Positions 1-64,000 of a stretch of DNA of 64,000 bases are shown piece by piece. The stretch's first letter is position 1; each line of letters begins with the position of its first letter. This DNA comes from Candidatus Latescibacterota bacterium (GTDB lineage: Bacteria > Latescibacterota > CBDEFO01). Under the pieces are notes generated by a model. That model was not told the DNA's origin, did not search any database, and was given only the letters and a program-made list of their open reading frames with translations. Location: NCBI GenBank assembly GCA_965237525.1, contig CBDEFO010000003.1, forward strand, positions 320,001-384,000, read 5' to 3'. Made by a program: the position numbers and the translations under genes.

Positions 1-1356
1 CAGTCTAACGGAGGCATCAGCACTGTGGAAGACTGCCGTGAACGCCCGGTCAATACGCTGCTGTCCGGCCCAGCCGGCGGGGTGGTGGCCGGACGTTTCT
101 TCGGCGAGTTGGCGGGCTTCGAGAGCGTCATCACCCTGGATATGGGCGGCACGAGCTGTGATGTTAGCCTGATCTACAAGGGACGTCCCCTGCATTCGAC
201 AGAAGGCGAGATCGAGTGGGGGGTGCCAGTGAAGGTGCCCACCCTGGATGTCCTGACCATCGGTGCAGGTGGGGGTAGCATTGCCTGGATGGATCGAGGT
301 GGGCTGTTGAAGGTGGGTCCCCAAAGCGCCGGCGCGGATCCCGGCCCGGTGTGCTACGGGGCGGGCGGTACCGAGCCCACGGTGACCGATGCCAACGTAA
401 CGCTTGGGCGTGTTAACCCTGAGTACTTGCTGGGCGGCGCGATGCTGTTAGATGCCGAAGCCGCGCACCGTGTAATCCAGGATAAAGTGGCTAGACCGTT
501 AAACATGGGGCTGGAACAAGCCGCCCAGGGCATCTTGGACATCGCCAACGCCAATATGATCCACCTCTTCCGTCAGATTTCGGTAGAACGCGGCTACGAT
601 CCTCGTGATTTTGCGCTAGTAGCCATTGGCGGTGCAGGACCGGTTCATGCTGGTGTGCTGGCGGAAGAGCTCGGTATGCCATTCATCATTGTGCCTCCTT
701 ATCCCGGCGTCTTATCAGCGATGGGCCTGATACTGGGCGACATCCACTACGATTTGGTACAGTCGTACGTACGCCCGGCCAGCCTCATCGAGGTAGACAT
801 CGTGCGGGATATGTTTGCTCGCATGGAAGGACAGGGCCGGCACTATTTGATCCGCGCGGGATATCAAGGTGAGGTGCGGATTCAGCATGCGGTGGATATG
901 CGGTATGCGCGACAGAACTATGAGATTCAAGTTGCCGTCAAGCCAGACTTTTTCGCGGATGGTGACTTGAGCCATTTGGTCCACGCCTTCGAAGAGGAGT
1001 ACTCGAAGCTCTACGGCTACTACGTCGCCGATGAGCCGTTCGAAATCGTCAGCTTGCGAGTCTCAGTCATTGGGCAACTCCCCAAGCCCACGGCCCAAGC
1101 CCCGCCGGATGGACATCGCACTGTTGCCAAAGCCGTTAAGGCCGAGCGTCCGGTCTACTTCAGAGAGGCAGGTGGAAAGGTAGTCGTCCCGATCCTGGAT
1201 CGCGAACGGTTGCCGGTGGGGGTTGCTCTCCCCGCGCCATGTGTGATCGAAGAGATAGAATCAACTGTTGTGATTCACTCAGGTCAGGAAGCGTCTGTGG
1301 ACCGGTACGGCAACATCCTGATTCGTACGCGGGCCGGCAAGACGCGGGAGGGATAA
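1..1356 (+). CDS. Hydantoinase/oxoprolinase family, A (ATP-binding) subunit, 5'-partial
   Basis: Motifs SGPAGGV, LDMGGTSCDV, IGAGGGSIA, GPQSAGADPGPVCYG, TVTDAN; frame is open from base 1. Confidence 0.93.
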   Translation, partial: QSNGGISTVEDCRERPVNTLLSGPAGGVVAGRFFGELAGFESVITLDMGGTSCDVSLIYKGRPLHSTEGEIEWGVPVKVPTLDVLTIGAGGGSIAWMDRGGLLKVGPQSAGADPGPVCYGAGGTEPTVTDANVTLGRVNPEYLLGGAMLLDAEAAHRVIQDKVARPLNMGLEQAAQGILDIANANMIHLFRQISVERGYDPRDFALVAIGGAGPVHAGVLAEELGMPFIIVPPYPGVLSAMGLILGDIHYDLVQSYVRPASLIEVDIVRDMFARMEGQGRHYLIRAGYQGEVRIQHAVDMRYARQNYEIQVAVKPDFFADGDLSHLVHAFEEEYSKLYGYYVADEPFEIVSLRVSVIGQLPKPTAQAPPDGHRTVAKAVKAERPVYFREAGGKVVVPILDRERLPVGVALPAPCVIEEIESTVVIHSGQEASVDRYGNILIRTRAGKTREG

Positions 1357-1361
1357 CGAAG

Positions 1362-3137
1362 ATGATTCAAGCCACCACCGAGCGATTGGATCCGATCACG
1401 TTAGAAGTCATTAGCAGTAGCTTTGTTGCCATTTGCAACGAGATGGGGACCGCCATGATCAAGACGGCCTACTCCCCGATCTTCAGCGAAGGTCGTGATT
1501 TCTCCATCGCCATGTTCGACCCGAGCTGTGAAATGGTAGCCCAGGGGGTGGGCTGCCCGGCCCAGCTCGGGGCGCTCCAGTTCACCATGGAGTGGTGTGT
1601 CAAGGATATCGGCATTGACAACCTCTATCCGGACGACGTCCTGTTGCACAATGACGTCTATCGTGGTGGCACCCACTTGCCTGAGTTCACCATGATCAAA
1701 CCTATCTTTGTGGACGATGAACTCTGGTCCCTAACCTCCATCATCGCGCATCATGTGGATATCGGTGGGAAATCCCCAGGCGGCTTCCCCGGCGACGCGA
1801 CGGATGTCTTTATGGAAGGCTTCCGCCTGCCGCCTGTCAAACTCTTCAATCGAGGCGAACCCGATCTCAACGTCTGGCGTATCTACCTGTCTAACACACG
1901 CACCCCACGCAATTCGTACGGTGATATGAACGCCATGTATGCCTCGATGCTCCTCGGCGAGAGACGTCTGTTAGAGCTTTTAGACCGGTACGGCTTAGGG
2001 ACAGTGCATGCGGTCATGGAGGCTATCAAAGATTACTCGGAACTCCGCATGCGTGAGGAAATTCGCGCCATTCCCGACGGCCTCTATGAGTACGAGGAAT
2101 ACATGGATGACGATGGTGTGTCTGAAGATGGACCGTACACCATTAAAGTCAGTGTTCTAGTCGATGGAGACACGCTGGTGGCTGACTACAGTGGCTCATC
2201 GCCCCAGGTCAAGGGTCCTATCAACTGTCCCTTCGGCGTCACAGCTTCAGCCACATACAACGCTATCCTGGAGTTGACGGATCCCACGATTACGACAAAT
2301 GGGGGCTGTTTCCGGCCTATCAAAATCATTGCGCCGGCCCGCAGCATCACCAATGTGGAATACCCAGGTGCTCAGTATGGCGGCAATACCGAAACCCACA
2401 ACCGGGTACTGGACGCTGTTATGGGAGCCCTTGCCCAGGCGATCCCTGAACGGGTTACGGGGACCGAAGGGGGCACGTGCGTCAATGTCACATATGGGGG
2501 CATTCATCCTGAGACGGGAGAACAGTATGCCAACTACCAGTGGGAGGGCGTCGGTTGGGGAGCACGTGCGACCAAAGATGGTAATTCCGTCTTCGTGCCT
2601 CCGGTCGGCAACTCCCGTTTACAGGGCGTTGAAGTTAATGAGACCCGCTTCCCCTGGGTGGTAGAGGAATACTCACTGGCCCGGGGTTCCGGTGGGACTG
2701 GGCGCTGGCGAGGTGGTCTGGGGACCGTGCGCATCATGCGCTGTGCCGCCTCGGAGATCGAAGTTAATGGGCTGGCTGACCGCCATCTCATCGCTCCCTG
2801 TGGACGCTTCGGAGGTGGGCCGGGAGGCACCAGTGCCTACCTGGTCCAACGCAAAGGTTCGACAGAATGGAAAACATTCCCTGAGGAGTTTGGCAGCAAG
2901 TCCGAGTCCAAGTTCGCCAATTGCGTGCTGTACGAAGGGGACCGGATCATGATTGTCTCACCGGGTGGGGGTGGCTATGGCAACCCCACAGAGCGAGACC
3001 GAAGCTTGATCCTCGATGACCTGAAGCAACGCTATATCTCCTCCCATACCGCAATCGAGGTATATGGGTTAACGCCAGAAGAGGCAGCAGACGTCTTAAG
3101 GGTCAATTCGAAAAGTGATCATAGGGAGGGTATGTAG
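1362..3137 (+). CDS. Hydantoinase B/oxoprolinase family subunit
   Basis: DPITLEV..., AYSPIFSEGRDFS, GGTHLPE, HHVDIGG, GSGGTGRWRGGLG, PGGGGYG; ATG 1362 after GGAGG. Confidence 0.93.
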   Translation: MIQATTERLDPITLEVISSSFVAICNEMGTAMIKTAYSPIFSEGRDFSIAMFDPSCEMVAQGVGCPAQLGALQFTMEWCVKDIGIDNLYPDDVLLHNDVYRGGTHLPEFTMIKPIFVDDELWSLTSIIAHHVDIGGKSPGGFPGDATDVFMEGFRLPPVKLFNRGEPDLNVWRIYLSNTRTPRNSYGDMNAMYASMLLGERRLLELLDRYGLGTVHAVMEAIKDYSELRMREEIRAIPDGLYEYEEYMDDDGVSEDGPYTIKVSVLVDGDTLVADYSGSSPQVKGPINCPFGVTASATYNAILELTDPTITTNGGCFRPIKIIAPARSITNVEYPGAQYGGNTETHNRVLDAVMGALAQAIPERVTGTEGGTCVNVTYGGIHPETGEQYANYQWEGVGWGARATKDGNSVFVPPVGNSRLQGVEVNETRFPWVVEEYSLARGSGGTGRWRGGLGTVRIMRCAASEIEVNGLADRHLIAPCGRFGGGPGGTSAYLVQRKGSTEWKTFPEEFGSKSESKFANCVLYEGDRIMIVSPGGGGYGNPTERDRSLILDDLKQRYISSHTAIEVYGLTPEEAADVLRVNSKSDHREGM

Positions 3138-3341
3138 TTGAAGGTCTATACCGCTATGGAAGAGTACGGCAACCTGGTCTACGAATATCGTCGCTGTTGG
3201 TTTTGTGGCAAGATGATCGTAGACCAACCCACGTTGGTGTTGGTAGACGGGACCGAGCGGGAATTCTGTGACACCAGTTGCTCTGAGTTCTACACCTGGT
3301 ATCAAGAAAAGCGCGCTAAGTATGGTGCTGCCAAAATCTAA
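3138..3341 (+). CDS. Small TRASH/YHS-like metal-binding protein
   Basis: CxxCGK-x14-EFCxxxC motif; starts immediately after the upstream stop codon, behind GGAGGG. Confidence 0.7.
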   Translation: MKVYTAMEEYGNLVYEYRRCWFCGKMIVDQPTLVLVDGTEREFCDTSCSEFYTWYQEKRAKYGAAKI

Positions 3342-3408
3342 CGTGAAATGTGGAACGTGAAACGTGATGCGAGTACATCAAAGGGATCTTCACGCATCAC
3401 GTTTCACG
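3341..3408. repeat. Heptamer (ACGTGAA/TTCACG) short-repeat element forming a 16-bp inverted repeat
   Basis: cgtgaaacgtgatgcg (3356-3371) pairs with cgcatcacgtttcacg (3393-3408); 19/20 copy at 45181-45200. Confidence 0.75.
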
Positions 3409-3425
3409 AAGACAGGAGTCTTCCC

Positions 3426-4184
3426 ATGCGATTAGAGGGGAAAACGGCACTCATCACCGGGGCCGGCCGTGGTATGGGCCGCAGCGCGGCTTTGCTCTTT
3501 GCACAGGAAGGTACTCGCGTGGTGGTCTGTGACTGCGAGCCAGACTGGGCCGAGGAGACAGTTGCCATGATTCGGGCTGAGGGAGGTGAAGCTGTGGCGG
3601 CTGTCGCCGATGTGTCCAAAGCGGCCGAGGTACAGGCGGCTGTGTCTTTGGCGGTGCAGGCGTTTGGCGGGTTGAACATCCTCTACAACAATGCCGGCGT
3701 GTGGCTGGAACAAGACGGGCCGGCGCCGGATCTCCCGGAGGATGTTTGGGATCGGATCATCAGCATCAACTTGAAAGGCACCTTCCTGGGCTGCAAGTAT
3801 GCTATTCCCCACATGGTTGAAGCCGGCGGAGGCTCCATCATCAATGTCACGTCCATCGCAGCATTACGCGCGGGCAAAGATATTTACGATGCATATGCCA
3901 CCAGCAAAGGCGGCATTATCTCGTTGACCTACACGATGGCCGGCACGTGGGGCCCCAAGAGAATTCGCGTCAACGCCATCTGTCCCGGCGCCATCGACAC
4001 GCCGATGACGGCCAGCTCGTACGAGGACGCGTGGGTGCGTGACTTCTGGCAGACTCGCACAGCATTGGGGCGCGTGGGACAGCCCCAGGAGGTAGCCCAG
4101 ACTGCGCTGTGGCTGGCCTCTGACGAGTCATCGTACGTGACGGGAGCGGTGATTCTCGTGGATGGCGGATATATGACCAAATAG
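3426..4184 (+). CDS. SDR family oxidoreductase
   Basis: TGAGRGMG, NNAG, YATSK (YxxxK), VDGG; ATG 3426 after AGGAG. Confidence 0.95.
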   Translation: MRLEGKTALITGAGRGMGRSAALLFAQEGTRVVVCDCEPDWAEETVAMIRAEGGEAVAAVADVSKAAEVQAAVSLAVQAFGGLNILYNNAGVWLEQDGPAPDLPEDVWDRIISINLKGTFLGCKYAIPHMVEAGGGSIINVTSIAALRAGKDIYDAYATSKGGIISLTYTMAGTWGPKRIRVNAICPGAIDTPMTASSYEDAWVRDFWQTRTALGRVGQPQEVAQTALWLASDESSYVTGAVILVDGGYMTK

Positions 4185-4208
4185 AATAAGCTGTGGAGGT
4201 CACAACCG

Positions 4209-4973
4209 ATGCGTCTGAAGGACAAGGTTGCTATCGTAACCGGCGGCGGCGTAGGTATTGGCAAGGGCATTGCTGAGCGTTTGGCAGAGGAAGGTGGCAA
4301 GGTCGTCATTGCACAGCGGCGCGAGGACAAAGCCCGAGAAACTGCAGACGAGATCGTTGCCAAAGGTGGACAAGCTTTGGGTTTGCAGACCGACGTGACA
4401 CAGCGGGAGCGGGTGCAGGAGCTCGTTGAAACCACCATTGCATGGGGCGGTGGGCTGGACATCCTGGTCAACAATGCCGGCGTCTCGGGGATGGCCAAGT
4501 TCAGTTCTTTCATGGAGATGAGCGAGGAGCTGTGGGACAGGGTGATGTCCGTCAATCTGAAGGGAGTCTTCCTCTGCTCCCAGGCAGCCGCTCGTCATAT
4601 GATCGAGCAGGGAAGCGGCAAGATCATTAACATCTCGTCCGTGGATGGGCTAATTGGTGAGGAATTTGCTGCCGCTTATTGTGCTTCCAAGGCCGGGGTG
4701 ATCGGCTTGACAAAAGTCATGGCGCTGGAACTGGCACGCCATGGGATCAACGTCAATTGTATCTCTCCTGGCTTCATTTGGACCGAAACGGTGCAGCCCA
4801 TCATCGATTTGATGAAGAGCCCCGAGTCCCCTTATACTTATGTGCGTCAGACCCCATTCGGTCCCGGCCAGCCCCGCGACGTGGGTGATGCCGTTGTGTT
4901 TCTGGCCTCGGATGAGAGTCAGTTCTTTACTGGCTCAACCATTGTGCTGGACGGTGGTTATCTTACTTACTAA
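4209..4973 (+). CDS. SDR family oxidoreductase
   Basis: TGGGVGIG, NNAG, YCASK, LDGG. Confidence 0.95.
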   Translation: MRLKDKVAIVTGGGVGIGKGIAERLAEEGGKVVIAQRREDKARETADEIVAKGGQALGLQTDVTQRERVQELVETTIAWGGGLDILVNNAGVSGMAKFSSFMEMSEELWDRVMSVNLKGVFLCSQAAARHMIEQGSGKIINISSVDGLIGEEFAAAYCASKAGVIGLTKVMALELARHGINVNCISPGFIWTETVQPIIDLMKSPESPYTYVRQTPFGPGQPRDVGDAVVFLASDESQFFTGSTIVLDGGYLTY

Positions 4974-5105
4974 GGGATGTGGAAGAAATAAAATGTTCCA
5001 TTTCGTTCGGCCTGGATTGCCAAATCCAGCGGGAACCAGATGGGATGATCATTATCTTTCCGAACTTGGTCCAGTTCAAACATTCGTGTCACCAAGGGCA
5101 AAGTA

Positions 5106-5708
5106 GGGGTGCCGACGACATTCGTGTAAAAAGATACTCTAAGGATCGAAGTTAGCGGATCAGATTTCGGTTGATGATGTATTGTCCGTAGAGGATGATG
5201 TTGTTCCACTCGATGGGACTGATGTGCCCCAGGAAAGAGATATCCTCTTTTCCGGGTTACAGGAGCTTATGACTCTGGAGATCTCTTTGGCTTGCCAGTA
5301 GATAATGCAAGCGAGGATGAGGGTGGGACAGCTGCAGGTGTTGATCTGTTCGTGCAGTTCGCGGGCGTTGATCCGTCCTCTTCTACCGTAGTAGACGTCT
5401 CGGGCCAAGGCGTGGAGTTGCTCGACTTTGAGGAGACCTCGTCGGATACGCGCTCGCAGGTGAGGCTCGGACATATAGTTGAGGATGAACTCCGTTTTGA
5501 AGATGCGTCGGAGATCACGATTGGCTCGATAGAATCGGTTTTTGGTACTGTAAGCCGCCAATCGTTTCAGGGCAACCGAGGCGGTAGTATGTCCTCTTTC
5601 CAAACGATGAGGCGGGTGTCGATAGTGCTGATCCGCTCGGTTCACGAGATGCGTCAACACCCCGTAATCTCGATGTGGATCGATCCGGTAGATCCGCTCT
5701 AATAGCAA
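5106..5708 (-). mobile_element. Tn3-family transposon remnant: 38-bp terminal inverted repeat plus C-terminal transposase fragment
   Basis: 38-bp GGGG...CTAAG end at 5106-5143; protein has Tn3 C-terminal motifs (KTEFILNY, RRGLLKVEQLHALAR, CIIYW) with a frameshift near the 3' end. Confidence 0.85.
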
Positions 5709-5710
5709 CC

Positions 5711-6660
5711 ATGAATGACGAAATCCCGGCTGGATTCACATTGCGGCATAAACTCCCGCTTCAAGGGCAGGAAGGACACAAAGACGCAATCACCCAGATT
5801 GCTTGGTCACCAGACCCACACAGACAGAGGCGCGCTTCAGGCTCCTACGATAGGACCATCCGGATCTGGAATGCTGGGATGGAACAGCAGCCGAAAGTCC
5901 TACAAGGCCACACACAATGGGTCACTTGCGTCTCTTTTTCCTCAGACAGTCGCTTCCTTGTCTCCAAGTCCTCCGATAACACAGTTCGGCTCTGGCGCTG
6001 TGATATCTGGGAGACAGTAGAAGTCCTCGATGAGGCAACTTTATTTTACTGGTTTCGCAGTCTTGCCTTCCATCCTCATCCGAAGGCCCTGCTGTCCTTG
6101 CTACGCTCGGTGTGGAGAACGGGGAGGAGGACAGGATTATCCGTATCTGGGATCTGGACATCGCTGGCCGGCTGGGTATAGACCACGCTCCTGACACTCA
6201 GGAGGAAGAAGTCACCGAACTGTTCAAAGAGCAGAAAAGAGGACTATAAGAGATTTGATTATAAATGTTATGACAAGGTCCATATCCCTGGTACTATCCC
6301 GATGTATCGAAGCGACCTCATAGTGGTTAATGGAAATGAGGTACAGATCGGAGATTTGCTTTTTGTCCTATTCTTGCGGCGTGTGGTGGAGTTAAAGAAG
6401 AAAGAAGGCGGGTGCGTCAATATATACACGCTGGAGTCAGAAGGGGTAATTACTGATGCCTTGAACTATCAGATTTACAGCGATCTCAGGACTCCATTGA
6501 AGGGGAGCTTATTGGACAAGAACGGTAAGAAAGTTATCCAGAACGACGGTTCAAAGAACTAGCGCATTTCTACCCATCCCGACTTTATCACCTATAACAA
6601 GGAAAAACTTCTTGGTCACCCTGATTAAGGGGTCAGGAAAAACGCTGAGAAACTACCTTG
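5711..6660 (+). pseudogene. WD40-repeat protein remnant with a probable DNA-binding C-terminal part
   Basis: GH...AWSPD...SGSYDRTIRIW and GHTQWVTCVSFSSD...DNTVRLW repeats; frameshifts and in-frame stops (e.g. TAG 6560). Confidence 0.7.
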
Positions 6661-6907
6661 CCCGAATAATTCACAAAAAAAGGCCGTGTATTAATTAAGG
6701 GATTGTATTATATTATGTTATGCCGTTTAACTACCTTCGGTGTCATTGCGATCCGAAGGCGAAGCAATCTCGATTCGGTGGTAGATGTAATACTCTCCGC
6801 TCTCATAGGAGACCACTATAAAACCTTGAGGTTGCTTCCCCGATAGACTCAATCGGGGACCGCTTTGCTCCTCGCAATGACTCCACCAAGTTTATGAATT
6901 AATCGGG
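6661..6907. mobile_element. ~240-bp non-autonomous element (MITE-like), copy 1
   Basis: Ends CCCGAATAATTCA...TGAATTAATCGGG; inverted near-copy at 31402-31633; internal GTCATTGCG...GAAGCAATCTC palindromes; no ORF. Confidence 0.8.
6838..6858 (+). repeat. 21-bp hairpin repeat, copy 1
   Basis: ccccgatagactcaatcgggg; absent from the MITE copy at 31402-31633. Confidence 0.85.
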
Positions 6908-6923
6908 GGAAAGCATGTAAACG

Positions 6924-7922
6924 TCATTTTATCTCAACCTTCTTTCCGCTCAGAGCAGACTCCACAAGAGCGTCCAGCACTTTCATTTCAAGGTAACCGT
7001 CCTCTCCGCCTGGGTCAGGCTCCTTATCGGACTGAATACACCCTGTAAAATAGTCGATTTCGTTTTTGAACGGATCGCTCTCCTCGAAGCTCTCTTCCCT
7101 GACAGTGTCATCTGTTATGACGTCTATCTTATTCGGTTCGCTACGGCGCCACGGACCGGTGGGAGAACATATCATCCCCTTTTCAGCTACTATCTCGTAT
7201 CGGTTCTGCCTGCTCATTCCGAAGCTGGAGACGAAGGCAGCTATCTCACCTTCATCGAAGTGGAGTATGCCGCAAAATGTCTCATCTACGTCTGCTTTGA
7301 GCGTAGGAGTAACCGATAGGCCCACCACTTCGACCGGTTCCTTCCCCATAAAACGTCGAAAGGTGTTGACACAATAGACCCCGGCGTCCATAAGCGATCC
7401 CCCTCCCATCTTTCTTTGCAGGCGGAAGTCGTCGTGTCTTGGAAGATTAGAGGTAAAGGTAGCGTTCATATATTTTATCTTTCCTATCTCTCCCAAACGT
7501 ACTATCTGAAGCGCCCGCTGATTCATGGGGTCCAACTGCCACATAAAGCCGCTCATAAGTTTGACACTATTTTTTCGGCAGGCTTCCTTCATTTCGAGGG
7601 CTTCCTTTTGGTTCATAGCAAACGGCTTTTCGCAAAGGACGTGTATTCCCCTTTGTACAGCCTTGAGGGTGTATTCTTTGTGCATATTGTTGGGCAATGG
7701 AATATAGAGGGCATCTATGACACCAGAGTCCAAAAGCTCCTCGTAGCTTCCGTAGAACCTCTCCGCCCCGAATTTCTCGCCCTCAGCTTCGGCCTTGGAT
7801 CTGTCACGGCTGGCGATGGCGGCTAGGCTACCTGTTTCGGACCTTGTTAATGCCGGAAGAAAAGAATTCAGAGCGATGCGGGCGCATCCCAACACACCCC
7901 ACCTGATTTTATCTTTCGCCAT
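6924..7922 (-). CDS. Gfo/Idh/MocA family oxidoreductase
   Basis: WGVLGCARIA, HVLCEKP, GGGSLMDAGVY; ATG 7922 after GGAGG. Confidence 0.93.
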   Translation of the reverse strand: MAKDKIRWGVLGCARIALNSFLPALTRSETGSLAAIASRDRSKAEAEGEKFGAERFYGSYEELLDSGVIDALYIPLPNNMHKEYTLKAVQRGIHVLCEKPFAMNQKEALEMKEACRKNSVKLMSGFMWQLDPMNQRALQIVRLGEIGKIKYMNATFTSNLPRHDDFRLQRKMGGGSLMDAGVYCVNTFRRFMGKEPVEVVGLSVTPTLKADVDETFCGILHFDEGEIAAFVSSFGMSRQNRYEIVAEKGMICSPTGPWRRSEPNKIDVITDDTVREESFEESDPFKNEIDYFTGCIQSDKEPDPGGEDGYLEMKVLDALVESALSGKKVEIK

Positions 7923-7996
7923 ATCGAGTCCTCCTGTTCGAAATTCCACAATGAGCAGCAATAGTTAGGAGAAGCTTTATCCGAGATTCCCCATAA

Positions 7997-8080
7997 CACA
8001 TTTTATGAGGGATTATATTTCGATACAATCTTGTTTGAGAATGAATATTACCACTTTTACATTTTTAAGCAAGTACTTTT
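7997..8080 (-). promoter_or_regulatory. Duplicated promoter-like cassette, copy 1 (copy 2 at 29993-30076)
   Basis: Minus strand TTGCTT-16nt-TAATAT followed by a GATTGTAT-CGAA-ATATAATC hairpin; ~85-bp near-identical direct repeat. Confidence 0.55.
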
Positions 8081-8573
8081 TTCAATCAAAATAGCATTTT
8101 CCTCTGAATCATCACTTTCTTTGTGTTTAAATCCTCCAATTAGAGACACCTCTCCATCTACTCACAAAAAATAGTCTTATTTATTGTCATATCAAATGTT
8201 CTGGCAACTTCAACAACCATTCTTCGGGTCTAATATGGGCGATGGGGAGAATAACTGACTGGATTTCTTCTGCGACAAGGAGAAATTCTTCGGACACGAA
8301 AAACTACACATTATGAAGTGCCAGAGAGTCTGACGTAATGAAAGGAAAAGCGTTAGGCGGGGATTTGTACTGGGATAGTCTCAGGAAGAAGACAGATTGT
8401 GGTGTGACCTTTGGCTACTCGTTTCATTTCTAATTTCGACTCATCCCACAAAAGTACGCTTTGGGATACCTGGCGGGACGTGGCAAATTAAATTCCGAAA
8501 GCGAGGAAGGTGGTCTTGCTGAGATAAGCTCCTCATTCTAATTTCACAAGTGCTCACAGAGTACCGAACACAT

Positions 8574-8599
8574 AGCCCGTCAGGAATGGCGGGCTTTTT
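8574..8599 (+). terminator. Intrinsic terminator
   Basis: AGCCCGTCA-GGAA-TGGCGGGCT followed by a T run. Confidence 0.7.
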
Positions 8600-8616
8600 C
8601 TATGGTAATTTCTTTA

Positions 8617-8776
8617 TTGACATTTATCGATATATCGAGTATCTTGATCAATCAAGTCCCTGTGCGATGAAAGTGCGTCGTTTACAAGGAGGAATTGTAT
8701 ATGAGATAGCGCCTTGGAGTATCCTTGATCCCCGATAGATTCAAGCGGGGAGGGATATCTCAGGCGTTTTTCTGTT
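8617..8776 (+). promoter_or_regulatory. Promoter + micro-ORF + terminator leader, copy 1
   Basis: TTGACA-17-TATCTT; AGGAGG; ATG AGA TAG (8701-8709); CGCCT...AGGCG-TTTTT stem; homologous to 33118-33286. Confidence 0.6.
8730..8750 (+). repeat. 21-bp hairpin repeat, copy 2
   Basis: ccccgatagattcaagcgggg in the terminator loop. Confidence 0.85.
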
Positions 8777-8858
8777 TGTACAGGACCTTGGAAAGAGTAA
8801 ACTGTTCAAAACACTGAACTCCGAAGGACTCTGTTCTTTCTTTAAAGGAGGTCGAGCT

Positions 8859-11192
8859 ATGTATAGCTTCTCAAGAATCGTCCTGCCGCTCACAGCTATT
8901 CTGATTGCGCTTTCAACTGCTTTCCCTTGTTCTGCTCAACAGCCGGTCATCAGTGCCCGTCCCTTGGGCATGGGAGAGGCCTTCCTGGCGATAGCTGACG
9001 ATGGCAACGCCCTGTTCTGGAATCCCGCAGGATTGCCCTCTTTGGGGCACCATGAGATTGTCAGCGGCTACACCGATCTGTTCGGAATCGGTATAAAAAA
9101 CAACATAATAGGATACGTCTTCCCTATGGCGAACAACTATGCCCTTGGGTTTGACTGGGCACATTTAAGCTTTGAGGATCCTGAACTGGGTTTTAAGGAG
9201 GACAACTTCAAGTTATCCTACGGGCATAGAGTCTGGAAGGAACTTTCCTTTGGATCTGCTTTAAGATATATCACCACAGATGTGATCCTGGACTCAAACT
9301 CGTTGGGGAAAGGTTCGGGGTGGGGGTTGGATATGAGTTTTCTGTATGTCCCTGTCAAGTGGCTGAGATTGGGGATGGTGGTCCGGGATGTGACAGATAC
9401 GGAAGTGCAGTATGACGACGGAGGATCGAGGGTAATTGATCCAAGATCGTTCCAGTTCGGGACGGCTTATCGGCCTATGGAGGATCTGACTGTGGCTCTG
9501 GATGTGGATGATCAACTCCATTTCGGCGGGGAGTATTGGCTCAGCGATAATATGTTGGGACTGAGAGGCGGCCTGCAGAAGGATCTGGATACCTCGGAGC
9601 CGATGACGTATTCTGGCGGAGCGAGCGTCCGCTATAAGCTGTTCCAGTTCGACTACGCCTATGTCATACCGCCGACGTTGCCCTCCAGCCATCGCTTCTC
9701 CCTGTCCCTCTCCTTCAACTTGTATCCTTCGATGGTGCGGATCACAGAGACAAAGATCAATAACCTGTTCCCGGCGTTCCACTAGCGCTATGGTGTGCAT
9801 CCATTGGGGAATGTGAAATTGGTCAACAGGGACGATAAACCCTATCAGACTATGGTGAGCTTCTATATCCCCAAGCTGATGGATGCCCCTACCGAACAGC
9901 AGGTTATTATCCGGCCGAAGGAGACGAAGGAGGTTGGGGTTAAAGGGGTCTTTTCCAGTTCCATCACCAATTTGACCGAGGATATACTGACGCAGGCGGA
10001 AGTCAGGGTCTCCTATACGACAGAGCGCAGGACGAGGTCGGACAGGGAGTCGGCCAGTTTCTATGTCTACAGTCGCAATGCGACTACCTGGGACGATGTG
10101 GGGAAGGCGGCGGCCTTTATCACATCCAATGACCCAATCATAGGCGAATTTGCCCGGCCGACGTTGGTGGCGCATGAGGAGGAGATCAAGGGCCTGGGGC
10201 GTGGCAGTCGGAATTTGATAAGGGCAATGGTGCTGTTCGATGTGGTGCACCAATATGGGGTGCGCTACATCGCCGATTCCAACAATCCCTACTCCCGAAT
10301 ATCTGCGGACAAATCTGCGGTGGACAACATTCAGTATCCTGTCGAGGTGCTGAGGAAGAAATCTGGAGACTGCGACGATCTCACAGCGCTCTACTGCGCT
10401 CTTTTAGAGAATGTGGGTATTCCCACAGCGTTGGTGGATGCCCCCGGACACATCTATATGATGTTCGACAGCGGTGTTCCCATCCAGAAGGCCTACAGCC
10501 TTCCGATAGGCGAGAAGCTCTATGTGGTTCGGGACGGCAGGATTTGGATTCCTGTGGAGATCACTTTGTTCGGGAAGTCTTTCACCGAGGCCTGGCGGTC
10601 CGGGGCGGGGGAGTCTGCGAGTCTTTTAGAGGAGGACATGCTCAGGGTCGTGGACACCTCGGATGTGTGGCAGGAGTATGAGCCTTCCCCTCCTAAATTT
10701 GAGGGGGAGATTGCCTTTCCAACCAAGGAGGATATAAAGGGAACTTTCTCCACGGATCGGTCAGGTTTCAAGGAGATGATGGACGCCTTTATAGAGCGCA
10801 CCCACCTTGGGCCTCTGGGTGAGAATCCAGAAGATTTTGATCTGCGGTTCAAGCTTGCCCGGGTCTACACAGCGATCCGTGAGTACGACCGTTCTATTTC
10901 CCAATATCAACATCTTTTAGAGACAGATGCGGATCCTGCTCAGGTATATAACAATATGGGGATAGCCTACCTTTTGAAAGGGGAAGTAAAGAAGGCAGCT
11001 CAAGACTTCAAGCGGGCTGTGGACTTGGATCCGACTGATGAGGGGATCAAGGGCAACTTTGAGTTGGCAATGTCCTTTTTGGAGGGAGAAGAGCGGATAG
11101 CGTTTGCAAGAGAGATCGGAGTAGCCGTGCCTGAGGGGGTGAAGGCCGCCGAGTTTGAGGTGGATGAGGAAAGCTTCTACTGGAGGGAATAG
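8859..11192 (+). pseudogene. PorV/PorQ-like outer-membrane barrel fused to transglutaminase-like and TPR domains; interrupted by in-frame TAG at 9783
   Basis: Signal peptide; ARPLGMGEAFLAIADDGNALFWNPAGL and FDYAY...HRFSL barrel motifs; GDCDD, PGHIY and WIPVE; TPR YNNMGIAY; ORFs 8859-9785 and 9795-11192 share one frame. Confidence 0.75.
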
Positions 11193-11227
11193 GGATCGCT
11201 GATCTACCCCGACGAAAGGAGCAAGAG

Positions 11228-14170
11228 ATGCACAGGGATATTTGTAGGATAGCTCTAACGGCGGCTATCGCCGTTGTCCTCTACGCCACACCTGCAGGGG
11301 CGGGAAAGTGGAGGACATACACTAAAGCAGATGGTCTGGCGAGCAACAATGTCTTTGCGAGCTTGGAGGACAGAGAGGGCAACCTGTGGTTTGGAACTTC
11401 GAGAGGTGTGAGCCGCTATGATTGGATGTGGACAACCTACACCAAAGCAGATGGGCTGGGGGGCAACTCGGTCCGTTCGATCTTAGAGGATAGTGAGGGT
11501 AACTTGTGGTTTGGCACTGAGAATGGAGCTGTGAGCCGCTATGATAGCATGAAATGGACGACCTTCACCTCAGAAGATGGTCTACCATTCAGACCGATAA
11601 TTACGAGCTTGGAGGACAGAGAGGGCAACCTGTGGTTTGGATTAGCATTCGGTGGGGGCTTGACCCGTTATGATGGGGAAAGGTGGACGACCTACACCAA
11701 AGCAGATGGGCTGGCGGGTCCCACCGTGTTGGCGATCTTGGAAGATAGTGAGGGCAACCTGTGGCTTGGAACTGTGTTTAGAGGCGTGAGCCGCTATGAT
11801 GGGACATGGACGACCTACACCACAGAAGATGGCCTGGCGAACAACTCGGTCGAGGCGATCTTGGAGGATACGGAAGGCAACCTGTGGTTTGGTACTTTTG
11901 AGGGCGTGAGCCGCTATGATGGGGAAAGGTGGACGACCTATACCACAGCAGATGGCCTGGCACACAACTGGGTCGACACAATTTTTGAGGATAGTAAGAG
12001 CAATCTGTGGTTTGGAACTGGGGCGGGAGGTGTGAGCCGCCATGATGGGGAAAGATGGACGACATACACCACAGAAGATGGCCTGGCGGAGAACTGGGTC
12101 AATACGATCTCTGAGGATAGTCAGGGCAATCTGTGGTTTGGCACTGAGAATGGAGGTGTGAGCCGCTATGATGAGACATGGACGACCTTCACTACAACAG
12201 ATGGCCTGGCGAGCAACTATGTCAATGCGATCTCAGAGGATAGAGAAGGCAACTTGTGGTTTGGAACTCCTGGGGGCGTGAGCCGCTATGATGAGAGGTG
12301 GAAGACCTTCACCACAACAGATGGCCTGGCGAGCAACTCGGTCTGGGCAATGTTGGAAGACAGTGAAGGCAACTTGTGGTTTGGAACTTTTAAGGGCGTG
12401 AGCCGCTATGATGGGGAAATGTGGACAACCTTCACCACAGCTGATGGCCTGGCAGACAACTATGTCATTGCGATTTTGGAGGATAGAGAGGGCAACTTGT
12501 GGTTTGGAACTCGACGAGGCGTAAGCCGCTATGATGGGGAAGGATGGACAACCTACGATATGGGAGATGGTCTGGTGAACGATTGGGTCCATGCGATCTT
12601 GGAAGATAGAGAGGGGAACCTGTGGTTTGGTACTGGATCAGCTGGACCAGATCCATCACTTCCACCTGACGGGGGCATAAGCCGCTATGATGGAGAGACG
12701 TGGACGACTTACACCATAGAAGATGGCCTGGCAAACGATTTCGTCAATGTGATCTTGGAGGATAGTGAGGGCGACCTGTGGTTTGGTACTAACGGTGGAG
12801 GGGTAACCAGATACAAAGCTGACAGGACACCGCCAAACACATACATTCTCTCTGGGCCGGAAGGAATAATCGGCCTCGCACAGGCCTTCTTCAAATATAG
12901 AGGTGGAGACAGATATTCGCCAGATGCAGATATGCAATATGCGTATGCCACCAAGAGTAATCGGGACAGGCCCACTGAAGACGATTGGTCGAGCTTTACA
13001 GACTTCACCTCCCTCCTTACAGATCCCCTTCCCAACGGCTCCTACACATTCTACGTACGGACAATGGACGAAGCGGGAAACATCGATCATACTCCCGCCG
13101 AAAAAACGTTCACCGTGGATTTAACTGCCCCGACGGTGCTGATTACTTCTCCATCGAACGACGAGATCATTCATGGAGAGATGAGCATCAAGGGCTCGGC
13201 CTTCGACAACTCTGATATTCCCGATTTTGAGAGCTATACGTTGGAATACGGGAGTGGGTCGGACCAGGACAATATCCCAGAATGGCGCAGTATAAGGGAT
13301 AACGCGGTGAAGCCTGTCGTAAACGACCTCTTAGGTGTGTGGGACACCGAAGGGCTATTCGGCACCTATGTCCTCAGGCTTGGAGCTATAGACGGCTTCG
13401 ATCATCGGAGCAAGTATGCCATCACCGTCCACGTGGTTGCGGCAGCCGTTGAGGTAGATCACAGTAGTGGAGGACATATCACCGATTCTGCGAGCAAGGT
13501 GGATCTCTACATTCCCCCCAACGGTATTCCCAAGAGTACGCAGGTGACGATCACTCCCGTTGCGATTGAGGGTGTGGCAAAGCCTTCTGCTCTGAATTTG
13601 CGGCTTATTGGTATGGCATACGACATCGAGCCGAGTGATCTTATACTCCTGAAACCTGCAACCTTTACGATATTCCTCAGTGAAGATGACATACAGGTTG
13701 TGCCCGATCTTGGGAAGCTGGCAATCTTTACCCGGTCATCTGCGGACAGTTCCTGGGAAAGAGTCGGCGGCACAGTAGATGAGGGGACGAGGAAGATCAC
13801 AGTAGCTCTGACCCGCTTTGGGAGCTTTGCAGTGATGGAGGATCTCTCTGAGGAAGAAGGAGAGCCTTCCATTTCGGATGTGAACTGTCAGCCAAGAGTC
13901 TTCTCCCCGGAGGGAGGCGGCTACGACACCAAGACCACTATATCCTTTAATCTTGGGAAAAGGTCACAGGTTACAGTGAAGCTTTACGATGTGTCGGGAC
14001 GGTTCAAGAGAAAGTTAGTCGAGGATAGGACGATGAATCGTGGGAGCAATGCGGTGATATGGGACGGGAGAGATCATGAGGGGAAGGTAGTAGTCAATGG
14101 ACTGTATGTGGTGGCGGTGGAAGCTGGTAGGGAAGTGGAGACTAAGACGGTGGTGGTATTGAATAAATGA
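11228..14170 (+). CDS. Secreted beta-propeller protein (12 two-component-regulator-propeller-type repeats) with Ig-like domains and a C-terminal FlgD-Ig/T9SS-like sorting domain
   Basis: Signal peptide ending AGA; 12 x DGLAxNxVxxIxEDxEGNLWFGT; C-terminal PRVFSPEG...WDGRD...VVNGLY...VVLNK. Confidence 0.88.
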   Translation: MHRDICRIALTAAIAVVLYATPAGAGKWRTYTKADGLASNNVFASLEDREGNLWFGTSRGVSRYDWMWTTYTKADGLGGNSVRSILEDSEGNLWFGTENGAVSRYDSMKWTTFTSEDGLPFRPIITSLEDREGNLWFGLAFGGGLTRYDGERWTTYTKADGLAGPTVLAILEDSEGNLWLGTVFRGVSRYDGTWTTYTTEDGLANNSVEAILEDTEGNLWFGTFEGVSRYDGERWTTYTTADGLAHNWVDTIFEDSKSNLWFGTGAGGVSRHDGERWTTYTTEDGLAENWVNTISEDSQGNLWFGTENGGVSRYDETWTTFTTTDGLASNYVNAISEDREGNLWFGTPGGVSRYDERWKTFTTTDGLASNSVWAMLEDSEGNLWFGTFKGVSRYDGEMWTTFTTADGLADNYVIAILEDREGNLWFGTRRGVSRYDGEGWTTYDMGDGLVNDWVHAILEDREGNLWFGTGSAGPDPSLPPDGGISRYDGETWTTYTIEDGLANDFVNVILEDSEGDLWFGTNGGGVTRYKADRTPPNTYILSGPEGIIGLAQAFFKYRGGDRYSPDADMQYAYATKSNRDRPTEDDWSSFTDFTSLLTDPLPNGSYTFYVRTMDEAGNIDHTPAEKTFTVDLTAPTVLITSPSNDEIIHGEMSIKGSAFDNSDIPDFESYTLEYGSGSDQDNIPEWRSIRDNAVKPVVNDLLGVWDTEGLFGTYVLRLGAIDGFDHRSKYAITVHVVAAAVEVDHSSGGHITDSASKVDLYIPPNGIPKSTQVTITPVAIEGVAKPSALNLRLIGMAYDIEPSDLILLKPATFTIFLSEDDIQVVPDLGKLAIFTRSSADSSWERVGGTVDEGTRKITVALTRFGSFAVMEDLSEEEGEPSISDVNCQPRVFSPEGGGYDTKTTISFNLGKRSQVTVKLYDVSGRFKRKLVEDRTMNRGSNAVIWDGRDHEGKVVVNGLYVVAVEAGREVETKTVVVLNK

Positions 14171-17100
14171 TTTCAGGACAAGCTACACTTAAGGAACGAG
14201 GCCACAGGCACTTGCTTTGTAGGATAGCTCTAACGGCGGTCATCGCTGTTATCCTCTACGCCACACCTGCAAGGGCGGGAAAGTGGACACCCTTTACTGT
14301 AGAAGATGGCCTGGCGGGCAACTCGGTCAGTGCGATCTTAGAGGATAGAGAGGGCGACCTGTGATTTGGAACTGAAGGGGGTGTGAGCCGCTATGATGGG
14401 ACGTGGAGGACCTATACCACAGCAGATGGCCTGGCAGACAACTCGGTCAGTTCGATCTTGGAGGACAAGGAAGGCAATTTATGGTTTGGAACTTTGGGTG
14501 GAGGCGTGAGCCGGTACGACGGGGAAAGGTGGATGACCTTTACCACCGGAGATGGTCTGGTGGACAACTGGGTCATGGCGGTGTTGGAGGATAGGAAGGG
14601 CAACCTGTGGTTTGGAAATAGTGGAGATGTGAGCCGCTATGATGGGGAAAAATGGATGGAGTACTACACTACCGAAGATGGCCCAGGCATCTTTGTCAGT
14701 GCGATCTTAGAGGATAGAGAGGGCAACCTGTGGTTTGGAAGTTTAGGGGGCGTGAGCCGCTATGATGGGGAAAGGTGGAAGACCTTTACCACAGAAGATG
14801 GCCTGGCGAACGACTTTGTCAATGCGATCCTTGAGGATAGTAAGGGCAACTTGTGGTTTGGTACTGGTGGAGGCTTGAGCAGCTATGATGGGGAGAGATG
14901 GACGAACTACACTATAGCAGGTGACCAGGCGGGCAACTCGGTCGAGGCGATCTTGGAAGACCGGAATGGTAACCTGTGGTTTGGAACTGTAGGAGGCGCA
15001 ATTCGCCTGGACGGGGAAAGGTTGACGACCTTCACCACCGAAGATGGCCTGGCGCACAACACTGTCAGTTCGATCTTAGAGGATAGTGAGGGCAACTTGT
15101 GGTTTGCAACTAATGGGGGCGTGAGCCGCTATGATGGGACATGGACGATCTATACCACAGAAGATGGCTTGGCAGATAACGTGGTCTTGACGATCTTGGA
15201 GGATAGAGAGGGAAACTTGTGGTTTGGAACTAGTGAAGGCGTGAACCGCTATGATGGGGAAAGGTGGACGACCTTCACCACCGAAGATGGCTTGGCACAC
15301 AACTGGGTCGCGGTGATCTTTGAGGACAGGGAAGGCAATCTGTGGTTTGGAACTGTATTTGGAGGCGTGAGCCGCTATGATGGGGAGAGATGGACGAACT
15401 ACACTACAGAAGATGGCCTGGCGAACAACTCGGTCGAGGCGATCTTTGAGGATAGTGAGGGCGATCTGTGGTTTGGAACTATAAGAGTCATAATAAGTGA
15501 AGTAGACGTAACAGTTGAGGGAGGAGGCGTGAGCCGCTATGATGGGGAAATGTGGACAACCTACACCACAGAAGATGGCTTGGCAAACGACTGGGTCGAT
15601 TTGATCTTTGAGGATACTGAGGGCAACATGTGGTTTGGAACTGAAAATGAGGGAGGTGTGAGCCGCTATGATGGGGAGAGATGGAAGACCTACACTACAG
15701 AAGATGGCCTGGCAGGCAACCAGGTCTATACCATCTTTGAGGACAGTGATGGCAACCTGTGGCTTGGAACTGTGTTTAGAGGCGTGAGCCGCTATGATGA
15801 GACATGGACGACCTACACCACAGAAGATGGCCTGGCGAACAACTCGGTCGAGGCGATCTTGGAGGATACGGAAGGCAACCTGTGGTTTGGTACTTTTGAG
15901 GGCGTGAGCCGCTATGATGGGGAAAGGTGGACGACCTATACCACAGCAGATGGCCTGGCACACAACTGGGTCTTGACAATCTTTGAGGATAGTGAGGGCA
16001 ACCTGTGGTTTGGGACTTATGCGGGCGGTGTGAGCCGCTATGATGGGGAGAAGTGGACGACCTACACTACAGAAGATGGCCTGGCACACAACTGGGTCGA
16101 GGCGATCTTGGAGGATAGGGAAGGCAACATGTGGTTTTTGAATGGTGGATTTGTCGGTAGAGGGATAACCAGATACAGAGGTGACAGGATACCACCAAAT
16201 ACATTTATATTCGATGGGCCAGAAGGAACAATCGGTATCCCACAAGCTTTCTTCCAATATAGTGGAGGAGATAGGTATTCACCAGAGGCAGACGTGCAAT
16301 ATGCGTATGTCATCGACCCCAGTGAAGCCGATTGGTCGGACTTTACGGATCTTACCTCCCTCCTTACAGATCCCTTTCCCAACGGTACCTACACATTCTA
16401 CGTACGGGCAATTGACAAAGCTGGAAATATTGATCTCACTCCTGCCAAAAGGACCTTCACTGTGGATTTAACCCCGCCGACGGTGCTGATCAGTTCCCCA
16501 TCGAACAACGAGATCATTCAAGGAGAGGTGAGCATCGAGGGCTCGGCCTTCGACAACTCCGATATTCCCGATTTTGGGAGCTATACGTTGGAATACGGGA
16601 GTGGGTCGGATGAGGACAAGATATCAGAATGGCGCAGTGTAAGGGATCGAACTACGAAGCCTGTTGTAAACGATCTCTTAGGCGTGTGGGACACCGAAGG
16701 GCTATTCGGCACCTATGTTCTCAGGCTGAGAGCTGTGGACGGCTTTGATCATCGTAGCAAGTATGCCATCACTGTCCAAGTGGACAACATCCCTCCCACA
16801 GCTCATATCACCAGTCCATCTCCAAACACCACCTATTCGGGGACCCTATCGATCCACGGGACGGTGGAGGACGAGAACCTCCGGGGCTACACTCTGCAAT
16901 ATGCCCGCACGTCGCAGGACACTGTGTGGAAGGACATCAAATCAGATACCACTTCTGGGATAGAGGAGGGTCTCTTGGCCAGCTGGGATTCCTCCAACGA
17001 GACGGGAAAGATCACCCTGAGATTGGAGGCGACGGACTTTGCGGGCAACGTTAGCACTCCTTCCGATGTGATCCTGAACCTGGACAACTCAGGTGCCTTG

Positions 17101-18399
17101 CCCCAATCTCAGATTACCTTCCCCAGTCCCGGTGAGGTCGTATCGGGCCTTGTGACCATCCGTGGGAAAGCCACTGATGACAACTTCCAAAGATACACCC
17201 TCCTGTCCATAAGCGCAGATGGAGATACCACGATGATCAAGACCTCAGACATCCAGGTGGAGGAGATATTGGGGCTTTGGGGCACTGATCTCTATCCTGA
17301 GGGAGCATACACACTTCTGCTGACAACGGCCAACCGGGACGGATATGCCCGTTCCAGCGAAGTCCAGGTAACCGTGGACAACACGTCCCCCGTAGCTTCC
17401 ATCACATTTCCATCGGGGGAAACCTCTGTAAGCGGGAGCATCCAGATCACCGGCACCGTCCTAGACAACCACCTCAAATTCTACAAGATCGAATTCGGTC
17501 CGGGTGCCGATCCAGATTCCAGCCAGATGGCACAGCTTGGCGCTGAGAGGAAGGAGCAGGTGGAGGAGGGTCCCTTGGGGACGTGGAACACCCTGGAGTT
17601 CAACGGTCTCTATTCTTTGATATTGACCGCTGTGGACAAAGCAGGATTGGAGACGGTGGACAAGAGGGTGATCCAGTTGGAGAATATACCGATTGACCGG
17701 GCGTTGGGAGGATTCAAGGAAGTGCGGAATGTGAGGCTTTATCTTCCCCCCAATGCGACCTCGAAGGATGTGGTCATCGGGGTTCGATTCCTGAGGGAGA
17801 GTGAGCTATCTCCTTTTGATGATTCGTATCTCAGGTTGATAGGGGAGGCCTTCGAGATCGAATCGGCTCCGGAAGCGGCCTTATCCAAGCCTGCAGCGCT
17901 GTCAGTGTTCTATTTAAATGATGAGGTGATGGATGTATCCGAAGACAGGTTGACACTATTTGGATGGACAGAGTCTGGCAACTGGCGGAGGATAGGGGGC
18001 ACAGTTGAAAAGGAGAAGAACCAGATCACGACGGTCCTGGCACGTTTTGGGAGATTTGCAGTGATGGAGGATCTTTCTGCGGAAGAAGGGAGTCTCTCCA
18101 TCTCGGATGTGAACTGTCAGCCGAGAGTCTTCTCCCCAGAGGGAGACGGCTTCGATACCAAGACCACAATATCCTTTAATCTTGGGAAAAGGTCGGAGGT
18201 TACAGTGAAGGTCTACGATGTTTCGGGACGATTCAAGAGGAAGTTGGTTGAGGACAGGATGATGAATCGTGGGAGCAATGCGGTGATATGGGATGGGAGG
18301 GATCATGAGGGGAAGATAGTAGTCAATGGACTGTATGTGGTGGCGGTGGAAGCTGGTAGGGAAGTTGAGACTAACACGGTGGTGGTATTGAATAAGTGA
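14167..18399 (+). pseudogene. Paralogous secreted beta-propeller protein (15 repeats, extra Ig domains); TGG-to-TGA at 14362
   Basis: Same signal peptide and C-terminus as the upstream gene; ctg tga ttt replaces the LWF motif; ORFs 14167-14364 and 14383-18399 are in frame. Confidence 0.82.
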
Positions 18400-18692
18400 T
18401 TTCGGGATAAGCATACTCAAGTGACAAGGAACAGCACCAATAGAACATCGGGGACAAGAGCATCAATGTTCCCCTTGCGTTTTCTCCCAGATATGGTTAC
18501 CTTATGGATAGCTTGTCCCTGGGCGTACACCCCAAACCCCCATAAATAAAGGGCAAAACCCCTCCTGTGGTCCTATGATACTATCTCATTAAGACCTGCT
18601 TCCTTGTCTGCACAAATCCATCTGTCTCCATCCGATACAGATAGACTCCGCTTTTTTCTCAGAGAATGGCTGGTCAATAAACGACTGTAAAA

Positions 18693-19667
18693 CTATCCTG
18701 TCCTTCCGAAGTTATCCAGAAAGATCACAAAGTCCGACAAACCGATCTCTCCGTTACCATCCAAATCATATGCAGAATCCCAATTATCCGAACCAGTCGT
18801 TGTCCCGAACACAGCCAGAAAAAGGACAAAATCGGAAAGATCTACTTCATTGTCTCCGTTGAAATCTCCTACAAAGCTAAAAGTAAATCCGTTAAAAAGC
18901 GTGCCTTTCTGACCATCGGGGTTTATGACTGCTACATCTACTATATCAGCGGCATGAGCTGGAGTTGTAGCTGTAATAGAATTGGAGGACAATACAACTA
19001 CATCTGTGGCTGTGCTGTCTCCAAAAGTAACAGTTGCTCTACTTTGGAACCTACTCCCTACTAGCGTCACGGACGCACCTCCCAATGCCGGACCAGAAGA
19101 AGGATTAACAGAGGTCACAACAGGAGATAGAAGTGGAATACTTAAACTTCCGTTATTTGCAACATCTATAGATGCAAACCTATTAATTGTTTCCCCATCC
19201 CCCACAGAAAGACCCGAGGCACCTACATCTATAGTAAGTGGGCTGATATCCCCCGGATTACCTACCACATTCAGATCAAACTCAGCGACCGCTGCAAGGT
19301 TAGGAAGTTCTAAATCAGCAAATCCCACTGCATTACCGTTATTCTGAAGACTGATAATATTTATCCTAGTCTCAGGAACGTTTGTAGAGAAATTGCCAAA
19401 AGTCGGCGACAATATCCTGATACCTGGGACGATAATAGTCCCCGGATCCACTTTAACAACACATGTATCAATATCAATTTTGATATCCATTCCAGCCAGA
19501 CCCAAGTCAGCCTCTGGCTGTAGCTCCATAAACACCTGCACAGTCACCTTCTCCCCCGGATTGCCAGTAACATCCTCAACCATTACCGTTATAGGAGCCC
19601 CAGAGGAATTGGTCCACGAAAAGACTAGAAGGAGGACACATACAAGAAGCAGTTTTCGGTTCTTCAT
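18693..19667 (-). CDS. Secreted cohesin-like + IPT/TIG + dockerin/EF-hand protein
   Basis: Signal peptide; GNPGEKVTVQV...F.V.GNPGDISPLTI cohesin-like domain; VTSVNPSSGPALGG IPT; duplicated Ca-loops DFNGDNEVDLSDF and DLDGNGEIGLSDF. Confidence 0.8.
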   Translation of the reverse strand: MKNRKLLLVCVLLLVFSWTNSSGAPITVMVEDVTGNPGEKVTVQVFMELQPEADLGLAGMDIKIDIDTCVVKVDPGTIIVPGIRILSPTFGNFSTNVPETRINIISLQNNGNAVGFADLELPNLAAVAEFDLNVVGNPGDISPLTIDVGASGLSVGDGETINRFASIDVANNGSLSIPLLSPVVTSVNPSSGPALGGASVTLVGSRFQSRATVTFGDSTATDVVVLSSNSITATTPAHAADIVDVAVINPDGQKGTLFNGFTFSFVGDFNGDNEVDLSDFVLFLAVFGTTTGSDNWDSAYDLDGNGEIGLSDFVIFLDNFGRTG

Positions 19668-19775
19668 AATTCTTCTACTTTTAACCTAACAAGGAATTAA
19701 CCTCTTTAGTATGGCAATATTCGCACCTCTTTTTTATGCCTACCCCTGCTAATTGTAGGACAGACGTTTGGAGTC

Positions 19776-22700
19776 CTATTTCAGAAATAACGTCTTCTTT
19801 GTAGCCACGAACTTCCCCGCAGCAATCCTGTAGAAATACACACCCGTTCCTACAAGTCTCCCCTGATCATCCGTACCGTGCCATACAACCGAGTAGAAAC
19901 CTGGATTCATCTTATCATCAACAAGAACCTTTATCTGTTGCCCAATGGCATTATATATGCTCAGCTTCACGGGCACTGTCCCGGAACCTGCAGGAATCCG
20001 AAAATCGATGGCAGTTTCAGCGTTAAAGGGATTGGGATAGTTCTGACTCAAAGATGCTTCCCTGGGCAATAGCGCAAACCGTTCATTTGCGGGACGCAGG
20101 TCTATCGCTCTTATAGCATCTGAGATCACTGCTCTGGTGACCGTGAAGCCTGCCTCGTTAGGTTTGCCTATAATCTCAAACTCTATCTCGACCAGTGAAC
20201 CATCACCTTCAAAGGGTGTAGCACCGGCCATAAGCACATTTATTTGACCCTCATTATTCAGATTAGATACCAACAGATGATTACTGTTATCTTCAATCGC
20301 CCTTACCTCTTTCACATCTATAACCCCAACGGGATATTTAATCCCTAAGTCAATCCCAAAGAGGCTATCTGGTCGATTAACTGATAGCTGGACAGTCCGC
20401 GTATTGTCGTGCTTATGCTCCAGACCTTCCAAAGAGATCCTGATGTTAGACGGTTCAGGTTCCACGGCCTTAGCAGCAGGAGGAAGGACATCTTGAAAGT
20501 CGCCATCTACATCACCTACAAGTATACTGATGAAATCCTGGCCGGTCTGATCGGCGCTCAGATTGAGATACTCTTTGCTTGGGGGATCAAACCTCCAAAA
20601 GCCCGAAGGGAACGGTAGAGATCGCACACCTCCCAATTTCTGGAGAATGACAGAAGGATCGTTAATAGTAGGAATAAGGTCACCATCAACGTCAGCCGCA
20701 AGTGTATCTTGACGGTTGAATGATCTTTTGCCACCCAAGAACTGGAGAACAAACACCGCATCATTAATAGTTATACCACCGTTACAGCCCCTTCTGTCTC
20801 AGCCCTCGATGGCGTAGCGCGGTAATCCTTTCCGGCAGTAACCAGAAGTAACTCGTGGGACCCATCAGCAAGAGTCGTATCCGAGTCAACAAAAGTTTCA
20901 CCAGGCAGTTCAACGATACTAATTACTATATCAGGTACGGTCTTAGTAGGATCTGAGAAGTATTTTACAGAACCAGAGATATTAAACTTTGCGATCTCTC
21001 CGACACCCGCCAAATCCACAAACACAGTATCTTCAACAGCATTAGGATCATTGCTCGGAATCGTCAAGACCGCAGGGAAGACCCCCCCGCTCTGAGGCTG
21101 GAACGTTACGACCAGAGTAACGCTGTCACCAGGAGTAATTACCGAGTTGGAAACACTGGAAAGAGTTGGATTGAAAGCGTAATTGACAGAATCGTCCACC
21201 GCCAATGTCCCAAAGGTCAGATTCGCATCCCCTAAGTTCCTGATCACCAATAGACTGTCAGAAGAACTCCCGGTCTTCACAGAATCAAAATTGATAGCAA
21301 GAGGAGACACATTGATGTCTGGTGCAATCCCTACACCGCTCAAGGATACAAATACCGTATCCTCAACAGCGTCAGGATCGTTGCTCGGAATGATCAACGT
21401 GGCACTCTTGAGCCCCGAAGCGCCTGGACTGAACTTCACAATTAGCGTATCGCTATCACCAGGAGCAATAACCGAACCCGAAACATTGGCAAGAATGGGA
21501 CTAAAGGTGAAAGCAAGCGGATTAGGGCCAGTCTTGGACAGAGTGCTCAAAACCAAAGTGTCATTACCGGTATTTGAAATGACCAGCATAGTATCTTTCA
21601 ACCCTCCTACCAGAACAGAATCAAAATCGATAGCGACGGGAGATACATTGATGTCAGGTACGACAGGAATAAAAGTAAATCCACCAAAGAGTGTGTCTGC
21701 CTGTCCGTCGGGATTTGTGACTATCACCTGCACAGTGCCAGCAGGATGAGTAGGAGTCTTGGCAGTTATGATACTATCAGACACTGCGACTACATTTGTA
21801 GCTGAGCCATCTCCGAGAGTAACAGTTGCACCACTTTGGAACCTACTCCCCACTATCGTCACAGACGTACCTCCCAATTCCGTTCCAGAAGTAGGGTTAA
21901 CAGCTGTCACACGAGGATCAGAAAGAAAAGTAAATTTGCCAGAAAGTGTGCCTGAAAGACCATTCAGATTTGTGACTAAAACGTCCACGGCGCCAGCAGG
22001 ATGATCGGGAATCACAGCGGCAATAGCATTGGAGGACAATACAACTACACTTGTGGCTGTGCTATCACCAAACGTAACAGTCGCTCCGTTCTGGAAATTA
22101 CTCCCTGCTATCGTCACAGACGTACCGCCCAATTCCGCGCCTGAAGTGGGACTAATAGCTGTCACTCGAGGATGAGAAAGAAAAGTAAATCCACCAGAAA
22201 GTGTGTCTGAAAGACCATTAGCATTTGTGACTATCACATCAACAGTGTCAGCAGGATGTGCAGGAGTCTTAGCAGTAATGGTGCCCAGAAGTCCTACAGA
22301 TACATTTGTGGCGGCACTATCTCCGAAAGTAACAGTTGCTCCACTTTGGAAACTCTTCCCTGATATTGTCATAAATGTCCGGCCTAATTGTGTGCCTGAA
22401 GTGGGCCTAACAGCTATCACGAGAGGGTGAGCAATAAACTCAAATCCATTCTTGAGTGTGTCTGAAAGACCACTAAGATTTGCTACTATCACATCTACTT
22501 TACCAGCAGGATGATCGGGAGTCACAGCGGCAATAGCATTGGAGGACAATACAACTACACCTGTGGCGGCACTATCTCCAAAAGCAACGCTCGCCCCACT
22601 TTGGAAACCACTCCCTACTATCGTCACAGACGTACCGCCCAATTCCGTTCTAGCAGAAGGATTAACAGCTATCACGAGAGGGTGAGCAATAAACTCAAAT

Positions 22701-25700
22701 CCATTCTTAAGTGTGTCTGAAAGACCACTAGGATTTGCGACTATCGCATCTACTTTACCAGCAGAATAATCGGGAGTCACAGCGGCAATAGCATTGGAGG
22801 ACAATACAATTACACTTGTGGCTGAGCTATCCCCAAAAGTAACAGTCGCTCCACTTTGGAAATTGCTCCCTACTATCGTCACAGACGTACCGCCTAATTG
22901 TGTGCCAGAAGAAGGATTAACAGCTGTCACACGAGGATGAGCAATAAACGCAAATCCATTCTTAAGTGTATCTGAAAGACCATTAGGATTTGTGACTATC
23001 ACGTCCAGAGCGCCAGCAGAATGAGAGGGAGTCAGAGCGGCAAGAGCATTGGAGGACAATACAACTACACCTGTGGCTGAGCTATCACCAAAAGTAACAG
23101 TTGCTCCGCTCTGGAAATTACTCCCTGCTATCGTCACAGACGTACCGCCTAATTCCGTTCCAGAGGTAGGATTAACAACTGTCACAACAGGATGAGCAAT
23201 AAACTCAAATTCATTCTTAAGTGTGTCTGAAAGGCCATTGGTATTTGTGACTATTACATCTACAGTGCCGACAGGATGAGCGGGAGTTGTAGCAGTAATA
23301 GTATTGGAGGAGACTACGACTACATTTGTGGCTGAGCTATCACCAAAAGTAACAGTTGCTCCGCTCTGGAAATTACTCCCTGCTATCGTCACAGACGTAC
23401 CGCCCAGTTCCGTGCCAGATGTAGGATTAATGGCTGTCACACGAGGATGAGAAAGAAAAGCAAATCCATTCTTGAGTGTGTCTGAAAGGCCATTAGCATT
23501 TGTGACTACCACATCCACGATAGCTACAGGGTGTGAGGGAGTCGTAAGAGTGATGATGTCGGAGGAGACCACGACTACATCTGTAGCTGTGCTATCTCCA
23601 AAAGTAACAGTCGCTCCACTTTGGAAACTGATCCCTGCTATCGTCACAGATGTTGCGCCTAATTGTGTGCCTGAACTGGGACTAATAGATGTCGCACGAG
23701 GATGAGCAATAAACTCAAAACCATTCTTAAGTGTGTCTGAAAGACCATTGGTATTTGTGACTATCACGTCCCCAATACCTGCAGGATGTGAGGGAGTCGT
23801 AGCAGTAATAGTATTAGAGGAGACTACTACCACAGATGTGGCGGTACTATCTCCAAAAGTAACAGTCGCTCCACTCTGGAAATTGCTCCCTGTTATCGTC
23901 ACAGATGTTGCGCCTAATTGTGTGCCTGAACTGGGACTAATAGATGTCGCACGAGGATGAGCAATAAACTCAAAACCATTCTTAAGTGTGTCTGAAAGAC
24001 CATTGGTATTTGTGACTATCACGTCCCCAATACCTGCAGGATGTGAGGGAGTCGTAGCAGTAATAGTATTAGAGGAGACTACTACCACAGATGTGGCGGT
24101 ACTATCTCCAAAAGTAACAGTCGCTCCACTCTGGAAATTGCTCCCTGTTATCGTCACAGATGTTGCGCCTAATTGTGTGCCTGAACTGGGACTAATAGAT
24201 GTCGCACGAGGATGAGCAATAAACTCAAAACCATTCTTAAGTGTGTCTGAAAGGCCATTAGCATTTGTGACTATCACGTCCACAATAGATGCAGCAAGTG
24301 AGGAAGTCGTAAGAGTGATGATGTCGGAGGAGACCACGACTACACTTGTGGCTGTGCTATCTCCAAAAGTAACAGTTGCTCCACTCTGGAAATTGCCCCC
24401 TGTTATCGTCACAGATGTACCGCCTAATTGTGTGCCAGAAGAAGGACTAACAACTGTCAGAATAGGATGAGCAATAAACTCAAAGCCAGCAGAAAGTGTG
24501 TCTGAAAGACCATTGGCATTTGTGACTACTACGTCCACAATAGCTGCAGCATGTGAGGAAGTCGTAAGAGTGATGATGTCGGAGGAGACCACAACTACAT
24601 CTGTGGCTGAGCTATCTCCCAAAGTAACAGTTACTCCGCTCTGGAAATTACTCCCTGCTATCGTCACAGACGTACCGCCCAGTTCCGTGCCAGATGTAGG
24701 GTTAATAGATGTCGCACGAGGATGAGCAATAAACTCAAATCCATTCTTAAGTGTGTCTGAAAGACCATTAGCATTTGTGACTATTACATCTACAGTTCCA
24801 GCAGGATGAACAGGAGTTATTGCGGTAATGGTATTGGAGGACACTACAACTACATCTGTTGCTGAGCTATCTCCCAAAGTAACAGTCGCTCCACTCTGGA
24901 AATTACTCCCTGCTATCGTCACAGACGTACCGCCCAGTTCCGTGCCAGATGTAGGATTAATAGATGTCGCACGAGGATGAGCAATAAACTCAAATCCATT
25001 CTTAAGTGTATCTGAAAGACCATTAGGATTTGTGACTATTACGTCCAGAGCGCCAGCAGGATGAGAGGGAGTCTTAGCAGTGATGAGGTCGGAGGAGACC
25101 ACGACTACACTTGTGGCTGTACTATCTCCCAAAGTAACAGTCGTTCCACTTTGGAAATTACTCCCTACTATCGTCACAGACGCACCGCCCAATTGTGTGC
25201 CTGAAGTGGGACTAATAGATGTCACACGAGGATGAGCACTAAACTCAAATCCATTCTTAAGTGTGTCTGAAAGACCATTAGTATTTGTGACTATTACATC
25301 CACAGCGCCAGCAGGATGAACAGGAGTCGTAGCAGTGATAGTATTAGAGGAGACTACGACTACATTTGTGGATGAGCTATCTCCGAAAGTAACAATCGCT
25401 CCGCTCTGGAAATTACTCCCTGCTATCGTCACAGACGTACCGCCCAATTGTGTTCCTGAAGTAGGATTAACAACTGTCACAACAGGATGAGCACTAAACT
25501 CAAATCCATTCTTAAGTGTGTCTGAAAGACCATTAGCATTTGTGACTATTACATCTACAGTTCCAGCAGGATGAACAGGAGTTATTGCAGTAATGGTATT
25601 GGAGGACACTACAACTACATCTGTTGCTGAGCTATCTCCCAAAGTAACAGTCGCGCCGCTCTGGAAATTACTCCCTGTTATCGTCACAGATGTTCCACCC

Positions 25701-27195
25701 AATTGTGTGCCTGAAGTGGGATTAATAGTTGTCACACGAGGATGAGCAATAAACTCAAAGCCATTCTTAAGTGTGTCTGAAAGACCATTAGCATTTGTGA
25801 CTATTACATCTACAGTTCCAGCAGGATGAACAGGAGTTATTGCGGTAATGGTATTGGAGGACACTACAACTACATCTGTTGCTGAGCTATCTCCCAAAGT
25901 AACAGTCGCTCCAGTTTGGAAACTGCCCCCTGTTATCGTCACAGATGTTCCACCCAATTGTGTGCCTGAAGTGGGATTAATAGTTGTCACACGAGGATGA
26001 GCAGTAAACTCAAAGCCATTCTTAAGTGTGTCTGAAAGACCATTAGCATTTGTGACTATTACATCTACAGTTCCAGCAGGATGAACAGGAGTTATTGCGG
26101 TAATGGTATTGGAGGACACTACAACTACATCTGTTGCTGAGCTATCTCCCAAAGTAACAGTCGCTCCAGTTTGGAAACTGCCCCCTGTTATCGTCACAGA
26201 TGTACCGCCTAATTGTGTGCCTGAAGAAGGATTAATAGATGTCACAACAACACCAGGTGTCACATTAGAGCGATTCAACAACACTGATACATTATCGCTG
26301 TTCCTATTAGCCACAGCCAGGTCCTTATCTCCATCGCCATCTAAGTCTGCAATGACAACTGACTGGGGGTGCCTTCCGGCGTCGTAGTCCACCTTAGGTG
26401 TGAATGTTCCATCTCCATTATTCAACAACACTGATACATTATCGCTGTTCCTATTAGCCACAGCCAGGTCCTTATCTCCATCGCCATCTAAGTCTGCAAT
26501 GACAACTGATTGGGGCGCCTTCCGGCGTCGTAGTCCACCTTAGGTGTGAATGTTCCATCTCCATTATTCAACAACACTGATACATTATCGCTGTTCCTAT
26601 TAGCCACAGCCAGGTCCTTATCTCCATCGCCATCTAAGTCTGCAATGACAACTGACTGGGGGTGCCTTCCGGCGTCGTAGTCCACCTTAGGTGTGAATGT
26701 TCCATCTCCATTATTCAACAACACTGATACACCATCCTCATTGGTCACAACCAGGTCGTTGTCTCCATCCCCATCTAAATCTGCACTGAAAACTGAATTG
26801 GGTTCATCCCCAGTTGGATAGTCCACATTAAGTGCAAATGTTCCATCTCCATTATTCATCAAGACTGATACGCCATCCTCATTGGTCACAACCAGGTCGT
26901 TGTCTCCATCCCCATCTAAATCTGCACTGAAAACTGAATTGGGTTCATCCCCAGCGGGATAGTCCACATTAAGTGCAAATGCTCCATCTCCATTATTCAT
27001 CAAGACTGATACACCATCCTCATTGACCACAACCAGGTCGCTGTCTGCATCACCATCTAAATCTGCGCTGAAGACTGAGTTGGGTTCATCCCCAGCGGGA
27101 TAATCAGCAGGAGGTCTGAAAAGATCCTGTGTATAGGCAGGCGCAGGCAAAGCACCTAACAGGATGAGAACGATGTACCAGACCTTCCATTTCAT
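19776..27195 (-). pseudogene. Giant surface protein (~2470 aa when repaired): FG-GAP/VCBS repeats, 18 IPT/TIG repeats, two choice-of-anchor-D/ASH-like Ig domains, dockerin-like, cohesin-like and FlgD-Ig/T9SS-A tail; two frameshifts
   Basis: ADLDGDGDxDLxV repeats; 18 x 255-bp IPT units (~21670-26250); ITINDAVFVLQ...DVDGD; SLSQNYPNPFN...YFYRI; frameshifts near 26512 and near 20785. Confidence 0.85.
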
Positions 27196-27307
27196 TTTAG
27201 GTGATCCTTTTTAGCACATTATCCAAACTGGCAGCGACTCCCCCTCAAACAGGGGGAAGTGTTGAAGGGTTCCTTAAGCAATAAATACTACAATAAATAA
27301 CAAAGAA

Positions 27308-27324
27308 AGCAACTTCTGTACCAC
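27308..27324 (-). promoter_or_regulatory. Sigma54 (-24/-12) promoter
   Basis: Minus strand TGGTAC-AGAAG-TTGCT, ~115 bp upstream of the giant surface-protein start and next to an enhancer-binding protein gene. Confidence 0.7.
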
Positions 27325-27335
27325 AGGAGGACCGA

Positions 27336-27371
27336 AAATAAAAAGCACTTGGGTGAGAAATCCAAGTGCTT
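27336..27371 (-). terminator. Intrinsic terminator of the activator gene
   Basis: AAGCACTTGG-9nt-CCAAGTGCTT followed by TTTATTTT on the minus strand. Confidence 0.7.
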
Positions 27372-27493
27372 GTATGTAAAGGGATTATGGATATTTAGAG
27401 GTCTATCAAGCGACGTTGCAGTATCTTATATAACTTTAGCTACATTAGTTTATTTTACACACATTGGGTAATATGAACCACTCTATCTGTGTA

Positions 27494-29089
27494 TTATGAA
27501 CTACTTCTCCTGATCTCTATCCTGTACTTTCGCATCCTATACCTCAACTTCTCCCGGCTGATCCCCAAGAGTCGAGCGGCTTTGCTCTGATTTCCCTTTT
27601 CTTCCTCCAACGCCCACGCAATCTGCGTCCGCTCCATGCCCTCTAAGGTGTGGTCAGCAAGCACCGGCGGTGCAGAAAGGTTCCTATCAGGAGACTCTAC
27701 CTTCTCTCTAGAAGCTGTCCGCCAGATCTCAGGCGGCAGATGCTCCAGGAGGATACTTCCCTCCTCAACCATCACTATGGCCCGTTTGATGACGTTCTGT
27801 AACTCCCGAATGTTTCCCGGCCAGGAGTAGGACAAAAATGCCTGCATCACCTCTGGAGATACCTCTTGAACCCTCCCACTCAACTCCTGATTGTATTTCT
27901 CAATAAAGTAATCAAGAAGGGAGGGGAGGTCCTCAATACACTCGCGTAGCGGCGGCAGGACGATGGGAACGACGTTAAGGCGGAAGAAGAGATCCTCTCG
28001 GAACGTCCCTTCTTTCACAGCCAGTTTGAGATCCCGGTTTGTTGCAGCGATCAGGCGCACGTCAACCCGGCGAACCTGGGTCTCTCCAACTCGACGGATC
28101 TCCCTGTCCTGCAACACATTCAGCAACCGGGTCTGAAGCCCTAGTGGCATATTGCTGATCTCGTCTAAGAATATCGTCCCACTGTCTGCCTCCTCAAAGA
28201 GGCCCTTCTTGTCCTGCACCGCCCCTGTGAAGGCTCCTTTCTTGTAGCCGAACAGTTCACTCTCCCAGAGCCCTTCCGCAATCGCCCCACAATCCACCGT
28301 CACAAAGGGCTTATCTCGTCGGGGGCTCCGATCGTGGATCACCTGGGCAACCAGCCCCTTCCCTGTCCCAGTCTCCCCGAGCAGCAGAACTGTTACTTCT
28401 CGCTGGACAACACGTTCGATCTGCTGGGCGACTTCCTGCATTGGCAGGCTCTGCCCGATGATCGGATGCTCTAACTCTAAGCGCATCTGGAGCCGTCGTT
28501 TTTCCGCTATAAGCTCCTCGTGGGCTCCGGCGTTATCGATGCTGATGGCGACCAAGTCTGCAAAGGTTGTGAATAGCTTCAAATCCTCATCGTCGAAGAA
28601 CTGTCCACCTCGCTTGTTGAGTACCTCCAGGACGCCGATGATCTCCCCCTTAACCTGCAGCGGCGCAGCGAGGATCGACCGGGTCTTGAACCCCGTCATC
28701 CGGTCAATTCCTTCGAAGAAGTGCTTGTCCCGCCGGACGTCAGAGACGATCCTAGGCTCCCCTGTCTCGGCAACCAATCCTGCGATTCCCTCACCCTTTC
28801 GGAACCGCTTATCCTGCGCCTCTTGCCCCTTCGGCCCTGTCGCTACCTTGATGACCAACTCGTCCGATATCTTATCCAGAAGGATGACCGACCCAGCCTC
28901 CGCGTCCATCACCCGAGTTGCCCACTCTATGGTCAGCCGAAGAACTTCCTCTAAAACGAGTGAGGAGGTGATCAGCTGGGCTACCTCCACCAGCGTAGCC
29001 ATGCGGTGGTCGATCCCACTTTCTCCAGCAGGCAATAGTTTCTCGACCAATCTCCTATCAGCTTTTAACTGTTTCTTTGATACGGTCAA
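27494..29089 (-). CDS. GAF-domain sigma54-dependent transcriptional activator (NifA/FhlA-like)
   Basis: GAF domain; GETGTGK, ESELFG, GAFTGA, FLDEI, WPGNIREL; Fis-type HTH. Confidence 0.95.
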   Translation of the reverse strand: MTVSKKQLKADRRLVEKLLPAGESGIDHRMATLVEVAQLITSSLVLEEVLRLTIEWATRVMDAEAGSVILLDKISDELVIKVATGPKGQEAQDKRFRKGEGIAGLVAETGEPRIVSDVRRDKHFFEGIDRMTGFKTRSILAAPLQVKGEIIGVLEVLNKRGGQFFDDEDLKLFTTFADLVAISIDNAGAHEELIAEKRRLQMRLELEHPIIGQSLPMQEVAQQIERVVQREVTVLLLGETGTGKGLVAQVIHDRSPRRDKPFVTVDCGAIAEGLWESELFGYKKGAFTGAVQDKKGLFEEADSGTIFLDEISNMPLGLQTRLLNVLQDREIRRVGETQVRRVDVRLIAATNRDLKLAVKEGTFREDLFFRLNVVPIVLPPLRECIEDLPSLLDYFIEKYNQELSGRVQEVSPEVMQAFLSYSWPGNIRELQNVIKRAIVMVEEGSILLEHLPPEIWRTASREKVESPDRNLSAPPVLADHTLEGMERTQIAWALEEEKGNQSKAARLLGISREKLRYRMRKYRIEIRRSSS

Positions 29090-29299
29090 ACAGCAACCTC
29101 CTTATTGAAGTTTGAGCAGAAAGATACAAAAGAAACGGTTAGATGTTCTTTTACGCAACTTATAAAAAGATTCTTAGGGCACCAGCAAAGGTGATTTTTT
29201 ACCTTGAAACTTTTACCTCTCCTCAAGTGGTTCGCGCAGTTGAAGCTGTGGCTTGGTTGTATGCCCAAAGGTATTGTCTCCTTCCCGTTGGAGTGATTA

Positions 29300-29768
29300 G
29301 AGTGTCTTAGGATCGATCTGCGGTGCTCCTATTCATTCCTAAACGCACAGGTTACATAATAAGTCGGGAATTGCTTATTCTGATCTTTTCAGAGAGATCG
29401 TTTATAACATTTCTTAATATCTTGAAACCTATATTGTGGTGTTTTCTGAGCAGTCTGTCGAACTCCGCGGTGTTTACGATCAGGCTATTGACTTTTCTGA
29501 AGTAACTACCGTCGCTGTCCTTTCCCTTCCTGTGAGGGCGCCTATTTCTCCTACCAGTTGTCCAGGGTTAATTTCAGCTGGGTGTAACGGCGCCGAGAGG
29601 CGCCGTTACACCCAGTTTGCCTGACATGAGGATGAACATCTCCCTGCTGTCTTCCCCGTATTTGAATATCACCTCATTTGGATCATAGTCCTTCCGCTCA
29701 CATATGCTCAGCAGGACTCGTACCTCATTCACAGAGAGTTCCTGGAACATGGGGATCTTGTTTATCAT
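29300..29768 (-). pseudogene. Cyclic-nucleotide-binding domain protein, frameshifted
   Basis: IPMFQELS...EVIFKYGEDSREMFILMSG; continues in another frame as AEINPGQLVGEIGALTGRERTATV; 3' end approximate. Confidence 0.75.
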
Positions 29769-29940
29769 GTTCAGCAGTTTCGGGTCTCTTTTTGTGTCTT
29801 ATTCTCCTTCACGTAACGGATGGCTCTTCCCCTAAAACAGTGACGTGAACCCCAAAACATGCAAAGTTGACATAATATACGACGATTCCAACTCTTTGTC
29901 AATCTTTTTGTGATCATAACATATATATTCTTCAATAGTT

Positions 29941-29970
29941 TACTATTTATAGAATATTCTACAAATAGTA
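29941..29970. promoter_or_regulatory. 30-bp AT-rich palindrome (possible operator)
   Basis: TACTATTTATAGAAT/ATTCTACAAATAGTA, 14/15 dyad symmetry. Confidence 0.45.
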
Positions 29971-29992
29971 TATAAACCGACATCACCCATAT

Positions 29993-30076
29993 CACATTGA
30001 TGAGGGATTATATCTCGATATGATCTTGTTTGTGATTGAATATTACCACTTTTACATTTTTCAGCAAATGCCTTTT
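29993..30076 (-). promoter_or_regulatory. Duplicated promoter-like cassette, copy 2
   Basis: Near-identical to 7997-8080. Confidence 0.55.
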
Positions 30077-31401
30077 GTAAAAGGCGGTTGAAAAGTGTGA
30101 CATCCGAGATTAACTTCCTGCCTTCTACAGTCGCTCTACTACGTCGTGTAAGTCCGGTGTTTGTGATGTCTGGATGATTCCTCCGTCAGTTAGCTCTCCT
30201 ATGGAAAAAAGTTTATGCTGTCAGCATCAATTATCTCTCATAATTTGAAGTGCCTCCCTGTCCGAAATCTCCCTAAATGTTTTCGCCTTTTTTCTAGACC
30301 TTAAAATACTGGATGTCATTCTCAGTTAAGATCTTTGTCAATCTTCACCTTATTCAGAGTATTTTTGAAGATGTGGGGGATTTTCATTAGCTTTCAGACC
30401 GGTCAGCAACATTTTATTTACATCTAACAGCTTCTTTCGTATTTTCCCATCAGAATGATCCCGGCTATCAACCTTGGAACAAATAGTGAAGGAGATCCTG
30501 ACCCAAATCGAAGCGAATATCTTGAAAGAGTCCTGTGAGTAAATTTGGCAAAAGCTATCTTCATTGCTATGGCTATCCTTAACGCTGCGGTAGCAATCGA
30601 GCCGACGGCACCCCGTTTTCAGAGGTTACAGCGTTTGCATCAACACTGAAGCCTGAATCTAAAGAGCGTTCCTGTGCTTCTTTGCCAATATTGTCTCAAC
30701 CTTCTGTCCTTGCTCCTTAGCTGGGAGTTCAACAATCGGTCTGAGTATTCGTTCGGTCACGATAGGTGATGGCAAGGAATCACCGAGGGTGACAAGGATT
30801 CTCAAGACTTCTGCGGATAGCTTGAGGGGACGTGAGAATTCAAGTCAAATTCTCTTACGCTTTTTCTTAGTGCTGGGAAGCTTAAATACTGCCCTAAAAG
30901 TTCTGTCTATTAACCTGTTTGGTGCTATAAAAAACAACGGGTTACGACAATTAGATCGTAGCCCGTTTTTCGTTTGGTGACATATTGGTGACAGAAAGCG
31001 GGCTGGTGACAACTGAAAAGAGCCTGGTAACTCTTCTATGTACACGTTAGTAACAAATCATAATATTGACGGAATCTATTCCATAAGCGGCTTCGGAGCA
31101 AAAAAGGCAGTTGATGCAAATACACATCAACGAACTCATCTGGACGTTCGCTGAAGTGAAGCCACGTTGAGCCACCACCTTCAGCGCGGCTCAACGTAGG
31201 CATTCCGCGGGCGGAGCTTCAAACCCCATCCTTGGGTGCTACCCCCTACACCCCCCGAGATTGCATTCATTCGCACTCACGAGCGGCGGTATTCTGTCAT
31301 AATTTTCGGTTCTTCTCCAAAAAGTGTAGTTATTGACGGAAGTAGTTTTTTGAGACTTTAATATTGAAAGGCATCTGTCCTTTCCTGTATAGTTTATAGT
31401 A

Positions 31402-31633
31402 GCCCGATTAATTCATAAACTTGGTGGAGTCATTGCGAGGAGCAAAGCGACGAAGCAATCTCAAGGTTTTATAGTGGTCTCCTATGAGAGCCGGAGAGTA
31501 TTACATGTACCACAGAATCGAGATTGCTTCGCCTTGGGCTCGCAATGACACCGAAGGTGGTTAAACGGCATAACTATAATATAATACAACTCCTTAATTA
31601 GTACACGGCCTTTTTCTGTGAATTATTCTGGGG
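31402..31633. mobile_element. ~230-bp MITE-like element, copy 2, nested in the ISL3
   Basis: Inverted copy of 6661-6907; flanked by TAGTA on both sides (31397-31401 and 31634-31638). Confidence 0.8.
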
Positions 31634-32621
31634 TAGTAAGAACAAACAAATACAGGAGGGGGTACAGGATCCCTAGTGACATCAGAGCAGAATGGCTTAA
31701 TCTGCCGAAAGTAAGAGTTAATCACGTAACTAGCCATAGTGACAGCACTGAAATTTATCTGGATCGAGATGTTCCGTTGGACTTTACTTGCTCTGGCTGT
31801 GGCCAGATATCCTTCCGGAGTTGGGATTGTCGGCAATCCAGGATTAGAGATCTGTCAGTTTTTGAATTTAAGGCTTATCTGGTCATAGATAAATATCGCA
31901 GCAATTGTCTAGTTTGCGGGGTGAAGATTGAAAGGCTTGACTTTGTTGATTCTTATTCCCGAATGCACTACCAGATTTGAGGAACTTGTAGCCAGACTCT
32001 GCCGAATAACCAGCCTCAAGCAAGTAGCCGAACTCCTTGACTTGGACTGGAAGACAGTCAAAGCAATTGACAAGAAGTTCCTGGAGAAACAGTTGTCCAT
32101 TCCGGACTACGACGGCTTAAGGATTCTAGCAGTAGATGAGGTAGCTTCCCATAAAGGCCATAACTACTTTACGGTCGTTTTGGATCTAGATCAAACCCGG
32201 GTAGTCTGGGTCGGCAAAGGTCGAATTGAAGAAACCCTGGATCGGTTTTTCAAAGAACTGGGCCCACAAAGGAGCAAGCGAATAGAGGCAGTAGCCTGTG
32301 ATATGTGGGACCATACATCACCTCTATCAAGGAGCACGCTCCAGGGGCCAAAATAGTATTCGATAAATTCCACGTTATCAAAACTACTGCAAGATCATAG
32401 ATAAAATCAGAAATATCGAGTTTAAGAAAGCTACCGAACAGAACAAAGAGGCCATCAAAGGCACTAAATACCTCCTACTTAAGAATCGAGATAAACTAAA
32501 TAATGATCAGAAAGAGCAACTTTGCAGATTGCTTGAGTTAAACCAGAACATAAACATCACCTATATGCTCAAGGACGATCTTAAAAGGCTCTGGAATTAT
32601 AAATCTGCCGGCTGGGATAAT

Positions 32622-32642
32622 CCCCAATTGATTCTATTGGGG
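32622..32642 (-). repeat. 21-bp hairpin repeat, copy 3 (inside the ISL3 transposase)
   Basis: Minus strand ccccaatagaatcaattgggg, with a compensatory A-T pair in the stem. Confidence 0.75.
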
Positions 32643-33117
32643 ATGTCTTGACTGTTGGATTAGCACCGCCGTAGCCAGTAATATCAAACCCCTTATGATA
32701 TTTTGCTCAGACTCTGGATAACTATCGCTACGGTCTTATTAACCACTGCTATTACCCCATAGACACCAGCAACTTAGAAGGAATGAATAACAAGATCAAA
32801 GTCATCAAACGCATCGCCTATGGATTTCACGATGACGCCTACTTTATCCTGCAAGATCAAACAAGGATGCTCAGCCCCATTGGATACTGAATAGCTAAAA
32901 TAAAGTTCTATTGCCCAAAGAGATCGGATTCAATGTGGATATTGATCCGAGCCATAAACCTTTGACTTAACCACATTGTTACAATCCCTAACGCGACCCT
33001 AAAATCCCTTCATTATTTACCTAATTACCACTATTAACTTATACAAAAACTCAAGACACCATGAAACAGAATTACCCGCTACTACACTTTTGGGAGAAGA
33101 CCTAAATTATAAAGCTC

Positions 33118-33286
33118 TTGACAACTCTAAGAGTGTTATGTATTCTAAATGGTGTTGCACAGGCGATGAAAAATGCATAATTTGCAGGAGGGGCTGTCTA
33201 TGAGAGAACTGTAGATAGCGCCTTAGAGTATTCTTGATCCCCGATAGATTCAATCGGGGAGGGATGTTCTGGGCGTTTTTCTGTTT
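33118..33286 (+). promoter_or_regulatory. Promoter + micro-ORF + terminator leader, copy 2
   Basis: TTGACA-17-TATTCT; AGGAGG; ATG AGA GAA CTG TAG (33200-33214); stem plus T run homologous to 8617-8776. Confidence 0.6.
33239..33259 (+). repeat. 21-bp hairpin repeat, copy 4
   Basis: ccccgatagattcaatcgggg. Confidence 0.88.
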
Positions 33287-33436
33287 ATGCTAGTGCTTTA
33301 CCAATTAATTATAATGGATAGAGTCGTTTGAGTTTAATCCGTGCCTTTTTCGTCGTGAAGTGCCAATGCGCAGTAGCTTGAGCTGCATTTCGTTCATTTT
33401 CTCAAGCGGGGATTTCTTGGCGCAGTGTAGGCTCAT

Positions 33437-34194
33437 CCCCAATTCGCCGGCCTACGATCCACACTATCACTTCCAACAGGCTATCGAAGCTGGCTGTAAT
33501 GCCTATGCCGCACCGCTGGGCTTTCTAGAGGCGGGGGTGGCTGAGTACGCCGGGCAGATCCCGCTTATCCTCAAGCTGAACAATCACGTATGTTACAGGA
33601 CGAGAAGGACCCCCTGAGCGCGCAAACGGCCTCGGTGTCCGATGCCCTGCGGCTGGGGTGCGTAGGCATCGGCTATACGATCTATCCTGGAACTGCCGAG
33701 CGGCGGCTGCAATACGAGCAGTTGAGAGAACTTGTGCGTAAAGCCAAATCAGTGGGGTTGGTTGTCGTGGTGTGGTCGTATCCGAGAGGCAGCGGGTTGA
33801 GCAAAGACGGAGAGACCGCTCTGGAGGTAGCGGCTACGCTGCTCAAATTACGGCACAACTGGGTGCATACATCATTAAGGTCAAGCTGCCCTCTGTACAT
33901 ATTGAACTGGACGCAGCTAAAGAAGTCTACGAGACGTATGGCATCGCACGAGAGACGTTGGCATAGCGGGTTAGGCACGTGGTTCAAAGCACGTTCAACG
34001 GGCGTCGGATTGTGATCTTCTCGGGAGGCGCGAAGAAGGAAGATGATGAAGCTCTCCTGGAAGAAGCGCGAGCAATCCGTGAGGGGGGAGGGTTTGGCTC
34101 CATCATCGGACGCAATGTGTTCCAGAGCGAAAAGTCAGAAGCCCTGCATCTGCTCGACAAGATGATCAAGACCTACAAAGGAGAGGTTCAATGA
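33437..34194 (+). pseudogene. fbaB: Class I fructose-bisphosphate aldolase, 5'-truncated and fragmented
   Basis: AYAAPLGFLEAG, IPLILKLN, DALRLGC, WSYPRGS, IIKVKLP, FSGG, GSIIGRN spread over several frames; TAG at 33964. Confidence 0.85.
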
Positions 34195-36260
34195 CTCGGC
34201 AACCAGATATCGATCAGTTGTCCATCAACACGATTCGGACCCTGTCCATGGACGCGGTTCAGGTAGCCAACTCGGGTCATCCCGGCACGGCTATGGCCAT
34301 GGCGCCCGTTGTCTATTGCCTGTGGCAGCGATTCTTGCGGTTTGATCCGGAAGACCCGATCTGGCCAAATCGAGATCGATTCGTGCTGTCGATCGGTCAC
34401 GCTTCGATGCTGCTTTACTCCACGCTGTACCTGTGCGGTGTCAAGGCGGTGAACCCCAAATACGAACGACTGGGTGAGCTGTCGGTGACGCTCGACGACA
34501 TCAAACGGTTTCGCCAGCTCGGGAGCAGATGCCCTGGGCATCCGGAATATCGTTGGACATCCGGCGTTGAGACGACAACCGGCCCTCTGGGCCAAGGCGT
34601 AGCGACCAGCGTGGGTATGGCCCTGGGCGGACGTTGGATGGCCGAATACTTCAATCGCCCGGACTTTGAGCTGTTCAATTACGATCTCTACGCCCTGTGC
34701 GGCGACGGCTGTATGATGGAAGGCGTCTCCGGGGAGGCCGCCTCGCTGGCCGGACACCTCCGACTCTCGAACTTGTGCTGGATCTACGACAACAACAGGA
34801 TCACCATCGAGGGCCACACCGATTGGGCCTTCACCGAAGACGTGGCAACGCGCTTCATCGCCTACGGCTGGAACGTTACCCGCGTAGGCGACGCCAACGA
34901 CCTAAAGATGCTCGACCGCGCCTTCCGAACGTTCAAGATCACGCCCGACAGACCCACGTTGATCGTTGTGGACAGCCATATCGCCTACGGGGCGCCCCAC
35001 AAGCAGGACACCAGCGCGGCTCACGGCGAACCCCTGGGTGAGGAGGAGATCCGGCTGACCAAACGGAACTACGGTTGGCCGGAGGATAAAGCGTTCTGGG
35101 TACCTGACGAGGTCCGAGCTCATTTCGGTGAGGGTGTGGGCAAGCGCGGGCGGTCCGTGCGCGAGGCGTGGTTCACCAGGTTTGAAGACTACAAAACGGA
35201 GTATCCCGAGCTGGCCGATCACCTCTACAAGATGCAGCACCGCCAGCTTCCCGACGGCTGGGACAAAGGCTTGCCCATCTTCTCACCTGACCCAAAGGGA
35301 AGTGCCGGACGCGACGCCTCCAGCCAGGTGCTCAACGTCCTTGCCCAAAACTTGCCCTGGCTGATCGGCGGCTCGGCGGACCTGACGCCCTCAACCAAGA
35401 CCCGCCTTACGTTCGAAGGGGCAGGTGATTTCACCGCTGAGCATAACCAGGGGCGGAACCTCCACTTCGGTGTCCGTGAGCATGCGATGTCGGCTATCCT
35501 GAACGGATTGTCACTCTGCAAGATCCGTCCCTACGGCTCTGGATTCCTGATCTTCAGCGATTACTTCCGGCCCGCCATCCGGCTGAGTGCCCTTATGGAA
35601 ATCCCCGTCATTTACATCCTCACGCACGACTCCATCGGCGTGGGCGAAGATGGACCCACCCACCAACCAGTGGAGCAGTTGGCCTCGCTGCGCTCCATTC
35701 CGGGGTTGATTACGTTACGGCCAGCAGATTCCAACGAGGTGGTGGAGGCCTGGCGGGTGATCATGGCACTGCATCACGAACCGGCGACTCTCATCCTCAG
35801 CCGGCAGCCGCTGCCCACCCTGGATCGATCGAAATACGCCCCGGCATCCGGAGTCCAGGAGGGCGCCTACGTGCTGGCCGATGCCGACGGGGGCAAGCCC
35901 GATGTCCTGCTGCTGGCCAGCGGCAGTGAGGTATCGTTGTGCGTTCAAGCGTATGAACAGCTCAAGGCCGATGGGATCCATGCCCGCGTGGTGAGCATGC
36001 CATCCTGGGAGTTGTTCGATCGACAGGATCAAACATACCGGGAGCATGTTATGCCTCCGGAGATCACGGCGCGTGTCTCCGTGGAACAGGCCTCCACCCT
36101 GGGATGGGAGCGATACGTCGGACCAACAGGCCAGATCATCGGTATGTACACCTTCGGGGCTTCGGCGCCGCTGGTGGAATTACAAAGGAAGTATGGTTTT
36201 ACCCCCGAGCGCGTGGTCGCCGCTGCCAGGGAGCAGGTGGCAAAAGAAGCGCAGGATTAA
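34191..36260 (+). CDS. tkt: Transketolase
   Basis: ANSGHPG, DRFVLSIGH, TTGPLGQG, GDGCMMEG, FGVREHAM, THDSIGVGEDGPTHQP. Confidence 0.97.
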   Translation: MTRQPDIDQLSINTIRTLSMDAVQVANSGHPGTAMAMAPVVYCLWQRFLRFDPEDPIWPNRDRFVLSIGHASMLLYSTLYLCGVKAVNPKYERLGELSVTLDDIKRFRQLGSRCPGHPEYRWTSGVETTTGPLGQGVATSVGMALGGRWMAEYFNRPDFELFNYDLYALCGDGCMMEGVSGEAASLAGHLRLSNLCWIYDNNRITIEGHTDWAFTEDVATRFIAYGWNVTRVGDANDLKMLDRAFRTFKITPDRPTLIVVDSHIAYGAPHKQDTSAAHGEPLGEEEIRLTKRNYGWPEDKAFWVPDEVRAHFGEGVGKRGRSVREAWFTRFEDYKTEYPELADHLYKMQHRQLPDGWDKGLPIFSPDPKGSAGRDASSQVLNVLAQNLPWLIGGSADLTPSTKTRLTFEGAGDFTAEHNQGRNLHFGVREHAMSAILNGLSLCKIRPYGSGFLIFSDYFRPAIRLSALMEIPVIYILTHDSIGVGEDGPTHQPVEQLASLRSIPGLITLRPADSNEVVEAWRVIMALHHEPATLILSRQPLPTLDRSKYAPASGVQEGAYVLADADGGKPDVLLLASGSEVSLCVQAYEQLKADGIHARVVSMPSWELFDRQDQTYREHVMPPEITARVSVEQASTLGWERYVGPTGQIIGMYTFGASAPLVELQRKYGFTPERVVAAAREQVAKEAQD

Positions 36261-36261
36261 G

Positions 36262-36282
36262 CCCCGATTGAGTCTATCGGGG
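36262..36282 (-). repeat. 21-bp hairpin repeat, copy 5
   Basis: ccccgattgagtctatcgggg, 1 bp after the tkt stop codon. Confidence 0.88.
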
Positions 36283-36304
36283 ATCAGGAGAAGGAGGACG
36301 GAGC

Positions 36305-39115
36305 ATGGGGAACTTACACGAACTGGCCCAACTGGGCCAATCCATTTGGTACGATTACATTCGTCGTGCTTTCATCACCTCAGGAGAGCTGCAGGCATTG
36401 ATTGACGAAGGCTTGCGTGGTGTCACCTCCAACCCAACGATCTTTGAGAAGGCCATCGCCGGCAGTGTGGACTATGACGAAGATCTGCAAAAATTGGTGA
36501 CAGCGGGGAAGTCTATTAACGAAATCTACGAGGCCTTGGTGCTGGATGATATCGTGCGCGCCGCTGATCTGTTGCACCCGGTGTATGAGGCGACGGACGG
36601 CGCCGACGGCTACGTCAGCCTGGAGGTCAGTCCAACGCTGGCGCACGACACGAACGGCACGATTGCTGAAGCTCGGCGTCTCTTTGCCGCACTGGAGCGG
36701 CCAAACGTGATGATCAAGGTGCCGGCCACGCCTGCCGGCATCCCGGCTATCGAGACGCTCATCGGCGAGGGCATCAACGTCAACATCACACTGATCTTCT
36801 CTCTGGCGCAGTACAAGGCTGTGGCCGAAGCGTATCTGACCGGCCTTGAAAAGCGGGCAGCCAGCGGCGGGGACTTAAGACAGGTAGCCTCGGTGGCCTC
36901 CCTGTTCGTCAGCCGACTGGATACAACGATAGATGAGGCACTATCGCATGTCGAGGATGAATCGCTTGCGGCAGGTTTAAGTTTAAGGGGCAAAATTGCC
37001 ATTGCCAATGCCAAATCAGTCTATGCGGCCTTTCGGGAGATATTCAGCGGTCCCCGCTGGGATGGGCTGGCCGCTCAGGGTGCGCGGGTGCAGAGACCCC
37101 TGTGGGCCAGCACCGGCACCAAGAATCCCCTGTATCCGGAGGCACTCTATGTGGACCAATTGATCGGCCCAGATACCGTGAATACCGTACCACCGGCGAC
37201 CCTTAATGTATTTCGTGATCACGGCACGGTCTCGGAAACGCTCACCAAGGGTCAGGACGAGGCGGAGGCCCAACTGGCTCAGTTAGAGGATTTGGCAATC
37301 GACCTGAACGCCATCATCCAGAAGCTGCAGGACGATGGCGTGGCGGCCTTCGCCGGGTCCTTCGAAACCCTGATGGCCAGCATTGCCGAAAAACGGGATG
37401 GCCTGCTGGCAGGACAGAAAGGCTATACAGTCAGGATGGGTGACCATCATCAGGCGGCTTTCGATGTGGCCCTGGCCGACCTGAAAGCCAACCGGGTGAT
37501 GGACCGCATCTGGGCGCACGATCACACCGTCTGGAAGCCGGGTCCTGCTGAGATTGACAACCGGCTGGGCTGGTTGCACAGCCCGGATGTAATGATGGAG
37601 CAGCTTCCGCAGATCCATCAATTCGTGGATGCCGTGCGCAGAGACGGCTACACGCATGCCCTGCTGCTGGGGATGGGCGGCTCCAGCCTGGCCCCGGAGG
37701 TCTTTCGCAAAACCTTCGGGGTGGCGGCGGGCTATCTGGACCTGGCTGTGCTGGACAGCACCGACCCGGCCGCCGTGCTGGCCCAGGCGGAGCGGCTTGA
37801 TCCGGACCACACCCTCTTCATCGTCTCCACCAAATCGGGCGGCACGGTGGAGACCTTTTCCTTCTTCACGTTTTTCTATAACCGGGTCGCGCAGGCGATG
37901 GGCGCAGACCGGGTCGGAGAGCACTTTATCGCCATCACCGACCCCGGTAGCAAACTGGCCGACCTGGCCGGGCACTATCATTTCCGGGCCACATTCCTCA
38001 ACGACCCGAACATCGGCGGGCGCTACTCGGCACTTTCCCATTTCGGGCTGGTGCCGGCAGCGCTGATCGGTATGGACGTGGCGTCCCTGCTCGACCGGGC
38101 CATGACAGCCGTGTGCAATTGCGAGGGATGCAACTGCCCGGAAAAAGGGGATAATACAGGGGCCCGGCTGGGCACCGCAATGGGTGAACTGGCCAACATT
38201 GGGCGGGACAAACTGACGCTGATCGCCTCGCCGCCTATCGCCGCCTTTGGCACCTGGGTCGAACAGCTCATTGCCGAAAGCACCGGTAAGGACGGCAAAG
38301 GCATCTTACCTGTTGATGGCGAGTCCTTGGGGGTGCCCAATGTGTACGGCAACGACCGCCTCTTTGTCTACCTGCACCTGGATGGAGATGAGACCTACGA
38401 TGACGCCGTAGAGGCCCTGATAGGGGCCGGCCATCCTATGATACAGATCGATCTGCGAGACCTGTACGATCTGGGCGGTGAATTCTTCCGCTGGCAGATG
38501 GCGACTGCCGTGGCCGGGCATCGGCTGGGGATTCACCCCTTTGACCAGCCCGATGTGGAATCTGCCAAAGTGCTGGCCCGCGAAATGGCGGCGGCCTATC
38601 AGAGGGAGGGGACGTTGCCTACGCTGACCCCTGCGCTTGAGGCTGACGGAATCACGGTTTACACAGATGCGGCGGCAGACAGCATAGAAGGTGCGATGAA
38701 TGCGTTCCTAGCCCAGGCCCGGCCGGGAGATTACGTTTCCGTGCACGCCTACGTCCAGCCTGCTGATGAGACCAGCGCCGCTTTGCGAGAGCTGCACACC
38801 CGGATACGCGATCGACTGCGGCTGGCGACAACCGTCGGCTATGGACCACGCTTCCTGCACTCCACCGGCCAACTGCACAAGGGCGATGCTGGCAATGGGC
38901 TCTTTATCCAGTTCACGGCCGATGACCCGCAGGATACTCCCATTCCCGACGAGGCGGGCGCGCCCTCTTCGTCCATCACATTTGGCGTGCTCAAGGCAGC
39001 TCAGGCCCTGGGCGACCGGCAGGCGCTGCTGAAGGCCGGGCGGCGCGTGATCCGCTTCCATCTGGGTAAGAACGTCGTTGGCGGATTGAAGCACCTGACG
39101 GAGGTGCTCGGATGA
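36305..39115 (+). CDS. Bifunctional transaldolase/phosphoglucose isomerase
   Basis: GVTSNPTIF, MIKVPAT, LWASTGTKNP; then GMGGSSL, SKSGGT-like motif, IGGRYS, EQLIAESTGK, PFDQPDVE. Confidence 0.95.
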   Translation: MGNLHELAQLGQSIWYDYIRRAFITSGELQALIDEGLRGVTSNPTIFEKAIAGSVDYDEDLQKLVTAGKSINEIYEALVLDDIVRAADLLHPVYEATDGADGYVSLEVSPTLAHDTNGTIAEARRLFAALERPNVMIKVPATPAGIPAIETLIGEGINVNITLIFSLAQYKAVAEAYLTGLEKRAASGGDLRQVASVASLFVSRLDTTIDEALSHVEDESLAAGLSLRGKIAIANAKSVYAAFREIFSGPRWDGLAAQGARVQRPLWASTGTKNPLYPEALYVDQLIGPDTVNTVPPATLNVFRDHGTVSETLTKGQDEAEAQLAQLEDLAIDLNAIIQKLQDDGVAAFAGSFETLMASIAEKRDGLLAGQKGYTVRMGDHHQAAFDVALADLKANRVMDRIWAHDHTVWKPGPAEIDNRLGWLHSPDVMMEQLPQIHQFVDAVRRDGYTHALLLGMGGSSLAPEVFRKTFGVAAGYLDLAVLDSTDPAAVLAQAERLDPDHTLFIVSTKSGGTVETFSFFTFFYNRVAQAMGADRVGEHFIAITDPGSKLADLAGHYHFRATFLNDPNIGGRYSALSHFGLVPAALIGMDVASLLDRAMTAVCNCEGCNCPEKGDNTGARLGTAMGELANIGRDKLTLIASPPIAAFGTWVEQLIAESTGKDGKGILPVDGESLGVPNVYGNDRLFVYLHLDGDETYDDAVEALIGAGHPMIQIDLRDLYDLGGEFFRWQMATAVAGHRLGIHPFDQPDVESAKVLAREMAAAYQREGTLPTLTPALEADGITVYTDAAADSIEGAMNAFLAQARPGDYVSVHAYVQPADETSAALRELHTRIRDRLRLATTVGYGPRFLHSTGQLHKGDAGNGLFIQFTADDPQDTPIPDEAGAPSSSITFGVLKAAQALGDRQALLKAGRRVIRFHLGKNVVGGLKHLTEVLG

Positions 39116-39776
39116 TTCAGGCGATGATCTTTGACCTGGACGGCATGCTGGTGCAGACGGAGCGGCTCAAAGCCATCTCCTATGCCCAGTCCGCCGTGGA
39201 ACTCTGTCCCGACGCGCTGACTGAAGCGCAGGTTATAGAGGCGTTCAAAGAGGTCGTGGGCCTTTCGCGCCAGGAGGTGGCTGTGGCGTTGATGGAACGG
39301 TTCGGTCTGGCAGATGCGCGCCCGGGCGCGTATGGCCGAATTTGGAGTAAGCACACCCCGGCAGGCGTTCGTGCAGGTGCGCCTGCGCATCTACGAGGCG
39401 ATGCTGGCCGACCCGGAGGTAGCTGCGCCGCAATCCAATGGCCGCACAACGTCGCCCTGCTGCATGAGGCTCGGAGAAGCGGCTGCTGGACAGGCCTGGC
39501 CACGAAGTGGAACAGGGCAAGCCCGACCCGGAAATCTATCTCTTGGTTTCATGTGAGCTGGACATCCCCGCGGCCCAATGTCTGGTCATCGAGGATTCGC
39601 CCGCTGGCGTGAAGGCAGCGTTAGCAGCAGGGATGTGGTGCATTGCCGTGACCACGCCCTTTGCCCGCCAGGCGGTCCACGCCGAACAGTGTCTGGACGA
39701 ACGCTGGATCGTGGACGATTCGAGCACACTGACCGCCGTGGCATAGCGGATGGCTGCGGAACGGGAGCCAGACTGA
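39112..39776 (+). pseudogene. HAD-family phosphatase, frameshifted
   Basis: IFDLDG; GKPDPEIY and IEDSPAG lie in other frames; TAG at 39744. Confidence 0.85.
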
Positions 39777-39855
39777 GGAGCGGGCAGAGTGAACGTAGAC
39801 CTCACCCAACTCAAGCAACAGGCCGCTATCGACCTTTAAAGAAAGGAGCAAGGCT

Positions 39856-40767
39856 ATGGAACTGGCATTGGTCGGTTTAGGCAGGATGGGTGCCAATATA
39901 ACCACGCGCTTGCTGCGCGGTGGTCACCAGATTGTTGCCTACGATCTGAATGAGTCTGTTATTCAGGCGGCCGAGGGCGAAGGCGCAGAAGGGGCGCGTA
40001 CGCTGGCCGAGGTGGCGGAAAAATTGCAGATGCCGCGAGTCGTGTGGATCATGGTGCCAGCCGGGGACCCTACGGAGCAGACGATCGAGGAACTGGCCGA
40101 GCATCTAACGCCCGGCGACACGGTTGTGGACGGTGGCAACAGCAACTACAAGGACTCGCTGCGGCGTGCGGACACGCTCCAAGAGAGGGAACTGCATTTC
40201 GTGGACGTGGGTACCAGTGGCGGCGTGTGGGGGCTGACCGAGGGCTACAGTATGATGGTCGGAGGCGAGGTAGCAGCTATAGAACGGCTGCGCCCCATCT
40301 TCGAGACGCTGGCCCCGGCGCCGGACAAAGGCTGGGGGCACGTCGGTCCCAACGGAGCAGGCCACTTCGTGAAGATGGTGCACAACGGCATCGAATATGG
40401 CCTGATGGAGGCTTATGCCGAGGGGTTTGAATTGATGCAGCACAAGACAGAGTTCGGCCTGGACATGCACCAGATCGCTGAAATCTGGCGCGACGGCAGC
40501 GTGGTGCGCTCCTGGCTGCTGGATCTGACCGCAAAGGCGCTGGCTGAGAACCCGGCACTGGAGGGCATCGCTGCCTACGTGTCCGATTCTGGTGAGGGAC
40601 GCTGGACGGTGGTCGAAGCGATCGAATTGAACTGTTCCATTCCTGTCATCACCCTGGCGCTGGAGCGTCGTTTTCGCTCCCGAGAAAAAACGCCTTTCAG
40701 TGACAAGTTGCTGGCTGCTATGCGCCATCAGTTCGGCGGTCATGAGATCAAGGAGGAGGAGGAGTCC
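39856..40767 (+). CDS. gnd: 6-phosphogluconate dehydrogenase (short type); no stop codon, reads in frame into zwf
   Basis: GLGRMG, DGGNS, DVGTSGG, GHFVKMVHNGIEYG, DSGEGRWT, MRHQFGGH. Confidence 0.92.
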
Positions 40768-42226
40768 ATGCCCAACGCCAGTATCGAACACCACCTCTTT
40801 GTGATCTTGGGCGTGACGGGCGACCTCACGCGCCGTAAGCTGCTCCCGGCCGTCTACCACCTGACGGCCCAGGGGATTCTGATGGATCGCTGTTTGATCG
40901 TTGGCGTAGCCCGGAAAGCGGATCTCGATGACAACGGTTTCCGGGTCTGGGTGCGTGAGATCCTCAAGGACGCCGGGTTTTCAGTTATAGCACTCGAACG
41001 CTGGTGTGACCGATGTCTCTACTATCGGCCCATCGGAGGGGGGAGCAGCGAGGACTATCAGGCCCTAGCAGATCGCATCAAAGCCCTGGAAGGGGAGCAC
41101 AATCTGTCTGGCAACCGGGCCTTTCTACCTCGCCCTGCCACCCACCGCCTTTCCCGATGCCATCGCGGGACTCGGAGAGGCCGTGCTGAATGACACCCCC
41201 GGCTGGACACGCCTTGTGATAGAAAAGCCTTTCGGGCGAGATTTGCATTCGGCTCAGGAACTGAATCGCCTGGTTCACAGGTATTTTGATGAATCCCAGG
41301 TGTATCGCATCGATCACTACCTGGGAAAGGAGACCATGCAGAATCTGCTCGTCTTTCGCTTCGCCAACCCGATCTTTGAATCCCTCTGGAACCGCGATCG
41401 TGTGGAAAGCGTTCGGAGCACGGTCGCCGAGGAGCTGGGGGTCGAAGGACGGGCGGATTACTACGAGGGGACCGGCGCGTTGCGGGATATGGTGCAGAAC
41501 CACCTGACCCAGTTCCTGGCACTGATTGCGATGGAGATTCCAACGAGCTTCGAGTCGGATGCCATTCGCCACGAGAAGATGAAGGTGCTGCGCTCTCTGG
41601 CACCGCTTCGGCCCGAGCAGGCGGTTCTGGGTCAATATACACGCGGGGAGGTTGATGGACACGAGGTGCCCGGTTATCGGGAAGAACCGGATATTGCCCT
41701 CGATTCCCGGACCGAGACCTTTGTGGCCCTGCGTGTGGAGGTGGACAGTTGGCGCTGGCAGGGGGTGCCCTTTTATCTCTGCACCGGCAAGCGGCTCTCT
41801 TGGAAGCTGACCCAGATCGACGTGGTTTTCCGGGAGCCTCCTATCTGTTTCTTCCATGCCTTTGAGGCGTGCAAACCCAATCCCAACGTGCTTAAAATCT
41901 CCCTTCAGCCCGACGAAGGGTTTGACCTGTGTTTTGAAGTGAAGGCACCGGGCGAGTCTCTTGAGTTGAAATCACAGACGCTGCATTTTGGATATCAGGA
42001 TGCATTTGGTTCCCCACCGGATGCATATCAGACCCTGATCCTGGATGTGATGAAAGGGGATCAGACGCTCTTTATACACGGGGATGAAGTCGAAACCTCC
42101 TGGCGATTTTATGCCCCGTTGCTGGCGACGGAAAACGCCGTGAATTTCTATCGTGCCGGCACATGGGGTCCGCAAGAGTCGGATCAACTCCTGGCTGAGA
42201 GGGGACAGCGATGGGAAATCACGTGA
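40768..42226 (+). pseudogene. zwf: Glucose-6-phosphate 1-dehydrogenase with a +1 frameshift at 41122-41124
   Basis: GVTGDLTRRKLLPA, EKPFG, RIDHYLGKE, LRDMVQNH; removing one T restores AFYLALPP. Confidence 0.9.
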
Positions 42227-42963
42227 GCCCTGAGGTCTGTGTGCATCCAGACCTGGCGTCCCTAAGCCGGGCAGCCGCCGAAAGGCTGGGGGAGCTGGCC
42301 CTCAAGGCCGTGGCCGAGAGAAGCTGCTTTGCATTAGGTTTGGCTGGAGGAAATACGCCGAGGAAACTCTATCAGATCCTGGCAGAGGCATATCGTGAGC
42401 ACATTCCCTGGAGTGAGGTTCACCTCTTCTGGGGCGATGAGCGCTGTGTGCCTCCAGATCATCCCGAGAGCAACTTCGGCATGGCCTACGAGACGTTGAT
42501 TTCAAAGATCCAGATCCCACCACACCAGGTGCATCGCATCCCCGTCGAGCTGGACACCCCTGAAAGAGCGGCCGAAGCTTACGAGATAACACTCCGTGAA
42601 TTCCTTGGCCACACGTCTCCTGTCCTGGATTTGGTCCTGCTTGGGGTGGGGGCAGACGGCCACACGGCCTCGCTGTTCCCGGGCGACAGCGTCTTGGAGG
42701 AGCAGGGACGCTGGGTTAAACCTGTCCACGCCCCTCTAGAGTACGCGACACGCCGGCGAGTCACGCTGACGCTGCCAGTACTTAACCGCGCAAGCTACAT
42801 GTTCCTTCTTGTGTCAGGAACCGAAAAACAGAAGGTCGTGCAAACGATCCTGAGAGACCCGAAGAGGGCAAGGGAGTGGTATCCCGCCGCCATGACCCGC
42901 TCCAGTGGCAGAGGAGGAACCGTCTGGTTTCTCGATGAAGCAGCTTTAGGACGAACGGACTGA
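42211..42963 (+). CDS. pgl: 6-phosphogluconolactonase
   Basis: GGNTP, FWGDERCVPPDHPESN, LGVGADGHTASLFP. Confidence 0.95.
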   Translation: MGNHVSPEVCVHPDLASLSRAAAERLGELALKAVAERSCFALGLAGGNTPRKLYQILAEAYREHIPWSEVHLFWGDERCVPPDHPESNFGMAYETLISKIQIPPHQVHRIPVELDTPERAAEAYEITLREFLGHTSPVLDLVLLGVGADGHTASLFPGDSVLEEQGRWVKPVHAPLEYATRRRVTLTLPVLNRASYMFLLVSGTEKQKVVQTILRDPKRAREWYPAAMTRSSGRGGTVWFLDEAALGRTD

Positions 42964-43138
42964 AAGGTCGCCTGCAGACATAATAACGTCTATCTGGTCA
43001 TTTGGATGGACGTGTTCACGATGCCGGTTGAGGACGAGGGGTACCGCATTGTGGTCGCCTCAGATGTCAAAAGCGGCCTTGCAACAGATAAAGACGGTGC
43101 ATCCGGACCTGGCGGTATTTGTATATCTGGGGGAGTCG

Positions 43139-45167
43139 ATGCAACAACCTGCACGATATATCGCTTTAGGGCGGGCCGATTGTGGTCGCTTTGAGAGTGC
43201 CGTCGAGAAAGAATGGCTGGTCACCAATGGCCTGGGCGGGTTCGGGGCGGGCACCGTGAGCGGGGCTACCACCCGTCGCTACCACGGCCTGCTCGTGGCC
43301 GCCCTCCGCCCTCCCCTGGAACGGACTGTGTTAGTTGCCAAGATCGATGCGGTTGCTGAGTACAATGATAAGCCCTATCCCCTCTTCGTCAACGAGTTCG
43401 CCGACGGCACTATTGATCCGCACGGTTATCGGCACCTGGAAACGTTTCATCTGGAGGGCCTGATCCCGGTTTAGGTCTATGCTCTGGCCGATGCTCGCCT
43501 GGAGCAACGAGTCTGGATGGCCTACGGACACAATATAACCTACATCACTTACACCCTGACCAGGACTGCAAACCCTCTATCGTTGCGGCTGACTCCCCTC
43601 TGCACCTATCGTGACTACCACAGCCATCGTCACGGAGACTGGCATCTTGCGTATGATCCTGTGACCGGGGGCTTTGAAGTCAAGGCCTTTGATGGCGCTC
43701 GGCCTTATCGGGTCGTAGCCGACCGGGGTGAATTTTGCCCTACTGGAGATTGGTACTTTAACTTCAAGCACCGGCTTGAAAGCTACCGGAGACTGGATGA
43801 TACCGAAGACCTCTTCGCACCGGGTCATTTCAACGTGATCCTCAACCCTGGCGAGACACTCACCGTCGTTTGTTCGGCGGAGATAGTCGAGACCCAAGTC
43901 GGGCTCGAGGCACTGCAACAGGAGCGCCAGCGACAAGCCGCGCTATTGGCAGACACATCCGTCGACGAACCGGCTTGGATCAGCCACCTGGCGCTGGCCG
44001 CCGACCAGTTCATTGTGCAACGTGCACATGGAGACGAGAGCCCTTCAAGTGGCACTGAAGAAATGAAGACCGTGATCGCTGGTTATCCCTGGTTCGGCGA
44101 CTGGGGACGCGATACGATGATCGCGCTGCCGGGGCTGACCCTCTCCACGAAACGGCCCGAGGTCGCCGCCAGCATCCTGCGCACCTTCGCTGGGCACGTG
44201 AGCCAAGGGATGCTGCCCAACCGCTTCCCCGATACCGGCGAGCCACCGGAGTATAACACGGTTGATGCCACCCTCTGGTATTTCCACGCCATCCACCAGC
44301 ACTTGCTTCACACAGGTGACATAACCCTGGCCAGAGAACTCTATCCGACCCTGGCCGACATTATTGACTGGCACAGACGCGGCACTCGCTACAACATCCA
44401 CGTTGACCCCACCGATGGCCTGCTCTTTGCCGGTGAGCCGGGGGTACAGTTGACCTGGATGGATGCCAAAGTGGGCGATTGGGTGGTCACTCCCCGTATC
44501 GGCAAGCCGGTCGAGGTCAATGCCCTGTGGCACAACGCCCTGCGGGTGATGGCAGACCTGTCGGAGCGACTGCGCAAGTTGAAAGCAGCCAAGCAGTACC
44601 GCGAGCAGGCCGATCTGATGGCCAACATCTTTCGAAAGCGGTTCTGGTTTGAGGCGGGCAGGTACCTGTACGACGTCATTGATGGCCCGGAAGGAGCCCT
44701 TGGTCCCAATGGAAAACGGTACGACCGCAGCGTACGTCCCAACCAGATTTTCGCCGTCTCCCTGCCTTTCTCGTTGCTGAGCGACACCCAGGCCCAAGCC
44801 GTCGTCGACATCTGCGCCCGCCATCTCTTGACTTCTCACGGCTTACGCAGCTTGGCAGATGAAGACCCGGCCTACACCGGGCACTACCGGTGGTGGCTCC
44901 CTCCAACGCGACGGCGCCTATCACCAGGGCACCGTCTGGGGCTGGATTCTCGGCCCGTTCGTGGCCGCCCACTACCGGGTCTACGGCGACGTGACCCTTG
45001 CACAGTCCTTCTTATCCGGCTTGGAATACCACCTGTCCGACGCCTGTCTGGGCTCCATCAGCGAGATTTTCGACGGCGACCCTCCCCACACGGCGCGCGG
45101 ATGTTTCGCTCAGGGCTGGAGCGTGTCGGAGGTGCTGCGGGCCTGGAGAGAGTTACCTGATGCGTGA
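43139..45167 (+). pseudogene. Amylo-alpha-1,6-glucosidase (glycogen-debranching type); TAG at 43472 and frameshift near 44888
   Basis: EWLVTNGLGG, TRRYHGLL, AGYPWFGDWGRDTMI, LTWMDAK, AYHQGTVW, GCFAQGWS. Confidence 0.9.
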
Positions 45168-45232
45168 TACATAAGGATTATTCACACATCACGTTTCACG
45201 TGAAGCACTGGCTGAATACGGAGGAGTACACC

Positions 45233-47902
45233 ATGAAACATACCGCTGAACACAAACGGCTCGCCGCCCACCGAGAGCGCAAAGCCAACTGGAAGAAGTG
45301 GGGACCATACCTGAGCGAGCGGGCCTGGGGGACGGTGCGTGAAGATTACAGTGAGTATGGTACGGCTTGGGACTTCTTCCCCCACGACCACGCCCGAAGC
45401 AAAGCCTATCGCTGGAATGAAGATGGCCTGGCCGGTATCTGCGACCGCAATCAGTACCTTTGTTTTGCCCTGGCCCTCTGGAACGGGTGCGATCCGATCC
45501 TCAAGGAGCGGTTGTTCGGCCTGACCGGCCAGGAGGGCAACCACGGCGAGGATGTTAAGGAGTATTATTTCTATCTCGACAGTACGCCGACCCACAGCTA
45601 CATGAAAATGCTCTACAAGTATCCCCAGTCCGCCTTCCCCTATACCGATCTGGTCGCTGAGAACGGGCGGCGCGGCTTTCACGATTCCGAGTACGAACTA
45701 CTCGACACGGGGGTCTTCGCGGAAAACCGTTATTTCGACATATTCATCGAATATGCCAAGGCCGGCCAGGAGGACATCCTGATCAACATCACCGTCATCA
45801 ATCGCGGGCGGGAGGCGGCTGATTGCCGCGTTTTGCCGACGCTCTGGTTCCGCAACACCTGGAGCTGGGGCTACGAAGCCGGCCCCATGAACGACGTGTC
45901 AGGCAAACCCCGTCTACTGCGGATTGAGGGGCCCAAGGGTGTGTCCTCAGTCAAGGCCAGTCACCCAACCGCCGGGACTTACTATTTCTACGCCGAGGGT
46001 GAACCCGACCTCCTCTTCACCGACAACGAGACGAACGCCGAGCGGCTCTACGGTCTACCCAACGCCAGCCCCTACGTCAAAGACGCGTTTGGCAGCTATC
46101 TCATCGACGGTGAGGTAGCGGCGGTCAACTCCAACCGGAGAGGCACCAAAGTCGCGGCGCTGTACGGCGGCACTATTGCTCCCGGCGAGTCGCTAACCCT
46201 CCGCCTGCGCCTCTCAAATATTGCCCGCAAAGTGCCTTTCCAGAACTTCGATAAAGTATTCAAGCAGCGCAGGAACGAAGCGGACGAATTCTACGCCGCC
46301 GTTCAAAACCCAAATCTGGGCGAGGAAGAGAGACGGGTGCAGCGCCAGGCCCTGTCCGGCATGCTCTGGTCTAAGCAGCTTTATTACTACGACGTTGAAC
46401 AATGGCTCAACGGCGATCCGGGAACAGCGCCATCGCCAGCCTCTCGCCGGCACAGGCGCAACCACGACTGGGAGCATCTCACCAACTTCGATGTGATCTC
46501 TATGCCCGACAAGTGGGAGTATCCCTGGTACGCGACATGGGACCTGGCTTTTCATTGTATTTCCCTGGCGCTGGTTGATCCCGATTTTGCCAAGCGGCAA
46601 CTGGAATTGATGACCCGCGAGTGGTATATGCATCCCAACGGCCAGTTACCGGCTTATGAGTGGGCCTTCGGTGATGTCAATCCTCCGGTGCACGCGTGGG
46701 CCATCTGGCGGGTCTACAAAATCGAGGCCAAGCAGCAGGGACGCCCCGACCGCGACTTTCTGGAAAGCGTTTTCCACAAGCTGCTCCTGAACTTTACTTG
46801 GTGGGTGAACCGCAAAGACGAGGACGGCAGAAACATTTTCCAGGGCGGCTTTCTGGGCTTGGATAACATCGCTGTCTTTGACCGCAGCACCGCTCTGCCC
46901 ACCGGCGGGCACATCGACCAGTCGGACAGCACGGCCTGGATGGGGTCCTACTGCCTGACGATGTTGAAGATAGCCCTGGAATTGGCCCGGGAGAACCCCG
47001 TCTACCAGGACACGGCCACCAAGTTCTTCGAGCACTTTCTGCGCATCGCCCGCGCGATGACCAATTGCGGTGGGCAAGCGCATGGCCTGTGGGATGAGGA
47101 AGATGGCTTTTTCTACGATGCGCTCCACCTGCCGGACGGCAGCATCATTCCGCTGAAGGTTCGCTCATTGGTCGGCTTGCTGCCGCTCTTTGCGGTCGAG
47201 ACCATCGAGCCGGATATCCTGGAAACGATGCCTGATTTCAACCGGCGGTTGCACTGGTTTGCGGACAATCGTCCCCATCTGAGCGGCAATATGGCCAGCA
47301 TCGATGTGTCCGGCGTCGGCGAGCGACGACTGATGGCTATCTTAACCCGGGAGCAGTTGGTGCGGGTCTTACTCAGAATGCTCGACGAAAATGAGTTTCT
47401 CTCTGATTATGGCATTCGGTCTGTCTCAAAATATCACCATGCCCACCCCTACAGTTTCTACGTCGATGGTGAGGCCCATACGGTGAGCTACCAACCGGCC
47501 GAGTCTGAGAGCGGACTTTTCGGCGGCAACTCAAACTGGCGTGGCCCGATCTGGTTCCCGATCAACTACCTGATAATAGAATCCCTGCAAAAATTCCATC
47601 ACTACTACGGTGACGACCTGAAGGTCGAGTGTCCCACAGGGTCTGGAGAGATGATGACCCTGGGCGAGGTTGCCTCGGAGCTATCCAAACGACTGATGCG
47701 ACTCTTCCTCTGCAATGACGCGGGGGAGCGGCCCATTTACGGCGGCCAGCGCATTTTCCAGGAAGACCCCCATTGGCACGATCTTATCCTTTTCAACGAG
47801 TACTTCCACGGAGACAACGGCGCGGGCTTAGGCGCCAGCCACCAGACCGGCTGGACGGTCCTGGTAGCCAAGCTAATCCAACAATCAGGGGGATGGGGAT
47901 GA
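45233..47902 (+). CDS. MGH1-like/GH63 glycoside hydrolase (glucosidase)
   Basis: [59 protein letters not shown] 45233 after GGAGGAG. Confidence 0.9.
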
Positions 47903-48029
47903 CGGCAGGTGTTGTGGGTGCCTCGCGTCAGATCGACTGAACGGGTCTGGCGGCGAAATTGTTACGGCCTTGGGGATAAGAGCGATCAAAAGGGCGTCCA
48001 GAGATCGAACGACAAAAGGAGAACAGAAC

Positions 48030-48891
48030 ATGAGTACTTCCCAACGGGAGAAGAACCTCCCAGACGTTGTGATGCCGGCGTGCTCTATCGAAAAGATCCT
48101 GAAGGGACAAAAAGCCCTGGTAACCGGTGCCAGCTCGGGCATCGGAAAGGGGGTTGCCATTGCCCTGGGACAGGTAGGGGCGGACGTGGTCGTGAACTAT
48201 GTCTCAGGCGAAGCGGCCGCACTGGAAGTCGTAGATGAGATTAGACGCTGTGGAGTGTCAGGCCTACGTACACCAGGCGGAAGTTTCCCAGGAAGATCAG
48301 GTTCAGGCCATGTTTCAGCACATGTTCCAGAAGTTTGGTACGATCGACATTCTGATCAATAACGCAGGACTGCAGCAGGATGGGCCCTTTGAAGACATGA
48401 CACTGGCGCAATGGAACGTGGTGATCAACGTCAAACTGACCGGTCAATTCCTCTGTGCCCGGGAAGCGGTACGTGAATTTAAGCGCCGGGGTGTGGTGGT
48501 GGTGGTTTCCTGCGCAACGGGCAAGATCATCTGCATTAGTTCCGTTCATGAATTGATTCCCTGGGCCGGCCATGTGAATTACGCCGCTTCCAAGAGCGGT
48601 GTGATCCTGATGATGAAAAGCATAGCACAGGAAGTGGCACCCTATCGCATCCGGGTCAAGAGCATTTCACCGGGAGCGATTCGTACCCCGATTAATACGG
48701 ACGTCTGGAGCACGTCCGAGGCGTACAACGAGCTTATGGAATTGGTACTGTACAACCGGATTGGCGAGGTGGATGACATCGGGCGGACAGCTGTCTGGCT
48801 CGCGTCCGACCACGCTGACTATGTGACGGGCATCAGCCTGTTTGTGGATGGCGGCATGACCCTGTACCCTGGTTTTGAAACAGGAGGTTAA
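48030..48891 (+). pseudogene. Glucose 1-dehydrogenase-type SDR, frameshift near 48255
   Basis: [28 protein letters not shown] and DGGMTLYP lie in a second frame. Confidence 0.85.
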
Positions 48892-49080
48892 CGTTTCCCG
48901 GAGGGTCTACTGCCGTGCGGTGGACAGTGCAGCCGTTAGGTGCGTGACAAAGCGTGATCGCATTTACTTTTTATTGTTTCGTGTAATCAAAACTGTAGTG
49001 CTCCCCTGGAAGGCGACATCAATTGAGCACCCTGAGGCAGCAGATAAGATTTTCTTTCCCATTCTTGTGGAGTTCTGCAT

Positions 49081-49101
49081 CCTTGATAGATTCAATCGGG
49101 G
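49081..49101 (+). repeat. 21-bp hairpin repeat, copy 6
   Basis: ccttgatagattcaatcgggg at the point where the IS1595 transposase breaks off. Confidence 0.8.
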
Positions 49102-49531
49102 ACAATAACCTTACCTTCGGCACCCCAACCTGGCTTACCTGGTCTCTTGCCACCGAACATAGTCTCATCTCTCCGGATAGGAACCTCAACTCCTCCAGAG
49201 AGCTTTGATAGACAGCGAGACGTACCATATGGTAGAAATGTTCAAGAGTATGTAGATGTACTGGAACTCGGAACCTTAATCGGTAAGCTGGAACCGCAAG
49301 ACAAAAAAACTCAAGAAACCTCCCCTTCCAATAGGGAGAAATCTTGCTCCTAGACCAGTAAGTATTGGCTCGGAAACGGTAGCTTCTTCGGCATCGTTCA
49401 CAACGATATCGACCATCCGACAGTTTCCAAAATTTGGTGCACCTAAAGTAGATACATTTTGGCACACCTTAATATGCAGTCATAATGAACTCTTCGCAAT
49501 ATATAAAGTTGCCTAATGTTGTAGCATTACC
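49102..49531 (-). mobile_element. IS1595-family transposase remnant
   Basis: N-terminal zinc ribbon (C..C...YRCERC); DETMFGGKRPGKPGWGAEGKVIV in a shifted frame; truncated. Confidence 0.8.
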
Positions 49532-49770
49532 TTTAATAATAATGACAACTTTTGTCACAGTCCATACAACACTGCGTTATTTTCCTGATAAGTAATTCTA
49601 CGGGGAATCTGATGGATTAGGTAGCTACGTAAGGTGTCGATAAATTAGGTGTGAACATGCAAAATAAAATAGTGGATGTCAATAGAAATTGCGAAGGACC
49701 AGAGCATTATGTTTTCACTCTGGAAGTGAGAAAGCCTAGATTAGTCTGGATACGTTACTTAGCGGTTATT

Positions 49771-51058
49771 TATCAAATGAAATCGGTGCACTTCTCTTTC
49801 GATCTTTGATTGATCTTGAATGATAGGTTTTCGACAATCTTTGGTTTCTGTTCTTTTTCAAAATGGATGTATAATTGTTCTTCTTTTAGGTTCCATTCAG
49901 CCAGGACAAAGTAGTTGGTGTAAGAGGAGGGAAGAGATACTTTCTCATTTAGGACATCGATAAAGGCTTTATCTGTCTGTTCTGTGTCCTGTTTGACTTG
50001 TCTGATAAAATAGGTCTTGGGAATGAAATCTTTCTCGTTTGACTTCTCTTGCTTAGGTGGACGGTAGCCGGTGTATCTCTGTGATGAAAGATTAAACCAT
50101 TCTAACTTCTGATCAACTTCTTGTAAGCTTTTGAACTGAATTCTGTTCCAGAACTTCCTTGAAAATACAGAATTGTTGCCTTCTATAGATGCTTGAGAAA
50201 AGGGCCTTCTGGGAACGGCAAATATCGGAATCACTTGATTTTTCAAGAGAAACTGCATTGCTTTGCTGACATTCCTTTTACCTGAAACACTGCCAATAGT
50301 CGCCGAGCAATTGTCCACCTTAACGAAATCTGGTTTTTCAAACCTGTCAAAGAAAGACTGACACTTCTCGATAAAGTTAGTTGCTGTTTGACCGTCAACC
50401 CGCCGAAAATACCTTAACTTAGGCTCTTTCTTAAAGGAAAATCCAACGAAGTTGACCGGCTCAGTTCTGCCGGTAAGATACTTTTTACCAATAAAGTCTG
50501 ATTCTAGGACTCTGCCTCCTGAAAGATAGTAAATGGTATACTCTGGATAACAAAGATAACGAGATGCACCCTTGTTTTTACCTTTCTTCCTTCTCTGGGA
50601 AAGTCCTAAATCTGAAAGCATTCTGCCGATAGTCGGCAACGACGGAGGAGGGGTGCTAGAATATCGATTCCTCCATTCTTGTTCAATAACAGTGGCTCCT
50701 GAATAGAACTGATAAGGATCGTCCTCTAAGCTATGGTAAATCTCTTTGATTCTCTGTTCGTCAACTTTAGCCAATTTTCGCCTTTTTCCTTTTGGCCAAC
50801 CCCGATTATCCATGGCAAAATCCTGATCCAGAGATTTAGTCCAAGCCGTAACGAAATCATTGGAAACTCTCGCTTGTTTGATAACTTCTCGCTTTGACAT
50901 TTCTTTCTTAAAATACATCTCGTTGACTTCTTGTCTTAATACGGCCAATCTCTCTTTGTCCATAGGACTCCGTAGATTAAAGTTAAGACAATCAACTCAA
51001 CTTAATCTACTAATACTCTAAACAAAGATCAAATTAGGTGCACCGATTTCATTTGATA
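49771..51058 (-). mobile_element. Intact IS with perfect 21-bp terminal inverted repeats (IS481-like or unclassified)
   Basis: TATCAAATGAAATCGGTGCAC at 49771-49791 and its reverse complement at 51038-51058. Confidence 0.88.
49773..50963 (-). CDS. DDE (integrase-core) transposase
   Basis: N-terminal HTH-like region; ESDF...KVDN...PRRPFSQASIEGNN (D-43-E); stop codon lies within the inverted repeat. Confidence 0.85.
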   Translation of the reverse strand: MDKERLAVLRQEVNEMYFKKEMSKREVIKQARVSNDFVTAWTKSLDQDFAMDNRGWPKGKRRKLAKVDEQRIKEIYHSLEDDPYQFYSGATVIEQEWRNRYSSTPPPSLPTIGRMLSDLGLSQRRKKGKNKGASRYLCYPEYTIYYLSGGRVLESDFIGKKYLTGRTEPVNFVGFSFKKEPKLRYFRRVDGQTATNFIEKCQSFFDRFEKPDFVKVDNCSATIGSVSGKRNVSKAMQFLLKNQVIPIFAVPRRPFSQASIEGNNSVFSRKFWNRIQFKSLQEVDQKLEWFNLSSQRYTGYRPPKQEKSNEKDFIPKTYFIRQVKQDTEQTDKAFIDVLNEKVSLPSSYTNYFVLAEWNLKEEQLYIHFEKEQKPKIVENLSFKINQRSKEKCTDFI

Positions 51059-51769
51059 TTCAACCAGTAGATACTAATCATGGAGTTATTAGTCACATCA
51101 CCCTTATCGAGAAGCCAAACTATTACTCCCATAACAAATAGGCCTGTGATCTGAATACAAAACGCCAGCCACAACCTATCTTTTGTCATCTGAGTCCCCC
51201 TAAATTTTGTATTACTCCAGAATTAGAGATGGTTGATTGAAAGTGTAAGGAAGCAACAGCGGTTGCGCACAAGTAATATAACTGTTATTTCTTTGACTGA
51301 TTACAAATTAGGATCAAGGAGGTGAGCGATAACGAACCCATATTACTCCAACAGATAATGGGAGGTCTCCTCTATCTTAAGCAAGCGACTTCAGTCGAGT
51401 CAAAAATTGGTGGAAACTTTACCTTTACCTGAAAAGACGCACAAGGTGATGCTAACCGATCGAGGATTGACCTCTATCAAGTTGAACAATCTCCACAACC
51501 AATGTGAAAGACTTGCTTAACTTGTCTGACTCCGTGCTGCGAGAAATGATTTACGTCATTTTAATCTCACCCTCTCATACCCCTAATTTATAAAATATCT
51601 GTCTCTTTGTCAAGCGGAATGTCCTTAGATTAGTTGAAATAGAGAAGGCTCCGAGGTTAAATCAGATATGAAATCGAAGTTAGCATAAAAACATCCATAT
51701 CTTTAACTCAAGGACTCACAATGAGAAAAGCAAGTTCAAACTCCTCGAAAGTCAAGTCTGTTTAAGAGG

Positions 51770-52135
51770 AACCGTAGGCAGAGTCGGGCCCGCCGCCGAA
51801 TCTGCCGGTCGGGTCTTCCCCATGGAAATCCACATGGACAACGTGGGTGGACAGGTTCGCCCGGGGATGATCGGAAGGCTCAAAGCGGTGCGCCGCATCT
51901 ATCGGGAGGAGGTGGTCATCCCCAGAGAGGTGGTTCTGGAGAGGGAGGAAGCTCCGGCAGTCTTCGTGGTGAACGATGACGTCTCTCACTGAGACATGTG
52001 AAATTAGGGGCAGCAGAGGGCGCCCGCGTGATCGTGGAGAACGGGCTGGATTTCGAAGATCAGATCGTGGTGAAGGGAGGACGGTATCTCATCGACGGCG
52101 ACAGGGTGAAGGTGATGGAGGTCATAGGAAAATGA
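51770..52135 (+). pseudogene. RND efflux membrane-fusion protein, C-terminal remnant
   Basis: FARGMIGRL...VVIPREVV...VFVV and IVENGL...IVVKGGRYLIDGDRV fragments; start approximate. Confidence 0.65.
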
Positions 52136-52923
52136 GGATAACCGACTACGCCATCCGCCACCGGGTCACGGTCTACGTGCTTGCGATCATATTTATCCTC
52201 TTCGGGGGTTACTCGTACTGGTCGCTTCCGAGGGAGGCTGCGCCGGACATCACCATCCCCTTTATTATAGTCAGCACACTCTACATCGGCGCGCCTCCGC
52301 AGGACGTGGAAAACCTCGTCACACGTCCTATCGAAAAGGAACTGCAGGGACTGGAGAACGTGAAGGAGATCAGATCCACCTCAGCGGAGGGCGGATGCAC
52401 CATCTCCATCGAATTCAATCCGAACGTAGATATAGACGACGCCCTGCAGAAGGTCAAGGATAAGGTGGATCTGGCTAAACCCGAGTTCCCCGAGGATACT
52501 GAGGATCCGATCGTGATGGAGATCAACTTCTCCAATATCCCGATGATGATCGTCAATTTGGCGGGGGACTACGGACTGATCCGCCTGAAGGAGATCGCCG
52601 AGGATCTGCAGGACGACATCGAGACGATCCCGGGGATACTGGAGGCGCGTATAGCCGGAGGATTGGAGCGGGAAGTCAAGGTCGATGTGGATCCGGATCG
52701 ACTGACGGCGATCACGACCATTTTGGGCCCTATCCCCCTTTCGACCGGCATCAGCTTCGACTTCTTCACGTTCGGCTGGGAGATCGGAGGCAGAAGCAGT
52801 CAGTGGTGGGGACCGATGGGCGTAGCCGTGATCTTCGGGCTTGCCTTCGCAACGGCACTGACTCTGATAGTGGTGCCGGTGATTGTCAGTTTGATCTGGA
52901 AAATAACCGGAATAGATAAATAG
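52132..52923 (+). pseudogene. AcrB-family RND permease with a large in-frame internal deletion
   Basis: N-terminal LPREAAPDI...VENLVTRPIE...EREVKVDVDPDRL joined directly to C-terminal TAITTILG...WWGPMGVAVIFGL; only 263 aa. Confidence 0.85.
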
Positions 52924-52959
52924 ACAACAGACAGTGACAGGGTACATCCCAACTCCATT

Positions 52960-53115
52960 GAGATTGCTTCGCCCACATCGTGGCTCTACTGCCTATCCTT
53001 ATTACTCCCTGACAAAGCGCCTACGGCGCCTCGCCATGACATTGCTTTTCTCACCTGCGGTCGGCACCAAGATATCTTTTAGTCATTGCGAGGGGACTTG
53101 CCCTGAAGCAATCTC
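52960..53115. repeat. REP-like GTCATTGCG...GAAGCAATCTC palindrome pair
   Basis: Two inverted units (52960-53040 and 53082-53115); same family inside both MITE copies, at 59585-59645 and at 63236-63308. Confidence 0.75.
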
Positions 53116-53152
53116 GGAGGATGGGATGCAGTGCCCCCTCTCTACCCCCGAT

Positions 53153-53173
53153 CCCCAATAGATTCAATCGGGG
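53153..53173 (+). repeat. 21-bp hairpin repeat, copy 7
   Basis: ccccaatagattcaatcgggg next to the purD stop codon. Confidence 0.85.
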
Positions 53174-53174
53174 G

Positions 53175-54452
53175 CTACTGTATGCTGTCTACTCCTTTTT
53201 GTCCTATATCCTTCCTGTAATGCATCCCATCGAAGTGTATCTTCTCCATAGCCTCGTAAGCCACTGAGATCGTATCGTTGAGGTCATATCCTAAGGCAGT
53301 CACCCCGAGTACCCTACCGCCGCTGGTGACTACTTTGCCGTCTTTTAAGGTCGTTCCGGCGTGGAAGACAAGCACATCTTCGAGTCTCTCTGCCAAATCG
53401 AGTCCGCTGATGGGCACTCCGACTTCGTAGTCTCCGGGATAACCTTCCGACGCCGCTACGACGCACACCGCGGCTTTATCGGAGTTTTTGAAGGCAGCAT
53501 CTTTAAGATCGTCGTCTATCACGGCTTCGATGACCTCTACTAAGTCGTTCTCGATAAGCGGAAGCGTGACCTGCGCCTCCGGGTCGCCGAACCTGCTGTT
53601 GAACTCAATGACCTTCGGGCCGTCGTCCGTGACGATAAGACCTCCGTAGAGGACGCCTTTATACTCTCTCCCCTCCTCCCTGAGACCCTCTATAGTAGGG
53701 CGCATTATCGTGTCAACTATCTGGATAATGATCTCATCAGTCACCAAAGCCGCGGGGGCGTAGGCCCCCATCCCACCTGTGTTCGGCCCTTCATCGTTAT
53801 CGAACGCCCTCTTATGATCCTGAGATGAGACGAGAAGCGCCATGTCGCTCCCGTCCGTTATGGCGAATATGGACGTCTCCTCACCTTCCAGATATTCCTC
53901 TATTACTACACTATCGCCTGCCCCCCCGAATACCCTCTCCTTCATTATGGAATACAGAGCCTTTTCGGCTTCGTCCTCACTCATCGCGACGATAACACCC
54001 TTTCCTTTAGCCAGACCCGACGCCTTTACGACTATAGGAGCTCCCACGTCTTTGAGGTATCCTGAAGCCTCGTCGTAGTCCGTAAAGATCCGATATTGAG
54101 CGGTCGGGATGCCGTGCCTTGCCATAAAGTCCTTGGCGAAGGCCTTGCTCCACTCGATCTGGGAGGCGGCCTTTGTGGGTCCGAATATCCGCTGTCCACT
54201 CTCCTGGAAACGGTCAACTATCCCCATAGCGAGGGGATCGTCAGGACCCACGACAGTTATATCTATCTCTTCTTTGATGGCTAATGCCAGAAGTCCCTCT
54301 ATGTCCTCCGCCTTTATGGGGACGCACTGGGCAATACCATCTATTCCGGCGTTTCCGGGGGCGGCGAATATCTTCTTGACGTTGGGACTTTGAGCCATCT
54401 TCCAGACGAGCGTATGTTCCCGCCCTCCGCTTCCTATGACTAATATCTTAAT
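53175..54452 (-). CDS. purD: Phosphoribosylamine-glycine ligase; apparent ATT start codon
   Basis: KILVIGSGGREH N-terminus begins at ATT 54452 after GAGGTG; PGNAG, GLAKGKGV, QDHKR, GPNTGGMGAY, EFNSRFGDPE, TSGGRVL. Confidence 0.95.
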   Translation of the reverse strand: MKILVIGSGGREHTLVWKMAQSPNVKKIFAAPGNAGIDGIAQCVPIKAEDIEGLLALAIKEEIDITVVGPDDPLAMGIVDRFQESGQRIFGPTKAASQIEWSKAFAKDFMARHGIPTAQYRIFTDYDEASGYLKDVGAPIVVKASGLAKGKGVIVAMSEDEAEKALYSIMKERVFGGAGDSVVIEEYLEGEETSIFAITDGSDMALLVSSQDHKRAFDNDEGPNTGGMGAYAPAALVTDEIIIQIVDTIMRPTIEGLREEGREYKGVLYGGLIVTDDGPKVIEFNSRFGDPEAQVTLPLIENDLVEVIEAVIDDDLKDAAFKNSDKAAVCVVAASEGYPGDYEVGVPISGLDLAERLEDVLVFHAGTTLKDGKVVTSGGRVLGVTALGYDLNDTISVAYEAMEKIHFDGMHYRKDIGQKGVDSIQ

Positions 54453-54490
54453 TTAACACCTCGCGAAAGTCACATCTGTGTGGATTGTCA

Positions 54491-54555
54491 GGGCAGACAC
54501 GCGGGTCTGCCCCTACTGACAAAATCTATGTAGGGGCGAACCCATGTGTTCGCCC
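54491..54555. repeat. GTAG-type REP doublet
   Basis: Inverted pair GTAGGGGCAGACCCGCGTGTCTGCCC / GTAGGGGCGAACCCATGTGTTCGCCC. Confidence 0.8.
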
Positions 54556-54962
54556 TCCTTATCGCCAATATCCGAACTCTCTCAGATCTGAATCCTTATT
54601 TCTCCAATCTTTTCTGACCTTGACCCACAGGTCTAAATATACGGGTGTTTGGAGGAAATCCTCTATTTTGACTCTGGACGCCCTGCCTATGGATTTGAGC
54701 GACCTCCCCTTTGCACCTATGACGATGCCCTTTTGAGATTCTCTCTCCACAAATATATTGGCGCTGATGTAGGTCTTTTCTCCTCTCTTCGTGAATTCCT
54801 CTACAAGCACAGCTGTCGAGTACGGGATCTCCTCTCTCAACCGGTCGAACACCTCCTCCCGTATCAACTCCGAGACGAAGAACCTTTCAGGTTGTTCAGC
54901 GATCACGTCCTCCGGATAGAGACGAGGACCAGAAGGGAGATATTTTTCGAGCAGGACTCTAA

Positions 54963-56481
54963 AAGCCTTGTGAAAAACCCTTAGATTCAGAAAGTAGTAT
55001 AGAACAAGCATTGATAAAGCAGCTCCGATGTATTATATTATGTTATTGATAATATTATACATGGAGGAAACAATGACCCCACAAAAGCAGGAACAGACAA
55101 ATCCGATGTTTCACTATTTTCAGATGGAGGATTTAGTTCCCGAGGATCATATCCTTCGTCAGATTGATGAGGCAGTTGATTTTTCATTTGTACGAGACGT
55201 TGTATCAGATTGTTATTGCCCTGACAATGGCAGACCCGGTATTGATCCTGAATTAGTTGTTCGAATGATCCTTATTGGCTATCTGTATAATTTGAGTGAG
55301 AATCGGCTCTGTCAGGAAGTGGGGATGCATGCGGCATATCGGTTGTTTTGTCATCAGACATTTGATGATGCGGTTCCGGATAGGAGCACGATCAACAAGC
55401 TTCGCAATCACAAGTGGGCATCCAGTGGGTTGTTTGAACGGATAATGCGTCAGGTAGTCCAGTGTTGCATAGATGTCGGTCTTGTGAGCGGTAAACACCT
55501 TAGTGTCGACGGCACTCAGATACAAGCTGATGCTTCAGTGAAAAGTATTGAGCCGATAGAACCCCCTGTTTCTCTTGATGATTATCTCAAGGGAATCGGT
55601 TTTGAAGGTGATAAGACAAAGGGTAGGTCCGGGCATCCTCAGGATAAAGACTTTCATGGTGAAAAGTGGACGAACCAAACACACCGTTCGACTACAGACC
55701 CCGACGCGCGCTTATACAGCAAATCGAAGGGCAAAGGGGCTTTTCTCTCGTTTATGGGCCATGATCTGATCGACACAAAAAGCAGAGTAATCCTTGAGAC
55801 TCAGGGCACGCAGGCGACAGGGACAGCAGAGCCCGAAAGTGCCCTTAAGATGGTAGATGACCTTGAAACATACACCATGCCCAAAGACATTCAGACACTT
55901 AGTGCCGATACCGGTTACGGTTCTGGTAATTTTATCGCTGATGTACTTGACCGGGGAATCATACCCCATATTCCTCTGCGAGCCGATGAGAAGATTGAAC
56001 CGATTCCTACATGGAAAAACAAGACAAATTCAGCACATATTCAGGCCGAACGGGATAGAAAAGTGCGAGAGGCGAAAGCCAGAAATCATGCACGGTCTAT
56101 CTCATTAACAGCTGACTACAAACTCTCCCAGAGACTCCGTAAACGCAGTGAACATATCTTTGCTGAAGCCAGGCAACAACACGGTATGGGACGAGCCCGT
56201 TATAGAGGACCAGCCTCACTGAATGAACAGTTGAATCTTGTTGCAACAGTACAGAATCTCAAGAGGCTTGTATCTTTCATAAGAAGGGGGAAAGCGTCTA
56301 TGTGTGCCCTGTCTGTCAAAGACAGTGCACCCTGTTCTTCAAACAGCTCCTGTTCCTTGCTGACCAGAACTCTGATAAGACTATTTTGCTTATTCCACAG
56401 CAAAACGATACGATATGCTACTCTTTGACCCATAATCGGCGCTTCAGACGCTGCCTGGGACATAACTATTTCACAAGGCTT
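54963..56481 (+). mobile_element. IS1182-family insertion sequence, intact
   Basis: 13-bp perfect inverted repeat AAGCCTTGTGAAA; 4-bp target duplication CTAA (54959-54962 and 56482-56485). Confidence 0.92.
55073..56428 (+). CDS. IS1182-family transposase
   Basis: LVPEDHILRQID, GRPGIDP, PDRSTI, VDGT, STTDPDAR, ADTGY, R...EHIFAE; ATG 55073 after GGAGG. Confidence 0.92.
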   Translation: MTPQKQEQTNPMFHYFQMEDLVPEDHILRQIDEAVDFSFVRDVVSDCYCPDNGRPGIDPELVVRMILIGYLYNLSENRLCQEVGMHAAYRLFCHQTFDDAVPDRSTINKLRNHKWASSGLFERIMRQVVQCCIDVGLVSGKHLSVDGTQIQADASVKSIEPIEPPVSLDDYLKGIGFEGDKTKGRSGHPQDKDFHGEKWTNQTHRSTTDPDARLYSKSKGKGAFLSFMGHDLIDTKSRVILETQGTQATGTAEPESALKMVDDLETYTMPKDIQTLSADTGYGSGNFIADVLDRGIIPHIPLRADEKIEPIPTWKNKTNSAHIQAERDRKVREAKARNHARSISLTADYKLSQRLRKRSEHIFAEARQQHGMGRARYRGPASLNEQLNLVATVQNLKRLVSFIRRGKASMCALSVKDSAPCSSNSSCSLLTRTLIRLFCLFHSKTIRYATL

Positions 56482-57044
56482 CTAAGTCGATCCAGATTTC
56501 TTCCGTAGAGCGCTGAGATGGGTATCACTTCGTCTTTTGATTCAAGCTCGACCAGTTGGGAGATCATTACGATTACGTCGTCAGATGAGATCAAGTCTGC
56601 CTTGTTGAGCGCAAGAATTAGCGGAATCCTTATATCCTGAAGCCTGTTCTTTATATGCTCATCGAAAGTGTCCTCAAAGCGACACGCATCTACCATCAAC
56701 AGGGCCACGTCGGCCTCTTTTATTGAGTGGTCCAGCTGTCTGCCCATAGCCTCTTGGAGTCTGTATTTGGGCTTTAGGACACTGGGCGTATCCAGGAAGA
56801 TCATCTGAGACGTTGCACTCGTCGCTATGCCCAGGACGTTGGTTCTGGTGGTCTGCGCCTTGGGCGTAACGATGGAGAGCTTCTGTCCTATAAGCGCGTT
56901 AAACAGCGTAGACTTGCCGACATTGGGCTTTCCTATTATGGCCACATAGCCGCTTTTGTATGCGTCACCTGGGGAGATATCCCCCTCTCTATTCGTGTCT
57001 TTCAAGGATTGTTCCATATCAGGAAGGGACGGAAGGACTCATCT

Positions 57045-57854
57045 TTATAGACTCTGCTTCGCGTATCTAACAGCGTTTTGGAAGATAGCCATTCCATCCC
57101 CTCTTTCTTTAAGCCCCTCTCTGGTCCATCTGGGATGCTGCGTGGGATGAATGTGCCTTTCAGGGTGAGGCATCAGACCGAATATCCTTCCCGTTAGATC
57201 GCATATTCCAGCTATACGATCCGTCGAACCGTTGGGATTCCAGGGGTAGCCCGCTGGATTTCCGTGATCGTCAACGTATCTGAGGACTATCTGACGGCTC
57301 TCCACAAGGGCAGACAGTGTCTCTTGGTCTCTTGTTATGAATTTTCCTTCGCCGTGCGCCACGGGTAGATATATCTTGCTATCTAGATCCTGTGTGAAGA
57401 CGCACTTGGTCTCTTCGTCTTTTTCCAGATAGACCCATCTGTCTTCAAATTTTCCGGAGTCGTTGTTTGTGAGCGTGGCCTCAACCAGTGGGGCTTCCGC
57501 CTGTGGCTTGTAAGATCCCTCCAAAACCTGAAGGAGTCCCGCTTTGACGAGGGCCTGGAAGCCGTTGCATATGCCGATTACGAGCTTTCCGTCCGCTATG
57601 AACCTCCCAATCTGATCGTAAAGTTTGTACCTGAGTTCGTTGGCAAGTATCTTGCCGGCTGCGACATCGTCTCCGTAGGTGAAGCCTCCGGGAAGGGCGA
57701 GGATGTGATACTCGGAGAGGAAGGAAGGAGCTTCTATTACGCGTTTGATATGGATCAGACTCGTCTCGGCGCCTGCTTGCTGGAGGGCAAACTCGGTCTC
57801 CTGGTCGCAGTTGGTTCCGGCGGTCCTTAATATTATGGCTTTGACTTCCGCCAT
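57045..57854 (-). CDS. purQ: Phosphoribosylformylglycinamidine synthase I
   Basis: GTNCD, PGGFTYGD, GICNGFQ, PVAHGEG, NPNGS, GLMPHPER. Confidence 0.96.
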   Translation of the reverse strand: MAEVKAIILRTAGTNCDQETEFALQQAGAETSLIHIKRVIEAPSFLSEYHILALPGGFTYGDDVAAGKILANELRYKLYDQIGRFIADGKLVIGICNGFQALVKAGLLQVLEGSYKPQAEAPLVEATLTNNDSGKFEDRWVYLEKDEETKCVFTQDLDSKIYLPVAHGEGKFITRDQETLSALVESRQIVLRYVDDHGNPAGYPWNPNGSTDRIAGICDLTGRIFGLMPHPERHIHPTQHPRWTREGLKERGDGMAIFQNAVRYAKQSL

Positions 57855-57860
57855 TATCCC

Positions 57861-59267
57861 CTAATCCTTATATTCTTCAGAATCTATCCCGAATTCGTCC
57901 ATCAATCTTTTTAGATGTCTCGGAGTTATTTCAAGAATCAAGGCGGCCCTACCGATTGTACCTTTGGATTGGGAAAGGGCGTTGTCCAAGATTTCAAATT
58001 TAGCCCTGTTCACCGCTTCTCTTAGAGTCAGGCCTCCGATCTGGTTTTCATCGGGGGAAAGAGAGGATTCTTCAAGCTCCCGGTACATTTCAAGCTCTAA
58101 ATCTTCAGGCTCGATGTATCTATCGCTCCCGCCGAACAGGAGGGAATTCTCTATAGCGTTTTTGAGTTCTCTGACGTTTCCGGGCCAATCGTATCGGGAG
58201 ATCTTGTGTAAGGATTCGTCGGAGAGTTGTTTGTATATCTCAAGGTTTTTGGAGTACAGATCCAGGAAGTATTCGGCAAGGAGAGGTATGTCGCTCCTGC
58301 GCTCTCTTAAGAGAGGCAGTTCTATGATAGCGACTCTGAGCCTGTGATAAAGGTCGTCCCGGAACTGGCCCGATTTCACAAGTTCGGAGAGGTCTCTGTT
58401 CGTGGCGACGATGATTCTGGCCTCAAGTTGCAACTGACTATTTCCGCCGAGGCGTTCGAAGGTCCTGTCCTGGAGCACCCTTAAGAGCTTGATCTGCACC
58501 TCTATGGGGATGTTCTCCACCTCATCCAGAAAGAGCGTCCCGGAGCCTGCCGACTCCAGCTTTGCGATGCGCCTCTGCGTGGCTCCGGTGTAGGCTCCCT
58601 TTTCGTGTCCGAATAGTTCGCTAGATGCAAGGTCAGGCGAAGTCTTTGAGACATCGGCGACCACAAAGGGGGATCTACCGCTCAAGGTGTGTATAGCCCT
58701 TGCCACAAGTTCTTTGCCTGTTCCGGTCTCCCCCTTTATAAGGATTGTGGAATCTACACGAGCGGCTTTTTGTATCCTGTCGAAGACCTTGAGCATCTCT
58801 TCGGATTTCCCTATGATTCCCATAAACCTATCCGACTCGTTGAGCCTCTCTTTGAGTCTTTCGTTTTCGCGCTTGAGATCTGCTCTTTCCAATGCCCTAT
58901 CTACAATGACAGAAAGGACATCCCTCCTCACGGGCTTTTCTAAGAAATCGTAGGCTCCCGACTTGAGCATTGCCTCTATCTTGGTGGCATCTCTTTGCGA
59001 GCCACTGATCACGACGACCTCTGTGGAGCGGTCCTTCTTTCTGACAGCGCTTAAAAACTCGAGCCCGTCTCTGCTGCTTCCCGTGTCGAATTTGAGATCC
59101 AGGAGGATAAGGTCCGGCTTTGCGCGTTCATATTGCCTTAAGCCCTCTTGAGGGTCTGAGGCGATAACGACCTTGCAGTCCTTGGAAGAGAGTATCTCAG
59201 CGTAGAGGTCTCTATTGTACTCTTCGTCTTCGACTATGAGGATAGTATATCTGATCCGAGAGTCCAT
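57861..59267 (-). CDS. NtrC-family sigma54-dependent response regulator
   Basis: Receiver domain (EDE, LLD, KP); GETGTGKE, GAYTGA, FLDE, WPGNVREL; HTH. Confidence 0.95.
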   Translation of the reverse strand: MDSRIRYTILIVEDEEYNRDLYAEILSSKDCKVVIASDPQEGLRQYERAKPDLILLDLKFDTGSSRDGLEFLSAVRKKDRSTEVVVISGSQRDATKIEAMLKSGAYDFLEKPVRRDVLSVIVDRALERADLKRENERLKERLNESDRFMGIIGKSEEMLKVFDRIQKAARVDSTILIKGETGTGKELVARAIHTLSGRSPFVVADVSKTSPDLASSELFGHEKGAYTGATQRRIAKLESAGSGTLFLDEVENIPIEVQIKLLRVLQDRTFERLGGNSQLQLEARIIVATNRDLSELVKSGQFRDDLYHRLRVAIIELPLLRERRSDIPLLAEYFLDLYSKNLEIYKQLSDESLHKISRYDWPGNVRELKNAIENSLLFGGSDRYIEPEDLELEMYRELEESSLSPDENQIGGLTLREAVNRAKFEILDNALSQSKGTIGRAALILEITPRHLKRLMDEFGIDSEEYKD

Positions 59268-59284
59268 CGTCTATTGCTCCAAAA

Positions 59285-59645
59285 CAGTAGACAGATTGTA
59301 GGGCCGAGGCGCCCTGGGTGCTCTGTTGATAGGGGACAAGCCACAAAGTGGTCGCCTCAAGGGCAGACCTATCTGTCTGCCCTTACATATAGATATATAC
59401 ATAGGGATGAACCTTCCCCATGAATGTAGGGGCGTTCCCCGATAGATTCAATCGGTGACCACTCATCCCAGGGGCAGATACACGGGTCTGCCTCTACAAC
59501 AGATGTACGAACATGCCTTTACGAATGTGAGAGCTTCCCCCACGCGTTCGCTCCCTACCCACGTCGCCGCCTTCTTTCCAAGCCGTCATTGCAAGGATGC
59601 CTGCCCGCGAACGATTGTATCGGGGGTTCGCCCCGAAGCAATCTC
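59285..59645. repeat. Composite repeat cluster (heptamer, GTAG-REP, 21-bp hairpin, GTCATTGC palindrome)
   Basis: cagtagacag; gggcagac...gtctgccc units; gtaggggcg; gtcattgc...gaagcaatctc. Confidence 0.72.
59437..59457 (+). repeat. 21-bp hairpin repeat, copy 8
   Basis: ccccgatagattcaatcggtg inside a GTAGGGGCG REP unit. Confidence 0.82.
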
Positions 59646-59673
59646 CGTTAGACTGCCTCTCCCTGTATGCAGT

Positions 59674-61128
59674 CTACTTGTCAGTCACCGGAAGTTTGAC
59701 GATGAAGGTAGTGCCGGCCCTGACCTGGCTTTGGACGTCAATGGCCCCGCCATGTTTTTTTACCACTTCAAGGGACCCAGGAAGTCCGATGCCCATGCCG
59801 CCCTTCTTGTCGGTGGTGAAGAAATTGAATATATCCCGAATCTTCTCCTCCGGTATTCCGATCCCTGTGTCGCTGAACTTGATCTCTGCGCTCCGGCTAT
59901 TATGCCCCTTGATGTCGATGGACAAAGAACCGCCGTCTTCCATCGCCTGATAGGCGTTTAGAACGATATTCGAGAAAACATCTACCATCTGTTCGGGATC
60001 GACTTCTATCGGCGAAACGTCTTTGCTGTACTCTTTGTGAACCTGTATATTCTCGGGCCTGGGAATTCTGTTCAGAGAGGCGTCTATGAGGGTGGGGATA
60101 CTGTAAGGCTCTTTTCGCGGCTCGTCGGGAACGGCTCTCCTCATCCTGCTTATGTCCTTTTTGACCAGCCCCAGATGTCTGTCTATTCCATCCAGCGCCC
60201 TTTCGAGCCTGAGATCGGACGTGCCCCCTTTGAGTGTCCTTTCTCTAATTTCGGCAGCAAACGTATCTATAGGATTGAGGAGGTTGCTGATATTGTGGGC
60301 TATCCTCCAGGTGCTCCTTCCTACCACCGCCAGTCTTTCGGACTCCTTCAGTTCATCCTGATGCTTCTTAATCTCAGAGAGCATGTATTTAAAGGCTCTG
60401 GAAAGCCCTCCTATCTCGTCGATTCTATCTATGCCTGAAATATCTGCGTCCAATGCTCCTCCCGACGGAGTCGAGGCTCGACCTATTTTCTGGACATCTT
60501 CTGTGAGCCGCTTTATGGGCTTTACCGTCTGTCTTATAAGAACATAGAAAAATGTAAGAGACAGCAGCGCGGCGGATAGCCCCACGATGCTCAGAATAGG
60601 TACAGTAGACATCACAGGGCGGTAGTAGCCTATCTTGAGGACAAATTCCCCGCGGTCCGATTCTATCCTCACTCCCACATCCTGTACCATCTCTCCCCTG
60701 TAGCGTATCTCATCGGAGATGATACCTTTGCCGTTATAGAGAAGCTCTTCTACGAGGATGTAATCTCTGGGATCAGTGGAATACCCCTGTTCCTCCTCAA
60801 CGTCTGTGGAAAGGAGGAACAAATGATCTTCACCTATTATCTTGATGTAGGCTATAAAGTCGCTCTTGTATTTGCTCTTGAGGAATTGGAATACAGCGTT
60901 TGCGGTGTAGTTATCTACGAGGGAACTTACAATATTGGCGACTTCTTTGGTTATGGGTTCGTATCCCTTTTCGAACATCTGGGTTTCATATTGTCGTCTT
61001 TCGAGCATTGTGGATATGAGGGAGAAGAGAGCGACGACCAGTATGGATATTACGAATATAACCGTAGTCTTAAAGAGTATACCGACACGGAATCTGCGCT
61101 CGATCCCTTTGACTTCGACCTCACTCAC
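59674..61128 (-). CDS. HAMP-domain sensor histidine kinase
   Basis: Two TM segments; HAMP (DEIGGLSRAF); IAHNISNLL H-box; NIVLNA, DTGIGI, GMGIGL; GTG 61128 after GGAGG. Confidence 0.92.
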   Translation of the reverse strand: MSEVEVKGIERRFRVGILFKTTVIFVISILVVALFSLISTMLERRQYETQMFEKGYEPITKEVANIVSSLVDNYTANAVFQFLKSKYKSDFIAYIKIIGEDHLFLLSTDVEEEQGYSTDPRDYILVEELLYNGKGIISDEIRYRGEMVQDVGVRIESDRGEFVLKIGYYRPVMSTVPILSIVGLSAALLSLTFFYVLIRQTVKPIKRLTEDVQKIGRASTPSGGALDADISGIDRIDEIGGLSRAFKYMLSEIKKHQDELKESERLAVVGRSTWRIAHNISNLLNPIDTFAAEIRERTLKGGTSDLRLERALDGIDRHLGLVKKDISRMRRAVPDEPRKEPYSIPTLIDASLNRIPRPENIQVHKEYSKDVSPIEVDPEQMVDVFSNIVLNAYQAMEDGGSLSIDIKGHNSRSAEIKFSDTGIGIPEEKIRDIFNFFTTDKKGGMGIGLPGSLEVVKKHGGAIDVQSQVRAGTTFIVKLPVTDK

Positions 61129-61246
61129 TGATCTATCGCCTCCATCCGAAAGACAGTAGTCACTGGAAAGTGCATATCCGCCTATGTATAAAAATGTAAC
61201 GATATTAAGGTCAAAAAGCAACCTTATTGTGAACCCCCATAAACAA

Positions 61247-61273
61247 AGTAGACAGTAGACAGGGCACCGCCTC
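61247..61273 (-). repeat. GAGGCGGTGCC-(CTGTCTA)n heptamer element
   Basis: Same element at 62531-62583 and 63610-63648. Confidence 0.75.
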
Positions 61274-61351
61274 ATATCCCATTTTTTTGTGTTTCAGTCA
61301 AAAAATCTTTCCCCATATAGGAAGATTGCGGAACATAGCGAACCTTGCGGC

Positions 61352-61380
61352 TTGACATACGAAACGATAGAGTATATACT
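61352..61380 (+). promoter_or_regulatory. Sigma70 promoter
   Basis: TTGACA-17-TATACT upstream of 61419. Confidence 0.65.
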
Positions 61381-61418
61381 TATAGACACAAATGAGCAAT
61401 AGATAAGGGAAACCATGT

Positions 61419-62406
61419 ATGGGAACTGAGACTTACACAAAGGTACCAAACGATATTATGGAAGGAATTTTGTGCAAGGGATTGCTCTCAAAAAGAGAAT
61501 CTCAAATCTTCTGTGTCATACTCAGAGAAAGGTATAACGGCCAGTGGACAGTACGTCCTCCAAGCGTTCAAAAGATCGCCGACTTTACTCGACTTGATAG
61601 AGCAAATGTATCCACTACTATAGGACAGATGCTGAAGAAAAATATCATAAGACAAAGAGACGGAAAGAAAGGAAGATACTATCAAATTAATACAGATCCC
61701 CCAACTTGGATCACTAAAGGTTGTCAAAACAACAACAATTGTTCCTCTAATCCATTGTCCCACAAGGCGATGCCGAGTCCGAAGGAAGTACCTAAAGGAA
61801 GTATCTAAGAAAGTATATGATGAAGGTGGTAGTACGGTCGCTACGGAACCAGACGAGACAGCATCGAAGTCTCTACAGACTTCAGCTTCAGCATCATCTT
61901 TCATAGAAATTCTATCGCAGAACATACCCGACTTCCTCGAAGACGGAAGGATACTTGAAGTAGTTAAGCGATGCATCGAAGAGGACCCAGATGTAGATGA
62001 ACGGCAGATTGCCCAGAACTTCATAAACTGGAAGGATCGCCCTACACTTACTCCCCAAAACATCGAATCCATCATTCAAAATCAATTTAGAACTGCCAGG
62101 GAAAAGGGCTATTATCGCAAAGAGAGGAAGATAAACCGTCACCCTGGACAGATCCGAAAGACAAAGCAGTACATAGAAGAACTGAGAGAAACAGACGGCG
62201 AGTTAGAGTCACAAACCCCTGAGGAGAGACAGGCAAAATGGGCAGGCATTAAGCAAATAATGGAGGAAAGCTTAAGAAAGGCTAAAGAGTTTAGAAAAAG
62301 GAAGGAGTCCGCTAACCGAGACTTCAAGAGCGGCAGAATAAGCAGAGAGGAGTACGATAGCATCTTGAAGCAGATTCGCGATGAGGCGCGGGATGCCTGG
62401 GGATAA
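61419..62406 (+). pseudogene. Phage replication protein O-like initiator, +1 frameshift at 61794-61796
   Basis: YTKVPNDIME...LSKRESQIF.VILR...IADFTRLDRANVS winged-helix N-terminus; a second frame stays open to TAA 62406. Confidence 0.68.
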
Positions 62407-62442
62407 GGAGAATCAGCAGACAAGCAAAGGCGAAGGTTAGCT

Positions 62443-62487
62443 ACCCCCCTTTAATTCCCCCCTTATTAAGGGGGGACACAGGGGGGT
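62443..62487. repeat. C/G-run nested palindrome (REP-like)
   Basis: ACCCCCCT-TTAAT-TCCCCCCTTA-T-TAAGGGGGGA-CAC-AGGGGGGT. Confidence 0.65.
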
Positions 62488-62549
62488 GACACGAAGACTA
62501 TCTTTTGCCAGGCGTGCCTTGGTGGCTGAAGAGGCGGTACCCTGTCTAC

Positions 62550-62570
62550 CCCCGATAGATTCCATCGGAG
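62550..62570 (+). repeat. 21-bp hairpin repeat, copy 9
   Basis: ccccgatagattccatcggag interrupting a heptamer element, between CTAC direct repeats. Confidence 0.8.
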
Positions 62571-62581
62571 GCTACTGTCTA

Positions 62582-63097
62582 CTATTTAATCACCTTGATC
62601 TCTTTGGAGGACTCAAATGGAGAAGCATGATTAGGCTCCTCCACAGCTCTTAACGTAACGCTCTCCTCCAGGGCGATGGTGAAGGTGACCTTAGGCTTGG
62701 TGTGGATCGGATGCAGATAGGCTCGTGCAAGTTCGATTTCGCCTTTGTATATGGCTATCCAGCGGACGTGATGTTCAAAGAGCGTGGGATGGAGAGCTCC
62801 CGCCCCGACCGTTACGGTCACATCGAACCATTCACCCGCTTTAACTTTGTCCGGGGCATCTATCCTGGGGACGTGCTTGGGGTCATCCTCCACCTTGACT
62901 CTATTGATCTCTTTGAAATTAGTCACGACACTTTCATCTGTTACCTGATCCGCCATCTTTTCACTGGCAAAGACCAACGGGACGACCGTGCCGAAGATAA
63001 TCCACAGGGCAATGGCAGAAAATGCAGAGCCCAATCCGTAGATAAATCTTACCTTGACATTTGAGCACTTTTTAGCTATATCTAACCTTGTATTCAC
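62582..63097 (-). CDS. Exported superoxide-reductase (neelaredoxin/desulfoferrodoxin)-fold protein lacking the Cys ligand
   Basis: KHVPRIDAPDKVKAGEWFDVTV, HP...EHHVRWI, P.VTF; CNxH motif replaced by EPNH; hydrophobic N-terminus. Confidence 0.78.
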   Translation of the reverse strand: MNTRLDIAKKCSNVKVRFIYGLGSAFSAIALWIIFGTVVPLVFASEKMADQVTDESVVTNFKEINRVKVEDDPKHVPRIDAPDKVKAGEWFDVTVTVGAGALHPTLFEHHVRWIAIYKGEIELARAYLHPIHTKPKVTFTIALEESVTLRAVEEPNHASPFESSKEIKVIK

Positions 63098-63129
63098 GAT
63101 AAGCCTCCTGATGTTTAGGATTTAACCCT

Positions 63130-63211
63130 GATATGCCAATTACGAGGCGATATGCCAATTGCGAGACCAATTACGAGTCCTAATTATAACTGTTGCGGAA
63201 TCTCATGTCAA
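63130..63211 (-). promoter_or_regulatory. Consensus sigma70 promoter with three downstream direct repeats
   Basis: Minus strand TTGACA-17-TATAAT (63211-63183); CCAATTRCGAG at 63136, 63155 and 63167. Confidence 0.75.
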
Positions 63212-63353
63212 GAGAAAAATTGGAGATTCTTTCGGCCCGAAGCAATCTCAACCTGCAAGATCGTCTGAACAGCAAAATCCAGATTCCTTCGCTATTGCCC
63301 GTAATGACGGTTTAGGAGGCTCACAGTGACGATTCAGTAGGAGATGTCCACAA

Positions 63354-63548
63354 ATGAAGCAGATGGTTATTTCTCTGTTCTGTATAGTCTTTCAGTTCGA
63401 TGAGGCGAACGAGCAGAAGTGGATAAGAGAGTGGCTCTTCTACGCCAACTCTGTGAGATATGCAGCGGCTATGTCAGGCCCCGACTACGCCACCTTTAAG
63501 AACGGCTGGTGGGAACTGACGAAGAACCTGCAGGAAATGCGGGCTTAA
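63354..63548 (+). other. Small ORF, possibly a C-terminal remnant of an HAO-like multiheme cytochrome
   Basis: RYAAAMSGPDY...GWWEL resembles the HAO-family AMMxPDYxxWHG segment; no CxxCH present. Confidence 0.35.
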
Positions 63549-63575
63549 TCGAGTTAAAGACAAGGAGGAAACTTG

Positions 63576-64000
<425 letters not shown>

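Follow-up and report, generated by a model that had tools for sequence, protein, structure and literature searches.

The window analysed here is a stretch of 64,000 nucleotides of a Candidatus Latescibacterota genome, and positions below are counted from its first letter. It carries nine copies of a 21-bp hairpin in both orientations; all nine copies listed in an earlier note were recovered (9/9), the chance expectation in the window search being 0.00. Copy 1 (6837..6859, strand +), bounded by T and A so that the unit takes 23 nt, occupies the right arm of a MITE of about 140 nt built as a CGTC-REP dimer (6742..6881, no strand assigned), while a second MITE copy (31429..31549, no strand assigned) is empty, with the target trinucleotide at 31450-31452. 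The comparison upheld the distinction between a filled and an empty MITE but corrected the empty site, which is CGT rather than GT and is replaced by the 21-mer plus AC with a net gain of 20 nt. The MITE family counts 53 copies in the genome, 37 of them filled at the same site, and the repeat of MITE copy 2 was met in filled form in contigs of three sequencing runs. Copy 2 (8729..8751, +), also of the T..A type, is intergenic and its orthologous site in a sister genome of the same genus (G001) is filled. Copy 4 (33238..33260, +) matches the consensus exactly and shares its flanks with copy 2, as had been noticed before. Copy 3 (32621..32643, −) lies within an ISL3 transposase gene and bears the compensatory allele reported earlier, A5-T17 in place of G5-C17. 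Here CG was replaced with a net gain of 19 nt and not 22 bp as previously proposed, since intact homologues keep the W-A-N-R-C-L-D spacing (20/20 readable by motif search, of 34) and removal of 22 nt loses one residue. Another filled ISL3 copy is located at C3:434200; no empty one was found in the sister genome.

Copy 5 (36261..36283, −) is situated between tkt and tal/pgi, and its counterpart in the sister genome has 12 additional internal bases; contigs of sequencing runs confirmed that copies 3 and 5 are present and gave no sign of population polymorphism. Copy 6 (49080..49102, +), common to both genomes, sits where an IS1595 remnant is truncated, and the remnant indeed stops exactly there. 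Synteny breaks are not enriched at copies (59/205 versus 159/541 random sites), so this coincidence is no general rule. Copy 7 (53152..53174, +) is nested after a left-arm fragment in a heptamer repeat and is oppositely oriented in the sister genome, while copy 8 (59436..59458, +), within a GTAG-type REP, and copy 9 (62549..62571, +), of the C..G type, are common to both genomes. Copy 9 resides in the TGTCTAC heptamer element at 62531; the paralogues of this element at 61247 and 63610 lack the hairpin, as the earlier note had it. The CTAC repeats around it are no target duplication, however, because such sites have a dinucleotide replaced with a net gain of 19 nt.

Size, abundance and gain of the hairpin

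The genome-wide motif count at up to three mismatches gave 552 sites (117 exact, 196 with one mismatch, 151 with two and 88 with three), a few copies being counted twice since contig C2 duplicates part of C4. The sister genome, a single contig, has 292 sites in 2.8 Mb (comparison with it covered 2.8 of 4.54 Mb). Flanking T..A was found at 270 of the 552 sites and C..G at 169; the T...A flanks noted before are thus only the commoner of two paired ends that belong to the unit, which is 23 nt and not 21. There is also a tailed subfamily of 27 nt, fixed in form and inserted nearly precisely. Compensatory changes of G5-C17 were registered at 22/399 unrelated loci against 4.1 double changes expected, and compensation is limited to this one of the seven stem pairs. 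Conservation in the loop equals that in the stem, two positions excepted, which could mean that the sequence is read by a protein. The hairpin is abundant in only 2/168 genomes of the phylum, and it also occurs in unrelated phyla. No match to it was found in Rfam, viral contigs or plasmids (the latter searched with one 51-nt query), no neighbour protein recurs at metagenome loci, and no description was found in the literature searched, which included few subscription journals and no supplements.

Among 433 orthologue-resolved sites 335 are common to both genomes and 98 are without the hairpin in the sister genome, which in turn carries 36 sites absent here. At one site of a high-copy IS, 133 copies are plainly empty and one is filled, so the events are gains; at a second IS site the proportion is 136 to 1. 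The suggestion of an ultra-short non-autonomous mobile element is therefore borne out by filled and empty orthologues and by gain in the ISL3 and IS comparisons, and the 23-nt hairpin is among the smallest mobile DNAs. At one MITE locus the state differs between the genomes with locus-specific SNPs kept on both sides, one of them within about 10 nt, which implies a change in place, impossible by excision.

The junctions were read in 61 de-duplicated filled/empty events. The net gain varies from 15 to 30 nt with the mode at 19, and target bases are replaced, often around CG. Identity of filled and empty alleles is 0.33 at position −1 and 0.39 at +1, 0.67-0.82 at 2-5 nt and about 0.9 further out, i.e. 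one base on each side is replaced and often 2-5 more. End bases are paired in 51/61 filled versus 14/61 empty alleles. No target duplication of fixed length appeared under any definition of the ends, only occasional repeats of 4-5 nt. CG stands at 17/39 junctions against 11.7%, and this excess could reflect a nuclease or methylation cue. All 14 genic events are multiples of three, compared with 18/47 of the others; selection for in-frame sizes in genes is thus shown.

Landing sites and similarity to known repeats

Most copies (401/552) are intergenic, the majority between co-directional genes, with some inside genes. Other repeats host 229/399 unrelated copies versus 194/2000 random intergenic positions; among the 399 loci the hairpin itself serves as host in 120, CGTC-REPs in 62, heptamers in 59 and GTAG-REPs in 28. 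Empty targets fold no more than the intergenic background (p=0.18), so the idea of landing in other hairpins stands for repeats at the sequence level but not for target folding. Regions between divergent genes hold 47/370 sites while making up 21% of intergenic length, and such depletion disagrees with a site confined to promoters. Orientation shows no bias relative to transcription (132 versus 136), and no replichore bias was evident by eye. In 59 long ORFs the hairpin is in frame, adding a peptide such as SPIDSIGD. It thus mutates its host both by breaking transposases and by adding short peptides.

Compared by description, the closest known repeats are the SDRs of Nostoc and relatives (SDR1-8), for which no enzyme is known. 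The SDRs of Elhai et al. 2008 (Genome Res 18:1484) are said to measure 21-27 nt, to show compensatory changes and to be nested in themselves, in heptamers and in mini-transposons; the present hairpin resembles them in size, filled and empty orthologues, compensation (in one of seven pairs) and nesting, whereas SDRs belong to Cyanobacteria and the hairpin is found outside them, across phyla. According to the accessible parts of the sources, SDR5 has the same 21-nt size (PMC13756078) and likewise a CG-containing site, but inserts precisely at one octamer, GCGATCGC, between bases 3 and 4 (PMC4390886), unlike the hairpin with its variable ends, overwritten target and no fixed site. REP/REPIN sequences, as far as the available text of PMC3733652 and PMC3116915 describes them, are similar short stem-loops in hundreds of copies, mostly extragenic and sometimes in frame; the hairpin differs in that neither a conserved CGTC or GTAG tag nor a RAYT goes with it, and REPs serve it as insertion sites without its being one of them. 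The motif [TC]GTCAT stands to its left at 1/552 sites and its mirror to the right at none, while GTAGC occupies the left flank at 15. Its stem resembles an arm of a TGTC-REP beside a copy at locus L026, a possible origin. CGTC REPs share with it the lack of a known transposase (PMC3733652). From MITEs it is distinguished by having neither a fixed duplication nor a longer autonomous IS with the same ends. The available portions of PMC3119063 and PMC4478555 depict further parallels: Haloquadratum SMRs make no target duplication, target palindromes of other elements and move by an unexplained mechanism, and yeast mitochondrial GC42 is palindromic with co-conversion of flanks. Rickettsia RPEs also insert in frame. 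This group is larger (80-110 nt, or 42 nt with an AG duplication), while the hairpin has 23 nt and overwritten ends.

Possible ways of copying

The reading that we prefer, with a probability of about 0.5, is that a selfish 23-nt hairpin is copied in a short patch from a donor copy, likely by host repair or replication proteins. A single strand carrying a copy would fold so that its two short flanks come side by side; these flanks might then anneal to a look-alike target with a few bases overwritten, as in SPDIR (short-patch double illegitimate recombination). A copy inside a repeat (the hairpin itself, REPs or heptamers) would make other members better targets, and filled MITEs and IS copies additionally carry it as a passenger. 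New bases are closer to the flank of another copy than to the empty allele in 32 versus 9 events, a proportion made too high by the consensus of the host repeats and by compounds that move as one piece. Outside repeats a donor exists for 18/23 new tracts of at least 4 nt against 9.8 expected (sign test 18 versus 11, p=0.26), and the donor signal is moderate. Internal alleles are tied to flank bases at unrelated loci (for instance, 12/17 versus 5/382, p=1e-15). SPDIR starts from ectopic single strands that anneal through microhomology, the outcome being variable micro-indels of 3 to about 100 bp, and in wild-type A. baylyi its frequency is about 1e-12 events per cell (bioRxiv 2023.11.22.568220); the part seen of another SPDIR preprint (2024.07.02.601687) does not mention hairpins. 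That process is a rare mutation with arbitrary donors and no self-amplifying element. RecJ, MutS and SbcD are all encoded here, so lost safeguards do not serve as an explanation. Their presence and the low frequency of SPDIR speak against short-patch copying, as do the conserved loop, the CG excess at junctions and the restriction of compensation to one stem pair.

A trans-acting enzyme of a mobile element, be it HUH/RAYT-like, of the GIY-YIG type or a nuclease so far unrecognised, perhaps lost in the meantime, which would recognise the hairpin and nick near CG with repair leaving ragged ends, appears rather unlikely. The conserved loop, CG at junctions, the preference for REP-type repeats and the fixed, near-precise 27-nt subfamily are in line with it, as are Y1 genes in 11/11 other carrier genomes searched and, in the present genome, a short GIY-YIG gene with CGTC-REPs on both sides. 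However, neither this genome nor the single-contig sister encodes Y1_Tnp (PF01797), and the sister has GIY-YIG proteins only of UvrC length and no IS110, yet it has its own 36 sites. At 34 Y1/GIY loci no copy occurs closer than about 1.5 kb, and the 12 Y1 loci examined in other carriers, of about 79 matches, have no copy inside. With the CGTC tag virtually missing and junctions that vary and overwrite end bases, the proposal of a HUH/RAYT mover was not sustained. Nor was any RAYT, IS200 or IS110 gene flanked by copies: copies bracket 50 genes of assorted kinds with no candidate mover among them, and no Y2 or bracketed transposase was found in the genomes searched. Y1, GIY-YIG, RT, IS110, Y2 and four-helix-bundle proteins were all rejected as movers, since their occurrence in the carriers is patchy and no copies enclose their genes.

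Replacement templated by RNA or cDNA of transcribed copies, suggested for yeast GC42 in the part of PMC4478555 available, seems improbable: many copies are probably transcribed, given their co-directional gaps and genic positions, and reverse transcriptases exist in G001, G066 and G068, but RVT_1 is missing from the present genome and G061, the balance of orientations is even, and the copy beside the G001 reverse transcriptase is a passenger in an IS. We give very little credence to a host-functional site of local origin (protein binding, terminator or chromosome organiser) kept by selection. High copy number, conserved sequence and the many shared sites would suit it, and as an origin it is largely refuted by broken transposases, in-frame positions in long ORFs, depletion between divergent genes, gains of whole units and the narrow distribution in the phylum. 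Hardly credible is the footprint of a longer excised element, or an adapter or assembly artefact. The palindromic ends do resemble joined inverted repeats, but no recurring longer element carrying such arms was found, alleles and positions are common to two species, and contigs of other runs bridge the sites. The excision footprint of the earlier note is thus not supported, while its checks for empty alleles and for artefact came out in favour of mobility.

The mobilisation of CGTC-REPs and SMRs is called unexplained in the accessible text of PMC3733652 and PMC3119063, and papers on SDR5 assign it no function. Here 61 readable junctions supply a rule for the movement of a repeat below 30 nt (a 23-nt unit, overwritten ends, CG bias and variable size), and the genome pair makes such movement testable with a simple reporter. 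Going beyond short-patch copying as such, we tentatively consider that the hairpin may be an enzyme-free replicator parasitising short-patch microhomology recombination, which would convert look-alike sites and every repeat it enters, insert 5-9 residues in proteins and cross phyla as short DNA. If true, an enzyme-free replicator of 23 nt would be a minimal selfish genetic element, and the SDR class would be explained.

Copy number and structure of the hairpin

All nine copies of the 21-mer hairpin claimed for the window were found, where chance would provide none, and a motif count over the whole genome of Candidatus Latescibacterota bacterium (G000; 4.58 Mb, 8 contigs, completeness 96.6%) gave 552 sites at no more than 3 mismatches, 117 of them exact. 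Nearly identical stretches in contig C2 and C4:546000-550000 mean that a few copies are counted twice. The bases directly flanking the 21-mer pair with each other at 442 of the 552 sites vs 262 expected (T..A 270, C..G 169), and pairing further out showed no excess over expectation at these sites. Folding of the resulting 23-mer as DNA gave about −7.5 and −7.2 kcal/mol, one value per strand. Over a set of 399 unrelated loci, A-T stood in for the G5-C17 pair at 15 and T-A at 7, with 4.1 double changes expected; almost no compensation was seen in the remaining six stem pairs.

Related sequences were also registered across G000: a 17-nt sibling hairpin with identical arms (15–20 copies), itself targeted by the 23-mer; a motif of about 41 copies outside the hairpin, opening with its left arm followed by TATCCAT, perhaps an IS end; and a subfamily tailed by ACAGG or ACAAG (G000:C8:739909-752608; C5:12150; C3:248697), which enters as a unit of 27 nt, in many cases in frame and occasionally in tandem.

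An adapter or assembly artefact, which the earlier note had named as a danger, is not the source of the motif. G001, a genome of the same genus with ~95% identity within aligned blocks, carries it in similar numbers (2.8 of its 4.54 Mb were compared and contained 292 sites), and contigs of public sequencing runs bridge copy 3 (32621..32643, minus strand; runs X2 and X3) and copy 5 (36261..36283, minus strand; run X1, possibly the source sample). In the window gnd/zwf (39856-42226) and a glycogen-debranching gene (43028-45160) are each split across frames, being either pseudogenes or assembly errors.

Gain of the element and the rule at its junctions

Orthologous flanks could be assigned to 230 of the 552 sites in G000 and 203 of the 292 in G001, and the partner genome lacked the element at 62 and 36 of them, respectively, which bears out the filled and empty sites proposed from the window. 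Wherever direction of change is readable, it is a gain. At two sites of a high-copy IS, plain empty copies outnumber filled ones by 133 to 1 and 136 to 1. This ~1.55-kb IS (DUF772/DDE transposase, window 55028-56428) has more than 130 copies in G000, whereas the 2.8 Mb compared of G001 contain 7–8, which marks a recent burst. At window 53152-53174 (plus strand) the matching site of G001 bears a copy in reversed orientation, by independent insertion or inversion.

In the ISL3 transposase removal of 22 bp does restore the frame, as had been noted, but at the cost of one residue. Homologues keep a W-to-W stretch of eight residues (all 20 of 34 that were read by motif search; commonest spacer A-N-R-C-L-D), and this spacing implies that the element took the place of CG in an Arg codon, with a net gain of +19.

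After removal of duplicates and net sizes outside 15–30 (37 of 98 rows) 61 junction events were left, with net sizes of +19 (14), +27 (12), +20 (10), +18 (9), +21 (6) and others (10). Next to the element, the first base on either side agreed between filled and empty alleles with an identity of 0.33 and 0.39; identity was 0.67–0.82 at bases 2–5 and ~0.9 further out. The end bases paired in 51 of 61 filled vs 14 of 61 empty alleles. Thus, every event brings in 23 nt and often overwrites a few further target bases. No fixed direct repeat accompanies the 21-mer at the 552 sites; target bases are replaced rather than duplicated. All 14 events in long ORFs were multiples of three vs 18 of 47 elsewhere (p=2e-5), hence insertion size varies and selection filters it. 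Crude gene calling placed 401 of the 552 copies between genes and 59 mid-gene, in frame, in ORFs of at least 600 nt; orientation to transcription is balanced (132 vs 136), and spacers between divergent genes are under-used.

Landing in other hairpins, suggested earlier, is true only in part: small repeats are over-used (229 of 399 unrelated copies in or next to one vs 194 of 2000 random intergenic positions), but empty targets fold no better than background. The hosts, in overlapping classes of the 399 loci, are the element itself (120), CGTC-REP (62), heptamers (59) and GTAG-REP (28). Some copies are passengers of host repeats: of 19 resolved loci with the ~140-nt CGTC-REP-dimer MITE, 13 lack the MITE at the orthologous G001 site, and each of the two ISL3 copies carries the element. 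The nine window copies therefore reflect at most eight events, as had been proposed.

Proposed copying from a donor and the search for a mover

Three distinct MITE loci common to both genomes are filled in G000 and empty in G001, with the standard junction. At one of them the two genomes still have SNPs peculiar to that locus in common on either side of the element, the closer one ~10 nt off; since excision could not bring back overwritten bases, a short templated exchange took place in one direction or the other. Unrelated loci agreed over at least 5 nt on each side of the element at 87 of 399 sites vs 27 in the null, shared host repeats contributing, and internal alleles were linked to flank bases across ~3–11 nt, to which nested compounds moving as units contribute. 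Filled flanks matched a donor better than empty-derived ones in 32 vs 9 of 48 events, a comparison confounded by host consensus. For 32 events outside repeats a donor was found for 18 of 23 tracts of at least 4 nt vs 9.8 expected, but the sign test over all 30 tracts was non-significant (18 vs 11, p=0.26). Support for donor copying is real but moderate. According to the best reading, which we give a probability of about 0.5, a folded single strand carrying the element would anneal to its target through its short flanks and would be built in by host functions, as annealed single strands are in SPDIR as outlined in bioRxiv 2023.11.22.568220; we infer these steps from donor to integration. RecJ, MutS and SbcD are present.

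A nuclease or transposase acting in trans is the less probable alternative, though the strongest of the rivals. It is favoured by conservation of the loop, equal to that of the stem except at positions 10 and 11 (399 loci), and by the CG bias: among the 39 events with net sizes of +18 to +21, 17 have CG at the junction, vs 11.7% in flanks. The HUH/RAYT-type enzyme suggested earlier did not turn up: neither Y1 nor Y2 transposase occurs in G000 or G001, and none of 34 Y1 or GIY loci checked holds a copy. One IS110 and one small GIY-YIG gene between CGTC-REPs occur in G000 and neither in G001; the 50 genes bracketed by copies in G000 are assorted. The stand-alone GIY-YIG gene (G000:C4:479893-480114) has a TGTC-tagged REP on either side, the two being inverted relative to each other, and lies where a gene end is duplicated, between the two copies. 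The arrangement resembles a REPtron whose nuclease is not of the Y1 type; a literature search found no account of it.

RNA-templated conversion seems improbable; G000 has no RT and G001 holds two, one of them (L340:1387-3273) retron-like by eye, IS-interrupted and adjoining a 301-aa partner gene. Slightly less credible still is a host-functional site. An excision footprint or artefact is the least believable, no longer element with these arms recurring in G000.

Occurrence and relation to known systems

In a survey of the phylum the element was abundant in 2 of 168 genomes and single-copy in a third. Among the matches listed it also occurs in records whose titles name Deltaproteobacteria, the PVC group and others; 8 of 11 genomes of these records, picked because each already had a match, hold 8–59 strand matches. 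Its ends in 45 readable metagenome contexts are C..G in 34 and T..A in 9. A search of viral contigs gave no match, nor did one of plasmids with a single 51-nt query. This patchiness suggests horizontal spread. In two Deltaproteobacteria records (L026, L031) the hairpin lies within a TGTC-REP dimer that has an arm similar to it, and within TTTCTAA heptamers, where its right flank is GCTA as in G000.

Our literature search found no description of this element. It has neither the tag nor the RAYT that REP/RAYT systems have as outlined in PMC3733652, nor does it qualify as a MITE. Haloquadratum SMRs (in the account of PMC3119063) and yeast GC42 (in that of PMC4478555) are larger analogues. SDR5 size and HIP1 insertion are as outlined in PMC13756078 and PMC4390886.

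The element behaves like the SDRs of Nostoc. It is real, mobile and SDR-like, its overwrite rule can be read from the junctions and it has spread across phyla; no mover was found.
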